Source of the DNA: an uncultured Gammaproteobacteria bacterium
Lineage (GTDB): Bacteria > Patescibacteriota > Microgenomatia > Levybacterales > UBA12049
Direction of reading: 5' to 3'
DNA length: 54,377 bases
NCBI GenBank assembly: GCA_964408485.1
Contig: CAYOZJ010000004.1
Location: 74,685-129,061, forward strand
Below are positions 1 through 54,377 of this stretch, piece by piece (position 1 is the first letter of the stretch; the number at the start of each line of letters is the position of its first letter). A program made the translations under genes and the position numbers. The notes beneath the pieces are model-generated. The model was not told the DNA's origin. It searched no databases and was given only the letters and a program-made list of their open reading frames with translations.

Positions 1-9
1 ACTTTGGAT

Positions 10-47
10 AGCTGGCAGTAGGGTACAATCGGTCTTTACTGCCAGCT
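10..47. repeat. Perfect inverted repeat AGCTGGCAGTA / TACTGCCAGCT (11-bp stem, 16-nt loop) upstream of the signal peptidase gene
   Basis: Read directly: 10-20 is the reverse complement of 37-47. No T-run follows; an AGGG Shine-Dalgarno-like motif and ATG 62 follow. Confidence 0.6.
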
Positions 48-61
48 CCAAAGGGAAAAAT

Positions 62-622
62 ATGAAAAAAATATTTACCATAGGACTTTTTACACTACTA
101 CCACTTATCATGATTACGCTATTGGCATATAAAGGAATTTCCTTTTGGAGCCTCAGATCTTTCACTGTTATGTCAGGAAGTATGGAGCCAAATCTTCCTG
201 TTGGAAGTCTTGTGTTTACCATTCCTCTTGATGGATATCGCATTGGTGATGTTATTGCATTTACGAGAAATAATGAAACCATAACACACAGAATTGCAAA
301 AAAAGAAATTAATGGAAATATTTTTTCTTTCTCCACAAAAGGGGATGCAAATAATGCAATAGATACACAAAGAATAACTCAAGATAAAATTATTGGTAAA
401 GAAATTATTATGCTGCCATTTGTTGGTAGACTTATTGGATTTATACGGACTGTTCCAGGATTTCTTATTTTTATTGTTTTGCCAAGCATTCTTTTTATTG
501 GTTTTGAGTTGTGGGATATAAAAAAGGAATTGGAAAAAGAAATTGAGAAAAAACTACTCGCCCGATTTAATTCTCATGAAAACAATAATAATTTGCTTGA
601 TAAAATGCAAAATCTCGTATGA
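62..622 (+). CDS. Signal peptidase I, ER/archaeal (SipW-like) type
   Basis: 186-aa ORF with an N-terminal TM helix, Ser box SGSMEPNL, His box ITHRI, GDAN box and a C-terminal TM helix. ATGA overlap with the next ORF. Confidence 0.8.
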   Translation: MKKIFTIGLFTLLPLIMITLLAYKGISFWSLRSFTVMSGSMEPNLPVGSLVFTIPLDGYRIGDVIAFTRNNETITHRIAKKEINGNIFSFSTKGDANNAIDTQRITQDKIIGKEIIMLPFVGRLIGFIRTVPGFLIFIVLPSILFIGFELWDIKKELEKEIEKKLLARFNSHENNNNLLDKMQNLV

Positions 623-1380
623 GTAAGTACATATTGTTGTCCGTTGCTCTCGCTGTTACGTTGGGAATATTTTCTTTTGGACTTGTCCATGCATTTTTTA
701 CATCCGGTAATACAAATGCCGCAAATACATTTTCTGCAGCAGCTATCTTTCCAACAACGACCTCAACTCCAACGCCAACATCTACACCCTCGGCAGATTT
801 AACAGGAATAGCAAATCATATGGTAATAAGTGAAGTACAAGTTAATGGCGGACCAGGACATGCTGACTATGATTTTATAGAACTTTATAATCCAACGAGT
901 TTGTCAGTTGACTTGAATGGTTTTCGACTTATTAGTAGAACAGGTAACTCGTCTTCTGACGATCTCATTAAATCATTCACAGCAGCAACAGTAGTTCCTG
1001 CTCACGGATTTTATTTATGGGCAAGCAGTCACGATAGTACTTTTCCCGGAAGTATCAATGCTAATACATCAACGACAGTAGGTCTTACAAACAGTATGAG
1101 CATTGCCCTAAGGAATGGGCCAAATGATACAGGGGCAATTATCGATGCTCTTAGTTGGAATAATGGAGCAACTATCGGTGAAGGTGCAAATGCAGCAACT
1201 CCAGCTGCAAGTCAAAGTTTGGAGAGAAAAGCATATACAACATCAACCGTTGTATCAATGACAACAGGATCAGATATACAAAAAGGTAATGGATATGATG
1301 GAAATAATAACGCGACAGACTTTATTCTTCGTCCAACATCACAACCGCAAAATAGTGCAAGTCCAATTGAAATACCATGA
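619..1380 (+). CDS. Secreted lamin-tail-domain (LTD) protein with TasA/camelysin-class (SipW-cognate-like) signal peptide
   Basis: N-terminus is a TM helix followed by HAFFTSGNTNAANTFSAAA, then a Thr/Pro/Ser linker. LTD blocks: ISEVQVNG..DFIELYNPT..LNGFRL..YLWASS..DALSW. Confidence 0.65.
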   Translation: MSKYILLSVALAVTLGIFSFGLVHAFFTSGNTNAANTFSAAAIFPTTTSTPTPTSTPSADLTGIANHMVISEVQVNGGPGHADYDFIELYNPTSLSVDLNGFRLISRTGNSSSDDLIKSFTAATVVPAHGFYLWASSHDSTFPGSINANTSTTVGLTNSMSIALRNGPNDTGAIIDALSWNNGATIGEGANAATPAASQSLERKAYTTSTVVSMTTGSDIQKGNGYDGNNNATDFILRPTSQPQNSASPIEIP

Positions 1381-2507
1381 AACGATTACTGACAATTACT
1401 ATTCTTATACTTTTCATTGTAGGAGTAGGTTATGTGAGTGGTGCATTTAAAAATATTTTTCAACCAGAAAGCGTAAAAGCTTTTGGAGATTTAACGGTAA
1501 ATTTTCATGTTGGTATTGGTGTACCTCTTTTTAATTTTACTAACTTTTCCCCAGGAGAAAATGTAACTAAGCCAGTTGATGTGACTAATGGTGGAAGTGT
1601 TTCCCGCATGGTTGCAGTAAAAGGAAATAAAACAAGTGGTGTTGGTATACCTCACTTAGAAGACGTTTTGACAATTGTTATTAAAGACGGAGCAACATCT
1701 GTATATGGGCAAGGAAGTCCGACAGGTAACAAAACAGTCAAAGATTTCTTCACTGATAGTAGTAGTACTAATGGTATTGTTTTGGGGACAATTGGTGTTG
1801 GGGGACATACAACCTACAACATGACAGTTACATTTCCGCAAAGCTCGGGCAATGAATATCAAGGAAAATCCGTTGTCTTTGATTTAACCTTTGGTACATC
1901 GGACATTAAGAGTTTGGTAATTAACGAGGTATTCTACCGGGTAGACAAAAATCATGGACACAACAGCGATAATGACCGCGATAGAGAAAGATATGACTAC
2001 GATAATCACAAGAAAGATAAGAATTATAGAGATAACGATGACGATAGATACGATAGAGATGATAAGTCATCGAGTAACGATGAGTGGGTGGAATTGTATA
2101 ATCCAACAGATACAGACGTTTCGTTAAAAAATTGGACACTTACGGATAATTCGGGGAATGCGCTAGTGCTTCATACTGATAAAAAAATAAAGTCACATGG
2201 TTTTGTTGTTATTACAAAAGATGATAACTTTTTACAGTACTTCAAAAAACCAAAGATAAGTATTATTGAGACAGGACACAACTTTGGAAATGGACTCGAC
2301 GATTTGGGAGATCATCTAATCCTTAAGAATAATAAAGGAGCAGAAGTAGATAGAATGAGTTGGGGAACAGACACATCAGGATTTACTCCACTTGCTATAA
2401 ATCCAGTAGTTCCACGAGGAAGCAGTACGGAAAGAATTAGCGCAGGATTTGACACAGATAAAGCAACAGACTGGCATGCGCAAAATAATCCAACACCCGG
2501 CAAATAA
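1377..2507 (+). CDS. TasA/camelysin-like N-terminal domain fused to a C-terminal lamin-tail domain that carries a charged low-complexity insert
   Basis: Signal-anchor followed by SGAF..AFGDLTV. Camelysin-like blocks NFSPGENVTKPVDVTNGGS and GNEYQGKSVVFDLTFG. LTD blocks INEVFY...DEWVELYNPTDTDVSLKNWTL...DRMSWG. ATGA overlap with the upstream ORF. Confidence 0.55.
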   Translation: MKRLLTITILILFIVGVGYVSGAFKNIFQPESVKAFGDLTVNFHVGIGVPLFNFTNFSPGENVTKPVDVTNGGSVSRMVAVKGNKTSGVGIPHLEDVLTIVIKDGATSVYGQGSPTGNKTVKDFFTDSSSTNGIVLGTIGVGGHTTYNMTVTFPQSSGNEYQGKSVVFDLTFGTSDIKSLVINEVFYRVDKNHGHNSDNDRDRERYDYDNHKKDKNYRDNDDDRYDRDDKSSSNDEWVELYNPTDTDVSLKNWTLTDNSGNALVLHTDKKIKSHGFVVITKDDNFLQYFKKPKISIIETGHNFGNGLDDLGDHLILKNNKGAEVDRMSWGTDTSGFTPLAINPVVPRGSSTERISAGFDTDKATDWHAQNNPTPGK

Positions 2508-2561
2508 AAATGCCCCTTGACAAGGTATGTGTTTTTTTGAAATGCTGATAATGTAAGAAAT

Positions 2562-3092
2562 ATGAAAAAAGTTAGCAGACGGGCAAAAGTTGTAAAGAAA
2601 ACAAAATCTAAAAAATTTCTTTGGTGGATTAGTTTTGGATTTCTAGCAGCAGTTGTTGGTGTTTTTGGGTTTAATTATGCAAATATGCAAAACCCTTCAG
2701 ATCCTTCAGACACAGCAGTACTAGGAGCTACCTCACCATATGTTAAAATGGATAATCCTACAAGTTCTTGTGATGGTCACGTTTACAATTCGAGTACACA
2801 AAAAATATACAACATAACATGGTATAGCGGTGGAACCAATCTCCATTCCTTACAGGCGCAACTTATTGTTGGAGGTAAAACAGTTGCTGTTTCTGGTACT
2901 ATTAATCCTGTTTCAAAAGGTCACATTTCATTTAAGATGACAGGGCCATATTCAGAAGATGTTCATGTGCTTATTAGAGAGTATTCAACAAATAATAGTT
3001 CCTTAGGTGTTCATGCAGACAAATATTTTAAATATTCTCCTTGCTACAGCTTTAAAAATGGCTGGAATAGTTTTCAATTCATCAGAGGGTAA
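2562..3092 (+). CDS. Hypothetical membrane-anchored protein
   Basis: 176-aa ORF with a Lys-rich N-terminus followed by one TM helix (FLWWISFGFLAAVVGVFGF). No family recognised. Confidence 0.45.
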   Translation: MKKVSRRAKVVKKTKSKKFLWWISFGFLAAVVGVFGFNYANMQNPSDPSDTAVLGATSPYVKMDNPTSSCDGHVYNSSTQKIYNITWYSGGTNLHSLQAQLIVGGKTVAVSGTINPVSKGHISFKMTGPYSEDVHVLIREYSTNNSSLGVHADKYFKYSPCYSFKNGWNSFQFIRG

Positions 3093-3163
3093 TATTCTTT
3101 CAAATCTAAATTTTTAATATTCTAGTCCTTGAGTTGTGTATGTGCTAGGCTTAAAAAATTTGT

Positions 3164-3192
3164 TTGACTCATCTCTTCAAAACACATAAACT
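3164..3192 (+). promoter_or_regulatory. Sigma70-like promoter: TTGACT, 17 nt, TAAACT, placed 6 nt before GTG 3199 (leaderless layout)
   Basis: -35 at 3164-3169 and -10 at 3187-3192. The expected TSS coincides with the start codon. Confidence 0.55.
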
Positions 3193-3198
3193 AAATAA

Positions 3199-4464
3199 GT
3201 GAGTTATATTAAGAATTTTTCTCAATTAGCATCAACTCCTCAAAGAGAAATCGTTTTACAACTTATTGAATCAGCATTTGCATCAATTGCTCCAAAAACA
3301 GTTATGGCAACACATTTTCGACTTGAGGGATCGATGCTTTCAGTTCAATCGAAAAAATATGACCTGTCGCAATACGCGCGAGTTTTTGTTGTCGGATTTG
3401 GAAAGGGATCAAGCGGAATCTGTAAATTTATAGAAAACACATTGGGAGAAAAATTAACAGCAGGATGGGATATCGATGTTGTAGACGAAAAATTCACAAA
3501 AATTCAATACACAAAAGGGACACATCCACTACCAAGTCTGACAAATGTTATGTTTACCCGGACAGTGTTGGAGAATCTAAAAAACCTCACAGAAAAAGAT
3601 TTAGTTTTGGTTGTTATATGCGGTGGTGGATCGGCTCTTTTTGAATCACCGACAATTCCCTTACCAAGACTTGATGCAGTTAATAAAGAGTTATTAAAAT
3701 CCGGCGCTGAAATTTCGGAAATGAATATGGTCAGAAAGCATTTATCTACTGTTAAAGGGGGAGGATTAGCCGAAAAATTATATCCATCTCACATTATTGG
3801 GCTTATGTTTTCTGATGTTCCGGGAAATGATATGAGTGTTATTGCATCAGGACCAACCGTTATGGATAAAACTATGCTTTCTCACATAGAAGACGTATTG
3901 CAAAAGTATCAATTGCAATCAGTGAGTAAGGAAGATTTTGTTGAGACTCCAATAGACGAAAAATATTTTGTATCAGTTGATAATATTATCATGGTAAGTA
4001 ATAAGACTGCACTTGATGCAATGCAGCAAAAAGCTAGGGAATTGGGAAAAAAAGCAATTATTCTGACCGATAGGTTGCAAGGAGACGCAAAAAAAATAGG
4101 TAAAACTCTTCTTGTGGAGACACGCTCTAATGAAATTCTTCTTGCAGGTGGCGAGACAACAGTAAAAGTGGCAGGTAATGGTACAGGAGGACGCAATCAA
4201 ACACTTGTTTTGGCAAGCCTATCTTCTTTAGAAGAAAATGAAATTATTGTAGCATTTGATAGCGATGGATGGGATTATACGACGTTTGCCGGAGCAATAG
4301 GAGATAAAACAACGCGTGAAAAAGCTGCGTCTCAAGGCCTTGAAATCAAATCATTTTTAGATAATGATGATAGTACAACCTTTTTTCAAAAAACAGGTGA
4401 TGGTATTGATACAGGAAAACTAGAATCAAATGTATCAGACCTTTTTATAGTTGCAAAACTATAG
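3199..4464 (+). CDS. Glycerate 2-kinase / hydroxypyruvate reductase-like protein (DUF4147 + MOFRL family)
   Basis: 421 aa with a GTG start. Motifs VVGFGKGSSG and LAGGETTVKVAGNGTGGRNQ, plus a C-terminal MOFRL-like region. Confidence 0.75.
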   Translation: MSYIKNFSQLASTPQREIVLQLIESAFASIAPKTVMATHFRLEGSMLSVQSKKYDLSQYARVFVVGFGKGSSGICKFIENTLGEKLTAGWDIDVVDEKFTKIQYTKGTHPLPSLTNVMFTRTVLENLKNLTEKDLVLVVICGGGSALFESPTIPLPRLDAVNKELLKSGAEISEMNMVRKHLSTVKGGGLAEKLYPSHIIGLMFSDVPGNDMSVIASGPTVMDKTMLSHIEDVLQKYQLQSVSKEDFVETPIDEKYFVSVDNIIMVSNKTALDAMQQKARELGKKAIILTDRLQGDAKKIGKTLLVETRSNEILLAGGETTVKVAGNGTGGRNQTLVLASLSSLEENEIIVAFDSDGWDYTTFAGAIGDKTTREKAASQGLEIKSFLDNDDSTTFFQKTGDGIDTGKLESNVSDLFIVAKL

Positions 4465-4557
4465 TGTCATTCTGGGGAGCGTGCGACACCAGAATCTGAG
4501 TTCAAATGAGAAGAAAGATCCTGGACAAGCCAGGATGACAGGAAGAAAGATAAAATT

Positions 4558-5448
4558 ATGACAGAACTTACTGACCAACAAATTTTACAACTTGAAGACA
4601 CAGCTGTTAAAATTCGAGAGACAATAATTAGTACTTTGGTTGAAGCTGGATCTGGACATTCTGCAGGGCCTTTGGGTATGGCAGATATTTTCACAGCATT
4701 TTATTTTCATTTACTCAATCACAATCCAAAAGATCCGGAATGGGAAGACAGAGATAGACTCATTCTTTCCAATGGACACATTTGCCCTGTCAGATACGTT
4801 ACCATGAGTTATGCGGGATATTTTCCAAAAGAAGAACTCAAGACACTTCGCAAAATTAACTCAAGACTTCAGGGACATCCGCATAGGACATCTCTTCCTG
4901 GACTTGAGACAACATCAGGTCCATTAGGATCCGGCCTTTCTCAGTCAATTGGTATTGCTCTTGCAGCAAAAATGGACAAGAAAAAATATCGCGTGTATTG
5001 CCTTACATCAGACGGCGAACATGAAGAAGGAAATACATGGGAAGCAGCAATGATGGCAGGGAAATTAAAAATAAATAATCTTATTCAGGTGATGGATAGG
5101 AATAATATTCAGATAGATGGATATACAGAAATAATTATGCCCCTTGAGCCATTAAAAGAAAAATACGAAGCATTTGGATGGCATGTATTAGAAACGGACG
5201 GGAATAATATCCGCGCATTTATTGATACTGTGGAGGAAGCGAAAGCAATTTATGAAAAGCCAGTCTTAATTATCGCCCATACTATTCCTGGTAAGGGTGT
5301 TGATTACATGGAAGGAGATTATAAGTGGCATGGTGTTCCACCAAATATTGAAGATTTACCCGGTGCGCCGGAAAAAGATGATCAAGCAAAAGTTGCACTC
5401 AAAGAGTTGCGGACTTTACAAGGAAAAATAGAAAGCGAAATGGACTGA
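4558..5448 (+). CDS. Transketolase, N-terminal (TPP-binding) subunit
   Basis: 296 aa. Motifs GSGHSAGPLGMADI, LSNGH and SDGEHEEGNTWEA, typical of a split transketolase. Confidence 0.9.
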   Translation: MTELTDQQILQLEDTAVKIRETIISTLVEAGSGHSAGPLGMADIFTAFYFHLLNHNPKDPEWEDRDRLILSNGHICPVRYVTMSYAGYFPKEELKTLRKINSRLQGHPHRTSLPGLETTSGPLGSGLSQSIGIALAAKMDKKKYRVYCLTSDGEHEEGNTWEAAMMAGKLKINNLIQVMDRNNIQIDGYTEIIMPLEPLKEKYEAFGWHVLETDGNNIRAFIDTVEEAKAIYEKPVLIIAHTIPGKGVDYMEGDYKWHGVPPNIEDLPGAPEKDDQAKVALKELRTLQGKIESEMD

Positions 5449-5489
5449 TTGGTTATTGGTTCGTAGTTCATAGAAATAAAAAATAATAT

Positions 5490-6485
5490 ATGTTAAACCC
5501 ACACCTTTTTCTTAATACGAAGATTTTTGATAAAGAAGCGGACAAAAAGGCAACACGCGACGGATTTGGTACAGGACTCGTAAAACTTGGCGACAGTGAT
5601 CCGAATGTTGTTGTCTTAACGGCAGATCTTTCTGATTCAACACGAGCCGACGCATTTGCCAAAAAATACCCAGAAAGATTTTTTGAGGTAGGCGTTGCTG
5701 AGCAAAATATGGCAACCGTTGCTGCAGGGCTTGGGATAAGTGGTAAGACCGCATTTATCTCCTCATATGCAACATTTTCTCCTGGCAGAAATTGGGAGCA
5801 GATTCGTACAACAATTGTATATAACAAATCAAATGTAAAAATTGCTGGTCATCATGCAGGTACTATGACTGGGCCTGACGGTGCAACGCACCAAGCAACA
5901 GAAGATATTGCCATGATGCGAGCTCTCCCTGACATTTCAGTCATTGTTCCATGTGACAATTACGAGGGTGAGCGCGCAACGATTGCAGCTGGGAAGACAA
6001 AAGAGGCAGTATACCTCCGTTTTAGTCGTGATAAGTCTATTATTATGACAACAGAAAAAACACCGTTTTTTGTTGGGAAAGCGCAGGTTTTTTGGACAAG
6101 CGCCAATCCTAAAGTAGCAATTGTCGGAACAGGATATATGGTTTATTACTGTCTTCTTGCGGCAAAGGAATTAGAAAAGCAGGGTATTGAGACGTTGGTT
6201 ATTAATAACGCATCAATAAAACCTCTTGATGAGAAATTGTTACTTGATGTTGCCAAACAAACAGGTGCAATTGTTAGTGTTGAAGATCATCAAGCTGCAG
6301 GTGGATTGGGAGGAGCGTTGGCTGAATTGTTTGCAAAAAATTTACCAACTCCAATGGAGTTTATTGGTTTGCAGGATACATTTGCTGAGTCTGGAAAACC
6401 TGAAGAATTACTTAAAAAGTATAAAATGGATGATACTGCGATTATTGAGGCAGTAAAGAAAGTACTTAGTAGAAAATTAACCTAA
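5490..6485 (+). CDS. Transketolase, C-terminal (pyrimidine-binding + C-terminal domain) subunit
   Basis: 331 aa. Motifs FFEVGVAEQNM and GPDGATHQATEDIAMMRALP. Sits directly downstream of the N-terminal subunit. Confidence 0.9.
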   Translation: MLNPHLFLNTKIFDKEADKKATRDGFGTGLVKLGDSDPNVVVLTADLSDSTRADAFAKKYPERFFEVGVAEQNMATVAAGLGISGKTAFISSYATFSPGRNWEQIRTTIVYNKSNVKIAGHHAGTMTGPDGATHQATEDIAMMRALPDISVIVPCDNYEGERATIAAGKTKEAVYLRFSRDKSIIMTTEKTPFFVGKAQVFWTSANPKVAIVGTGYMVYYCLLAAKELEKQGIETLVINNASIKPLDEKLLLDVAKQTGAIVSVEDHQAAGGLGGALAELFAKNLPTPMEFIGLQDTFAESGKPEELLKKYKMDDTAIIEAVKKVLSRKLT

Positions 6486-6517
6486 TTATTCTAATTGACC
6501 TAATTAACCTAAATAAT
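6482..6517. repeat. Four tandem 9-nt units: CTAATTATT, CTAATTGAC, CTAATTAAC, CTAAATAAT
   Basis: Read directly. The repeat begins inside the transketolase stop codon region. Confidence 0.6.
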
Positions 6518-6543
6518 TTGAAATTTGGATAATTGGGATTTCA

Positions 6544-6571
6544 TTAGAAATTAGGAATTAGAAATTAGAAA
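6544..6571. repeat. Four tandem heptamers TTAG(A/G)AA ending 2 nt before ATG 6574
   Basis: Read directly: TTAGAAA TTAGGAA TTAGAAA TTAGAAA, then TT-ATG. Confidence 0.65.
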
Positions 6572-6573
6572 TT

Positions 6574-8226
6574 ATGGACCAAAATTTACTAGAAAAATTG
6601 AGACAAGTTTTTCATGGTGACATCGCGACCGATTCAGAAACGCTATCTACTTTTTCACATGATGCATCACTTTTTGAAGTAAAACCTCAGGTGGTTGTTT
6701 TCCCTAAAAATGAAAAAGAAGTGCAGGAATTAGTAGAGTTTGTAGCGAAAAATAAAAAAGAATACCCCAATCTTTCCCTAACCGGTCGGTCTGCAGGAAC
6801 AGATATGGGAGGGGGAAGTATTAATGAATCAATCTTAGTAAGTTTTACAAAATACTTTAATAAAACACCTGTTATTAAAAAGGATTTTGCAACGACAGAG
6901 CCTGGTGTGTATTACCGCGATTTTGAAAAAGAGACCCTTAAGCATAATCTCATTTTCCCTTCGTATCCCGCTTCTCGAGAAATTTGTGCAATGGGTGGTA
7001 TTGTAAATAACAATTCCGGAGGCGAGAAATCTCTTCAATACGGCAAAACAGAAAATTTTGTTAAGCGAGTAAAGGTTGTTTTGTCAGACGGTTCGGCTAT
7101 TGAGTTAAAGCCACTTACTGAGAAAGAATTATCAGCAAAAATGAAGTTAAAATCCTTCGAAGGGGAAATTTATACAAAAATGTTTGATCTTATTTCAAAA
7201 AATTATGACACTATTCAAAAGCACAGACCAATAGTTACTAAAAATTCTGCAGGATATGATTTGTGGAGAGTATGGGACAAAGAAAATAAAACATTTGACC
7301 TTACTAAATTATGGATTGGAGCCCAGGGGACATTAGGACTTATGCTGGAAGCAGATATTCAACTTGTTCCGGTAACCAAGCATCATGAGATGATGATTCT
7401 CTTTTTGCATGACTTATCTCACTTGAATCAAATAATCGATGCCGTACTTCCCTTAAAGCCTGAAAGTTTTGAGTCATATGACGACAATACATTAAAGTTG
7501 GCTCTTCGCTTTTTCCCGGCGTTTGCGAAATTACTTGGAACAAAAGGATTACTCCAAACAGCGCTAGATTTTTTACCTGAATTTTTTATGGTTGTATTTG
7601 GTGGGTTGCCCAAACTTATTCTCCAAATTGACTTTGCTGGAGATAATCAAGACGAATTACGTGGGAAGATTGCATATTTGAGAGAAGTACTAAAGCCATT
7701 ACATCCTAAGACACGAATTGCACTGGACAAGCAAGAGCAAAAATATTGGCTTATTCGTAGAGAAAGCTTCAATCTGTTAAGGCAAAAAATTCACAATATG
7801 CATACGGCACCATTTATTGATGATTTTGTTATTGATCCTCATGATATTGCAACGGTTTTACCAAAAATTTCATCAATTATAAAACGTCATAAAGGATTTA
7901 TTTTTACTATTGCAGGACATGTAGGAAATGGAAATTTTCATATTATTCCACTTACTGATATTCAGAAAAAATCCGTTAGAGATGCGGTTCCTGTCATTGC
8001 AAAAGAAGTCTATGGAATTGTTAAAGAACATCATGGGTCAACAACAGGGGAGCATAATGATGGATTAGTCAGGACGCCTTACCTTCGAGAAATGTTTGGA
8101 GAAGACATGATACAGCTTTTTGAAAAGACAAAAGAAATTTTTGACCCAGAAAATATTTTTAATCCGCGCAAAAAGGTCCATGGATCGCTGCAATTCGCAC
8201 TTGATCACATTCGCACGCAGTGGTAA
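6574..8226 (+). CDS. FAD-binding oxidoreductase (PCMH/FAD_binding_4 type, GlcD / D-lactate dehydrogenase-like)
   Basis: 550 aa. N-terminal FAD-binding region (GRSAGTDMGGG) and C-terminal block GSTTGEHNDGLVR...FDPENIFNP. Confidence 0.7.
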   Translation: MDQNLLEKLRQVFHGDIATDSETLSTFSHDASLFEVKPQVVVFPKNEKEVQELVEFVAKNKKEYPNLSLTGRSAGTDMGGGSINESILVSFTKYFNKTPVIKKDFATTEPGVYYRDFEKETLKHNLIFPSYPASREICAMGGIVNNNSGGEKSLQYGKTENFVKRVKVVLSDGSAIELKPLTEKELSAKMKLKSFEGEIYTKMFDLISKNYDTIQKHRPIVTKNSAGYDLWRVWDKENKTFDLTKLWIGAQGTLGLMLEADIQLVPVTKHHEMMILFLHDLSHLNQIIDAVLPLKPESFESYDDNTLKLALRFFPAFAKLLGTKGLLQTALDFLPEFFMVVFGGLPKLILQIDFAGDNQDELRGKIAYLREVLKPLHPKTRIALDKQEQKYWLIRRESFNLLRQKIHNMHTAPFIDDFVIDPHDIATVLPKISSIIKRHKGFIFTIAGHVGNGNFHIIPLTDIQKKSVRDAVPVIAKEVYGIVKEHHGSTTGEHNDGLVRTPYLREMFGEDMIQLFEKTKEIFDPENIFNPRKKVHGSLQFALDHIRTQW

Positions 8227-8227
8227 T

Positions 8228-9742
8228 CTACCTCTCTCTTTTTTGAACAATCAAACCGCTAGGAAGAGTTTTGGTCCAAAGAATTTTTCCATTTTTTATT
8301 ACCGTATCTTCCCATCCCTGATAGCTGTATTTGTTATAAGGGTCTGGTTGCATGAGAAGATAAAATGTTCCATTCATCTCTTTGGTAGGAAGGTAATGAT
8401 AGGTATTTTGTCCATACCAAAGAATGGTGTAATCAAATGGATCTGTAAATACATTTGGGGTAAAAACAAATAGTCCAAATGGCTTGAGATCTGCATCTTT
8501 ATAAATATAATCAAGCGCATCTGTATGACTTTTTATTTTTGAGACACCTCCGTAATCTTTTAAATCTTGTTGTGTTGTTGTGTAGGCATTCACTATTCCG
8601 TAGAGTGTAAGTGCAATAAGGAGCAAAGAAAAGATTCCTGTAACAATAAATTGTTTCTGTTTAAGAGAAGAAAAAAGAATATACACAAAAAAGAAAATAT
8701 AAATAAGATTTAAATCAAGCAGGTAGTACATAAAGATGTGATTGCGAAGAAATGATAAAACAAAAATTTCTGTGCTAATAACTAGGAATAGGTAGATAAT
8801 CCATTTTTTTAGCTGTTTATTCTTTTCAAGAAATGCAAAATAGAGTGTTGGGATAATAAGTACTACTGCAAAAATCCACTGAGGGATTTGTAGAAAATGA
8901 GGAAAAGTATCCCAAGCATTGAGAAAAAAAGAATCAAAATGATTGTTGATAAGTCCATATCCTTTTGTGTCATGGGGCTGGGAAATATAGTGAAGAAAGC
9001 CATGCACTGCTAAGAAGTTATGTTTTATTTCAAATAATACCATTGGGACAAAGGGAAGAAGTAGTCCAACAAAAAGAAAAGCATATTGTTTTTTATTGAG
9101 TCGTTGCATAAAAACAACATACACAATCAGCGCAATGATAAGTGGTACAGTCATTGCAATCTCGAAATTGTACGTAAAACTGGTCAGAAATCCAGCAAGA
9201 AAAACATATATAAGATTTCGTTTTTCAGATCCAAGGTTATAGATGCAATAAAATGCTAACAGCATAAAAAATACAGAAGGATGAGGATTCCATACAAATC
9301 GTGCAGCAGAAATTAAAGGAGGAGAGAGAGCAAATAAAAGCGCAGCTAGAAATCCAAATGGTTTGCCGAAAATTTTCTGTCCCACAAAAAATCCCAAAAC
9401 AATTGCAGTGAGGCTAAATAAAAGCATTAATACAACTCCCCCATACGGATCTCCACGAAATAAAATAAAGGGAATGGTTAAAAAGTAATAGTGCATTGGT
9501 CCTTGGAATATTCCCGTAATGCCTGCATATCCTCCGCCAATTTCTGAACCAATGAGTGTTATGTGGTGATTCACAACGATATTTCTGAGTGCCATGTAGT
9601 CTCGTCCCTGGTCTAGGAGAAAGAGGTAGTTATGACTCATTACCTCAACACTCCTGGGGAAAAGAGAGAGAAGCAGTAGGATAATTGCTCCAAAAACATA
9701 TACAATTTTTTGTACTACTGTAGTATGCAGTATTTTCACCAT
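8228..9742 (-). CDS. Polytopic membrane protein, ArnT/PMT (GT39/83)-like GT-C glycosyltransferase candidate
   Basis: 504 aa with about 12 hydrophobic segments. N-terminal loop LDQGRDYMALRNI..GPMHYYFL and a soluble C-terminal domain. Its stop abuts the convergent FAD oxidase stop. Confidence 0.5.
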   Translation of the reverse strand: MVKILHTTVVQKIVYVFGAIILLLLSLFPRSVEVMSHNYLFLLDQGRDYMALRNIVVNHHITLIGSEIGGGYAGITGIFQGPMHYYFLTIPFILFRGDPYGGVVLMLLFSLTAIVLGFFVGQKIFGKPFGFLAALLFALSPPLISAARFVWNPHPSVFFMLLAFYCIYNLGSEKRNLIYVFLAGFLTSFTYNFEIAMTVPLIIALIVYVVFMQRLNKKQYAFLFVGLLLPFVPMVLFEIKHNFLAVHGFLHYISQPHDTKGYGLINNHFDSFFLNAWDTFPHFLQIPQWIFAVVLIIPTLYFAFLEKNKQLKKWIIYLFLVISTEIFVLSFLRNHIFMYYLLDLNLIYIFFFVYILFSSLKQKQFIVTGIFSLLLIALTLYGIVNAYTTTQQDLKDYGGVSKIKSHTDALDYIYKDADLKPFGLFVFTPNVFTDPFDYTILWYGQNTYHYLPTKEMNGTFYLLMQPDPYNKYSYQGWEDTVIKNGKILWTKTLPSGLIVQKRER

Positions 9743-9792
9743 TTAATAGTAACAACTTTTCAAGCATTTCAACAGTATGCTAGACTGAATAT

Positions 9793-10206
9793 ATGAAATA
9801 CGATTATTTTGTTGCAGGAAGATGGAGAAATAGAGATGAAATTTTAAAATTAGTAATAGCTCTTCGAGAGAAAGGGAAATCCGTTTATTGTTTTTTGGAT
9901 GCTGAGCAATCAATTCACAGACTCAAAGAAGATCCTGAAGAAAGTATGCAAGTATTTGAGTCGAAAGATTGGCAGACTGATCCTTATGTTAGAGAAGTTT
10001 TTGAAAAAGATATGCAGGCGGAGAGAGATGCGAAAAATTTTATTCTTTTGCTTCCTGCTGGGAAATCCGCACACATTGAATCTGGAGTGGCATATGGGTT
10101 GGGGAAACATACGATTCTTATTGGAGAACAGAAAGAAGCAGAGAGTTTATATCTTATCTTTGAGCAGAGATACCCAACACCAGATGCCTTTTTGGCAACC
10201 GTTTAG
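9793..10206 (+). CDS. Small protein of the nucleoside 2-deoxyribosyltransferase-like fold (tentative)
   Basis: 137 aa. Blocks YFVAGRWRNRDEI and LLLPAGKSAHIESGVAYGLGKHTILIG resemble the NDT-like Rossmann family. Confidence 0.3.
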   Translation: MKYDYFVAGRWRNRDEILKLVIALREKGKSVYCFLDAEQSIHRLKEDPEESMQVFESKDWQTDPYVREVFEKDMQAERDAKNFILLLPAGKSAHIESGVAYGLGKHTILIGEQKEAESLYLIFEQRYPTPDAFLATV

Positions 10207-10293
10207 CCTCGATGCTTGTCTGATTCCTGTCTAATTTGAGTCAAGAACAAATCCTATAATCGTGGTACAATCATTTTTTGAATTTATTCAAAT

Positions 10294-11862
10294 ATGGTAT
10301 TTATTGAAGGATTGCGTGAGCGATTTGGGCGACATAAATCAAGCAACTTGGAAAAAAGGAGCATTTGGAAGCCAAAAACCTGGTTATCGCCAGAGAAAAT
10401 CCAAGAGCAAAGAAAAGAATTAGGTCTTTCCGGGACGCAAACATTTCAACTCCTTGAAAATCTTTCTGGACGGGAGCTTCTTGATTCACAACCTGTACAA
10501 AATCTCCTTGCATATACTGCCAACTGGGATCCATTTATAACTAATAGAGAACCAAAGGTAAATAGTGCATCACTTGTTTCTGTTGATCCTAAGACCGGTG
10601 AAATTCATTTACCCAATGCGTTTGTTCGAGTTAATAGAACTGAATCTGTAGATAATCAGTGGGGGAATATTCTTTTCTATTGGGATACCTATTTTATCAA
10701 TAAAGCGCTTCTTGCATCAGGCAAGAAGGAGTATATCGAGCTTGCAAAAGGACATGTCGACAATTTTCAGTATCTTTTTGATCATTTTGGGATTATTCCA
10801 AATGGGTCTTCGGTAAAAATGATTAATAGGTCTCAAACACCATTTCTCACGGGCATGATCATGGATATTTACCATACAACAGGGGACAAGAAATGGCTTG
10901 CAGAGAAAATGGAATTTGCCAAAAAAGAATACGCTGATGTTTGGATGTATACAGAAGAAGAGGCAAATAAAAAAGGGATTAATAGGCCGTCACATCGGAT
11001 AAGTGAAGATTCACTTTTGCTTCGCCCATCTGGTACGGATATTTTAGGAGATCATTATAGTGCTGCAGCAAGTACAGGTTTCGATGATAGTCCAGAGTGG
11101 GCAAGGCGCGCGTATGAAACTTCCCCCATTCTTTTAAACGGCGCACTATATAAGTACGAAAAAGAATTTGCTGTTTCTGCAAAAGAATTAGGAAATAAAG
11201 AGGAGGCAAATTTTTGGGAAGAACGAGCAGAAAAAAGAAAGCAAGAAATTAATGAAAAACATTGGGATGAAGAACGGGGAATGTATTTCAACTTACAGCT
11301 CAATCGTACGACTGGAAAATGGGAGAAAGACACTGGATATAGCGGTCTTATTACGTTTATGCCGTTATGGCTTAATATTGCAAGTCAACATCAGGCGGAT
11401 TTGGTTGTTAGCAATCTTTCGAAATTCGAATCACAATACGGTTTATTTATTGCTGCTTCTGATTCAGTTGTTGATACGGAAAAGTTGAGAAGAATAACAA
11501 GGACAGCATATAAAGATTATCCTCGATATATTTCAGCAATGGATGATATTTTCAAGCCAGACCAGTGGGGTTACCCAAATATGTGGGCAAATATTGAGTA
11601 TATGGCAATGGAAGGCATGCTCAATTACGAGAAAATTCCGGAAGCAAAAAGAACAATAGAGCATTTTATCCGCGCATCAGGAGCATTTTTCCAAGGAAAA
11701 GGCACGCTTCCCGAAAAAATGAATGGGCTTAATGGATTTAATGGTGGTAATTATTTATATGGAGAGACAGAAGGATTTGGTATGCATAATTCTTTGGTTC
11801 AGATTGGTGCAGGGAGGCTGCATGATATTGAAAAACTTCGGTATGGTAGAATTGCGTCATGA
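10294..11862 (+). CDS. Trehalase-like (GH37-like) (alpha/alpha)6 glycoside hydrolase
   Basis: 522 aa. FYWDTYF partly matches trehalase signature 1, and RSQTPFLTGM and QWGYPNMWAN partly match signature 2. Confidence 0.5.
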   Translation: MVFIEGLRERFGRHKSSNLEKRSIWKPKTWLSPEKIQEQRKELGLSGTQTFQLLENLSGRELLDSQPVQNLLAYTANWDPFITNREPKVNSASLVSVDPKTGEIHLPNAFVRVNRTESVDNQWGNILFYWDTYFINKALLASGKKEYIELAKGHVDNFQYLFDHFGIIPNGSSVKMINRSQTPFLTGMIMDIYHTTGDKKWLAEKMEFAKKEYADVWMYTEEEANKKGINRPSHRISEDSLLLRPSGTDILGDHYSAAASTGFDDSPEWARRAYETSPILLNGALYKYEKEFAVSAKELGNKEEANFWEERAEKRKQEINEKHWDEERGMYFNLQLNRTTGKWEKDTGYSGLITFMPLWLNIASQHQADLVVSNLSKFESQYGLFIAASDSVVDTEKLRRITRTAYKDYPRYISAMDDIFKPDQWGYPNMWANIEYMAMEGMLNYEKIPEAKRTIEHFIRASGAFFQGKGTLPEKMNGLNGFNGGNYLYGETEGFGMHNSLVQIGAGRLHDIEKLRYGRIAS

Positions 11863-13061
11863 CGCTGGCTTTCTCGCTTCGCCCAACTTCACTTGATGAA
11901 TTTGTTGGACAATCTCATTTAGTTGGGGAGGGCAAAATAATTAGACGAATGATAGAAAGTGATTCTGTTACTTCAATGATTCTTTGGGGTCCTCCAGGAA
12001 GTGGTAAGACTACTCTTGCATCAATTATTGCTCATAGTACAAATTCAGATTTTCATATTTTATCCGCTGTTTCGTCAGGAAAAGAAGATTTGAAAAAAAT
12101 AATTGAAATTGCTCGAACCAATCAGGCAAAGAAAAGAAAAACAATTCTCTTTATTGACGAAGTACACAGATGGAATAAAGCACAGCAGGACGTGTTATTG
12201 CCGTATGTTGAAAGTGGACTCATTGTTGTTATCGGCGCGACTACAGAGAATCCATCGTTTGAGGTAAATAGTGCACTGTTATCCCGATCGCGAGTTTTTG
12301 TCTTAGAGCTATTAGATAAGGAGGATTTAGAAAAATTAATCAAGAGAGGTCTAACAGATTCTCAAGACGGACTGGGAAAATATAAAAAAACAATGACAAA
12401 GGATGGCGAAAAACTTCTTATCCAATTTTCTGGAGGGGACGCACGAGTGGTGCTTAATGCGCTTGAATTAGCGGTTGTTCAGTATAAGGAAAAAACAATT
12501 ACCCCAGAAATTATTCAGGATATTTTTCAGAAAAAATCAGCTGGCCTTTACGATAAAAAGGGGGAGGAGCATTATAATATTATTAGTGCTTTTATTAAAT
12601 CCATGAGGGGATCTGCTGTTGACGCAGCACTTTTCTATTTAGTAAAGATGCTTGAAAACGGGGAAGACCCAACGTTTATTGCACGGCGTATGATTGTTTT
12701 TGCATCGGAGGACATAGGGCTTGCAGACAGAGGTGCTCTTATTCAAGCAAACGCAGGATTTGAGGCAGTTGAGAAAATTGGCATGCCGGAAGCACAACTT
12801 ATTTTGTCCCACATTTGTATTTATTTATCACTCGCTAAAAAATCTCGAGCAGTTGCAAATGCATTAGGAAAAGCAAAAGAAGCTGTGTATGAATTTCCAG
12901 ATGCTCCTGTTCCGCTTCATCTGCGCAATGCACCAACCAAGCTCATGAAAAAGCTCGGGTATAGTAAAGACTATACATGGTCTGAGAAGTATGTCGGACC
13001 CATCGATGGTCAATCATTTCTCCCGGAAAAGCTCAAAAACCGTAAGTTCTTCGAAAGCTAA
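11859..13061 (+). CDS. rarA: Replication-associated recombination protein A (AAA+ ATPase RarA/MgsA)
   Basis: 400 aa. Walker A GPPGSGKTTLA, Walker B FIDEVHRWNKAQQD and the MgsA C-terminal block HLRNAPTKLMK. ATGA overlap with the upstream ORF. Confidence 0.9.
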   Translation: MTLAFSLRPTSLDEFVGQSHLVGEGKIIRRMIESDSVTSMILWGPPGSGKTTLASIIAHSTNSDFHILSAVSSGKEDLKKIIEIARTNQAKKRKTILFIDEVHRWNKAQQDVLLPYVESGLIVVIGATTENPSFEVNSALLSRSRVFVLELLDKEDLEKLIKRGLTDSQDGLGKYKKTMTKDGEKLLIQFSGGDARVVLNALELAVVQYKEKTITPEIIQDIFQKKSAGLYDKKGEEHYNIISAFIKSMRGSAVDAALFYLVKMLENGEDPTFIARRMIVFASEDIGLADRGALIQANAGFEAVEKIGMPEAQLILSHICIYLSLAKKSRAVANALGKAKEAVYEFPDAPVPLHLRNAPTKLMKKLGYSKDYTWSEKYVGPIDGQSFLPEKLKNRKFFES

Positions 13062-13076
13062 TCTTGTTTTGGGTGG

Positions 13077-13106
13077 TTGACAAGCTCAAAACGCGAGGAC
13101 TAAAAT
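13077..13106 (+). promoter_or_regulatory. Sigma70-like promoter: TTGACA, 18 nt, TAAAAT
   Basis: -35 at 13077-13082 and -10 at 13101-13106. A leader of about 75 nt follows, carrying the strong Shine-Dalgarno AAAGGAGG (13172-13179) 6 nt before ATG 13186. Confidence 0.55.
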
Positions 13107-13185
13107 TTAAGGGCAATGGATAACGCCCTGGCAGAAGACGACGATTATTATTTACATCACATAAATTCCCTAAAGGAGGCTCATT

Positions 13186-14400
13186 ATGTTGTATTTTTCA
13201 GAACTCTACAAAGACAAAGTATTTACCGAAAGTAAGCAGTATTTAGGCAAGCTGGAAGATCTTCTTTTTTTGGCTCACGAGACATCTCTTATTACCAAAT
13301 TTGTTGTTAGGACAAGCAAAAATCATCTCCTCACTATTCCATCACAATTTGTCAGGAAAAATGGCATTGGATTTATTGTTAAAAATGCCTATACAACAAA
13401 GGAAAAGACAGAAAGCGAATTCTCTGTTTTATATCAACTTCAGGATCAGCAAATTGTTGACATTGATGGAGCGAAAATCATTCGCGTCAATGACGTCATT
13501 ATTAATAATACACCGGATTTTACCATTTCCGGTATTGATGTTGGTTTTCTTGGGTTATTTCGATGGATCCATTTGGCTAAGCCACTTTCTAGCCTTCTTC
13601 ACGCACTTAAAATCAATTATGCCTCAGATTTTATTCCATGGTCTGAAATTGATCCAACACAAGTTGCTAAGAATAGAATTGTCCTGCGAAGTGAGCAAGA
13701 AAAATTAAAAAAACTTCATCCAGAAGATCTGGCTGAGCACTTAGAGCATGCTAACATTCAAAATGTTCTCAGGTCATTAAAGGTTATGGATGAAGAAATG
13801 TCTGCTCGTGTTATCGCTGACCTTAATGTTGATTATCAGCGGGAAATTTTCCGTCGATTCTCAGCCCAACATGCTGGAGAAGTGTTGTCTCTTATCGAAG
13901 CGGACGAGGCAGTAGATGTATTGCTTTCGCTTGAAAGCGAAAAGCGAGAAGAGATTTTAAAGTTTATCGAGAAAGATAAGAAAAAGACAATCCTCCACTT
14001 ACTCCATTTAGCAAAAACACCAATTGGACATCTTATGACAACAGAATACGTTACGGTTACATCCGATATGACTATTAAGGAAGTATTAAATAAAATTAAA
14101 ATAGACAGTACAGATTTTTCCGAACTTCACTATGTCTATGCATTAAATAAAGATGAGCAAATTGTTGGCGTAGAAACGTTGCATGAGTTGCTTCTTCAAA
14201 AGCCAGATGTGCCTTTTTACAAAATCATGAATCAAAATCTTATTCTTGGCAGACTTACAACGCCAAAGGAAATTGCCTTACGACGAATGATTAAATACAG
14301 CATTTATGCGCTTCCAATTGTTGATGAGAATAGAAAGCTTTTGGGTGTTGTTAGTCTGCAAAATGTTGCAGAAGACTTAGTAGGAGAAAAACATGAATAA
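13186..14400 (+). CDS. Soluble MgtE-type cytosolic module (PRC-barrel-like repeats + MgtE_N domain + CBS pair) with no transmembrane domain
   Basis: 404 aa. MgtE_N blocks LHPEDLAEHLEH and EADEAVDVLLSLESEKREEIL; CBS blocks IGHLMTTEYVTV and ALPIVDENRKLLGVVSLQNV. No hydrophobic helices. 8-nt overlap with the next ORF. Confidence 0.75.
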   Translation: MLYFSELYKDKVFTESKQYLGKLEDLLFLAHETSLITKFVVRTSKNHLLTIPSQFVRKNGIGFIVKNAYTTKEKTESEFSVLYQLQDQQIVDIDGAKIIRVNDVIINNTPDFTISGIDVGFLGLFRWIHLAKPLSSLLHALKINYASDFIPWSEIDPTQVAKNRIVLRSEQEKLKKLHPEDLAEHLEHANIQNVLRSLKVMDEEMSARVIADLNVDYQREIFRRFSAQHAGEVLSLIEADEAVDVLLSLESEKREEILKFIEKDKKKTILHLLHLAKTPIGHLMTTEYVTVTSDMTIKEVLNKIKIDSTDFSELHYVYALNKDEQIVGVETLHELLLQKPDVPFYKIMNQNLILGRLTTPKEIALRRMIKYSIYALPIVDENRKLLGVVSLQNVAEDLVGEKHE

Positions 14401-15631
14401 AAAAAATTTCTTTGCCAAAATACTTATTTTTTTGGGAGTCCTGGGGCCATCGGTTATTACAACAATGGCAGGAAATGATGGTGCTGGCGTTATTACCTAT
14501 TCCCTTGCTGGTGCAGCATTTGGATATGCGATTCTCTTTACCTTACCAATTTTGACAATTCTCTACGGTGTTACTCAGGAGATGGGATCTCGTATCGCTA
14601 TTGTTACGGGTAAAGGATTGGGAGATGTGATTCGGGAAAGATACGGCGTGCGTATTGCATTTCTTATCTTCGCAATTATTGGCATTGCTAATTTAGGCAC
14701 GCTTATTACTGATGTTGCAGCACTCAAAACAGGTGCTGAAATGTTGGGTCTTGCGCCTATTCCTTTTATTATTATTACAATTGTTTTTTGTTTCTGGATT
14801 GTTACCTTTACGAAATATGAAAAATCACAGAAAGTATTTCTTGCGGGGATGGTTTTTTACTTAGCGTATGTTTTATCGGCAATTTTGGGTGCACCACATT
14901 GGGGAGAAGCTGTGAAAGCCTTGGTTATTCCCTCAAAGACAATTTTATCAAGAAATTTTCTTATTGCTTCAATTGCAGTGCTTGGTACAACAATTACTCC
15001 CTGGGGGCAATTCTTTGTTCAAAGCTACATGAAGGATAAAAATGTTTCGGTAAACAGATTAGGGTACGCAAAGTTAGAAGCATACTTGGGAGCATTCTTA
15101 TCTAATTTTTTTACCTTTTTCATTATCGTTGCAACTGCTGCAACGCTTTTTGCCCATCATATCCAGATGACGAGTGGTGAGAGCGCAGCATTGGCAATAA
15201 AACCGTTTGCAGGGGAATTTGCCAGTATCCTTTTCTCTTTAGGGCTTATCTGCGCAGCAATTGTTGGTATTATTATTGTTAGCCTCACTTCTGCATATGC
15301 ATTTTCTGAATTCTTTGGATTTACCGGTTCGCTTGATGAGCCGTATAAAAAAGGAAAACCATTCTATACCAACTTTTTACTCAATATTGTTATTGCCTCA
15401 CTCCTTGTTATGACACCGTGGTTTCCTCTTTTTACTGTTGTTATCTATACACAAGCGTTAAATGGGATCCTTCTTCCTATCTTTTTCTATTTTATTCTTC
15501 GCATTATTAATAATAAGGAAATTATGGGGAAGTATGTTAATGGAAGGTTGCAGAATATATTTTCTATTGCTGCAACGATCGCTATTGTTATTGCTGCGGT
15601 ACTTGCTGCAGTAACGTCATTTATTTCATAA
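14393..15631 (+). CDS. NRAMP/SLC11-family permease with a non-canonical metal site
   Basis: 412 aa with about 11 TM segments. The TM1 region GPSVITTMAGNDGAGVITYSLAGAAFGY aligns to the NRAMP GP...DPGN...AGAQFGY block, and the TM6 region GTTITPWGQFF aligns to GATVMPHxxYLHS. Confidence 0.75.
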   Translation: MNKKNFFAKILIFLGVLGPSVITTMAGNDGAGVITYSLAGAAFGYAILFTLPILTILYGVTQEMGSRIAIVTGKGLGDVIRERYGVRIAFLIFAIIGIANLGTLITDVAALKTGAEMLGLAPIPFIIITIVFCFWIVTFTKYEKSQKVFLAGMVFYLAYVLSAILGAPHWGEAVKALVIPSKTILSRNFLIASIAVLGTTITPWGQFFVQSYMKDKNVSVNRLGYAKLEAYLGAFLSNFFTFFIIVATAATLFAHHIQMTSGESAALAIKPFAGEFASILFSLGLICAAIVGIIIVSLTSAYAFSEFFGFTGSLDEPYKKGKPFYTNFLLNIVIASLLVMTPWFPLFTVVIYTQALNGILLPIFFYFILRIINNKEIMGKYVNGRLQNIFSIAATIAIVIAAVLAAVTSFIS

Positions 15632-15652
15632 GTAAGAAAATAATTTGATCTC

Positions 15653-15681
15653 TTGACAATTAGCAGCATGTTTGTTAGAGT
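15653..15681 (+). promoter_or_regulatory. Sigma70-like promoter of lon: TTGACA, 17 nt, TAGAGT
   Basis: -35 at 15653-15658 and -10 at 15676-15681. Overlaps the CIRCE-like element. Confidence 0.6.
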
Positions 15682-15686
15682 GCTAA
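15660..15686 (+). promoter_or_regulatory. CIRCE-like operator (HrcA box) TTAGCAGCA-N9-GAGTGCTAA
   Basis: Compared with the consensus TTAGCACTC-N9-GAGTGCTAA, the right arm matches 9/9 and the left arm 6/9, with an exact 9-nt spacer. Lies 38 nt upstream of lon ATG 15724. Confidence 0.6.
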
Positions 15687-15723
15687 TACACGGTTCAAAG
15701 GATAAACTTCAGAACCAATCAGT

Positions 15724-18090
15724 ATGGATAAACTTATTCCAATAATACCAATTCGAGACGGCATCATTTTTCCCAATACAGACGCTGTACTTACCTTTGG
15801 GAGACAGAAATCACTTAATGCATTAGAGTCATCGTTTCAAAACGAGCGAATTGTTTGTTTTGTTTTGCAAAAGAATTCACGGGTTAATGAGCCAGAAATA
15901 AATGATCTTTATGACGTAGGTACGCTGTCTCGTATTGAGCGAATGATTCGTACAAATGGAGAAATTAACGCACAAGTAAAAGGATTAAGTAGAGTAAAAA
16001 TCGTTGGATACGAAGAGCACGATGCATTTCTTATGGCGCGAGTTGTTGAAATGCCGGATGTTGTTGAAGATAGTCCCGAATTAAAAGCACTCTGCAATCA
16101 CATTACAAACGAATTCAGACGAGCAATGAATCTAGGAAAATCTACAGACTTCTTGGTTTTCATGAATATTATGTCTGAAAATCAGCCATCAGAGCTTGCT
16201 GACTTAGTTGCATCAAGTCTTGACCTAAAGCCTCAGGAAAGACAAGGGTTACTTGAAATGACCAGCGTGAAGAGTCGACTTGAAAAAATTACCGATTTGC
16301 TTGCTCGTGAAATAAAAGTTTTGGAACTCGAAAAACGAATTGCCAGCAAAACCCAAGAACAATTTGAAAAAGGTGCTAGACAGGCTCTTCTTAGAGAGCG
16401 TCTTAAGACAATAGAGAAAGAATTGGGTGAAGAAAATGATGAGGCAAGTGAGCTGAAAGAGTTGATGGATAAAATTGCGAAAGCAAAAATGCCTGAAGAT
16501 GTTGAAGAGAAAGCCAAAAAGGAAGCAAAGAAATTGGGTCAGATGAATCAATTCAATCCTGAGGCAGGATATATTCGCAACTATTTAGAATGGCTTACCG
16601 ATCTTCCGTGGAGTGAAGAGAGTAAAGATAATACCGATATTAAGTCTGCAGAAAAATCACTAGACGAAGATCATTTTGGACTTAAGAAAGCAAAAGAGAG
16701 AATTATTGAATATTTAGCAGTACGGAAATTATCAGGCAAGATGAAAGGGCCAATTCTGTGTTTTGCAGGACCTCCGGGTGTTGGTAAAACCTCTATTGGA
16801 AAGTCTATTGCGAAAGCATTGGGAAGAAAATTTGTTAAAGTTTCGCTTGGTGGTATTCGAGATGAAGCAGAGATACGAGGACACCGCAGAACCTATGTTG
16901 GGGCTATGCCAGGCCGAATTATTCAAGGTATTAAAGATGCAGGCACAAGAAATCCAGTCTTTATGTTGGATGAAATTGATAAAGTAGGTGCAGATTTTAG
17001 GGGAGACCCAACTGCAGCGCTTCTTGAAGCATTAGATCCTGAGCAAAATAATGCATTCTCAGACCACTACTTAGAAGTACCATTTGATTTGTCCAATGTC
17101 ATGTTTATTACAACAGCAAATGTCTTGGATACTATTCCACCAGCGTTGAGAGATAGACTTGAGATTATCCACTTTGCCGGATATACACAGGAAGAGAAAT
17201 TTAATATTGCCAAAAATTTCCTTTTCAAAAAACTTCTTGAGCAAAATGGTCTGAAAGATGGGCAAATAGAAATTAGTGATAAAGCACTTCGATTTGTTAT
17301 TACTCATTACACAAGGGAAGCTGGAGTGCGTAATTTGGAAAGAAAGCTTGCTGCGATTTATCGAAAAGTTGCAAAAGAAATAGCTGAAGGCAAGGTAAAA
17401 AAGATTTCTGTCACAGAAAAGGAAGCAGAGAAGTACTTAGGACCAATTGTATTTTCAGAAAATTTGATTGAGAAAAAAGATGAAGTTGGTATGTCAACGG
17501 GAATGGCATGGACAGAAGCTGGGGGAGATATTCTCTTTATCGAAGTAGCCCTTATGCCAGGAAAAGGTAACCTTACCTTAACAGGTCAATTGGGAGATGT
17601 TATGAAAGAATCAGCCAGAGCAGCACTTTCCTATATTCGATCAAGAGCCAGTACGCTTGGAATTTCTGACAAAGTATTTCAAAAAACAGATATTCATGTT
17701 CATGTACCAGAAGGCGCAGTACCAAAAGATGGTCCATCTGCTGGAGGAGCAATCACCACAGCAATCATTTCTGCACTCACTAAAATTCCAGTAAAGCGAA
17801 CGGTTGCCATGACTGGGGAAGTAACGCTGAGAGGGCGCATTTTAGAAATTGGTGGTTTGAAAGAAAAAGTCATTGCAGCACATAGGGCGGGAATTAAAAC
17901 AGTCATTGTTCCAAAGGAAAATAAAAAGGACTTAGAAGATATTCCAAAAGAAGTATTAAAAGATTTGCAGTTTGTCTTTGTAAGTAATGTAGATGAGATT
18001 CTGCCTGTTGCACTTGCCAAATCTATAAAAAGACCAGATGTTACACCTTCTCAAGCAGCAATGCTTCATAAGCCATATCCTGCAGACTAA
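15724..18090 (+). CDS. lon: ATP-dependent Lon protease (LonA type)
   Basis: 788 aa. LON N-domain, Walker A GPPGVGKTS, Walker B MLDEIDK and the S16 protease block PKDGPSAGGAITTA. Confidence 0.95.
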   Translation: MDKLIPIIPIRDGIIFPNTDAVLTFGRQKSLNALESSFQNERIVCFVLQKNSRVNEPEINDLYDVGTLSRIERMIRTNGEINAQVKGLSRVKIVGYEEHDAFLMARVVEMPDVVEDSPELKALCNHITNEFRRAMNLGKSTDFLVFMNIMSENQPSELADLVASSLDLKPQERQGLLEMTSVKSRLEKITDLLAREIKVLELEKRIASKTQEQFEKGARQALLRERLKTIEKELGEENDEASELKELMDKIAKAKMPEDVEEKAKKEAKKLGQMNQFNPEAGYIRNYLEWLTDLPWSEESKDNTDIKSAEKSLDEDHFGLKKAKERIIEYLAVRKLSGKMKGPILCFAGPPGVGKTSIGKSIAKALGRKFVKVSLGGIRDEAEIRGHRRTYVGAMPGRIIQGIKDAGTRNPVFMLDEIDKVGADFRGDPTAALLEALDPEQNNAFSDHYLEVPFDLSNVMFITTANVLDTIPPALRDRLEIIHFAGYTQEEKFNIAKNFLFKKLLEQNGLKDGQIEISDKALRFVITHYTREAGVRNLERKLAAIYRKVAKEIAEGKVKKISVTEKEAEKYLGPIVFSENLIEKKDEVGMSTGMAWTEAGGDILFIEVALMPGKGNLTLTGQLGDVMKESARAALSYIRSRASTLGISDKVFQKTDIHVHVPEGAVPKDGPSAGGAITTAIISALTKIPVKRTVAMTGEVTLRGRILEIGGLKEKVIAAHRAGIKTVIVPKENKKDLEDIPKEVLKDLQFVFVSNVDEILPVALAKSIKRPDVTPSQAAMLHKPYPAD

Positions 18091-19991
18091 GCAGCGTATC
18101 TTCTCGATCGTAGCTGTTCTCTCCTTTTTTCCGACTCTTCTCGTAAGCGTTCTTCTATTTGTGTTCCTCTTTGTGCATCAATGACAAAGAAATATGGATT
18201 ATCGCCAAATGCTTTTAGGTCGTTACCTTCTAAAATAGGAATATAGTTTTCAGGAGAAAAAGTATTTTTTTCGACTTCATCTTGCCAAGAATGAGGAGTA
18301 GTATGTAAGTTAAGATTGTTTTCTCTCTCATACTCAACTCGTGCAACAGCTGAGGCTGTCCATAGCTGATCACCTTGGGGATAGGGAGCACTGAGATAAA
18401 TAATTTGTCTATCTCCTATTATTGCCATTTTTTCTCCCTCGGAAAGTGACTCAAGCTCCTTTTTTGTTTTATAGTTTTGCGCAATAAGTCCATCAAGATT
18501 AACACGGTTTCCATTCACAATAACATCTCCTGGAACAACAAATGCAAATTCAGCATTTGAATTAGCATGGACAAAATTGACCACCCTATTTTCTATTTGT
18601 TCGGCAATTCCATGGAGGCCTTGTCGTCTGAGTCCCAAAATGAAGTCCTCGTTGAGCGCAGGCCATACGTTCCAGCTGTCTTGATATGTTACGGCATTCG
18701 TATTCGGATTATCCGGATCGATAATAAGTGAAGCGTTTTGTTTATTTTTTGTTCGTATTCCTGCATCTGTGAGAAAGTCCGGACTGGTGAGTCTTTCTAC
18801 AATAGGTTCTATATAGCTTCTCTTTTCTGTCTCAGGGAGTCCGTCAAAAAAGTCTGAATTGAGTATGCTCGCGCCCATAATGGATAATGCTTCTACTTGT
18901 CTGTATTTTCCTGTTACTTCATCGCGATCAACTGCAGCAGCAAAATATTTTTTATCCGGCATATAAAATTGTCGCATTGTGCTTTCTCTAACTTTTTGGG
19001 CTAAATTTTTATAAAAAGGAGTTTTAGAAGGATAGAGTCGTGCAGCATTTTCAAGTGCATTAACTGCCCCAATTTGTACTTCCAAATAGGCAATGGGTTT
19101 ATGATAGTTGCCAAGTAGACCTTCTCTGCCAGGAGATGTATGCATAGTTGAAAGTCCACCATCGGTAATATTTTGAAAATAAATGCCAAGTCCATTTACT
19201 CGTTGTGACTCGAGTAAATATTCACGAGGTTGTCTTTTTACTCGCCTTTGCAATTCATTTAATCTTGCTGCTGCACCGTCCAGAGGGCGCAGCACCCAAT
19301 TTTCATAAAAGGGAAGTAGCCTTTCTTGATCGGTCTTCTTAATCATTGCTTTTACCTTGTCATTCTCTCTTGCAACAACTGGTCCATAAAGAATGCTCCT
19401 CGTAACCCAACCAATTGCAGCTCGTGCTGCTTTGGAAATGCGAATGGGTCTTTTTAAGTCTTCGTTAAATACTTTCTCACGAAGTATCTCAGGATGATCA
19501 AACGCTTCCTGTGCAATTGCGCTAAATCCATCAGCGGTAATATCAACTCCACCAAAGTAGGCTAAATGGGTATTTCCCTTCCGTTTTGGATGCGACCATT
19601 TACGAAGTTCTTCTTCATATATTTCCACAAATTCCCGTGACCGTGCACCTTCTATGTTGTCTCGTACTTCATGAGGAAGCTGTCCGTCGCCCTTTTTATC
19701 GGCAAGATCATCTCTTCCATATCCCTGATCATGGACGAGTGAGCGGATAACTTGTCCTCGCATTTGTGGGTCAAATGCTTGGGCGTCTCGTACGGCTCGA
19801 AGCATATCCCTTGGGAATTTAGTCTTTTCAAACTCGCGATTAAGGGATGCTGCATAATACTCGTCGCGTATTTTTCCAACTCTATTTCTATCCTGGACAA
19901 GAGTGCTGTGTAAAACTTGGTGTTCGGTAAGGGCAAGAGGATTTATGTATCCTTTTGGGGCAGGTCTTTGTTTTGTTTCAACTAGACCCAT
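18087..19991 (-). CDS. Six-hairpin (alpha/alpha)6 glycosidase-like protein, amylo-alpha-1,6-glucosidase (GDE_C)-like
   Basis: 634 aa. The blocks YLEVQIGAVNALENAARLY and DAGIRT...YQDSWNVWPALN resemble the GDE_C family. Its stop codon overlaps the lon stop (CTAA). Confidence 0.4.
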   Translation of the reverse strand: MGLVETKQRPAPKGYINPLALTEHQVLHSTLVQDRNRVGKIRDEYYAASLNREFEKTKFPRDMLRAVRDAQAFDPQMRGQVIRSLVHDQGYGRDDLADKKGDGQLPHEVRDNIEGARSREFVEIYEEELRKWSHPKRKGNTHLAYFGGVDITADGFSAIAQEAFDHPEILREKVFNEDLKRPIRISKAARAAIGWVTRSILYGPVVARENDKVKAMIKKTDQERLLPFYENWVLRPLDGAAARLNELQRRVKRQPREYLLESQRVNGLGIYFQNITDGGLSTMHTSPGREGLLGNYHKPIAYLEVQIGAVNALENAARLYPSKTPFYKNLAQKVRESTMRQFYMPDKKYFAAAVDRDEVTGKYRQVEALSIMGASILNSDFFDGLPETEKRSYIEPIVERLTSPDFLTDAGIRTKNKQNASLIIDPDNPNTNAVTYQDSWNVWPALNEDFILGLRRQGLHGIAEQIENRVVNFVHANSNAEFAFVVPGDVIVNGNRVNLDGLIAQNYKTKKELESLSEGEKMAIIGDRQIIYLSAPYPQGDQLWTASAVARVEYERENNLNLHTTPHSWQDEVEKNTFSPENYIPILEGNDLKAFGDNPYFFVIDAQRGTQIEERLREESEKRREQLRSRRYAA

Positions 19992-20090
19992 AGGATAGTA
20001 GTTTACTCTTTTTAGGTACTATATGCCTGACAAATAGTGGACAGTTTTGAGGCTATATATGCAAAATCAGTCTTGTGCTACACTTATTGT

Positions 20091-20615
20091 ATGAATATTC
20101 ATCCCGTTCTTGTTCATTTTCCTGTCGCATTTCTTACAGTATATGCGCTCCTGGAATTGGTTCCATTTAAAAAAATTACGAAGCAGCCATATTGGTTTTA
20201 CGTAAAGTTTTATGTACTTTTTTTTGGTGTCATTGGTGCAGGAGCAGCAATTCTTGCAGGACAGGCAATAGAAAATAATTTTGGACCGAGTCAGCTTGTT
20301 TCGCTTCATTCAAAAATTAATGAAACAGCGTCATTTCTTTTTGGTTTGCTTCTTGTCGCATATCTCGTGGAATGGATTACAAGAGAGAGAAAAGAACACA
20401 TGATACAACGTATAGTTGGTCCTCTTTGGAAATTTTTTCTTTGGATTAGAAATCTTCTCTATCCAGTTGCTGTTAGGATAGCTATATCTATTATTGCCCT
20501 TTTTCTTATAACGCTTGGCGCAGCGTTAGGAGGGCTTATTGCATTTGGTCCAAGTCTTGATCCTTTTACTGGTTTTCTTAATAGCTTTCTCCTATCCGTT
20601 CATTTTCTTCCTTAA
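20091..20615 (+). CDS. DUF2231-like integral membrane protein
   Basis: The ORF is open from 20037, but the likely start is the internal Met of MNIHPVLVHFPVAFL, a typical DUF2231 N-terminus. About 4-5 TM helices. Confidence 0.5.
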   Translation: MNIHPVLVHFPVAFLTVYALLELVPFKKITKQPYWFYVKFYVLFFGVIGAGAAILAGQAIENNFGPSQLVSLHSKINETASFLFGLLLVAYLVEWITRERKEHMIQRIVGPLWKFFLWIRNLLYPVAVRIAISIIALFLITLGAALGGLIAFGPSLDPFTGFLNSFLLSVHFLP

Positions 20616-20654
20616 TTCATAGTTTTTTCATTTTGGATTTGGTATGCTAACTGT

Positions 20655-22403
20655 GTGGTAATCCTTTTCCTCTTTGCGTTCCTTTCAGGGCTAGTTACAA
20701 TAGCTGCTCCTTGTATTTGGCCACTTCTTCCACTTATTCTCTCAACAACAGCAACAGGTGGACATCGAAAACCACTTGGAATAACAATAGGCATTGTAGT
20801 AAGTTTTGGTATTCTGACACTTTTTCTCTCTAGTCTTATTGCAATTATTCCCTTTAATGCAAATGTGTTAAGGTATTTTGCTGTTATAGTGATTGGTTTA
20901 TTGGGCCTAACTTTGCTTATTCCCCGTTTGTCAGCAGTACTTGAAGCGTGGGTAAGTAGAATAAGTGGAAGATTTGGGTCAACTAATAGTGCAACAGGAT
21001 TTTGGTCTGGAATATTTACTGGGTTAGCGCTTGGTGTTGTGTGGGCACCGTGTGCAGGGCCAATTTTGGCAACAATTGCAACCTTAGCAGCAACACAAAA
21101 AATAAGCATAGAGCTTGTATGGGTTACCGCATTCTACTGCCTAGGACTTGCTATTCCGCTTTTCATTTTTGCAACACTCAGTAGGACTCTCTTAATAAAA
21201 AGCAGAGCGTTGTCAAAATATACCGGCAGAATTCAGCAGGTGTTTGGCGTTATTATGATACTTACTGCGGTACTTATTGCGTCAAATTTAGATACACTTC
21301 TCGAAGCAAAATTACTAAATGTTTTCCCATCATACTCACAATTTCTAAATAACTTAGAAGGAAATAATGCAGTATCAAGTCAACTCCAAGCTTTAAAACA
21401 ACAAAAAAGTCTTCCAATGCCTGTCGTGCAAAACAGTTTGTTTAATGCAAATTATCCTGCTCCTGAATTTGTTGGAATAAATAAATGGCTCAATCTGCCA
21501 AACGGCGCGCCAGCTCCAACAATGCAAAGCCTTAAGGGAAAGGTAGTATTAATAGATTTTTGGACATATACCTGTATTAACTGTATTCGTACTTTGCCCC
21601 ATGTTACTTCGTGGTACGACAAGTATAAAGATGATGGGTTTGTTGTCATTGGTGTGCATACACCTGAGTTTGCATTTGAGCATGACACAGGAAATGTCCT
21701 AAATGCTATTAAGCAATACAACATTCATTATCCTGTTGCGCAGGACAATGATTATGCTACCTGGGGAGCATACAACAATCAGTATTGGCCAGCAGAATAT
21801 TTAATAGATGCCAATGGTAATGTGCGTCGTACTCATTTTGGAGAAGGAGAGTACGATGAGATGGAGCAGGCAATTCAAGCCCTTCTTAAAGATGCAGGGA
21901 AAAAAGTAAGTACTGGTCTAGAAAATATGCCCGATACAACACCAACAGGACAAATTTCTCCGGAAACATACTTAGGGTCAAGTAGAATGCAGTATTACTA
22001 CCCAAATGGTACAGTGGGTAATGGAACAAAAAATTTTCAATTAACCAGTAATCCACCAACGAATTCTTTTAGCTACGGTGGACAATGGACTATAAATAGC
22101 GAAGAGGCAGTTGCAGGAGATAAAGCTGTTTTGGTGTATCATTTTCAAGCAGGAAAGGTGTACATCATTCTTCGTCCAGGGACAGCGAAGCCAGGTGCAG
22201 AATTGTACCTGGTAAAAGTATTACTCGATGGTAAGACAATTAGTGATTCTGTTGCGGGAGCAGATGTAAAAAATGGAATTGTTACGGTAGATACAGATAG
22301 ACTTTATAATCTGGTTGATTTACATGGAAAGAATGAAGACCATGTTTTGCGGTTAGAATTCCAAACCCCAGGAATAAAGGCATATACATTTACCTTTGGG
22401 TAA
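20655..22403 (+). CDS. DipZ-like protein: CcdA/DsbD-type membrane thiol-disulfide transporter fused to a thioredoxin-like domain and a C-terminal beta-rich domain
   Basis: 582 aa with a GTG start. TM cysteines in AAPCIWPLLPL and WAPCAGPILATI, and a redoxin CxxC in FWTYTCINCIRTLP. Confidence 0.7.
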   Translation: MVILFLFAFLSGLVTIAAPCIWPLLPLILSTTATGGHRKPLGITIGIVVSFGILTLFLSSLIAIIPFNANVLRYFAVIVIGLLGLTLLIPRLSAVLEAWVSRISGRFGSTNSATGFWSGIFTGLALGVVWAPCAGPILATIATLAATQKISIELVWVTAFYCLGLAIPLFIFATLSRTLLIKSRALSKYTGRIQQVFGVIMILTAVLIASNLDTLLEAKLLNVFPSYSQFLNNLEGNNAVSSQLQALKQQKSLPMPVVQNSLFNANYPAPEFVGINKWLNLPNGAPAPTMQSLKGKVVLIDFWTYTCINCIRTLPHVTSWYDKYKDDGFVVIGVHTPEFAFEHDTGNVLNAIKQYNIHYPVAQDNDYATWGAYNNQYWPAEYLIDANGNVRRTHFGEGEYDEMEQAIQALLKDAGKKVSTGLENMPDTTPTGQISPETYLGSSRMQYYYPNGTVGNGTKNFQLTSNPPTNSFSYGGQWTINSEEAVAGDKAVLVYHFQAGKVYIILRPGTAKPGAELYLVKVLLDGKTISDSVAGADVKNGIVTVDTDRLYNLVDLHGKNEDHVLRLEFQTPGIKAYTFTFG

Positions 22404-22482
22404 AACAAAACAAAACTGCTTTGACTCGATAACTTATAGTTGACTCTGGTATACTTATCTGACGAAGATTGTGGATTGAATA

Positions 22483-22710
22483 ATGACAAAAGAAAGAACA
22501 CTAATACCTGATGAAAAATCACTAATTTTTTATAAACTTAAGTCACCAAATGACTCTCAAAAAGATTTAGAAATAGCACGAGAAGAAAAAGTAGGCATAG
22601 TGTTGCGAGCGGTTTACAGACTCCCAGCAACAGCATCCAAAAGCCAGTTACGTGATGCACAAGAATTAGCTGTTGCAGAAAGAGCAAAAAGAATGAGAGA
22701 AAGAATATAA
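22483..22710 (+). CDS. Hypothetical small protein
   Basis: 75-aa ORF in an otherwise empty gap. No motif recognised. Confidence 0.3.
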   Translation: MTKERTLIPDEKSLIFYKLKSPNDSQKDLEIAREEKVGIVLRAVYRLPATASKSQLRDAQELAVAERAKRMRERI

Positions 22711-22732
22711 GTGATTTTTGTGAATTACAAGC

Positions 22733-23245
22733 TTATTTTAACTCAATCCAATAACGCATTTTTTTAGGATTTCCCTTGTCGTTATCAACAATATTTTCCA
22801 GGATACCTCCATTGGTTTGAATAATTTTCCGAGAACCAAAATTGGTATCATCACAGGTAACAAGTACTTTTGTTAACCCTAATTTTTTTGCTTCAGGTAG
22901 TGCTAGTTTTAATATTTCTTTTCCGTATCCCTTGTTTCGCTTTGATGGACGAATCCAATAACCAATGTGACCTCCTATTTTCAGTAAAAATTCTGTCAGC
23001 GAATGCCTTATATTAACCCATCCAATAAATTCATCGTTATCAATGAGCCATAGTTCTGTTGAAGGAACCCAACCTTCAGGTAAGTGGAGTCCCTGTGTTT
23101 TCTCTTTTTGATTTTTTACAAATTCTTCGAAGGACTGATTTTCTTCAGGTTTATCAATAATCGTGCTACCAGTTTCGTTTTTTGCTTCCTCAATTGCCTG
23201 AAGATAGCTCTGTTGGTATTGTATCGAGGGTAAGACAAGTTTCAT
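22733..23245 (-). CDS. GNAT family N-acetyltransferase
   Basis: 170 aa. Acetyl-CoA binding block IRPSKRNKGYGKEILKLAL and a C-terminal SRKIIQTNGG. Confidence 0.8.
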   Translation of the reverse strand: MKLVLPSIQYQQSYLQAIEEAKNETGSTIIDKPEENQSFEEFVKNQKEKTQGLHLPEGWVPSTELWLIDNDEFIGWVNIRHSLTEFLLKIGGHIGYWIRPSKRNKGYGKEILKLALPEAKKLGLTKVLVTCDDTNFGSRKIIQTNGGILENIVDNDKGNPKKMRYWIELK

Positions 23246-23387
23246 GAGAAGATTATATCAAAAGATGAATGGGTAGCTCGTATGCTTTAGAAGTGGAACC
23301 AGATTTGTACCTCTTGTGAATACATTTCTAATTATTGACAGCCCTCATTTATTGTGTCTTACTTGAAATGAAATAGAGCATTGTCTT

Positions 23388-24809
23388 ATGAAAAAAGTAA
23401 TCGCCTCATTGCTTGCTATATATTTATCTATATCTTTTTTTATTCCTCAGACCAAATTGTACGCTGACACATTTCCTTCTACAGCGACTGTAAAAGTACT
23501 GGCAGTGGGAGGTGGCGGAGCAGGTGGAGGTTCTGCAACTAACCTTGCTGGCGGCGGCGGAGCAGGTCGCGTTGTTTTTGATTCTTCCCATACAGTTAGC
23601 GCTCAGGCGTACACGATTTCTGTGGGAGCAGGCGGCACAGGAGCAGTAAACGATAGAGGAAATAATGGTGGGGATTCGTTGTTTGACACGATTACTGCAA
23701 ATGGCGGTGGAGGCGGGGGAGCAGGAGCGGGTCAAAATACTAATGGAAAAGATGGGGGTTCTGGAGGTGGGGCGGGTTGGCATGCTGGATCTCCAACTGG
23801 TGGCAATGCTGTTGATGGCAACACAGGTAGTGGAGTAAGTTCCGGAAATAATGGTGCGGGATTTGGATCAGGTGCAGGTGGAGAGGGAGGCGGGGGAGCA
23901 GGAGCACCAAGCGCGTCTGCATCAAATGGTGCAGGAACAGATGGTGGTGTTGGTATCGCAAGCACTATAAGTGGATCTTCTGTCTTGTATGGCGGTGGGG
24001 GTGGCGGTGGAGGAGATAATGGTGCATCAGGTGGAAATGGAGGCGGTGGAGGCGGTGGGAATGGTGGTGCATATCCAGCAACAGGCGGTACAGCTGGAAC
24101 AGCAAACACAGGTGGCGGTGGAGGAGCATACGCATTTAATGGAACAGGAGCAGGATATGATGGTGGATCTGGAGTTGTCATTATTTCAGCACCTCTTGGA
24201 ACAATTACCGCAACAGGTGGCACCCATACACAATCTGGAGGTAACGATATTTGGACATTTACAACAAGTGGAACATGGACCCCAAATTTTGTTGTTTCGT
24301 ACTATACAAAGAATGACGGAGCAAACTTTAGTAGATCGACAGCTTCATTTGCAACAGGCGTTGCTACTCAATCCAGTAATTCGGATGGGAGTATAAGTGT
24401 TAATGTGAATAGTGCTTCAGGCTATGCAGATTCTGGATTCGTTTTGTACGAAGGAACATTAGGTGATTTACCTAACTTCACAGTAAATGGTACGGGAGAT
24501 CAATATGGCTTGAATCTCTGGCTTGATACAAGCAACAATAATGACTTTTTTGCTTGGTCAAGTAATGTCTTAACAAGTTTGGATAGCGATACCTATGCAC
24601 TTGGTCCGAGTTCATCAAGTGGCACAGATGCAATTACTGGATCTTCCAATTTTTATCTTATGTCAGATAGCCAGAATCATTCGCTAGCGGATTTGAGAAG
24701 TGGGTCTGTTAGTGGAGTCAGCTCCAGCACAAAAGTAGCTGTATGGGTTGGCGTGAATACGACGAGTGGATCTACGTCTGCAACTATTCAGTCAATCAGT
24801 GGATTATAA
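23388..24809 (+). CDS. Secreted glycine-rich-domain protein with a Ser/Thr/Asn-rich C-terminal domain
   Basis: 473 aa with signal peptide MKKVIASLLAIYLSISFFIPQTKLYA. Blocks VLAVGGGGAGGG, AGGGGAGRV, YTISVGAGG, ANGGGGGG, NTGGGGG and GGSGVVIISAP. Confidence 0.7.
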   Translation: MKKVIASLLAIYLSISFFIPQTKLYADTFPSTATVKVLAVGGGGAGGGSATNLAGGGGAGRVVFDSSHTVSAQAYTISVGAGGTGAVNDRGNNGGDSLFDTITANGGGGGGAGAGQNTNGKDGGSGGGAGWHAGSPTGGNAVDGNTGSGVSSGNNGAGFGSGAGGEGGGGAGAPSASASNGAGTDGGVGIASTISGSSVLYGGGGGGGGDNGASGGNGGGGGGGNGGAYPATGGTAGTANTGGGGGAYAFNGTGAGYDGGSGVVIISAPLGTITATGGTHTQSGGNDIWTFTTSGTWTPNFVVSYYTKNDGANFSRSTASFATGVATQSSNSDGSISVNVNSASGYADSGFVLYEGTLGDLPNFTVNGTGDQYGLNLWLDTSNNNDFFAWSSNVLTSLDSDTYALGPSSSSGTDAITGSSNFYLMSDSQNHSLADLRSGSVSGVSSSTKVAVWVGVNTTSGSTSATIQSISGL

Positions 24810-24889
24810 ATCTCCCAATATCTACGGGATTAGAATCACTGTTGATATTAAAAAAACATTCCCAAATCCAAAACTCTGAAAATGTTTTC

Positions 24890-24906
24890 TAGTAGCGCGT
24901 AGGGGA
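24890..24906 (-). repeat. Exact 17-nt copy of the 3' end of tRNA-Glu (TAGTAGCGCGTAGGGGA on the + strand; identical to 25514-25530)
   Basis: Read directly. About 60 nt to the left of each copy are also similar (24831-24889 versus 25455-25513). Confidence 0.8.
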
Positions 24907-24967
24907 AGGTTCATGGGTTTGGTTTTGCACTAGGCTTGAATAATGAGTTAAGAGGCAATAAAAGAAA

Positions 24968-25309
24968 TTATTCTTGTTCGGATTTTTTCCCTTGAGTAGC
25001 TCGGTCAAATTTAATCGCTTCTTGTTCCGCTAACTCTCTGGCAGCAGCACTCAATCCTTCTTGTTTTGCGATAAGTTCTGCATTCAAATGTCCCATTGAA
25101 GCCATCATTTGATCCCATTTATCTCCTGATCTTCTAGCTTTCTGAACATTTACAGCTGCTCCAAAAAGCTGATTCCATGCTTTTCCGCTTTCAGATTGTG
25201 CGCCAGGAACTATTCTGTGTCCACCAATTCTTATTCCTCCATCGCCTCTGATTTCATTTATACGATGCTCGTCTTGCAGTTGTCTTATTCGTCTTGGATC
25301 TAATGACAT
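24968..25309 (-). CDS. Hypothetical protein (113 aa from the promoter-proximal Met; the ORF is open to 25327)
   Basis: The ORF track gives 24968-25327. A TTGACT-17-TATATT promoter lies inside the first 6 codons and points to ATG 25309. No family recognised. Confidence 0.4.
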   Translation of the reverse strand: MSLDPRRIRQLQDEHRINEIRGDGGIRIGGHRIVPGAQSESGKAWNQLFGAAVNVQKARRSGDKWDQMMASMGHLNAELIAKQEGLSAAARELAEQEAIKFDRATQGKKSEQE

Positions 25310-25317
25310 AGATTGAA

Positions 25318-25346
25318 AATATACCATAGACAGAAATAAAAGTCAA
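25318..25346 (-). promoter_or_regulatory. Sigma70-like promoter: TTGACT, 17 nt, TATATT, placed 8 nt before ATG 25309 (leaderless layout)
   Basis: On the minus strand, -35 is at 25346-25341 and -10 at 25323-25318. Confidence 0.5.
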
Positions 25347-25364
25347 GCTATAGGATGGAATTTT

Positions 25365-25462
25365 GGGTAGGGGATTCGACTCACAGGTTCCCCGCCACGG
25401 CGCAGCCCCGCGAGCCCGCCTCCTTCGTCATTTCATTCCTCAGTCCGGCAGTTCGAATCACT
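25365..25462. other. GC-rich island of about 100 nt of unknown nature between tRNA-Glu and the 113-aa ORF promoter
   Basis: GGGTAGGGGATTCGACTCACAGGTTCCCCGCCACGGCGCAGCCCCGCGAGCCCGCCTCC... stands out against the AT-rich surroundings. Its left end repeats 13 nt of the tRNA-Glu T-arm/acceptor. Confidence 0.4.
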
Positions 25463-25516
25463 ATTCTCAATACTAAAAAAAATTCCCCTTAACTAACGTT
25501 AAGAAGAATTTCTTAG

Positions 25517-25590
25517 TAGCGCGTAGGGGATTCGAACCCCTGATATTCACGTTGAGAACGTGATGTCCTAGGCCACTAGACGAACGCGCC
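25517..25590 (-). tRNA. tRNA-Glu, anticodon CUC, 74 nt, no encoded CCA
   Basis: Folded by hand. Acceptor GGCGCGT/ACGCGCT (with G1-U72), D-arm GTCT-AGTGGCCTA-GGAC, anticodon arm TCACG-TTCTCAA-CGTGA, T-arm AGGGG-TTCGAAT-CCCCT. The D-arm and T-arm closely resemble E. coli tRNA-Glu. Confidence 0.9.
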
Positions 25591-25662
25591 AGATATCATT
25601 CGGCATCTGGCTATACCATTATTTCTATACTTTGAAATGCCAGATTTAAATAGAATTGAGCA

Positions 25663-25696
25663 GCCAGGTATAGTATTGTACCTGGCGCCGTAAGGC
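25663..25696. other. Perfect 8-bp hairpin GCCAGGTA-N8-TACCTGGC followed by the mini-hairpin GCC-GTAA-GGC
   Basis: Read directly. Located in the divergent tRNA-Glu / GT2 intergenic region. Confidence 0.5.
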
Positions 25697-25737
25697 TATT
25701 TTATCAGAAAAAGCGTGCTTGGCACAAGCTAAGGCAT

Positions 25738-25766
25738 TTGTCCCAAGGCCTCATTTTTAGTATACT
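25738..25766 (+). promoter_or_regulatory. Promoter-like TTGTCC, 17 nt, TATACT, placed 6 nt before GTG 25773 (leaderless layout)
   Basis: -35 at 25738-25743 and -10 at 25761-25766. Confidence 0.45.
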
Positions 25767-25772
25767 TTTTAT

Positions 25773-26528
25773 GTGAGCGAAGTCTTCCTTTCTGTAATCA
25801 TCCCATCCTACGATGAAATGGCCAATTTGCAAAAGGGTGTTTTGGACAAAGTAAAATCCTTTCTGGATAAAAAAAGGTATACATATGAAGTTATCGTTGT
25901 GGATGATGGGTCTAAAGACGGGAGTGAAGAATTTGTGTCTAAATTTGTCTATGACAATAAAACATTCTCTCTTATTAAAGGCTCACATGCAGGTAAAGCA
26001 GGAGCAGTAACAACAGGAATGCTCAAAGCAAAAGGTAAATATGTGCTTTTTACTGATATGGATCAGGCAACACCAATTGAGGAAGTAGATAAACTGTTGC
26101 CTTTCTTTGAGAAAGGATATGACATTGTCATAGGATCCAGACATGGGAGAAAAGGTGCACCATGGACACGAAAACTTATGGCAAAAGGTATGGCAACATT
26201 TCGGACAGTCATAGTTGGGTTAAAAGGAATAATAGATACACAGTGCGGATTTAAAATGTTTACCAATGAAGCAGGGAAAAAACTCTTTCAAAAAATGTAT
26301 GATTTGCATCATGGGTATGCGCACGTTTCAGGATCTGCAGTAAGTGCAGGATTTGATGTGGAAGTGCTTTTCTTAGCACAAACAGCAGGCTACAAAATTA
26401 AAGAAGTTCCCGTTGAGTGGTTATATGTTGAGACAAGACGTGTTAGTCCATTAAAAGATTCAATTGATGCGGTAACGTACTTACTTAAAATACGACTCAA
26501 TCAATTGGAAGGAATTTATTCGAAATGA
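25773..26528 (+). CDS. GT2 glycosyltransferase, short DPM1/ALG5/GtrB-like (candidate polyprenyl-phosphate sugar synthase)
   Basis: 251 aa with a GTG start. Blocks LSVIIPSYDE, VVDDGSKDGS, HAGKAGAVTTG, FTDMDQATP and IVIGSR. Confidence 0.75.
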   Translation: MSEVFLSVIIPSYDEMANLQKGVLDKVKSFLDKKRYTYEVIVVDDGSKDGSEEFVSKFVYDNKTFSLIKGSHAGKAGAVTTGMLKAKGKYVLFTDMDQATPIEEVDKLLPFFEKGYDIVIGSRHGRKGAPWTRKLMAKGMATFRTVIVGLKGIIDTQCGFKMFTNEAGKKLFQKMYDLHHGYAHVSGSAVSAGFDVEVLFLAQTAGYKIKEVPVEWLYVETRRVSPLKDSIDAVTYLLKIRLNQLEGIYSK

Positions 26529-27676
26529 AATTATTTTCCCGATTCTTAATTCCAGTGTATATACTCACTATTGTTGCACTTTTTTTATACTCCTATACGC
26601 AAGTTGATTTAAGTTTAACTCTTTCTCGAGTTTCTCTTTGGCAAACAGTTGAAAAATGGTTTCAGTATATTGGATATTTTAATCGTCCATTATCAACGGC
26701 GCTTTTCTTAGGAATTCTTACTCTTCTTGGTTTTTGCTATTGGGGTTTTGCTGTAGGGAAAATGAAGAGGAAAACATTGTGGATACTTATATTTTTTACT
26801 GCTGTAGTATTAGTCTTTTCCTATAATGCTTTTTCATATGACTTATTTAACTACATTTTTGATGCAAAAATTGTCACGCATTACATGCAAAATCCCTATA
26901 CCCACAGGGCATTAGATTTTTCTGGTGATCCTATGCTGAGCTTTATGCACTGGGTAGAACGTACCTATCCGTATGGACCGGTTTGGTTATTTGTTACTGT
27001 TCCGGTATCTTTTATTGGTTTGCAGATTTTTCTTCCAACATTTTTCCTATTTAAGGGGATTGCTGCTCTCAGCTATGTTGGTATTTGTTGGAGTGTAGAG
27101 AAAATCCTTCAAAAAACAGATAAAGACAATGCTCTTCTTGGTCTAAGTCTTTTTGCCTTTAGTCCGCTCGTTATTATAGAAGGTTTGGTTTCTGCACATA
27201 ACGATATGCTTATGATTGTCTTTGCATCGTTTGCTCTGTTAACATTTGTGAGTAGAAAAAGTGTTTGGTCATTTTTATTACTCTTTCTGTCAATAGGCGT
27301 AAAGTTTGCAACAGCAGTACTTCTGCCATTGTGGATTATTGGATTTTTTTTCAAGAAAAAAGGAAGCGTGCATCAACTGTCAGTAATCAGTTTTATCTTT
27401 CTTGCTGTTGCTGCTATTGCTGCAAGTCTTCGCACTAATTTCCAGCCTTGGTATCTTTTGTTCTTGTTTCCATTTGCAGCACTCATCTACAAGCAAAAGG
27501 GAATTCTTGTTGGTTTTAGTATTTTTTCTACTTTGTCACTTTTACAATACGTTCCATTTCTCTATACAGGCAATTGGGATAAGCCAATTCCATCTATCCT
27601 ATCGGTTATGCTTTGGTCAAGTTTGGGGCTAAGTATTATTGCTGCAGGTATTATTAGCATTGCCAAACGCAGATAA
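26525..27676 (+). CDS. Polytopic membrane protein, DUF2029/GT87-like GT-C candidate
   Basis: 383 aa with about 10 TM segments. Outer-loop block FDAKIVTHYMQNPYTHRALDF...TYPYGPVWL. ATGA overlap with the upstream GT2. Confidence 0.4.
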   Translation: MKLFSRFLIPVYILTIVALFLYSYTQVDLSLTLSRVSLWQTVEKWFQYIGYFNRPLSTALFLGILTLLGFCYWGFAVGKMKRKTLWILIFFTAVVLVFSYNAFSYDLFNYIFDAKIVTHYMQNPYTHRALDFSGDPMLSFMHWVERTYPYGPVWLFVTVPVSFIGLQIFLPTFFLFKGIAALSYVGICWSVEKILQKTDKDNALLGLSLFAFSPLVIIEGLVSAHNDMLMIVFASFALLTFVSRKSVWSFLLLFLSIGVKFATAVLLPLWIIGFFFKKKGSVHQLSVISFIFLAVAAIAASLRTNFQPWYLLFLFPFAALIYKQKGILVGFSIFSTLSLLQYVPFLYTGNWDKPIPSILSVMLWSSLGLSIIAAGIISIAKRR

Positions 27677-27696
27677 TACAATTACAATTAGACAAT

Positions 27697-29187
27697 ATGA
27701 AGTTTTGGAAAACATCACTCACAACTCTTGGATTATTGGCTTCTTATCTTGCTCTTCGTCTCACAAACCTCATGAGTCTTCCACTTTTTACCGATGAGGC
27801 AATCTACACGAGATGGTCACAAATTGCACGATTTGATCCAAATTGGCGATTTATTTCACTCACCGATGGCAAACAGCCTATGTTTGTTTGGTGGGATATG
27901 ATTTTTATGCGGTTTACCCAAGACCCGCTTCTTGCCGGAAGACTGGTGAGCGTTGTCTGTGGTGTGCTTACAATAGTAGGATTATATTTTTTGGGCAGAG
28001 AAATATTTAAAAATAAATGGGTAGGACTTTTGAGTGCATCGCTCTATATATTATTTCCATTTGCTCTCGTATATGACAGAATGGCTCTCTATGACACTAT
28101 GGTTGGGACCTTTACTGTGTGGAGTCTATATCTTCTTATCCTGCAGGCAAGAAATCCTCGCGCATGGGTTGCATTTCTTTTAGGACTTGTTTTGGGTGGA
28201 GGGATGCTTACAAAAACATCGGCAAACTTTAGCTGGTATCTTCTTCCTGCAACCGTTGTGTTATTTGATTTTAAGGCAAAAGACAAATGGAAAAAATTTG
28301 GAAGATGGGTTGCTTTTTCCCTTCTTGCCATTGTGCTTGCAAATATGTACTACATGGTACTTCGGCTTTCACCGTTCTTCCACACAATTGCAGATAAAAA
28401 CAGTGTCTTTGTGTATCCACTTAATGAATGGTTATTGCATCCATGGGAATTTTTCTCAGGGAATTTAAGCGGACTGTGGGATTGGTTTAGTACATACTTC
28501 ACGTATCCTGTACTCGCGCTTTTAATCGGTGGATTATTTGTTTATAAAAAATTCTTAAAAGAAAAATTTGTCTTGATTGTCTATTTTGTTATTCCATTTC
28601 TTCTTTTAGCTCTTTTCGGGCGTACTATTTATCCTAGATTTATTTTCTTTATGACATTGCCTCTTCTTCCAATCGTTGCACTTTTTCTTCTGTGGTTGTA
28701 CGAATATGTTAAAAAATTCCCAGTGTGGATTTTTTGCGTTATTATCTTTTTTGCGCTATGGATACGAGCGGATTATCTTATCTTAACTGATTTTTCCCAT
28801 GCACCAATAGCAAAATCTGACCTTTCTCAATACATCAATGATTGGCCGGCAGGAGGAGGTATTACAGAAACCATTGCCTATTTAGGTAACCAAGCGAAAA
28901 ATAAAAAAATTTATGTTGCTTCAGAAGGGACATTCGGTTCATTGCCAACCTATGCTGTAGAGATTTACTTAGGAGACAATAAAAATATAGAAAAAAGAGG
29001 CATTTGGCCCGTTGATGATCAAATACCACAAGATTTATTAGAGAAGGCAAAAGTGATGAATACCTATATGATTTTCTATCAAATTCCAACCAAGCCATTG
29101 TGGCCTTTGCAGCTTATTGCTGAGTATAAAAAAGGTGCAGGGAGCGTAACCTTACGACTCTATAAAGTAAAAGCTCCAGAAAAATGA
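27697..29187 (+). CDS. ArnT/PMT (GT39/83)-like GT-C glycosyltransferase
   Basis: 496 aa. First-loop motif LPLFTDEAIYTRWSQI, multiple TM segments and a soluble C-terminal domain. Confidence 0.6.
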   Translation: MKFWKTSLTTLGLLASYLALRLTNLMSLPLFTDEAIYTRWSQIARFDPNWRFISLTDGKQPMFVWWDMIFMRFTQDPLLAGRLVSVVCGVLTIVGLYFLGREIFKNKWVGLLSASLYILFPFALVYDRMALYDTMVGTFTVWSLYLLILQARNPRAWVAFLLGLVLGGGMLTKTSANFSWYLLPATVVLFDFKAKDKWKKFGRWVAFSLLAIVLANMYYMVLRLSPFFHTIADKNSVFVYPLNEWLLHPWEFFSGNLSGLWDWFSTYFTYPVLALLIGGLFVYKKFLKEKFVLIVYFVIPFLLLALFGRTIYPRFIFFMTLPLLPIVALFLLWLYEYVKKFPVWIFCVIIFFALWIRADYLILTDFSHAPIAKSDLSQYINDWPAGGGITETIAYLGNQAKNKKIYVASEGTFGSLPTYAVEIYLGDNKNIEKRGIWPVDDQIPQDLLEKAKVMNTYMIFYQIPTKPLWPLQLIAEYKKGAGSVTLRLYKVKAPEK

Positions 29188-31517
29188 GAAAAACATTGGC
29201 GAGTCTGGGAATATTTTTCTTCGTGGTGCTATTGTTTTTCTGGCCTATTTTTAAAGGATACATTCCATTTCCAGGAGATTTGCTTATCGATAGTAATCCC
29301 TACCGATCATTGTCTGTTTTGGGATTTAATCCAGGAAGTTACCCCAATAAAGCCCAGGGGATGGATGTTGTTACCGAGATGTATCCCTGGAGATATTTTA
29401 CTATTCAAGAATTAAAGCAGGGAAGAATACCATTTTGGAATCCTCATAATTTCTCAGGAAATATTCATATGCAAAATTTTCAATCAAGTATATTCAATCC
29501 GTTTAATGCATTTTTCTTTCTTTTCTCCTTTAATTTTGCATGGACACTTTTTATTATGGTACAACCGCTTCTTGCGTCGATTTTCTTTTATCTGTTTGCA
29601 AGAGAATTAAAGGCTTCGCGGTTTGCAGCAGTTATTGGAGGCATTGCGTTTGCCTTTTCAGCGTATATGACTGTGTGGATTGAGTATGGCAATATTGCAG
29701 CAACGCTTGCGTATTTACCTCTTTTATTATTCTTCCTTATTCGGTACGTAAAAACCTTAGAAAAAAAATATTATGCAGGATTTGTTATATCCGGTGTTTT
29801 ACTTCTCTTGTCCGGGTATATTCAAGGTGCATTTTATAGCTATGGTGTTGCCGGTGCATTCGTTATTGTGCTCCTTTTTAAAAATAAAAAGATTCTTTCA
29901 GTAAAAAGAGTCTTTATCTTTGTAAGCATGTTTCTTCTTCCTGTCTTCTTAACATTTTTTCAGCTGTTTCCAACTGTGCAAGTTTTCTCTCAATCAAGCC
30001 GTTGGCCGTATAGCTTAAAACAATTTCAGGATATGCTTCAACCAATATGGTATTGGATTACACTTTTTTCGTCGGATTTTTTTGGCAATCCCGCAGCGCG
30101 AAATTATTACCTTTCAACAACGTATATAGAGCGTGTTGCATATATCGGTATTCCGATTCTTCTTTTTTCATTTTTAGGAATAACAAAAAAAAGGCCCTTT
30201 CTCTATTTTTTTCTTTCAATTGCAATTATTGTTTTGTTGTTAACAACAAATATTCCTGGTATTTCGTATTTTTATCTTCTTCCTATTCCTGTAATTAATA
30301 CAACTGTTCCAACGCGACTTTTAAGTATTTTTATGTTTGCCGGTATTGTTTTGGCTGTGTTTGGCATAGATTCTTTCTTCATACAAAGGAAGTTTCCCAA
30401 AAAACTCGTCATTGGTTTTGGTGCATGTTATGCATTGCTGTGGGGAGGATTACTTGCTGGAAAGCATTTCTTTCCACAATTCACATTACAAATTTCTGTA
30501 TCGCTCCACAACCTTTTTTTTCCGACTTTCCTTTTAGGATCCACGGTAGTGGTACTTTTTCTAGCTACAAAATATCAGCGCATTGCGAAAGTGCTTCTGT
30601 TGGGAATTATTATTGCTGATCTGTTTTACGGCTTTCAAAAGATAACACCTTTTGCGCCAAGTACATTCACGTATCCAACACATCCTGTTACAAATTTTCT
30701 GCAAAAAAATGCAGGGATACATAGATATTGGGGATATGGATCAGGATATATTTTTCCCAACATTCAAACAGTTGATGGAACGTACTCTCCAGAAGGTAAT
30801 GACCCTTTGCATATGAAAAATTATGGAGAATTGGTTACCAGCTCGTATGATGGAAAACTTCCCACGCTTCCTCCTCGTCCTGACGCAAATTTGGCTCAAG
30901 GATATGGCCAGGACGGTATGAAGAATCCGTATAGACAAAAACTCTTGAATCTTCTTGGTGTTAAATATATCGTGCAACATGACGAAATATTGCAAGATGG
31001 AAATGCTGATACTGCAACATTTCCAAAAGAGACGTATGAGTTGAGCTGGAGTCAGAGTCCCTGGCAAGTATATGAAAATAAAGCTGTTTTCCCTCGCTAC
31101 TTCTTGGTAGATACCTATGTTGTTGCAGTAGGTCAAAAAGCATTAAATGCACTTTACGCAAACGATCTGAGGCATACGGTTATTCTTAATATGCCTCTTA
31201 AAGAAAAAATATCTAGTGGTGCAACAGGATCGGTAAAACTTCTTGAGTATTCTCCACAAAAAATAACCTTCCAAGCAAAAACTACTGGTACTATGATTCT
31301 TTTTCTCTCAGATACCTATTATCCATCATGGAATGCAATTGTTGATGGGAAACCCACGTCAATTTTCCTTGCAGATTATGCATTTCGAGGTCTTGTTGTT
31401 CCAGCGGGACAACATACAATTAACATGTACTACCAGCCCCAGTACTTTTATGTAGGACTAGGTATTGCTGGGATTGCATTGATTGCTTTTCTGTTACTGT
31501 TGATATTTGTTGTATGA
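29184..31517 (+). CDS. YfhO-like polytopic membrane glycosyltransferase candidate (paralog 1)
   Basis: 777 aa. N-terminal block MYPWRYF..GRIPFWNPHNFSG..QSSIFNP and C-terminal block FLSDTYYPSWNAIVDGKP..VVPAGQHTINMYYQP, followed by a terminal TM helix. Confidence 0.7.
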   Translation: MRKTLASLGIFFFVVLLFFWPIFKGYIPFPGDLLIDSNPYRSLSVLGFNPGSYPNKAQGMDVVTEMYPWRYFTIQELKQGRIPFWNPHNFSGNIHMQNFQSSIFNPFNAFFFLFSFNFAWTLFIMVQPLLASIFFYLFARELKASRFAAVIGGIAFAFSAYMTVWIEYGNIAATLAYLPLLLFFLIRYVKTLEKKYYAGFVISGVLLLLSGYIQGAFYSYGVAGAFVIVLLFKNKKILSVKRVFIFVSMFLLPVFLTFFQLFPTVQVFSQSSRWPYSLKQFQDMLQPIWYWITLFSSDFFGNPAARNYYLSTTYIERVAYIGIPILLFSFLGITKKRPFLYFFLSIAIIVLLLTTNIPGISYFYLLPIPVINTTVPTRLLSIFMFAGIVLAVFGIDSFFIQRKFPKKLVIGFGACYALLWGGLLAGKHFFPQFTLQISVSLHNLFFPTFLLGSTVVVLFLATKYQRIAKVLLLGIIIADLFYGFQKITPFAPSTFTYPTHPVTNFLQKNAGIHRYWGYGSGYIFPNIQTVDGTYSPEGNDPLHMKNYGELVTSSYDGKLPTLPPRPDANLAQGYGQDGMKNPYRQKLLNLLGVKYIVQHDEILQDGNADTATFPKETYELSWSQSPWQVYENKAVFPRYFLVDTYVVAVGQKALNALYANDLRHTVILNMPLKEKISSGATGSVKLLEYSPQKITFQAKTTGTMILFLSDTYYPSWNAIVDGKPTSIFLADYAFRGLVVPAGQHTINMYYQPQYFYVGLGIAGIALIAFLLLLIFVV

Positions 31518-33055
31518 AAATAAAACACATAGCATTTATCGTAATTGGGTTTTTCATTTGTTTGCTGCCTCTTGCATGGGGAATTTTTCATGCAGGACTT
31601 TTTGTGAGTGATGATGGACACTGGATGGTAATACGACTATCTGCATTTTACGAAGCATTGTCTTCAGGACAATTTCCAGTACGAATATTACCGAGACTCA
31701 ATAATGGGTATGGGTATCCAGTTGCAGATTTTTTGTATCCACTGTTTTTATACATTGGATCTTTTCTTCACATTCTTAAAGTTCCATTTCTTCTTGATAT
31801 AAAAATAATTCTTTTTGGTAGTTTTCTTATTTCTGGAATTGGCATGTTTGTGTATTTGCGAAAATTCTTTGGGGATTTGGCATCCTTTTTAGGTGGATTG
31901 ATGTATGTTTATTTGCCCTATCATTTATATGACTTGTATACACGTGGTTCTGTTGGGGAAATTCTTAGTCTTTCTCTTGTGCCATTTGCATTGTGGGCTG
32001 TAGAAAAAAGATCATGGGCCCTTGTCTCTCTTTTTCTTGGACTTCTTATCCTTGCGCACAATACGCTCGCATTATTTTTTCTGCCGGTTATTATTCTTTA
32101 TGCAGTACTAAGAAAATTGCCACTCCTGTATATTGTAGGATTTTCTCTTGTTGGACTAGGATTGTCTGCATTCTTTTGGTTACCAGCCTTGCTTGATAGG
32201 CAATACACAGTTTTCGAGAGTATTGCGGTAAGTAATCCATTCACGTACTTTGTTAATAGTGTTTCTTACTACCTTGTTGGATGGATTGCGCTCGTTACTT
32301 TTGTGGCAGTGTTTTTTGTAAAATCATCTATTAAAAATAGAGAAGTACGCTTCTTTTATGTACTGGGAATTGTTTCATTATTCTTTTCCTTTTCAGTAAG
32401 TACTATTTTTTGGCATAGTCGCTACTTAGCACAATTTGTGCAATTTCCATTCCGATTCCTATCTGTCACACTTTTGGCAGAAAGTTTTTTGGGAGCCTTC
32501 CTCATAGAGAAGTGTAAGCAAAATAAAATTCTTGTTGGTATTTTCATTCTTTTAGTCGTATTCTCTGCTTTGCCCTATCTTTTTTCCAAACAATACGACA
32601 TGAATCCGGAATCCTTTTACGACACGAACACTGCAACAACAACAGTACAAAATGAATATATGCCAAAATGGATACACGGGTTACCAGAGGGATATGCATT
32701 TAATCGAGTTGGATTTTCAGATAAGAAGGCTTTCCTGAGTAATCTTGAGCTAAAAGGTACAAGGGTGTCCTTTACTGTCCTTGCGCCACACGCGACAACA
32801 GTTAGTATCTCTTTTGTATATTTTCCTGGTTGGCAAGCAACTGTTGATAGGAAAAGTGTATCAATAAGCCCAAGTAAAAATGGTCTTGTGGAATTTGCTG
32901 TCCCAGCAGGGAGACATAATATTATTTTTTGGTATAGTGAGACAATGCTTCATCTTTTTGCAGATGGTATTTCTGTTGTTTCATTACTATTTATAGTTGG
33001 ATTTTTCTTAAAAATAAAACCCGTTCGACAAGCTCAGGGTAAATATGAAAAATAG
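31514..33055 (+). CDS. Polytopic membrane protein of the PTPS-related / COG5617-like type (GT-C candidate), tandem paralog A
   Basis: 513 aa. N-terminal block FHAGLFVSDDGHWMVIRL..SSGQFPVRILP..GYGYPVADFLYPLFLY and C-terminal block VYFPGWQATVD..VPAGRHNIIFWY, followed by a TM helix. Confidence 0.45.
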   Translation: MKIKHIAFIVIGFFICLLPLAWGIFHAGLFVSDDGHWMVIRLSAFYEALSSGQFPVRILPRLNNGYGYPVADFLYPLFLYIGSFLHILKVPFLLDIKIILFGSFLISGIGMFVYLRKFFGDLASFLGGLMYVYLPYHLYDLYTRGSVGEILSLSLVPFALWAVEKRSWALVSLFLGLLILAHNTLALFFLPVIILYAVLRKLPLLYIVGFSLVGLGLSAFFWLPALLDRQYTVFESIAVSNPFTYFVNSVSYYLVGWIALVTFVAVFFVKSSIKNREVRFFYVLGIVSLFFSFSVSTIFWHSRYLAQFVQFPFRFLSVTLLAESFLGAFLIEKCKQNKILVGIFILLVVFSALPYLFSKQYDMNPESFYDTNTATTTVQNEYMPKWIHGLPEGYAFNRVGFSDKKAFLSNLELKGTRVSFTVLAPHATTVSISFVYFPGWQATVDRKSVSISPSKNGLVEFAVPAGRHNIIFWYSETMLHLFADGISVVSLLFIVGFFLKIKPVRQAQGKYEK

Positions 33056-34778
33056 ATTGCTTATTTGGCTATTGATTGCTTGTGGAGTTTTGGCAATTTG
33101 CTCATTTGCTGTAATTCCACTTTTTCATGCTGGTCTTTTTACTATGCATGATGATGAGCAAGTTGCCAGGTTACAGCAAATGTACTTGGTTATTTCTCAA
33201 GGACAGATACCTCCTCGTTGGATTCCTGATTTAGGGTTTGGATTTGGATATCCATTATTCAATTTCTATCCACCCCTTGTCTATTACGTAGGATCCCTTA
33301 TTCATTTTCTCGGATTTTCTTTTATTGATAGTACAAAGATTGTTTTTGGATTGGGATTTGTCTTGGCTGCATTAGCAATGTTTCTTTGGGTGCGAAAGCA
33401 TTATGGAATTATCCCTGGGCTTTTTGCTGCTATTTTATATACGTATGCACCGTATCATAGTGTTGATAGCTATGTACGAGGGGCATTGTCGGAATTTTTT
33501 TCTTGGATTTTTATTCCTCTTATTCTCCTTGCAATTGATCTTCTTATTGAAAAAAAGGAAAAGAAGTACATTGTCCTATTAGGTATTCTTTTTGGTTTGC
33601 TCATGCTGTCTCATACATTGGTTATGTTGCAATTTGGACCATTGCTTCTTGTGTATCTTGGATTTTTATTTTTCCAAAAAAGGAATCGAAATTTCACGAT
33701 GCTCATGCAGCTTCTCCTCGGTCTTGGATTAGGATTAGGGTTAACAGCGTATTTTTGGCTCCCATCGATTTTGGAAAAACAATATACGCTTGTTGATGCA
33801 ATCTTAACCAAGGAATTGGCAAGTTATGCTATTCACTTTGTCTGCCCTATACAACTATGGAGTGGAATTTGGGGATATGGTGGATCTGCGGCAGGCTGTC
33901 TTGATGGATTGTCATTTCAAATTGGGAAAGTGCAGACAATTATTGGCAGCTTAGGAGTTATTTTAAGCATATTATTTTTATTCAAAAGAAGACTTTTGGT
34001 AAGTATTGGTAGCGCTGTTCTTTTTTTGTGTTCAATATTTCTTGTTCTTCCTTATTCTAAATTCTTGTGGGACGTAGCAACACCGTTTTGGTATATCCAA
34101 TTTCCTTGGAGATACCTTCTTTTTGTTGCTGTGTTTTCCGCATTTTTAGGAGGATTTGTTTTATTTTTAGTGCAAAAACGATTTGGTACAGTTATTGCGA
34201 TTGTTTTAGGCTTAAGCTTGTCGTTGGTTGCTGTTTTTCAAGTAAGAAATTACTTTCAGCCTCAAGCGTACCGAATGGTAACCGATAAGGACATGGTTTC
34301 ACTCGAAGAACTTCAGGTACATGTGTCTGGACTTTCATATGAGTATGTACCTAAAGAAGAACCAACAATGTTATCGCCTCAAAAAACAACAGAACTTGTT
34401 TTACCAACATATGGAGGAGTAGATAGTTCAAGTTATGGATATCCTCCTAGCAATATGAAAGTAGTAGAAGTTGAAAACAAATCCTATTTGAAGAAATATA
34501 TAGTACGTGTATATAATACTAAGCTATATAACTCGGCAATTTTTCAGGTTAATACCTTTATTTTTCCCGGATGGACAGTATACGTAGATGGTAAGGAGCA
34601 AAAAAAACTTATTGATAATTACTTTCATGTAATACAAGTCGAATTACCAGCGGGAAGACACGAGGTAACGGTAAAATTTAACAATACGCCGATACGAGTT
34701 ATTGCGAGTGGTATTTCACTTGTGACAATAGGTATACTAATGACCTGTCTTTTTCTTTTTAAACGTAAAAAACAATGA
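33045..34778 (+). CDS. Polytopic membrane protein of the PTPS-related / COG5617-like type (GT-C candidate), tandem paralog B
   Basis: 577 aa. N-terminal block FHAGLFTMHDDEQVARL..SQGQIPPRWIP..GFGYPLFNFYPPLVYY and C-terminal block IFPGWTVYVDGKE..LPAGRHEVTVKF, followed by a TM helix. Confidence 0.45.
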   Translation: MKNRLLIWLLIACGVLAICSFAVIPLFHAGLFTMHDDEQVARLQQMYLVISQGQIPPRWIPDLGFGFGYPLFNFYPPLVYYVGSLIHFLGFSFIDSTKIVFGLGFVLAALAMFLWVRKHYGIIPGLFAAILYTYAPYHSVDSYVRGALSEFFSWIFIPLILLAIDLLIEKKEKKYIVLLGILFGLLMLSHTLVMLQFGPLLLVYLGFLFFQKRNRNFTMLMQLLLGLGLGLGLTAYFWLPSILEKQYTLVDAILTKELASYAIHFVCPIQLWSGIWGYGGSAAGCLDGLSFQIGKVQTIIGSLGVILSILFLFKRRLLVSIGSAVLFLCSIFLVLPYSKFLWDVATPFWYIQFPWRYLLFVAVFSAFLGGFVLFLVQKRFGTVIAIVLGLSLSLVAVFQVRNYFQPQAYRMVTDKDMVSLEELQVHVSGLSYEYVPKEEPTMLSPQKTTELVLPTYGGVDSSSYGYPPSNMKVVEVENKSYLKKYIVRVYNTKLYNSAIFQVNTFIFPGWTVYVDGKEQKKLIDNYFHVIQVELPAGRHEVTVKFNNTPIRVIASGISLVTIGILMTCLFLFKRKKQ

Positions 34779-35482
34779 AGCAAGTACCGTCGTTATCAAT
34801 CTTTTTTCCATTTTGGAATGAAGAGAAAAATATAGAAAAAGTTGTGTTGTCGTCCCTTCCTGTGGCAAAAAAAATAGCAAAGGAATGGGAGATACTTATT
34901 ATTGACGATGGATCTTCAGATAGTACGCTGGAGATTGCTCGCAGTCTTGCCAAAAAAGACAAGCATATTCGTGTTATCTCGCATAAAAAAAATCGCGGAT
35001 ACGGCGCAGCGCTTAAATCTGGTTTTAGGGAGTCTCGATACGATTATATTGTTTTTACCGATGGAGATGGCCAGTTTGATTTTTCTGAAGTAAGTAAGTT
35101 TATTGAAAAAATTGATACTGCGGATATTATTATTGGCAATAGGCTCAAGAGGCTAGATCATCCATTTAGGCATTTACTCATGAATCTTCTTAAGATATGG
35201 GATTTTGTCTTTTTTGGATTTTATTTTAAAGACATAGACTGCGGATTCAAAATGTTTACAAAACAGGCAGTGAAGAAAATAATGCCCCTTTCATCTGAAG
35301 GCGCAATGATAACCACAGAAATTTTAGCAAAAGCCATTCGTGCTAAGCTAAGGATAGTGCAAGTTGATGTTCATCATTTTCCTAGGCGTGCAGGCGATCA
35401 GTCAGGAGGAAATGTTCGAGTAATTATCAGAGCAATTAGGGAAAGTTTTATATTGTGGAAAAATTTACATGGAAGAACTTGA
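34775..35482 (+). CDS. GT2 glycosyltransferase, DPM1/GtrB-like (candidate polyprenyl-phosphate sugar synthase)
   Basis: 235 aa. Blocks LSIFFPFWNEEKNI, IIDDGSSDST, NRGYGAALKSG, FTDGDGQFD and IIIGNRLKR. Confidence 0.8.
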   Translation: MKQVPSLSIFFPFWNEEKNIEKVVLSSLPVAKKIAKEWEILIIDDGSSDSTLEIARSLAKKDKHIRVISHKKNRGYGAALKSGFRESRYDYIVFTDGDGQFDFSEVSKFIEKIDTADIIIGNRLKRLDHPFRHLLMNLLKIWDFVFFGFYFKDIDCGFKMFTKQAVKKIMPLSSEGAMITTEILAKAIRAKLRIVQVDVHHFPRRAGDQSGGNVRVIIRAIRESFILWKNLHGRT

Positions 35483-36920
35483 TATTGCAGCAATTGTCAA
35501 CAGATCCATCCACGGAGTATTTGCTTTAGTAAGCAGAACACTTTTTATTCAAATTGTTGGATTTGTTGTTAACTTCCTTTTAACGGTTTATTTATCACCT
35601 TCTGTTTTTGGTGTCTATTTTGTTGTAACGGCGGTTATCGCATTCCTTGCGTACTTTTCAGATATTGGTCTTGCTGCGGCGCTTATTCAAAAAAAAGAAA
35701 ATCTTACCAAGGAAGATCTCTCTACAACATTTACCATTCAACAGCTACTCGTGGTTGCAGCGTGTATTATTGCGCTTGTCCTTACACCTTTTCTTGCAAG
35801 GTTTTATCATTTGGATACAAATGGATTTGTTTTACTTCTTTCTCTCATTGTTGCCTTTTTTCTTTCATCTCTCAAAACAATTCCATCCATTCTTCTTGAG
35901 CGCGATTTACGATTTGAAAAATTAGTCATTCCGCAAATTGTTGAGACGCTTGCATTTAATCTTGTTGCGCTTTTTTGTGCTACGCGTGGCATGGGAGTTG
36001 CGAGTTTTACCTGGGCGGTATTAGCAAGAGGTGTTGCTGGTCTTATTACAATCTATATTGTATCTCCATGGAAGATTTCGTTTGGTATTTCATTCCCAAC
36101 CGCAAAAAAGCTTCTTTCGTATGGTATTCCATTTCAGGCCAACAGTTTTCTTGCACTCATTAAAGACGACCTTCTTATTGCCTATGCTGGGCGTGTGTTG
36201 CCAATAGCGCAAGTTGGATACATTGGGTTTGCGCAAAAGTGGGCATTTGCGCCGCTTCGACTTATCTCAGATAACGTTATTCGTATTGCATTCCCTTCTT
36301 TTGCGAGACTTCAGCATGACAGCAAACACTTGGGGAAAGCTATTGAAAAATCTCTTTTTGCGCTTACCTTTCTTACCTTTCCCGCTTTGGTAGGTTTGGT
36401 AGCGCTTGCTCCAACTCTCGTAATCCTTATTCCTAAATATCATAAATGGGAACCAGCACTTCTTTCATTAGGATTTTTTGCAGTTAACGCAGCACTTTCA
36501 TCTGTTTCAACGCCTTTGACAAATGTTTTGAATGCTGTTGGAAAGATTAAAACAACGTTGTATCTTATGATTTTCTGGACAGTCACAACCTGGGTTATTA
36601 CTCCTCTCGCCATGTATTGGTATGGATTTAACGGATTTGCCTTTGCCTCGGCACTCATTTCACTCAGTGTTGTGTTGGTTATTTTTGTTACAAAAAAACA
36701 CTTGGATTTTTCAATAAAACCAATACTAGCGCCTCTCGCAGCATCTATCATTTTGGGGATTTTTCTTTATTTTGGAAATACATTTTTGCCCAAAAACATC
36801 ATTTCTGTTGTAGGGCTTATGGTGGGAGGCATGCTTATTTATTTTGCAAGCTGTTTTGCTCTTGCCAGGTCGGCAATTATGCAGGATATTGTACTTATCC
36901 GCAAACAATTTGTACAATAG
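35469..36920 (+). CDS. MOP-superfamily polysaccharide/oligosaccharide flippase (Wzx-like)
   Basis: 483 aa with about 12-14 TM segments. The N-terminal region (SRTLFIQIVGFVVNFLLTVYLSPSVFGVY..SDIGLAAALIQ) is typical of polysaccharide biosynthesis (PST) proteins. Confidence 0.75.
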   Translation: MEELDIAAIVNRSIHGVFALVSRTLFIQIVGFVVNFLLTVYLSPSVFGVYFVVTAVIAFLAYFSDIGLAAALIQKKENLTKEDLSTTFTIQQLLVVAACIIALVLTPFLARFYHLDTNGFVLLLSLIVAFFLSSLKTIPSILLERDLRFEKLVIPQIVETLAFNLVALFCATRGMGVASFTWAVLARGVAGLITIYIVSPWKISFGISFPTAKKLLSYGIPFQANSFLALIKDDLLIAYAGRVLPIAQVGYIGFAQKWAFAPLRLISDNVIRIAFPSFARLQHDSKHLGKAIEKSLFALTFLTFPALVGLVALAPTLVILIPKYHKWEPALLSLGFFAVNAALSSVSTPLTNVLNAVGKIKTTLYLMIFWTVTTWVITPLAMYWYGFNGFAFASALISLSVVLVIFVTKKHLDFSIKPILAPLAASIILGIFLYFGNTFLPKNIISVVGLMVGGMLIYFASCFALARSAIMQDIVLIRKQFVQ

Positions 36921-36924
36921 ACGT

Positions 36925-37836
36925 ATGACTTTATTGTCAGTCGTCGTAACCGTCTTTAATGGTGAGAAGTATCTCGCTGAGTGTTTGGCTTCTGTAAAGG
37001 ATATTGCTTCAGAAATTATTGTTGTTGATCATCAGTCTTCAGATAAATCCCTTTCTATTGCTAAGAAATTTACCAAAAAGGTATACTCTCGACCCAACGA
37101 CGTATCGAGTATTGATCTACAAAAAAATTATGGATTTGAGAAAGCTACTGGCGATTGGATCCTTTCTTTGGATGCGGATGAAGCAGTTACTCAAGAATTG
37201 ATACATGAAATTCGCTCTATTATCGATGGTCAGTCGTCAATACTAAGTGGGTATTATATTCCAAGAAAAAATATCATTTTTGGTAAATGGATAGAGCATA
37301 CGGGTTGGTATCCGGATTATCAGTTGCGACTCTTTAAAAGAGGGAAGGGAAAATATACAAAAAAGCACGTCCATGAGCAGATCATGATTGATGGAGAAGT
37401 AGGAAAATTAATAAATCCCCTTCATCATGAAGCATATCAAACAGTTTACCAATTCTTACATCGTGGTCTTACTGTCTATGCGCCCAATGAAGCAGAGGCA
37501 CTGAGAGTAAATGAGTATGCGTTTTCTTATAAAGATACTGTTTGGTTTCCTTTTCAAGAATTTCTACGCCGCTATTTTGCTAGAGAGGGATATAAAGATG
37601 GATTTCATGGTCTTGTCTTGTCTCTTCTTATGGCAGCCTACCACTTGGCGGTATTTTTATACCTTTGGGAATATGAAAAATTCCCTTCTTCAGTAAATCC
37701 AACAGTACTTCTCGCAAATCAAATTACTACAATGAAAACAGAATGGTCTTACTGGACAACAACAATGCGAATTAATCAAGCAAAAAATCCAGCAACAAAA
37801 ATACTGCTTAAAGCAAAAAGAAAGCTACATGTATGA
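36925..37836 (+). CDS. GT2 glycosyltransferase (WaaE/KdtX-like)
   Basis: The ORF is open from 36844, but the start is taken at Met28 (MTLLSVVVTVFNGEKYL), 4 nt after the flippase stop. Blocks VVDHQSSDKS and LDADE. Confidence 0.75.
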   Translation: MTLLSVVVTVFNGEKYLAECLASVKDIASEIIVVDHQSSDKSLSIAKKFTKKVYSRPNDVSSIDLQKNYGFEKATGDWILSLDADEAVTQELIHEIRSIIDGQSSILSGYYIPRKNIIFGKWIEHTGWYPDYQLRLFKRGKGKYTKKHVHEQIMIDGEVGKLINPLHHEAYQTVYQFLHRGLTVYAPNEAEALRVNEYAFSYKDTVWFPFQEFLRRYFAREGYKDGFHGLVLSLLMAAYHLAVFLYLWEYEKFPSSVNPTVLLANQITTMKTEWSYWTTTMRINQAKNPATKILLKAKRKLHV

Positions 37837-38744
37837 CACACATTACTGTTGTCACCGTTGATTTTAATAGTCATGAGGAGACACATAATCTTCTTGCATC
37901 ATTACGAAAAGTAGACCATGGTAGTTTTGATCTCTCTGTTATTGTGGTGGACAATGCATCGAAAATTTCATTGTCTTTAACAAAAGAAGAAGAAAAATTT
38001 GCAACTCTTTTTACTACAGAAAAAAATCTAGGATTTACCGGTGGGTATAATCTCGGTATAAAAAAGGCATTAGCAAACGGCGCAGATTATGTTGTTATAC
38101 TCAATAACGATACACTTGTTGACGGGCGTTGTTTTGAGGAGTTTCTGAAGAATGCTAAAGAAAATCCTCAGTGTGGCATCATTGTGCCAAAAATTTATTT
38201 TGCTCCCAATCATGAATTCCATAAAGATAGATACACAGCAAAAGAACGAGGGAAAGTTTTTTGGTACGCAGGGGGTTTTATGGATTGGGCAAATGTTTTT
38301 AGTAGGCATCGGGGAGTTGATGAAGTAGATAATGGACAATATGACACGTCTGAAAGAATGGATTTTGCTACAGGGTGTTGCATGTTTATTCCAAAAAACG
38401 TTTTAGAAAAGGTAGGGATGTTTGATGAAGAACTCTTTTTGTATTTTGAAGATGCAGACTTGAGTCAACGAGTCATACGCCAAGGATACGAGATTCTGTA
38501 TGATCCAACCGCTGTTATCTGGCATGTAAATGCAGCATCTGGTGGGGGTGCAGGATCTATTCTTCACGATTATTATATTACGCGAAATAGAATGATATTT
38601 GGCATGCGATATGCGCCACTTCGGGCTAAATTGGCACTTTTTCGCGAAAGCATTCGGTTGCTCATACATGGTCGTGAATGGCAGAAAAAAGGAATACAAG
38701 ATTTCTACTTAAGAAAGTCTGGAAAAGGGAGTTTTGGCGCATGA
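37833..38744 (+). CDS. GT2 glycosyltransferase (rhamnosyltransferase/WbbL-like)
   Basis: 303 aa. Blocks ITVVTVDFNS, VVDNASK, NLGFTGGYNLG, ILNNDTLV and YFEDADLSQR. Confidence 0.75.
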   Translation: MTHITVVTVDFNSHEETHNLLASLRKVDHGSFDLSVIVVDNASKISLSLTKEEEKFATLFTTEKNLGFTGGYNLGIKKALANGADYVVILNNDTLVDGRCFEEFLKNAKENPQCGIIVPKIYFAPNHEFHKDRYTAKERGKVFWYAGGFMDWANVFSRHRGVDEVDNGQYDTSERMDFATGCCMFIPKNVLEKVGMFDEELFLYFEDADLSQRVIRQGYEILYDPTAVIWHVNAASGGGAGSILHDYYITRNRMIFGMRYAPLRAKLALFRESIRLLIHGREWQKKGIQDFYLRKSGKGSFGA

Positions 38745-39490
38745 AATTATCGGTTATTATCTTAACAAAAGATGCTCAGGATGTTTTGATAGATTGTCTT
38801 GAATCTGTAAAATTTGCCGACGAAATAATCATTGTTGATAATGGCTCAACAGATAAGACCCTTGTTATTGCAAAAGAAAAGAAAGCAATTATTATTACAG
38901 GGATCGATGATAATTTTGCAGAGAATCGAAATAAGGGATTGCAGAAAGCAAAAGGGGAATGGGTTTTGTATATAGATTCCGATGAACGGATTAGTCCCTC
39001 TTTGAGGGACAGTATAAAGAATAAAGTATTAAGTATTAAGGAACCAGAATTTGCAGCTTTCAAAATTCAACGAAAAAACTTTTACTTGGGAAACAATCCA
39101 TGGCCAAAAATAGAAAAGCTTGAGAGACTTTTTTTACGTTCCAAATTGCAGAAATGGATCGGTAAGCTTCACGAAAGTCCTGTTGTGAATGGAGAAATTG
39201 GTCAACTCGATGGGTATCTGCTGCATTATACGCATCGTGATTTAGCAAGTATGCTTGACAAGACTATTGCGTGGGCTCCCATAGAAGCAAAACTACGAGT
39301 TGATGCGCATCATCCAAAAATTGTTGTATGGCGTCTTATCCGTGTTATGGCAACAGGATTTTGGAATTCATATATTAGTCAAGGTGGATGGAGAGTAGGC
39401 ACAATGGGATTTATAGAAAGCATCTATCAGTCTTACAGTATGTTTATAACGTATGCAACGCTTTGGGAAATGCAAAACAGTAGTAAGTAG
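38741..39490 (+). CDS. GT2 glycosyltransferase (WaaE/KdtX-like), paralog of 36925-37836
   Basis: The ORF is open from 38678, but the start is taken at Met22 (MKLSVIILTKDAQ), which forms an ATGA overlap with the upstream stop. Blocks IVDNGSTDKT and IDSDE. Confidence 0.75.
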   Translation: MKLSVIILTKDAQDVLIDCLESVKFADEIIIVDNGSTDKTLVIAKEKKAIIITGIDDNFAENRNKGLQKAKGEWVLYIDSDERISPSLRDSIKNKVLSIKEPEFAAFKIQRKNFYLGNNPWPKIEKLERLFLRSKLQKWIGKLHESPVVNGEIGQLDGYLLHYTHRDLASMLDKTIAWAPIEAKLRVDAHHPKIVVWRLIRVMATGFWNSYISQGGWRVGTMGFIESIYQSYSMFITYATLWEMQNSSK

Positions 39491-39498
39491 CATGTATT

Positions 39499-41820
39499 AT
39501 GTTAGTCGTTATGAAAACATTTTTTCGTAATCATTGGCCAATATTCTTTATTGTTTTACTGTGGTTTCTGTTTTGTTCCCCCTTTTTTCTTCACGGCAAA
39601 ATTCCTTTCCCAGGAGATTATCAAGTAACATTTTTCCCTCCTTGGAGCCAATATGGTCAATTTGCGCAACCAGTTAAAAATAGTGCTATGCCAGATGTTG
39701 TGGATCAGTTATATCCATGGAAACATTTAGTTATCTCTGAATGGAAATCAGGACAAATACCGTTGTGGAATCCATATAATTTTGCTGGGACTCCACTTCT
39801 AGCAAATTATCAATCTTCAGTTTTTTCCCCTCTCAATATGTTGTTTTTTATTTTTCCATTTATTACTGCTTGGAGCATGCTTATTCTCATGCAGCCGCTT
39901 TTGGCAGGGGTAGGAATGTATTTATTTGCTCGAAGAATTGGAGTTTCTCAAATTGGTGCGAGTCTTTCCGCGGTTGCTTTTATGTTTTGTGGATTTATGA
40001 CAACGTGGATGGGGTATGGAACACTGGGTTACGCAGTTGGTGTCCTTCCGCTTGTGCTTTTGGGAATAGAAGGATTTATGCAGACAAAACAATTTCGATT
40101 TATATTGCTAACTATATGCAGTTTGGCATTCTCTTTCCTTAGCGGACATTTTCAAATGAGTCTTTATGTACTACTAGCAGGGGTATGCTATACAATTTTT
40201 TGTGCAACTCATGAAAAAAATAGAAAAAAAATTCTGATAGCCTTTTTAGTTTTACTAACAGGAGTATTACTTGCCGCACCGCAAATTTTTCCATCAATTG
40301 AGTTTTATGCTCAATCTCTTCGGAGTACTATTTTTGCCAGACCTGAAGTAATTCCTTGGCAGTATCTTCTTGCAAGTTTTGCTCCTGATTTCTTTGGTAA
40401 TCCCGTAACACGCAATGATTGGTTTGGGCACTATGCCGAGTGGAGTAGTTATGTTGGTATTTTACCATTGCTTTTTGGACTTTTTAGTCTACAAAACTTT
40501 CGGATAAATAAATATGTCCGTGTATTTTCTATGCTGGGATTTTTGTCTCTTCTTTTGGCAACACCCACATTTTTAGGAGATCTTATTGTATATTTACACA
40601 TTCCTGTTTTGGCAACATCAGCAGCAGGAAGAATTATTGTAGTCTTCAGCTTTTGTTTTGCTGTGTTAGCAGGAATAGGCTTTGATCTGTGGATAAAAAG
40701 TCCAAAACGAATCCTTCTGGGAATCCTTAGTATTATTTTTCTTTTGCTCGGATGGGGAATTATTTTGGGAAAGATTGGATTGTCCTTAGAACATGTTGTT
40801 GTTGCCAAGCAAAACTTCCTACTCCCTTCGTTATTTTTAGGGAGCGCATTGGTTGGTTCGGTTATTGCATATTTTGTAAAGAATAAAAAAGTCCTTATCA
40901 TCTTGAGTTTTACATTTTTACTTTTAAGCTCCTTCGATATGTATCGATTCGCTTCTAAGTGGCAATCATTCAGTCCGCAAAATCTTGTCTTCCCAGAGGT
41001 TGGGGTAACATCATTTTTTCAAAAGGTTCACAACGAAAGAGTCTTGGGAAATTATGGAGGGCAAGTGTCGATATTTTATCAATTACCTTCATTAGAAGGA
41101 TATGACGCACTCTATCCAGAGCGATTTGGTGAGTTTGTTAGTTATGTTGCAAATGGTAATTTGCAACCGGCAAGTAGATCGACAGTTGATTTTCCGAAGA
41201 CCGGAAGATACACAAGGGAAGCAATAAATCTTTTGGGTGTAACGTATATTGTTCAAAAACTTTCTGATGTTGGTAAGCCCTGGGCTTTTCCAATAGAAAA
41301 ATATCCGACGGATGATTTTACCATAGCCTATAAAGATAGTGAGTACGTTGTCTTTAAAAATACTAAGGCGCTGCCTCGTGCGTTTGTTGCGCAAAGCTAT
41401 GTAGTGACAGCAAATAAAAAGGATACGGTAACGAAATTATTTACCAAAGGAATAGACCAGAGCAAAACACTTGTGCTTGAACAGGACCCACATATTTCCC
41501 AATCTGCTAATCTATCTGCTCATGCTGTAATAACATCCTATTCATACAATAACGTCACCATTGCAGTGCAAAGCAATGAAAAGGCGTTGCTTTTTTTGTC
41601 TGATACCTATTTTCCAGGTTGGCATGCATATATTGATGGGAAAGAGACACCCATTCTGCGAGCAGATTATACATTTCGAAGTATCGTTATTCCTGCAGGA
41701 AAGCACACAGTTATATTTAGCTATTTTCCAACAAGTTTTCTCTTTGGTTGCAGTGCTTTTATAGTTGGCGTAATTCTCCTTGGAGGAATTTATTTTTTCC
41801 AAAAGAGAAGCGTATGGTAA
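39499..41820 (+). CDS. YfhO-like polytopic membrane glycosyltransferase candidate (paralog 2)
   Basis: 773 aa. Blocks LYPWKHL..GQIPLWNPYNFAGTPLLANYQSSVFSP and FLSDTYFPGWHAYIDGKE..VIPAGKHTVIFSYFP, followed by a terminal TM helix. Confidence 0.7.
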   Translation: MLVVMKTFFRNHWPIFFIVLLWFLFCSPFFLHGKIPFPGDYQVTFFPPWSQYGQFAQPVKNSAMPDVVDQLYPWKHLVISEWKSGQIPLWNPYNFAGTPLLANYQSSVFSPLNMLFFIFPFITAWSMLILMQPLLAGVGMYLFARRIGVSQIGASLSAVAFMFCGFMTTWMGYGTLGYAVGVLPLVLLGIEGFMQTKQFRFILLTICSLAFSFLSGHFQMSLYVLLAGVCYTIFCATHEKNRKKILIAFLVLLTGVLLAAPQIFPSIEFYAQSLRSTIFARPEVIPWQYLLASFAPDFFGNPVTRNDWFGHYAEWSSYVGILPLLFGLFSLQNFRINKYVRVFSMLGFLSLLLATPTFLGDLIVYLHIPVLATSAAGRIIVVFSFCFAVLAGIGFDLWIKSPKRILLGILSIIFLLLGWGIILGKIGLSLEHVVVAKQNFLLPSLFLGSALVGSVIAYFVKNKKVLIILSFTFLLLSSFDMYRFASKWQSFSPQNLVFPEVGVTSFFQKVHNERVLGNYGGQVSIFYQLPSLEGYDALYPERFGEFVSYVANGNLQPASRSTVDFPKTGRYTREAINLLGVTYIVQKLSDVGKPWAFPIEKYPTDDFTIAYKDSEYVVFKNTKALPRAFVAQSYVVTANKKDTVTKLFTKGIDQSKTLVLEQDPHISQSANLSAHAVITSYSYNNVTIAVQSNEKALLFLSDTYFPGWHAYIDGKETPILRADYTFRSIVIPAGKHTVIFSYFPTSFLFGCSAFIVGVILLGGIYFFQKRSVW

Positions 41821-42011
41821 TCAAATCGTTTTTTGGCAAAGAAAAATAAGTAGACAATTTCCACGATTCCTGCTGCGTTGAGTATAAGCATGACAACAAA
41901 CCAATTCTTTTGTCCCAGCTTTGCTGCATGCCACAAGGCTAATCCTTTCCAGAAAAGCGACCAGAGAAAAAGACCAAAGACAACCGGTGCCGGTATTGCA
42001 TTAAAATCCAT
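41790..42011 (-). CDS. Small two-TM membrane protein, DUF5652-like
   Basis: 73 aa. Block LWSLFWKGLALWHAAKLGQKNWFVVMLILNAAGIVEIVYLFFF. It has its own consensus promoter, and its 3' end overlaps the YfhO paralog 2 3' end by 31 nt (convergent). Confidence 0.6.
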   Translation of the reverse strand: MDFNAIPAPVVFGLFLWSLFWKGLALWHAAKLGQKNWFVVMLILNAAGIVEIVYLFFFAKKRFDYHTLLFWKK

Positions 42012-42017
42012 GCATTA

Positions 42018-42046
42018 ATAGTACATGTTGTTTGGCCATCTGTCAA
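42018..42046 (-). promoter_or_regulatory. Consensus promoter: TTGACA, 17 nt, TACTAT, placed 6 nt before ATG 42011 (leaderless layout)
   Basis: On the minus strand, -35 is at 42046-42041 and -10 at 42023-42018. Confidence 0.6.
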
Positions 42047-42120
42047 AAATTTCTCTTTCACAAGATTTAGCTACGTAGCCAATCATTGTTAGGAATTAAA
42101 AACTAATATACAATTAGAGT

Positions 42121-43188
42121 ATGCGTATTGGTATCTATGACCCCTACTTAGACGATTTGGGAGGTGGGGAAAAATACATGATGAGTATTGCATCGTGTCT
42201 GTCTAGTACCAACCAAATAGACGTATTTTGGGATAAAAAAGAGGATATTGATACACTGTTAAAGCGGTTTCAGCTGGACTTATCGAAGGTCAGTCTTGTT
42301 AAAAATATCTTTGCGTCCTCAGTTAGTCTTTGGGGACGCTTATCGGCATCGCGAAAATATGATGCAATCATTTTCTTAAGCGATGGAAGTATTCCGCTTC
42401 TTGCATCAAAAAAACTCTTTCTTCACATCCAACAACCATTAGAACAAGTGCAAACAAAAAGCATTTTTGGAAAATTAAAACTAAAACGGGTTACAAATGT
42501 TTTCTGCAACTCTTTGTATACGAAAAACTTTACCGATAAACTTCTGGGAACAAATGCAAAGGTAATATTCCCTCCTGTATCTATTCATGCTAAAAAAGCC
42601 AAAAAGGAAAATATCATTTTGCATGTGGGAAGATTTCGTGTGAAGAATGTTTCGTTAGGTGATTATAAAAAACAAAGCGTCATGGTTGATGCGTTTAAAG
42701 AAATGGTAACAAAAGGATTGAAGAATTGGAAATTTGTCTTGGCTGTTGGAGTAATGGATCAGGATAAAAAGGAATTTTCTGCTATGCAGGAAAGTGCAAA
42801 AGGATATCCCATTGAATTCAAAGTGAATAAGTCAAATGAAGAACTTTGGGATATTTACTCCAAAGCGAAAATTTATTGGCATGCAAGTGGGTTCGGTGAG
42901 GATTTAGGAAAACATCCTGAGTTTGCAGAGCATTTTGGTATATCAACTGTGGAGGCAATGGGCGCGGGCGTTGTCCCTGTTGTTATTTGTGCTGGGGGGC
43001 AGAAAGAAATTGTAACCAATGGAGAAAATGGATTACTATGGAATTCGATCAAAGAACTGCAAGATGAGACCACCCATTTGATAAAAGATTCAAAGCTACT
43101 CCAAAAACTGTCTGAAAATGCCAAAAAGCGCGCAATGGATTTTAGCTATGAAGCTTTTTCAAAACGAATCCATGAATTAGTGCTATGA
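42121..43188 (+). CDS. GT4 (GT-B fold) glycosyltransferase
   Basis: 355 aa. C-terminal EX7E region FAEHFGISTVEAMGAGVVPVVICAGGQKEIV. Confidence 0.75.
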   Translation: MRIGIYDPYLDDLGGGEKYMMSIASCLSSTNQIDVFWDKKEDIDTLLKRFQLDLSKVSLVKNIFASSVSLWGRLSASRKYDAIIFLSDGSIPLLASKKLFLHIQQPLEQVQTKSIFGKLKLKRVTNVFCNSLYTKNFTDKLLGTNAKVIFPPVSIHAKKAKKENIILHVGRFRVKNVSLGDYKKQSVMVDAFKEMVTKGLKNWKFVLAVGVMDQDKKEFSAMQESAKGYPIEFKVNKSNEELWDIYSKAKIYWHASGFGEDLGKHPEFAEHFGISTVEAMGAGVVPVVICAGGQKEIVTNGENGLLWNSIKELQDETTHLIKDSKLLQKLSENAKKRAMDFSYEAFSKRIHELVL

Positions 43189-45416
43189 AAAAAATATTTC
43201 CACTTCTTTTCATTGCTATCGTAGTTGCGGTTTTCTTTAGGCCATTTTTGTTTAAAAATCTTCTCCCAGTCCCATCAGATACAATTATCGGTTTATATAA
43301 TCCCTTTCGCGATTTGTACGCCAAAGATTTTCCACGGGGAATTCCTTTTAAAAATTTTCTGATAACCGATCCAGTAAGACAACAATATCCATGGCGTTTT
43401 GAAAGTCTCTTACAAGAAAAGAAATGGCAATTACCTCTCTGGAATCCATATAATTTTGCCGGTACACCACTTCTTGCTAATCAACAATCAGCAGCACTTA
43501 CCCCATTTAATCTACTGTTTTTTGTTTTGCCTTTCCCAGTCTCATGGAGTTTGCTCATTGTTTTACAACCTCTTCTTGCGGGAATATTTTTGTATTTTTA
43601 CTTGAGAAACCTCAAGATACGTCTTTTGCCAAGCCTTTTTGGAGCAATGGCATTTATTTTTTCTGGATTTTTTGTTTCGTGGCTTGAATGGGGGACAATT
43701 GACGCAACAGTCCTATGGTTTCCTCTTATCTTGTTATCCGTTGATAAAATTTTTGGAGAAAAAAAATATATGTGGTATTGGGTATATTTTCTTGCCAATA
43801 GTATTGCTTTTTTCTCCGGACATTTGCAAACATTTATCTACATGGTGTTGTTTGCCCATGCCTATATAGGAATAAGACTGATTTCTTCTAAAGAAAGAGT
43901 AAAAACGATTTTGATTGGTTTGCCATTGGGAATTTTTACAATTGCCATTACTTCCATGTTATGGTTTCCCCTTGTACAATTCATTTTTCTTTCTGGAAGA
44001 AATGCTGATTTAATTATTTCTGAGGGTTGGTTTATTCCTTTTCAGCATCTCATTACGTTTTTTGTCCCCGATTTTTTTGGCAATCCGACAACGCTTAATT
44101 ATTGGGGTGTGTGGAATTATGCAGAATTGACAGGATACATTGGTATCCCAGCGCTTATTTTTGCATTCTTCGTCTTCGTTGAAAAAGTACGGAAAATCGA
44201 ATGGTTTTTTGGTGCAGCAGTTGTTATCGCATTTCTTTTTGCACTCCCAACGCCACTTGCTCAGTTGCCACTCGTGTTCCATATTCCATTCCTTTCAACA
44301 GCACAACCAACAAGGCTCCTTTCCATAATTGATTTTTCTCTTTGTGTGTTAGCGGCATTTGGTATGGAAAAATTTTTAGAGAGAAAATCTTTGAGATTTT
44401 TTATTCCTCTTTTTCTAAGCTTGGTTGTTTTTGCGTTTGCATGGAGTATTGTCTTTTTTCCAAAAATACTATTCTCCACAATTTCACTGGAAAATATTCT
44501 TGTTGCAAAACATAATCTTATTTTCCCAACAAGTGTTTTTGCTATTAGCACTACCTTGATTGTAGCTGCTGTTATTTTTAGAAAAAAACAGAATATCTTT
44601 CTTATGGTACTTTCCTGCCTTTTACTGCTGAATATTGTTGACACAATGCGGTTTGCAGAAAAATTTACGCCATTTACTCCACAACAATATCTTTTCCCTA
44701 CAACAAAAGCTTTAGAGTTTTTGCAAACTCATGCTGGAGACTACCGTGTTATGGAGACTGATAATCAAATTCTTCCTCCCAACTTTTCTCTTATGTACCA
44801 TATACAAAGTATTGATGGATATGATCCGTTGTATATTAATGAATATGGTCAACTTATTGCAGCGCTTCAGCGTGGAAGACCCGATATCCATATACCTTTT
44901 GGATTTAATCGCTTGATAACTCCTCAAAATTATGAAAATCCAATCATTAATTTACTAGGTGTTAAATATGTTCTATCGCTCAATGAATTGCATTCACCAA
45001 AACTACAGAGTGTTTTTACAGAAGGAGCAACGCATATCTATAAGAATAAAGATGTTTTCCCACGCGCATTCTTTGTTGAGTCTCTCAAGAATGCGAATAG
45101 TCAACAAGAAGCAATCAATTTCTTGTTTGACGTGTCTCAAAATCTAAGAAAAAATGCTATTGCATTTCATGTAAAGCCTAAAGAAAATCTTTCTGAAGGG
45201 AGGGTAACAATTCTCCAATACTCGGCCAATAAGATTGTTATACAAACAGAAAATGCATCTGATGGATTTCTTATTCTAACTGACGCCTATTACCCAACAT
45301 GGCATGCAGCTGTGGATGGGAAAGAAACAAAAATCTATCCAACAGATTTGGCTCTTAGGGGAATATTTGTTCCGAAGGGTGTGCATATAGTAGAGTTTAG
45401 GGATCAATTGTTTTAG
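43185..45416 (+). CDS. YfhO-like polytopic membrane glycosyltransferase candidate (paralog 3; no terminal TM helix)
   Basis: 743 aa. Blocks QYPWRFE..WQLPLWNPYNFAGTPLLANQQSAALTP and ILTDAYYPTWHAAVDGKE..FVPKGVHIVEFRDQLF, ending at the stop. Confidence 0.7.
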   Translation: MKKIFPLLFIAIVVAVFFRPFLFKNLLPVPSDTIIGLYNPFRDLYAKDFPRGIPFKNFLITDPVRQQYPWRFESLLQEKKWQLPLWNPYNFAGTPLLANQQSAALTPFNLLFFVLPFPVSWSLLIVLQPLLAGIFLYFYLRNLKIRLLPSLFGAMAFIFSGFFVSWLEWGTIDATVLWFPLILLSVDKIFGEKKYMWYWVYFLANSIAFFSGHLQTFIYMVLFAHAYIGIRLISSKERVKTILIGLPLGIFTIAITSMLWFPLVQFIFLSGRNADLIISEGWFIPFQHLITFFVPDFFGNPTTLNYWGVWNYAELTGYIGIPALIFAFFVFVEKVRKIEWFFGAAVVIAFLFALPTPLAQLPLVFHIPFLSTAQPTRLLSIIDFSLCVLAAFGMEKFLERKSLRFFIPLFLSLVVFAFAWSIVFFPKILFSTISLENILVAKHNLIFPTSVFAISTTLIVAAVIFRKKQNIFLMVLSCLLLLNIVDTMRFAEKFTPFTPQQYLFPTTKALEFLQTHAGDYRVMETDNQILPPNFSLMYHIQSIDGYDPLYINEYGQLIAALQRGRPDIHIPFGFNRLITPQNYENPIINLLGVKYVLSLNELHSPKLQSVFTEGATHIYKNKDVFPRAFFVESLKNANSQQEAINFLFDVSQNLRKNAIAFHVKPKENLSEGRVTILQYSANKIVIQTENASDGFLILTDAYYPTWHAAVDGKETKIYPTDLALRGIFVPKGVHIVEFRDQLF

Positions 45417-45441
45417 AATGGAGAGGAAGACATCATCCCTG

Positions 45442-45462
45442 CCTTCTCCTCAAAGGAGAAGG
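45442..45462 (+). other. Perfect 9-bp stem-loop CCTTCTCCT-CAA-AGGAGAAGG in the YfhO3/GT2 spacer
   Basis: Read directly. The 3' arm is Shine-Dalgarno-like. A second Shine-Dalgarno-like motif, GAGGAG (45468-45473), lies 8 nt before ATG 45482. No T-run follows. Confidence 0.6.
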
Positions 45463-45481
45463 AGATTGAGGAGAAGTATTT

Positions 45482-46435
45482 ATGTTGAATATTAGTATTG
45501 TAATACCCAATTTTAATGGAGAAAAGTTACTTAAGAAAAATCTACCTCGCGTTTTAGCTGTTTTTAAAAGGTATAAAAAAGGAAAAACCCAAGTTATTGT
45601 TAGTGACGATGCCTCAAAGGACAATTCTGTTGAGTATTTGGTAGAGCTTGCAAAAAAAGAAGAAACACTGCTCGTGTTACAAAATAATACAGGGAAAAAT
45701 AAAGGATTTTCAGGAAACGTTGACAAAGGAGTAACAGTAGCAACAGGTGAAATCATTATCCTTCTTAATACCGATGTTGTCCCGCATGAGGATTTTCTTG
45801 AGCCCTTATTACAGCCCTTTCAAGATAAGGATGTTTTCGCAGTGGGGTGCATGGATGAAAGCGTAGAAGATGGAAAAATTGTACTTAGGGGAAGAGGCGT
45901 AGGAAAATGGAGAAGAGGATTTCTTATGCATAAAGCAGGAGACTTAGATGCATCAAATCAAACTCTTTGGGCAAGTTGTGGAAGTGGAGCATTCAGAAAA
46001 AGCATGTGGGATACAGTGGGAGGACTTAATAATGTTTATAATCCATTTTACTGGGAAGATATAGATTTATCATATAAAGCGCAAAAGATGGGATACCGTG
46101 TGCTTTTTGAAAAAAGGAGTATTGTGACTCATGCACACGAGGAAGGGGCAATTAAGAAAAACTATTCGTCATTCAATGTAACAAAAACCGCATATCGAAA
46201 TCAATTCTTCTTTACGTGGCTAAATGCAACTGATACAATCATTTTTGTCCAGCATTTTTTCTTTCTGCCTTATTTTCTTATACGTTCTTTCGTAAAAGGA
46301 GATAGAGCATTTTTAATTGGTTTTTGGAATGCGCTTATTATGCTTCCAAAGGTCTTGCAGGAAAGGAAAAAAATACAAAAACTCGTTAAGAAGTCCGATA
46401 GAGAAGTTATATCATTATTTTCAAGAGAAGCATGA
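45482..46435 (+). CDS. GT2 glycosyltransferase
   Basis: 317 aa. Blocks ISIVIPNFNGEK, VSDDASKDNS, LLNTDVVP and YWEDIDLSYK. Confidence 0.75.
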   Translation: MLNISIVIPNFNGEKLLKKNLPRVLAVFKRYKKGKTQVIVSDDASKDNSVEYLVELAKKEETLLVLQNNTGKNKGFSGNVDKGVTVATGEIIILLNTDVVPHEDFLEPLLQPFQDKDVFAVGCMDESVEDGKIVLRGRGVGKWRRGFLMHKAGDLDASNQTLWASCGSGAFRKSMWDTVGGLNNVYNPFYWEDIDLSYKAQKMGYRVLFEKRSIVTHAHEEGAIKKNYSSFNVTKTAYRNQFFFTWLNATDTIIFVQHFFFLPYFLIRSFVKGDRAFLIGFWNALIMLPKVLQERKKIQKLVKKSDREVISLFSREA

Positions 46436-47157
46436 AATTATCAATTATTGTCCCTGTTTTTAATGAAGAAAAAACAATCGTTCCTGTTTTGGAGCGACTT
46501 GTTGAGCTTGAGCTTCCTCGTGGAATACAGAAGGAAGTTATTGTTATTGATGACGGATCAAAAGATACCACACAAAAGCAGGTAAGAGATTTCCTTGCAA
46601 AAAATAAAAAATGCAATATTACTTTTTTTGAGCATCCAAAAAATTCTGGGAAAGGTGCCGCGGTGCGGACAGGAATAGAAAAGGCAACAGGTGAATATAT
46701 TGTTATTCAAGATGCGGATTTGGAATATAATCCCCATGATATTATCAAACTTCTTGACGAGATAACTCAGCATAATGCAGAAGTTGTCTATGGTACTCGG
46801 CTAAAACGACTTCCTCATTTTGAGAAAGAGGAGAAAACTGGAAGATTCTTGCTCCATTACTTGGGAAATAAATTTTTAAGTCTTGTAACAAGTGTATTGT
46901 ACGGACAATGGATTACAGATATGGAGACATGCTATAAAATGTTTCCTCGAAAAGCGGTACTCCATATGAACCTTACAGCAAGAGGGTTTGAATTCGAACC
47001 AGAAATTACTGCAAAGCTCCTGAAAGCGGGATTCACGATTGTCGAAATTCCCATTCAAACAAAACCCAGGTCATATAGTGAGGGGAAAAAACTCGATACA
47101 GTTAGAGACGGGAAAAAAGCACTTTCTACTCTTTTCGCAGAGCGCTTTTCAAAATAA
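46432..47157 (+). CDS. GT2 glycosyltransferase, DPM1/GtrB-like (candidate polyprenyl-phosphate sugar synthase)
   Basis: 241 aa. Blocks LSIIVPVFNEEKTI, VIDDGSKDTT, NSGKGAAVRTG, IQDADLEY and VVYGTRLKR. Confidence 0.8.
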   Translation: MKLSIIVPVFNEEKTIVPVLERLVELELPRGIQKEVIVIDDGSKDTTQKQVRDFLAKNKKCNITFFEHPKNSGKGAAVRTGIEKATGEYIVIQDADLEYNPHDIIKLLDEITQHNAEVVYGTRLKRLPHFEKEEKTGRFLLHYLGNKFLSLVTSVLYGQWITDMETCYKMFPRKAVLHMNLTARGFEFEPEITAKLLKAGFTIVEIPIQTKPRSYSEGKKLDTVRDGKKALSTLFAERFSK

Positions 47158-49544
47158 TGAGAAAAATCCTCGCGTATTGGCCTATTTGGTTATTTCTTTT
47201 TTTGACCATTTTCCTATTCCGACAATATGTTTTCTTGGGAAAAGTTCCATTCGCTGGCAATTTACTTGTCTCATTTTATGAGCCGTGGAAATCCTATTCA
47301 TGGGGTGGGTATGGATCCAATGGTCCGTCCAATAAGCCAATAGGATTTGATAGCTTACGTATCTTTTATCCACTGCGTAGCCTGACAGTAGATTCCTTTA
47401 AGCATGTTACTCTTCCTCTGTGGAACCCATATGATTTTGCCGGCAATACGCAACTCGCAACATATCAGTCAGCAGTTTTTTTTCCACTCATGCCATTATT
47501 TTTACTTCTTCCTCAAATTGACGCTTGGTCACTTATTGTTTTTCTCGCGCCATTTTTGACAGCACTATTTACCTATCTTTTTCTTCGAAAGTTACCCCTT
47601 TCAAAAAAATCGAGTAGTATCGGTGCTCTTTCTTTTGGATTTTCGGCAGGGATACTTGTCCTCGTTGAAGAATCATTCATGTCGGTATATTCCTTGATGT
47701 TTTTACCCCTTATGCTTTTAGGTATTTATTCATTCTTTCGTGAGAGAAAATTTCGATGGTTTGCCCTTTTTATTATTGGGGGTGTTTTCTCAATTTTTTC
47801 TGGGTGGTTTCAGTCGACGCTGTATGTATTTCTTCTTTCTTTTTCCTGGGTTATCTTTCTCTCTTTCCAACAAAAGCAGTTGAAAAGGGGAGCAATGCTC
47901 ATGGGAGGATTTGGTCTTATCGTGCTTCTGGCTGGACCTCACCTTATTCCTAATATCGAATCATATATATATTCTGCACGGGGAACAACCGATGCACGGT
48001 TTCTCTTTGACATGTATTTACTGAAGCCATGGGAGCTCATCACCGCCATTGCCCCTGATTTTTTTGGTAATCCTGGAACATACAGTTACTTTGGCAGAGG
48101 ATTTTTTTATGAGCGTGTTTTGTCTATTGGTATCGGAGGCCTCATATTAGGTTTGGTTGCGTTACTACGAAATAAGAAGAGTTCTACGGAATGGTTTTTT
48201 AGTATTTCTTGGGTTGTAACCATGCTGCTTGGTATTTCTCTTCCGACAACGTGGTTTATTCTCTATACACTTCATATCCCAATTATTTCAACTATTTTGC
48301 CTTCTCGAATATTTTTACTCAGTACATTTTGTCTTTCCACTCTTGCAGCATATGGTATGGAGTCATTCCTCAAGAATCCTCCTAAAAAAAGTTTTATCGT
48401 TGCAAGTGCCATATTATTTCTTATTCTTGGTGGTGCATGGGCATTCGTTGTGTATCAGAAAATACATCATCCATGGAATGAATACGCAACAATAAGTTTA
48501 AAAAACCTTTTCCTACCAAGTATTCTTGTTGGTGTAGCAGTAGTTGGGGGTATGTTATTGTTATGTAAGCAAAAAAGTAAAAAATATAGTGGGTTTGTTG
48601 TGCTTCTTCTTGTGGCACTTGTTGGGAGTATTTATTTTGCCAATAAATACCTTTATTTCTCAGAAAGACAATTTACATTTCCTGCGTCACCTGTGTTGTC
48701 TCAACTTCAAAAAAAAGCAGGCAATAATAGAGTATGGAGCTATGGTGAAGGGTATGTTATACGAAATTTTTCCTCGCAGTACCATTTGCAGTCACCAGAG
48801 GGATATGACTCATTTTATATTCGGACTTTTGGAGAATTTATCGAGGCATCAAAGAATGGAGGAAAATACACAAAACAGATTCCTCGAGCTGATGCTCAGT
48901 TGGTAAGTGTTAATACTCTTTCAGAGATTGAAAAGAATTTGTCGTTGCGAAAAGCGTTGAATTTATTAGGAGTGCGGTATATCTCTGCAAAAGAAAACTC
49001 CGTAGACGAAACGTTTGTTACCGAACATCCAGAGAGCGGGTTTAAAAAAGTATGGTCTGACTCAGTGTACGTGATATACGAGAATACCAGTGCTTTCCCG
49101 AGAGCATTCTTTGTTGATTCGTATCAAGTTATTAATCCCAAGGATCAACTTTCACTACTATTTTCAAACGCAACTGATTTATCAAAGACCCTTTTATTAC
49201 AAGAGGATCCAAAAATAAAGCAAACAAACAGCAACTTAATTTCATCGACACTAATAAAAGAATATAGACCAGAAAGTATAGCTATTTCTGTACAGACAAA
49301 TAAAACAGCCCTTCTTTTTCTTTCAGACAATAATTATCCAGGATGGAAAGCATACATTGATGGAAAAGAGACCCATATCTTTACAGCAGATCATGCATTT
49401 AGAAGCGTAATCGTACCACGTGGTAGTCATACAATTCTTTTTACCTACCAACCATTATCAGTGTTGCTTGGTTTTGTGAGCTTTTTGGTCGGTCTCTTGC
49501 TTTTTGTCATTTTCGGATTTACGATAAAAGGATCATTTCGATGA
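47157..49544 (+). CDS. YfhO-like polytopic membrane glycosyltransferase candidate (paralog 4)
   Basis: 795 aa. Blocks VTLPLWNPYDFAGNTQLATYQSAVFFP and FLSDNNYPGWKAYIDGKE..IVPRGSHTILFTYQP, followed by a terminal TM helix. TAATG overlap with the upstream GT2. Confidence 0.7.
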   Translation: MRKILAYWPIWLFLFLTIFLFRQYVFLGKVPFAGNLLVSFYEPWKSYSWGGYGSNGPSNKPIGFDSLRIFYPLRSLTVDSFKHVTLPLWNPYDFAGNTQLATYQSAVFFPLMPLFLLLPQIDAWSLIVFLAPFLTALFTYLFLRKLPLSKKSSSIGALSFGFSAGILVLVEESFMSVYSLMFLPLMLLGIYSFFRERKFRWFALFIIGGVFSIFSGWFQSTLYVFLLSFSWVIFLSFQQKQLKRGAMLMGGFGLIVLLAGPHLIPNIESYIYSARGTTDARFLFDMYLLKPWELITAIAPDFFGNPGTYSYFGRGFFYERVLSIGIGGLILGLVALLRNKKSSTEWFFSISWVVTMLLGISLPTTWFILYTLHIPIISTILPSRIFLLSTFCLSTLAAYGMESFLKNPPKKSFIVASAILFLILGGAWAFVVYQKIHHPWNEYATISLKNLFLPSILVGVAVVGGMLLLCKQKSKKYSGFVVLLLVALVGSIYFANKYLYFSERQFTFPASPVLSQLQKKAGNNRVWSYGEGYVIRNFSSQYHLQSPEGYDSFYIRTFGEFIEASKNGGKYTKQIPRADAQLVSVNTLSEIEKNLSLRKALNLLGVRYISAKENSVDETFVTEHPESGFKKVWSDSVYVIYENTSAFPRAFFVDSYQVINPKDQLSLLFSNATDLSKTLLLQEDPKIKQTNSNLISSTLIKEYRPESIAISVQTNKTALLFLSDNNYPGWKAYIDGKETHIFTADHAFRSVIVPRGSHTILFTYQPLSVLLGFVSFLVGLLLFVIFGFTIKGSFR

Positions 49545-50785
49545 AAAGAATTGCACTATCATCTATTCTCCTTTTTTCTTTAGGTATTTATTTTGTCATG
49601 CAAAACAGAATTTCCTGGGGAGACACGCCGTACTGGTTATTTGGAAGTATTTTTGTCTTGCTTTTGGGCAATGTCATCATTGATATGCTTTCTTTAGCAG
49701 AAAAGCAGTATCAATTAATTAAAAATATTTTCCTCTGGGTGATTGTTGTAATTATTTTAGGTTCTGGATTTCTTTCCAGCATGATTGTGAGACACGAGGT
49801 GTCACCTATTTACGGCGTGCATGACATTATCCTTCAACAAGAAGCGGCGATTCGATATTTTGTCCATGGAAAAAATCCTTATAAAGAAACATACTTTAAT
49901 ACCCCCATGCAGGATTGGCATTACTCAGATACGGAAGTAAATCCAGCGCTCTACCATTTCGTAATGGAACCACTGTATTTGCTTTTGCCATTGCCATTTT
50001 ACACGCTGTCAAATCATCTCATTGGTTATTTTGATGCGCGTGAAGTATTGTGGCTTTTATTTGGTGGAGTACTTGTGCTGTCCTTCTTTATTCCGAAAGA
50101 CAACGAAAAAAAACGCATATTGGTAGCGCTTTTAGCATTTAATCCTGCAATGCTTGGATATACCCTGGAAGGAAGGTCTGATATGTTTGGTTACTTCTTT
50201 CTTCTTCTCGCATTTTTCCTTCTTGAAAAAAAGAAATTTTTCTGGGCAGGAATTGTTATGGCGGTTTCATTTCTCATTAAGCAATCCAGTTGGCCAATTT
50301 TTCCTCTGTATGCCATTTTTCTTGCACGGGAAGGTTGGCTTGGGTCCAAGGATATGGCAAAGAGAAGTCTCTTTGTTATTAAAAATATTAGTGGATTTTT
50401 GGTGACATTCATAGTATTTAGTGTCCCGTTTTACATATGGGACAAGAAAGCATACCTTGATAGTACAGTGTATTACTTATCTGGTAATACAGCACATGCA
50501 TACCCAGTTTCAGGATATGGATTTGGTATGATGTTACATCAATTTAATATTATTACGAATGTTCATGCATACTTTCCCTTCCAGCTCTGGCAATTAGGAA
50601 TAGGACTTCCACTACTTACTCTTTTATTATGGTTACTGTGGAAGAAACCAACTGTACAAAAACTTATTGTCTTTTATTCACTTTTTCTTTTTGTATTTTG
50701 GTATTTCTCGCGCTATTTTAATAATAGTCATATCGGATATATTTCAATGGTTCTTATTACTGCGTATCTGTGGCGAGAAGAATAA
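49541..50785 (+). CDS. Polytopic membrane protein, DUF2029/GT87-like GT-C candidate
   Basis: 414 aa. Loop block HDIILQQEAAIRYFVHGKNPYKETYF followed by many TM helices. ATGA overlap with the upstream gene. Confidence 0.4.
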   Translation: MKRIALSSILLFSLGIYFVMQNRISWGDTPYWLFGSIFVLLLGNVIIDMLSLAEKQYQLIKNIFLWVIVVIILGSGFLSSMIVRHEVSPIYGVHDIILQQEAAIRYFVHGKNPYKETYFNTPMQDWHYSDTEVNPALYHFVMEPLYLLLPLPFYTLSNHLIGYFDAREVLWLLFGGVLVLSFFIPKDNEKKRILVALLAFNPAMLGYTLEGRSDMFGYFFLLLAFFLLEKKKFFWAGIVMAVSFLIKQSSWPIFPLYAIFLAREGWLGSKDMAKRSLFVIKNISGFLVTFIVFSVPFYIWDKKAYLDSTVYYLSGNTAHAYPVSGYGFGMMLHQFNIITNVHAYFPFQLWQLGIGLPLLTLLLWLLWKKPTVQKLIVFYSLFLFVFWYFSRYFNNSHIGYISMVLITAYLWREE

Positions 50786-50787
50786 AA

Positions 50788-52698
50788 TTACTTCAGTGTT
50801 GCAATTGACTGTATAACTTCAGTAAAAATTGCTGTTCCATATTTCTGAAGCGCTTCGTTGGTTTTTGTATCTACGATTACAGGGTAAACGGTTAGTTGAT
50901 AGTCTGCAGATCTGAGAAGAAGCGGGGCATATATGTCTCCACACCATAGACTATTCGAAAAACATGTTTGCATGTTGACTGTTTTATCCGCAATGCTTAC
51001 ATGCTGTATTGCTTCATCCCCATTAAATGGAACAATGTCTTTGGGATCTAAAATTTTTTGTATTTTTATAACAACCGTTTTGTCGGTAAGTTCAACACCT
51101 CTTTGTATATCCTTCCTTATCCAATGTCTGGGATATAAAAGAAGAAAATCGGTCGTTTCATAAAGGTTTTTATAATTGATATTTACATAGTCATTGACTA
51201 CTTGTTGATAAATAAAATCAAAAACATTATGCACTCGTGACTTTTCTTTTAATGCAACAACTGATTGCCACGACGGATTTGAGCTTTGCGTATAGTAGGC
51301 AAAAATTTCAGTTTGAAGTAGTGGATTGGTAGGTGTTTGAATAAATTGCTTTTCCCTTTGCGCTTCGTTTTTCTTCAATTCAGCATACGGGAAAATCATT
51401 TTCCCCATTGGCATATATCCATGAAAATATTGAGGTGAAGCAAAATATATAAGCTCTAGCTCGGAATAGTTGGGGTAATTCTTAAACATACTTAGTTTTT
51501 CCTGCACTGATTTTTCACTATTGCTGTATCCAGAGCCATATTCACCACCCAAGCCCCCTTTAAGGCCAAGGAAAAGCAAGAATCCTGTGTCAAACCCAAC
51601 AAGGCTTACAAGATATATACAGAGTAATCCAATGCCTAAGAATGCAAACAATTTTGAGCGAATTAGGTATGAAAAAAGAAATCCAATAAAAAGAGAAAGG
51701 AGTGGAATGAGAAGAATATAATAGTGCATGAGCGGCTCGATACCTGCAGCAAAGAGAAGAAGAACATAGGCTACAGTAACCAAAACAAAGAAGCGAACAT
51801 GGGTGCTTTTAAGCCAGAAAAAAATAAGCCCAATGGGTACGAGAAGGTAGGAGATATAGGTAAGTTTGCCTACGTTGTAAAAAAATGGAAATTGTACTGC
51901 AAATAATGCGTAGTCATCTCCAAATTCTTTGTAGAAATTGCCAATAGAAAGGAGTTGGAGGGGTCTAAAAAACGAAAGAAACGTATGAAAAGACAGTCTG
52001 TTTACAAGGTTAGTATTTTGGCAGGTAATACATGCATGGGGCAGAACATACCAAAAGTAAGGAATTGCTGGAATAAGTCCAATACCCAAGCCAAGTAGAA
52101 GAAATTTCCACGATGCAAAAGCTCTTTTATATAGCGCAAGCAAAACAAGAAGGGGAATAATTCCCGCGATTTGGTGAATTTGTATAAGAAGCATGCTGCT
52201 TATACCTAGAAGTATCCAATATTTTTGTTTGCCTTCTAGAATTTTGTAGATACTCAAAAAGAATGGAAAGGATAACGGGAGGAGGAAATCCTGTGCCCAA
52301 ATTTTTCGTGAATAGAGAATTGCCCATGGAGAAACGGCGAGAAAGCAGCTTGCGAGAAATCCGGTTAATTTGTCATGATATTTGGAGAAGAGAAGAAAAA
52401 AAGCTCCAACTGTTGCCACATTGAGAAGTGCAATAACAAGAGAAATTGTCGGTGGGTAAAGTGTGAAGATAGCAATAGGAAATAAAAGGTAATTAAGAAG
52501 GGGAAAGTTAAGAATTCCAGCACTTGATGCCTGAGAGGCAGGTGGGAATGGGTGGTGAAAGAGGGGTCTACTTGCTAGAAAAAGATTGAGTGCCTCATCC
52601 CCTTTAAATTCAATATATTGCATGAATGCCACGCGAAATACTCCCGCAATAAGTAGAACAAAAATGAATAAAACCCAGGGTTTTGCCAAAATCTTCAT
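50788..52698 (-). CDS. ArnT/PMT (GT39/83)-like GT-C glycosyltransferase with a soluble C-terminal domain of about 230 aa
   Basis: 636 aa. First-loop motif EFKGDEALNLFLASRP and about 12 TM segments. Its stop lies 2 nt from the convergent upstream stop. Confidence 0.55.
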   Translation of the reverse strand: MKILAKPWVLFIFVLLIAGVFRVAFMQYIEFKGDEALNLFLASRPLFHHPFPPASQASSAGILNFPLLNYLLFPIAIFTLYPPTISLVIALLNVATVGAFFLLFSKYHDKLTGFLASCFLAVSPWAILYSRKIWAQDFLLPLSFPFFLSIYKILEGKQKYWILLGISSMLLIQIHQIAGIIPLLVLLALYKRAFASWKFLLLGLGIGLIPAIPYFWYVLPHACITCQNTNLVNRLSFHTFLSFFRPLQLLSIGNFYKEFGDDYALFAVQFPFFYNVGKLTYISYLLVPIGLIFFWLKSTHVRFFVLVTVAYVLLLFAAGIEPLMHYYILLIPLLSLFIGFLFSYLIRSKLFAFLGIGLLCIYLVSLVGFDTGFLLFLGLKGGLGGEYGSGYSNSEKSVQEKLSMFKNYPNYSELELIYFASPQYFHGYMPMGKMIFPYAELKKNEAQREKQFIQTPTNPLLQTEIFAYYTQSSNPSWQSVVALKEKSRVHNVFDFIYQQVVNDYVNINYKNLYETTDFLLLYPRHWIRKDIQRGVELTDKTVVIKIQKILDPKDIVPFNGDEAIQHVSIADKTVNMQTCFSNSLWCGDIYAPLLLRSADYQLTVYPVIVDTKTNEALQKYGTAIFTEVIQSIATLK

Positions 52699-52766
52699 GA
52701 CAAACGCCTACTAGAAGTATATATGATTTTTTGAAAATACAATACTTGCATATGAGTTTTTTCCGC

Positions 52767-52772
52767 TATAAT
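52767..52772 (+). promoter_or_regulatory. TATAAT -10 box placed 7 nt before GTG 52780 (leaderless layout)
   Basis: Read directly. There is only a weak -35 (TTGCAT at 52746-52751, 15-nt spacer). Confidence 0.4.
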
Positions 52773-52779
52773 AAGAAAG

Positions 52780-54377
52780 GTGAAGGTAAAGCTTTTCCTT
52801 GTCATTATTATTGTCTTAGCAGGACTTCTCCGGTTTTGGCAGCTTGGAGTATTGCCGCCATCTCTGACGTGGGATGAGACTGCTTGGGGATATAATGCAT
52901 ACAGTTTGGGAATAGATGGCAGAGATGAATTTGGAAGATTCCTTCCGTTGGACTACTTGGAGTCATTTGGTGATTATAAGCCACCAGTATATGCATATTT
53001 AGATGTTATTCCGGTAAAGGTGTTTGGACTTAATGAATTCGCAACCCGTTTCCCATCAGCTCTTCTTGGAACACTTTCTGTTTTGATTACTTACTTTTTA
53101 GTTGTTAGGTTATTTTCTCAGTCAAATAAAAAACAATTGTATGGGCTTGTTGCTGCATTGTTTCTTGCTGTCTCGCCGTGGCATATTATGCTTTCTCGTG
53201 CAGCATTTGAAGCAAATATTGCGACATTTTTTATTATGACTGGCGTATGGTTATTTTTATCCTTTTCTCAGACAAAAAAGTCACAATACCTATTCTTGTC
53301 TGTGTTGTCTTTTATTCTTTCTGTTTACACATTCAATAGTGCGAGAGTAGTAGCACCGCTTTTAGTAGTGGTTTTAAGCCTTTTTTCTTGGAAGTTGCTT
53401 TGGGAAAAGAAAAAAACAACGATAATTGCTTTGGTTTTTGGTATTATCCTTCTTCTTCCGGTAATTCATTTCTTTCTTTCCCCGCAGTCAAAGCTTCGCT
53501 ATAACGAAGTAAATATATTTTCCGATGTTTCGCTTGTCAAAGAGTCCAATCAGGAAATTACCAACGATGGAAATGTCTTTTGGTCAAAAGCGCTTCACAA
53601 TAGACGTTTTATCTATGCTGCAGCCTACGTGCAGCATTTCTTGGATAATTTAGGGCCTCAATACTTATTTATTCAAGGAGACGGGAATCCAAAATTTTCT
53701 ACCCAAGATGTTGGCGAGCTTTATTTATTTGATTTGCCCTTTTTACTCATTGGTACACTATTTCTTTTTCGAAAGAGAATAGGGTTTTGGTGGATTGTTC
53801 CATTATGGCTTCTTTTAGCTATTGTTCCAGCAGCTGTTGCTCGTGAGACACCACATGCGCTGCGAACAGAAGGAGCATTGCCAACCTGGCAAATTCTTGG
53901 TGCCGTTGGATTTGTAGAATCTTTTGTATTTTTTAAAAAATACGGCAAATTATTTTTAATTGTATCCGGCATTATTCTGACTGGGAGTGTTGTTTATTTT
54001 CTTCATGGATATTACACGCATTACGCGCGTCAATTTTCAGCAGAGTGGCAATATGGATATAAAGATGCGCTCATTTTTGCAAAGCAACACGAAGGAGAAT
54101 ATGCAAATATTGTTTTTACACAAGAGCTAGGTAGACCCTACATTTATACGCTTTTTTATAATAGGATACGTCCAGAGGTGTTTCGATCAACAGCAACGGT
54201 AACAAGAGATGCATTTGGATTTGTAGATGTAACAAAGGTTGGAAAATACGCATTCCCAACAGAAATACACCAGGTTACAAAGACGCTCTATATTGTTACA
54301 CCACAAGAAGTACCCATGAGTGTTCACATTGTGAAGACATTTCCCTTGCTAAATGGTCAACCGTCCCTGGTGGCATA
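52780..54377 (+). CDS. ArnT/PMT (GT39/83)-like GT-C glycosyltransferase, 3'-truncated by the window end
   Basis: Not in the supplied ORF track because no stop falls inside the window. The frame is open from the stop at 52753-52755 to 54377. My translation from GTG 52780 reads VKVKLFLVIIIVLAGLLRFWQLGVLPPSLTWDETAWGYNAYSL...FATRFPSALLG...VSPWHIMLSRAAFEAN, a typical PMT_2-like N-terminus. The exact start is uncertain. Confidence 0.65.
   Translation, partial: MKVKLFLVIIIVLAGLLRFWQLGVLPPSLTWDETAWGYNAYSLGIDGRDEFGRFLPLDYLESFGDYKPPVYAYLDVIPVKVFGLNEFATRFPSALLGTLSVLITYFLVVRLFSQSNKKQLYGLVAALFLAVSPWHIMLSRAAFEANIATFFIMTGVWLFLSFSQTKKSQYLFLSVLSFILSVYTFNSARVVAPLLVVVLSLFSWKLLWEKKKTTIIALVFGIILLLPVIHFFLSPQSKLRYNEVNIFSDVSLVKESNQEITNDGNVFWSKALHNRRFIYAAAYVQHFLDNLGPQYLFIQGDGNPKFSTQDVGELYLFDLPFLLIGTLFLFRKRIGFWWIVPLWLLLAIVPAAVARETPHALRTEGALPTWQILGAVGFVESFVFFKKYGKLFLIVSGIILTGSVVYFLHGYYTHYARQFSAEWQYGYKDALIFAKQHEGEYANIVFTQELGRPYIYTLFYNRIRPEVFRSTATVTRDAFGFVDVTKVGKYAFPTEIHQVTKTLYIVTPQEVPMSVHIVKTFPLLNGQPSLVA

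Follow-up and report, generated by a model that had tools for sequence, protein, structure and literature searches.

GacI and WpsA prime C55-P; in lactococcal PSP synthesis, extension of this lipid is followed by transport through a Wzx-type flippase, after which GT-C enzymes take over (PMC10821137, PMC8035078). The CsbB/YfhO, GtlA/GtlB, Csd and Gts pairs combine a GT2 with a GT-C enzyme for single-sugar decoration; YfhO is handled there as a GT-C-fold enzyme, and the characterised YfhO enzymes named have teichoic acids as substrate (PMC8035078). PTPS_related, PMT, PMT_2 and GT87 all belong to Pfam clan CL0111 (PMC7801869).

Here we analysed a window (the whole stretch of DNA, 54,377 nucleotides) of an uncultured, ultra-small CPR bacterium of Microgenomates type, containing a large array of sugar-transfer genes, which are named below by their start coordinates. 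No description of this locus was found in the searchable literature, and we know of no glycan from any Microgenomates organism. The scheme that we propose for the array would resemble lactococcal PSP, streptococcal GacIJKL and mycobacterial Ppm1/Mpt. Its three TM-less GT2s are similar to GacI and WpsA, but a GacJ/WpsB-type (DUF2304) activator to go with them is absent. We consider it fairly probable that the array represents the left and middle portions of a lineage-wide, vertically inherited envelope-glycan locus of Microgenomates-type CPR bacteria, operating by the mechanism set out below.

Layout of the array

The array extends from 25773 to the window end and comprises seven GT2, one GT4, one Wzx-type flippase and 11 polytopic GT-C-type proteins (four YfhO, two PTPS_related, three PMT_2/GT39-like and two MptA_B/GT87-like; Table 1). 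This inventory had been proposed in a sequence-only reading; its ORF layout was reproduced, and its assignments are matched by Pfam, homologues and structure models. According to ORF layout and Pfam, the array is tightly packed, with at least 20-21 sugar-transfer genes, 11 of them coding for membrane enzymes that, by analogy, would act outside the cell. The view that 20 of 21 ORFs are glycosylation-type was borne out, and the ORF left unnamed encodes a DUF5652 membrane protein. Eighteen genes do share one direction, but their run is broken by this antisense gene. Twelve gene junctions overlap, as had been counted, mostly as ATGA (nine, presupposing ATG starts for 36925 and 38741), the others being one TAATG (-1), one of -11 and one of -14. 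The GC content of the array is that of the remaining window.

The 28.6-kb extent is real up to the window end, but it is only a lower bound. Gene 52756 is cut there, hence the locus is incomplete in the window, and in one relative the array continues for at least 10 kb, with four more GT-C genes beyond the position of 52756; the true array is therefore probably longer. The twelfth, separate GT-C-like gene reported at 8228 also stands, with a PMT_2 score of 35.6 bits (cut-off 26.1).

Table 1. Features of the array and its surroundings. Loci, relatives with an orthologue.
Coordinates	Strand	Product	Evidence	Position	Loci
8228..9742	-	PMT_2 GT-C, 504 aa	PMT_2 E 1.3e-8	separate, 16 kb upstream of array	
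25516..25590	-	tRNA-Glu (CTC)	ARAGORN; Rfam RF00005, 61.8 bits	left array edge	
25773..26528	+	short GT2, 251 aa, polyprenyl-phosphate sugar synthase-like	Glycos_transf_2 E 7.6e-27	first array gene	
26525..27676	+	MptA_B/GT87-like small GT-C, 383 aa, 11 TM			
27697..29187	+	PMT_2/GT39-type GT-C, 496 aa	PMT_2 E 9.5e-15, PMT E 3.7e-8		
29184..31517	+	YfhO paralogue, 777 aa	YfhO E 5e-20	left flank	
31514..33055	+	PTPS_related GT-C protein A, 513 aa	PTPS_related E 3.9e-11	first core gene	56
33045..34778	+	PTPS_related GT-C protein B, 577 aa	PTPS_related E 3.6e-16	core	68
34775..35482	+	short GT2, 235 aa	Glycos_transf_2 E 7e-32	core	
35469..36920	+	Wzx/MOP-type flippase, 483 aa	Polysacc_synt_3 E 6e-50	core	
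36844..37836	+	GT2, start probably ATG at 36925	Glycos_transf_2 E 1.5e-19	core	
37833..38744	+	GT2, 303 aa	Glyco_tranf_2_3, Glycos_transf_2	core	
38678..39490	+	GT2, paralogue of 36844, start probably ATG at 38741	Glycos_transf_2 E 1.3e-19	core	
39499..41820	+	YfhO paralogue, 773 aa	YfhO E 1e-26	core	
41790..42011	-	DUF5652 membrane protein, 73 aa, 2 TM	DUF5652 E 6.7e-23	within core	
42121..43188	+	GT4, 355 aa	Glycos_transf_1 E 1e-21	core	73
43185..45416	+	YfhO paralogue, 743 aa	YfhO E 1.6e-31	core	70
45482..46435	+	GT2, 317 aa	Glycos_transf_2 E 4e-23	core	61
46432..47157	+	short GT2, 241 aa, polyprenyl-phosphate sugar synthase-like	Glycos_transf_2 E 1.4e-35	last core gene	40
47157..49544	+	YfhO paralogue, 795 aa	YfhO E 9.5e-18	variable right flank	
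49541..50785	+	GT87/MptA_B-like small GT-C, 414 aa	predicted ALG/PIG-M/PimE-type fold		
50788..52698	-	divergent GT39/PMT_2-like GT-C, 636 aa	homologues, structure model		
52756..54377	+	PMT_2/PMT GT-C	PMT_2 E 1.4e-12, PMT E 1.5e-11	cut by window end	

Membrane enzymes and cytoplasmic glycosyltransferases

All 11 large array proteins are polytopic by hydropathy (6-13 segments each), and nine GT-C-type proteins, the outlying 8228 included, lie above a Pfam gathering score. The families are those originally suggested, with qualifications for the GT87-like pair and 50788. The four YfhO proteins are paralogues over their full length (28-35% identity; 31-34% between 29184 and the other three), and the tandem PTPS_related proteins are 26% identical, 31514 also having a YfhO match at its C-terminus; every member of both families exceeds the gathering score. 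The GT87 assignment holds in part: 26525 (17.6 bits) and 49541 (20.9 bits) fall below the cut-off of 25 and are not linked to each other by BLAST, but their families are joined by hhalign profile-profile comparison (probability 95.8%, E 7e-9). Precomputed records list PF26314 (MptA_B_family) for 26525 and its homologues, and PF09594 or PF26314 for homologues of 49541. As to the three proteins described as ArnT/PMT-like, Pfam supports 27697 and 52756 but gives no match whatever for 50788, which is placed by its homologues (PF13231, named 'glycosyltransferase family 39') and by its structure model.

The models of 50788 (pLDDT 94) and 49541 (AlphaFold2, pLDDT 88) both predict a GT-C fold. In Foldseek searches the best 37 matches of 50788 and the best nine of 49541 in the PDB were all GT-C enzymes, the latter headed by GPI mannosyltransferase I (TM-score 0.59), followed by ALG6, PimE and ALG3. 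Consistent with these assignments, most of the GT-C families have conserved acidic residues downstream of their first hydropathy segment, a position expected from hydropathy to lie in the first outer loop. They are D66 of 39499 (invariant in YfhO paralogues and orthologues), D62 of 43185, D33-D34 of 31514 (kept in 95% or more of the 48 sequences aligned), H35-D36 of 33045, D33-E34 of 27697 (kept in 22 orthologues), D40-E41 of 52756, D28 of 26525 (invariant, after TM1) and D34 of 50788 (invariant, with E35 nearly so).

The three short GT2s (25773, 34775 and 46432) have no TM segment by hydropathy, share DxD and D..CGFK motifs, and align along their whole length with ArnC and dolichol-P-mannose synthase, 34775 giving E 3e-20 with ArnC in the PDB and also matching the Pyrococcus dolichol-P-mannose synthase. 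Together with the acidic residues, this fits the general chemistry already suggested for the locus, in which a GT2 would load polyprenyl phosphate and, after flipping, a GT-C enzyme would transfer the sugar outside. Their best NCBIfam matches are AglJ, PgfS, ArnC and PpgS (for 46432, AglJ at 117 bits and PpgS at 71 bits); since every NCBIfam match is far under its equivalog cut-off, neither sugar nor linkage follows from them. 34775 is a candidate for the enzyme that starts the chain or supplies the donor, with polyprenyl monophosphate as substrate.

Among the remaining cytoplasmic enzymes, the domain of 36844 starts at residue 32 of the long ORF, 38678 is 30% identical to it, and 45482 has one C-terminal hydrophobic segment by hydropathy (253-271). 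Sub-threshold NCBIfam matches link 37833 to rhamnosyltransferase and GlfT1 models, and the flippase 35469 to MOP flippase and O-glycosylation flippase models.

Fixed core and variable flanks in related genomes

Relatives were retrieved with 39499 as query, which yielded 252 related stretches in genome_contigs, and 80 species-level loci were compared; the conservation figures accordingly hold for genomes with an orthologue of 39499. Naive ORF calls in these loci were classed by phmmer against the proteins of the window. The record titles of 34 of the 80 relatives read 'uncultured Gammaproteobacteria', presumably a mislabelling.

Twelve genes, from 31514 to 46432 (positions 31514-47157), form a conserved core with one positional orthologue per gene. 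Where enough flanking DNA was available, order and orientation were kept in 59 of 62 relatives for the upstream part and in 55 of 58 for the downstream part, with median protein identities of 33-63%, the highest being that of 34775. In 28 of 63 loci the place of 34775 is taken by a divergent GT2 of its type, and in 12 downstream-complete loci the 38678-type GT2 is placed after the YfhO gene instead; some 60% of relatives have 46432. On the flanks, GT-C genes, methyltransferases and other genes vary with lineage. The gene after the 46432-type GT2 may be PMT_2, YfhO, GT87-like or PTPS_related depending on lineage, and most relatives have one of the other three rather than YfhO at the position of 47157. 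At the left end, the first array gene is a 251-aa GT2 in relatives L083 and L084 too. The cassettes thus vary between lineages on the flanks, whereas the middle is a fixed 12-gene unit.

The number and family diversity of GT-C genes had been regarded as the unusual feature of the locus. It is not confined to the source genome: samples of 22 kb from relatives each hold 5-9 or more, and such richness is the norm of the lineage. In the closest relative the array lies among MgsA, Nramp, Lon and DsbD-thioredoxin, housekeeping genes that also flank it here, and this, together with the matching GC content, makes vertical inheritance of the locus the best reading. One relative has genes for a type IV pilus, among them a pilin gene, directly upstream of the array.

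Proposed pathway and alternative readings

The mechanism that we favour takes its donors, order of steps, product and acceptor from homology. On the inner membrane face, 25773, 34775 and 46432 would move a sugar from a nucleotide sugar onto polyprenyl monophosphate. The product of 34775 would be extended in the cytoplasm by the GT2s 36925, 37833 and 38741, and probably by the GT4 42121 and the GT2 45482, to give an oligosaccharide linked to lipid monophosphate, which Wzx 35469 would flip to the outer face. There the core GT-C proteins 31514/33045 and 39499/43185 would polymerise it, transfer it to an acceptor, or both, with a surface protein or a glycopolymer of wall or membrane as possible acceptor. 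Finally, the flanking sets (25773 with 26525, 27697 and 29184; 46432 with 47157, 49541, 50788 and 52756) would add single sugars from flipped polyprenyl-P-sugars. As no GtrA-type flippase for monosaccharide donors is present, Wzx or an unlinked flippase would have to carry these. The core, whose order is kept in about 80 related species, probably makes an uncharacterised cell-surface glycan of the lineage, and the differences between flanking sets suggest that this product has diversified.

The sequence-only reading had instead seen parallel decoration modules, each short GT2 and its downstream GT-C forming an independent three-component unit that would put one sugar type on envelope polymers or proteins made elsewhere in the genome, with an oligosaccharide made by 34775-39490 only. 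The flanks fit this, the GT-C gene after the 46432-type GT2 changing with lineage; a short GT2 lies near the head of each GT-C run, and CsbB/YfhO, GtlA/GtlB, Csd and Gts work alike (PMC8035078). As an account of the whole array we nevertheless find it unlikely. Independent accessory modules should come and go, but the central 12 genes are fixed with single orthologues, which is better explained by one conserved product; moreover, the five non-priming cytoplasmic glycosyltransferases (three GT2 by Wzx, the GT4 and another GT2) imply a multi-sugar unit, and the donor synthases number only three, against 11 or more GT-C enzymes.

The oligosaccharide could also be moved en bloc to S-layer, pilins or secreted proteins, as O- or N-type glycosylation on the model of archaeal Agl (AglJ/G/I/E, AglR, AglS), streptococcal Pgf or actinobacterial Ppm1/Pmt, with PMT_2-type enzymes adding further sugars. 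The sub-threshold AglJ and PgfS matches of 34775 and 46432, the O-glycosylation flippase match of 35469, the membership of protein O-mannosyltransferases in PMT/PMT_2 and the type IV pilus genes of one relative all point this way, as do SAM methyltransferases inside the arrays of 22 relatives, which we take to be reminiscent of AglP. We regard it as quite unlikely, however: neither the window nor the scanned arrays contain an STT3/AglB/PglB or PglL/O-antigen-ligase-type oligosaccharyltransferase, no conserved candidate acceptor gene adjoins the array, and the surroundings of the closest relative's array lack the Gly-rich secreted protein encoded at 23388. Furthermore, the characterised YfhO enzymes mentioned above act on teichoic acids (PMC8035078). 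MptA/MptB-type enzymes act on lipomannan. A classical Wzx/Wzy Und-PP polysaccharide of capsule or O-antigen type, suggested by the several cytoplasmic glycosyltransferases adjoining Wzx, would require some polytopic proteins to be Wzy or ligases, and is very improbable, given that the large membrane proteins are all GT-C by family or predicted fold. Scans of the window and of arrays of relatives gave no initiating phosphoglycosyltransferase, Wzy/O-antigen polymerase, Wzz or export protein, apart from a chance-level 12.5-bit Wzz match on DUF5652. The genome may carry a phosphoglycosyltransferase gene at another site, in which case the core would be an ordinary Und-PP pathway.

The DUF5652 gene keeps its position and strand in 49 of the 80 loci, and the 109-bp gap between it and 42121 contains promoter-like hexamers on both strands (weak evidence). 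Speculatively, its product may be an accessory membrane partner of the array.

Gene families of the array

An ORF listing of the window reproduced every gene named in the sequence-only reading; the family matches from our Pfam scan are collected in the table. The twelve start/stop overlaps counted there were also recovered, with ATGA in most. For the two GT2 genes whose longest ORFs start at 36844 and 38678, the ATG starts chosen earlier, 36925 and 38741, are more plausible, since they place the start of the GT2 domain close to residue 5 and give junctions of +4 and an ATGA overlap.

Positions of array genes and of other features in the window and in related loci (single numbers are gene starts)
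Sequence	Position	Strand	Feature	Match or content
Window	619-2507	+	Two tandem signal-anchored lamin-tail-domain proteins	After a weak signal-peptidase-like ORF
Window	4558-6485	+	Transketolase as two genes	N-terminal half, 4558-5448
Window	5490-6485	+	Second transketolase gene	Pyrimidine-binding plus C-terminal half
Window	8228	-	Outlying GT-C	PMT_2, above gathering score
Window	18087-19991	-	634-aa ORF	Between Lon and a DUF2231 membrane protein
Window	23388-24809	+	473-aa secreted protein	Long glycine-rich region (Gly_rich_2, E 3e-23)
Window	25773		GT2	Glycos_transf_2
Window	27697		PMT_2/PMT	Above gathering score
Window	29184		YfhO	Above gathering score
Window	31514		PTPS_related	Above gathering score
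Window	33045		PTPS_related	Above gathering score
Window	34775		GT2	Glycos_transf_2
Window	35469		Flippase	Polysacc_synt_3, E 6e-50
Window	36844		GT2	Glycos_transf_2
Window	37833		GT2	Glycos_transf_2
Window	38678		GT2	Glycos_transf_2
Window	39499		YfhO	Above gathering score
Window	41790-42011	-	DUF5652 protein, between 39499 and 42121	73 aa, two helices, E 6.7e-23
Window	42121		GT4	Glycos_transf_1
Window	43185		YfhO	Above gathering score
Window	45482		GT2	Glycos_transf_2
Window	46432		GT2	Glycos_transf_2
Window	47157		YfhO	Above gathering score
Window	52756		PMT_2/PMT	Above gathering score
L005	7293-9239		Polytopic ORF	No Pfam match
L042	17591-19291		Polytopic ORF	No Pfam match
L032	18899-20398		Polytopic ORF (and similar)	No Pfam match
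L044	15507-16934	-	PMT_2 protein of a Gottesmanbacteria array	C-terminal DUF2304, sub-threshold, E 0.007
L084	4705-7915		Genes immediately upstream of the array	T2SSE ATPase, T2SSF, N_methyl pilin, LVIVD-repeat protein
L081	1-9921		Array past the 50788 orthologue	PMT, two PMT_2, PTPS_related, GT2, NAD-dependent epimerase/dehydratase, GT4

Each of the 11 large polytopic proteins recognised earlier has 6-13 membrane segments by hydropathy, and the gene at 8228, claimed as a twelfth GT-C (polytopic membrane glycosyltransferase acting outside the membrane), bears a PMT_2 match. The GT-C clan (Pfam CL0111) was matched above the gathering score by four YfhO, two PTPS_related and three PMT_2 proteins, 8228 included; PTPS_related, PMT, PMT_2 and GT87 are all members of this clan, and PF10131 is described as 'function unknown' (PMC7801869). 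The four YfhO proteins score 64-110 bits against a cut-off of 28.5, match both the N- and C-terminal parts of the profile and, in all-against-all BLASTP, are 28-35% identical over their full length, in agreement with their description as mutual paralogues; the PTPS_related pair, likewise described as tandem paralogues, is 26% identical. In three of these four, hydropathy shows a last membrane segment close to the C-terminus. PDB sequence searches with YfhO, both as a single sequence and as a 23-sequence profile, and with a GT87-like profile returned nothing usable; the GT-C fold of YfhO and PTPS_related is predicted from Pfam and the literature. The YfhO proteins of B. subtilis, S. aureus and Listeria transfer GlcNAc from C55-P-GlcNAc to teichoic acid; the window showed no teichoic acid genes.

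The two PTPS_related proteins (31514, 33045) and the four YfhO proteins have a common C-terminal module of about 80 aa that includes the last membrane segment, seen as a Pfam YfhO C-terminal match in 31514 and as BLAST matches between the C-termini. This module may be an acceptor-binding or partner-binding part.

Of the ArnT/PMT-like trio proposed in the sequence-only reading, 27697 and 52756 were recovered directly by Pfam, whereas 50788 (minus strand) has no Pfam match, even at E 10, and no PDB sequence match; it is linked to the family through its homologues, its acidic residues and its fold. PF13231 is frequent among its database homologues, some of which NCBI names 'glycosyltransferase family 39', and an alignment of 48 sequences has D34 in every one and E35 in at least 90%, directly after the first membrane helix. 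AlphaFold2 models of 50788 and 49541 were compared with the PDB by Foldseek, and the top matches of both were GT-C enzymes throughout. For 50788 (mean pLDDT 94) these are the 37 best matches, among them STT3/OST, ALG12, PglB, ArnT, AglB, Pmt4, Emb and Aft, at moderate TM-scores of 0.24-0.51. 50788 is thus a divergent GT39-like GT-C protein.

For 49541 (pLDDT 88) they are the nine best matches; GPI mannosyltransferase I is nearest (TM-score 0.59), with ALG6, PimE (0.41) and ALG3 next. This protein and 26525 had been read as a GT87-like pair: their assignment to GT-C held, and their GT87 matches were sub-threshold (17.6 and 20.9 bits, the cut-off being 25). The two have no BLAST link, and their families are joined by profile-profile comparison (hhalign, probability 95.8%, E 7e-9); many homologues of both carry PF09594 (GT87) and/or PF26314 (MptA_B_family). 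PF26314 is precomputed for 26525, and was not reported at E 10 from a Pfam copy that seems to be without it. Both proteins are small GT-C enzymes whose structural type is that of ALG/PIG-M/PimE, and candidate members of GT87 in the strict sense.

In GT-C enzymes the first extracytoplasmic loop bears a recognised signature, a DD or DE motif (PMC7801869; PMC8035078). Orthologue alignments recovered the expected conserved acids in most GT-C families of the array, just after the first hydropathy segment, the loop positions being placed by hydropathy alone. They are D33-D34 in 31514, H35-D36 in 33045, D33-E34 in 27697, D40-E41 in 52756 and D28 in the 26525 family. D66 of YfhO, present without exception in the four paralogues and in 19 orthologues, lies further along than the acids of the other families, still before the second hydropathy segment; in 43185 the conserved acids are D32, D43 and D62. 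In 49541 the acids conserved in the alignment are D48, D95 and E101.

The three short GT2s (25773, 34775 and 46432) have no membrane segments by hydropathy, and the motifs P..NE, DDGS.D, DxD and D..CGFK are common to them. By PDB sequence matching, 34775 is matched across its whole length by ArnC (E 3e-20, residues 5-217 against 8-218) and by the Pyrococcus dolichol-phosphate-mannose synthase 5mlz (6-222 against 24-241), and 46432 spans positions 5-220 of the 226-position NCBIfam PpgS model. No cytoplasmic GT or flippase has an equivalog-level NCBIfam match, and the best scores of the short GT2s, to the AglJ, PgfS, ArnC and PpgS models, are 61-118 bits against cut-offs of 325-529; because these lie so far below the cut-offs, we claim no sugar specificity for the cytoplasmic GTs. 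The short GT2s belong to the broad DPM1/GtrB/ArnC/CsbB/GacI type, outside any named orthologue group.

Core, flanks and extent of the array among relatives

Species-representative genomes were scanned with the YfhO protein 39499, which yielded 252 related stretches, and the best 80 (42-64% identical) were used; as they were chosen by having a 39499 orthologue, the conservation figures are conditional on this. ORFs in the 80 loci were called naively and classified with the window proteins, and a Pfam scan of the unclassified ones covered the larger clusters and a few singletons. Since the closest of these 80 relatives is only 64% identical, the window lineage has no close genome in that collection. 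Informative titles among the 80 are all Levybacteria/Levyibacteriota, Gottesmanbacteria, Woesebacteria, Microgenomates group or Patescibacteria group. The remaining titles (34 'uncultured Gammaproteobacteria', one Pacearchaeota and one Eisenbacteria) are regarded as unreliable because these loci have the same gene order.

The core follows the order 31514-33045-34775-35469-36844-37833-38678-39499-42121-43185-45482(-46432), always on one strand. Where at least 8.3 kb was available upstream of the YfhO gene (62 loci), the canonical seven upstream genes were present in 44 loci and minor variants of them in 15 more; in 10 of these 15 an additional PTPS_related gene precedes the YfhO gene, and the 38678-type GT2 is shifted to just after the YfhO gene. 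With at least 5.8 kb downstream, the genes 42121-43185-45482 come next in 55 of 58 loci, preceded in twelve of these by the relocated 38678-type GT2, and 46432 is also present in 37 of the 55. The median identity of the relatives' proteins to those of the window is 33-63%, the short GT2s being the most conserved. Each gene has as its best match the window gene at the same position, which argues that the paralogues diverged before these lineages split.

At the position of 34775, 28 of 63 loci have a short GT2 that agrees with it in type and length and has no membrane segment, but is divergent, at only about 25% identity (50-75 bits). Of these 28 loci, 21 are also without the 46432-type GT2, and many have a 287-aa methyltransferase downstream. 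The substitution suggests that the primed sugar differs in this clade.

On whether the cassettes vary between related genomes, the relatives gave a divided answer: the order of the core is fixed, and the content of the flanks changes by lineage. The flanks include PMT_2, further YfhO, GT87/MptA_B-like, PTPS_related and DUF2079 proteins, SAM methyltransferases (22 loci), a type I phosphodiesterase, an NAD-dependent epimerase and another GT4. The GT-C gene that follows the 46432-type GT2 is most often PMT_2, elsewhere YfhO (as in the window), GT87-like or PTPS_related. Polytopic families of about 650 aa (13 membrane segments), 570 aa and 500 aa have no Pfam match in the relatives, and may be further unrecognised GT-C-like families.

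The DUF5652 gene embedded in the core has the same place and strand in 49 of the 80 loci. Its 3' end overlaps the stop of YfhO 39499 by 31 nt, and it is divergent from the GT4 gene 42121 across a 109-bp gap with promoter-like hexamers on both strands; these are consensus matches alone, our promoter and terminator scans giving consensus-level hints. A search of the window found no partner protein of DUF2304, which we take to be the GacJ/WpsB family, and the DUF5652 protein was the sole small membrane protein that it returned. As it gave no DUF2304 signal, the idea that this protein is a GacJ/WpsB homologue is speculation. The DUF2304-like C-terminus of the Gottesmanbacteria PMT_2 protein is possibly a fused partner domain.

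At its left edge the array begins directly after a tRNA-Glu gene, the only match in an Rfam/tRNA scan. The closest relative (L083) has a matching opening, with a 251-aa GT2, an MptA_B family protein, PMT_2 and YfhO after zero or one extra gene, preceded by the same housekeeping neighbours as in the window (MgsA, Nramp, Lon and DsbD-thioredoxin). A Levybacteria genome (L084) has the same opening after type IV pilus genes; the pilin beside its array is a possible glycosylation target, by adjacency in this one genome only. At the right edge 52756 is cut by the window end, and in a relative 61% identical (L081, DASQJJ010000006) the array runs on past the 50788 orthologue and also contains a 425-aa protein with no Pfam match. 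As the last gene is cut and the relative's array continues, the locus is probably about 40 kb long with at least 15 GT-C genes. The complete chromosome of one relative measures 762,565 bp, and in a genome of that size we infer that the array would take up about 4%.

Known pathways and a candidate assembly scheme

In the lactococcal PSP pathway (WpsA-J), the GT2 WpsA, which has no membrane segment, loads C55 monophosphate with GlcNAc; after extension by cytoplasmic GTs and export by a Wzx-type flippase, the glycan is polymerised and attached to rhamnan by GT-C-fold enzymes, no phosphoglycosyltransferase being needed in this branch (PMC10821137). The segment 34775-Wzx-GT2-GT2-GT2-YfhO (34775-39499) maps straight onto this scheme, and 34775-45416 holds a PSP-type set of GT2 without membrane segments, cytoplasmic GTs, Wzx and GT-C, a likeness in gene logic alone. 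Unlike the lactococcal locus, the array has no WpsB/GacJ-type (DUF2304) activator, and its DUF5652 gene has no detectable relation to one; it has no rhamnan genes or known acceptor, it belongs to a CPR bacterium rather than a Firmicute, and it has four core GT-C (YfhO and PTPS_related) plus at least seven flanking ones, against two or three.

[quoted passage not shown] The array differs in having no GtrA/GtcA-type flippase, in having short GT2s that, unlike CsbB and GtrB, carry no membrane anchor, and in having up to four GT-C genes after one GT2. We know of no teichoic acids or rhamnan serving as acceptors in CPR bacteria.

In mycobacterial and corynebacterial lipomannan/LAM and arabinogalactan synthesis, many different GT-C enzymes act serially outside the membrane (Ppm1, PimE, MptA/B/C, Emb, Aft and PpgS/Rv3779 taking part), using polyprenyl-monophosphate sugars from short DPM1-like GT2s. 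By analogy, 25773 with 26525 (PF26314, MptA_B_family) may mirror Ppm1 with MptA/B, and the model of 49541 is like PimE and the ALG/PIG-M enzymes. The actinobacterial GT-C genes are scattered around a 4-Mb genome, whereas here they are arrayed, with Wzx and cytoplasmic GT2s embedded and with YfhO and PTPS_related dominant; PimA/PimB, Emb and Aft homologues are absent from the array. In the Haloferax Agl cluster (AglJ, G, I, E, D, R, S, P, B), AglJ loads a lipid monophosphate and further GT2s extend it, with a Wzx-like flippase (AglR), a PMT_2-like GT-C (AglS) and a methyltransferase. The array likewise has AglJ-like GT2s, extending GT2s, Wzx and PMT_2-like GT-C, and the relatives' arrays have a methyltransferase; it differs in its bacterial host, in being without an AglB/STT3 oligosaccharyltransferase, and in short GT2s that score 79-118 bits against the AglJ equivalog cut-off of 325.

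The scheme that we propose follows the lactococcal pathway as the nearest documented logic, no phosphoglycosyltransferase (Bac_transf, Glycos_transf_4) or Wzy having been found by Pfam in the window or in the relatives' scanned array ORFs. Priming would take place on polyprenyl monophosphate, and the primed lipid would be extended in the cytoplasm and flipped by Wzx; the two YfhO and two PTPS_related enzymes of the core would then polymerise and attach the glycan outside the membrane, and the flanking GT2/GT-C sets would add single-sugar decorations. The steps from priming to decoration are all deduced from homology and gene order. Three points fit poorly: the lack of a GtrA-type flippase, the lack of a GacJ/WpsB-type partner for GT2s without membrane segments, and the role of DUF5652.

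The sequence-only reading had seen the locus as a battery of parallel decoration modules. That description suits the variable flanks and survives for them, but it does not suit a core of fixed order. A classical Wzx/Wzy locus was rejected, because Wzx is present alone, no phosphoglycosyltransferase, Wzy or Wzz/export genes having turned up in the window or in the relatives' array ORFs that were scanned. The array may instead be a protein glycosylation system, as its PMT-type enzymes, the AglJ- and PgfS-like best matches of its GT2s and the pilus genes adjoining it in one relative would allow; against this, neither an oligosaccharyltransferase of known type nor a conserved acceptor gene is present.

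It is possible, though less likely than not, that the array makes a lineage-defining major envelope glycopolymer of Microgenomates-type CPR bacteria, a lipoglycan or wall polysaccharide in the role of teichoic acid or lipomannan. Its assembly would be almost wholly an outer-face process, in which 11-15 or more GT-C enzymes of four families draw on three polyprenyl-monophosphate donors, with no phosphoglycosyltransferase; the core would make the backbone and the flanks the surface diversity, and the locus would occupy about 4% of a genome close to 0.8 Mb in size. If so, flank-driven surface diversity could be relevant to host attachment or phage evasion. To our knowledge, the envelope composition and host attachment of CPR/Patescibacteria are largely unknown, and Microgenomates have no cultured representative. 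A 30-40 kb locus that is syntenic across Levy-, Gottesman- and Woesebacteria-type genomes, all heavily reduced, is a large and evidently selected investment, and makes a concrete candidate for the main surface glycan of this group.

A full-text literature search, covering few subscription journals, found no description of GT-C arrays or of such a locus in CPR bacteria. All the parts come from types of system already known; new, as far as checked, are the scale of the array, its mix of families, in which YfhO and PTPS_related predominate, the absence of a phosphoglycosyltransferase, the embedded DUF5652 gene and class-wide synteny in minimal genomes. The array also brings together naturally, within one defined pathway context, several GT-C families that are uncharacterised (PTPS_related, CPR-type YfhO, MptA_B-like and Pfam-less polytopic), and it may be a second case, beyond the Firmicutes, of lipid-monophosphate oligosaccharide assembly without a phosphoglycosyltransferase. 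Its layout of conserved core and variable flanks could serve as a metagenome marker of surface-type diversity.

Genes beside the array

Origin of the array as a genomic island or by horizontal transfer was rejected on account of its window-like GC content, the housekeeping flank that it shares with the closest relative and the lineage-wide occurrence of the array. The glycine-rich secreted protein just upstream of the array (23388), whose C-terminal half is Ser/Thr-rich, was considered as a linked acceptor and rejected, as it is not conserved beside the array in L083 or L084. The 634-aa ORF has no Pfam family and no membrane segment, and is absent at the matching place in L083. Lon, MgsA, Nramp, the split transketolase, the lamin-tail-domain proteins and a GC content of 35-42% together fit a CPR organism.
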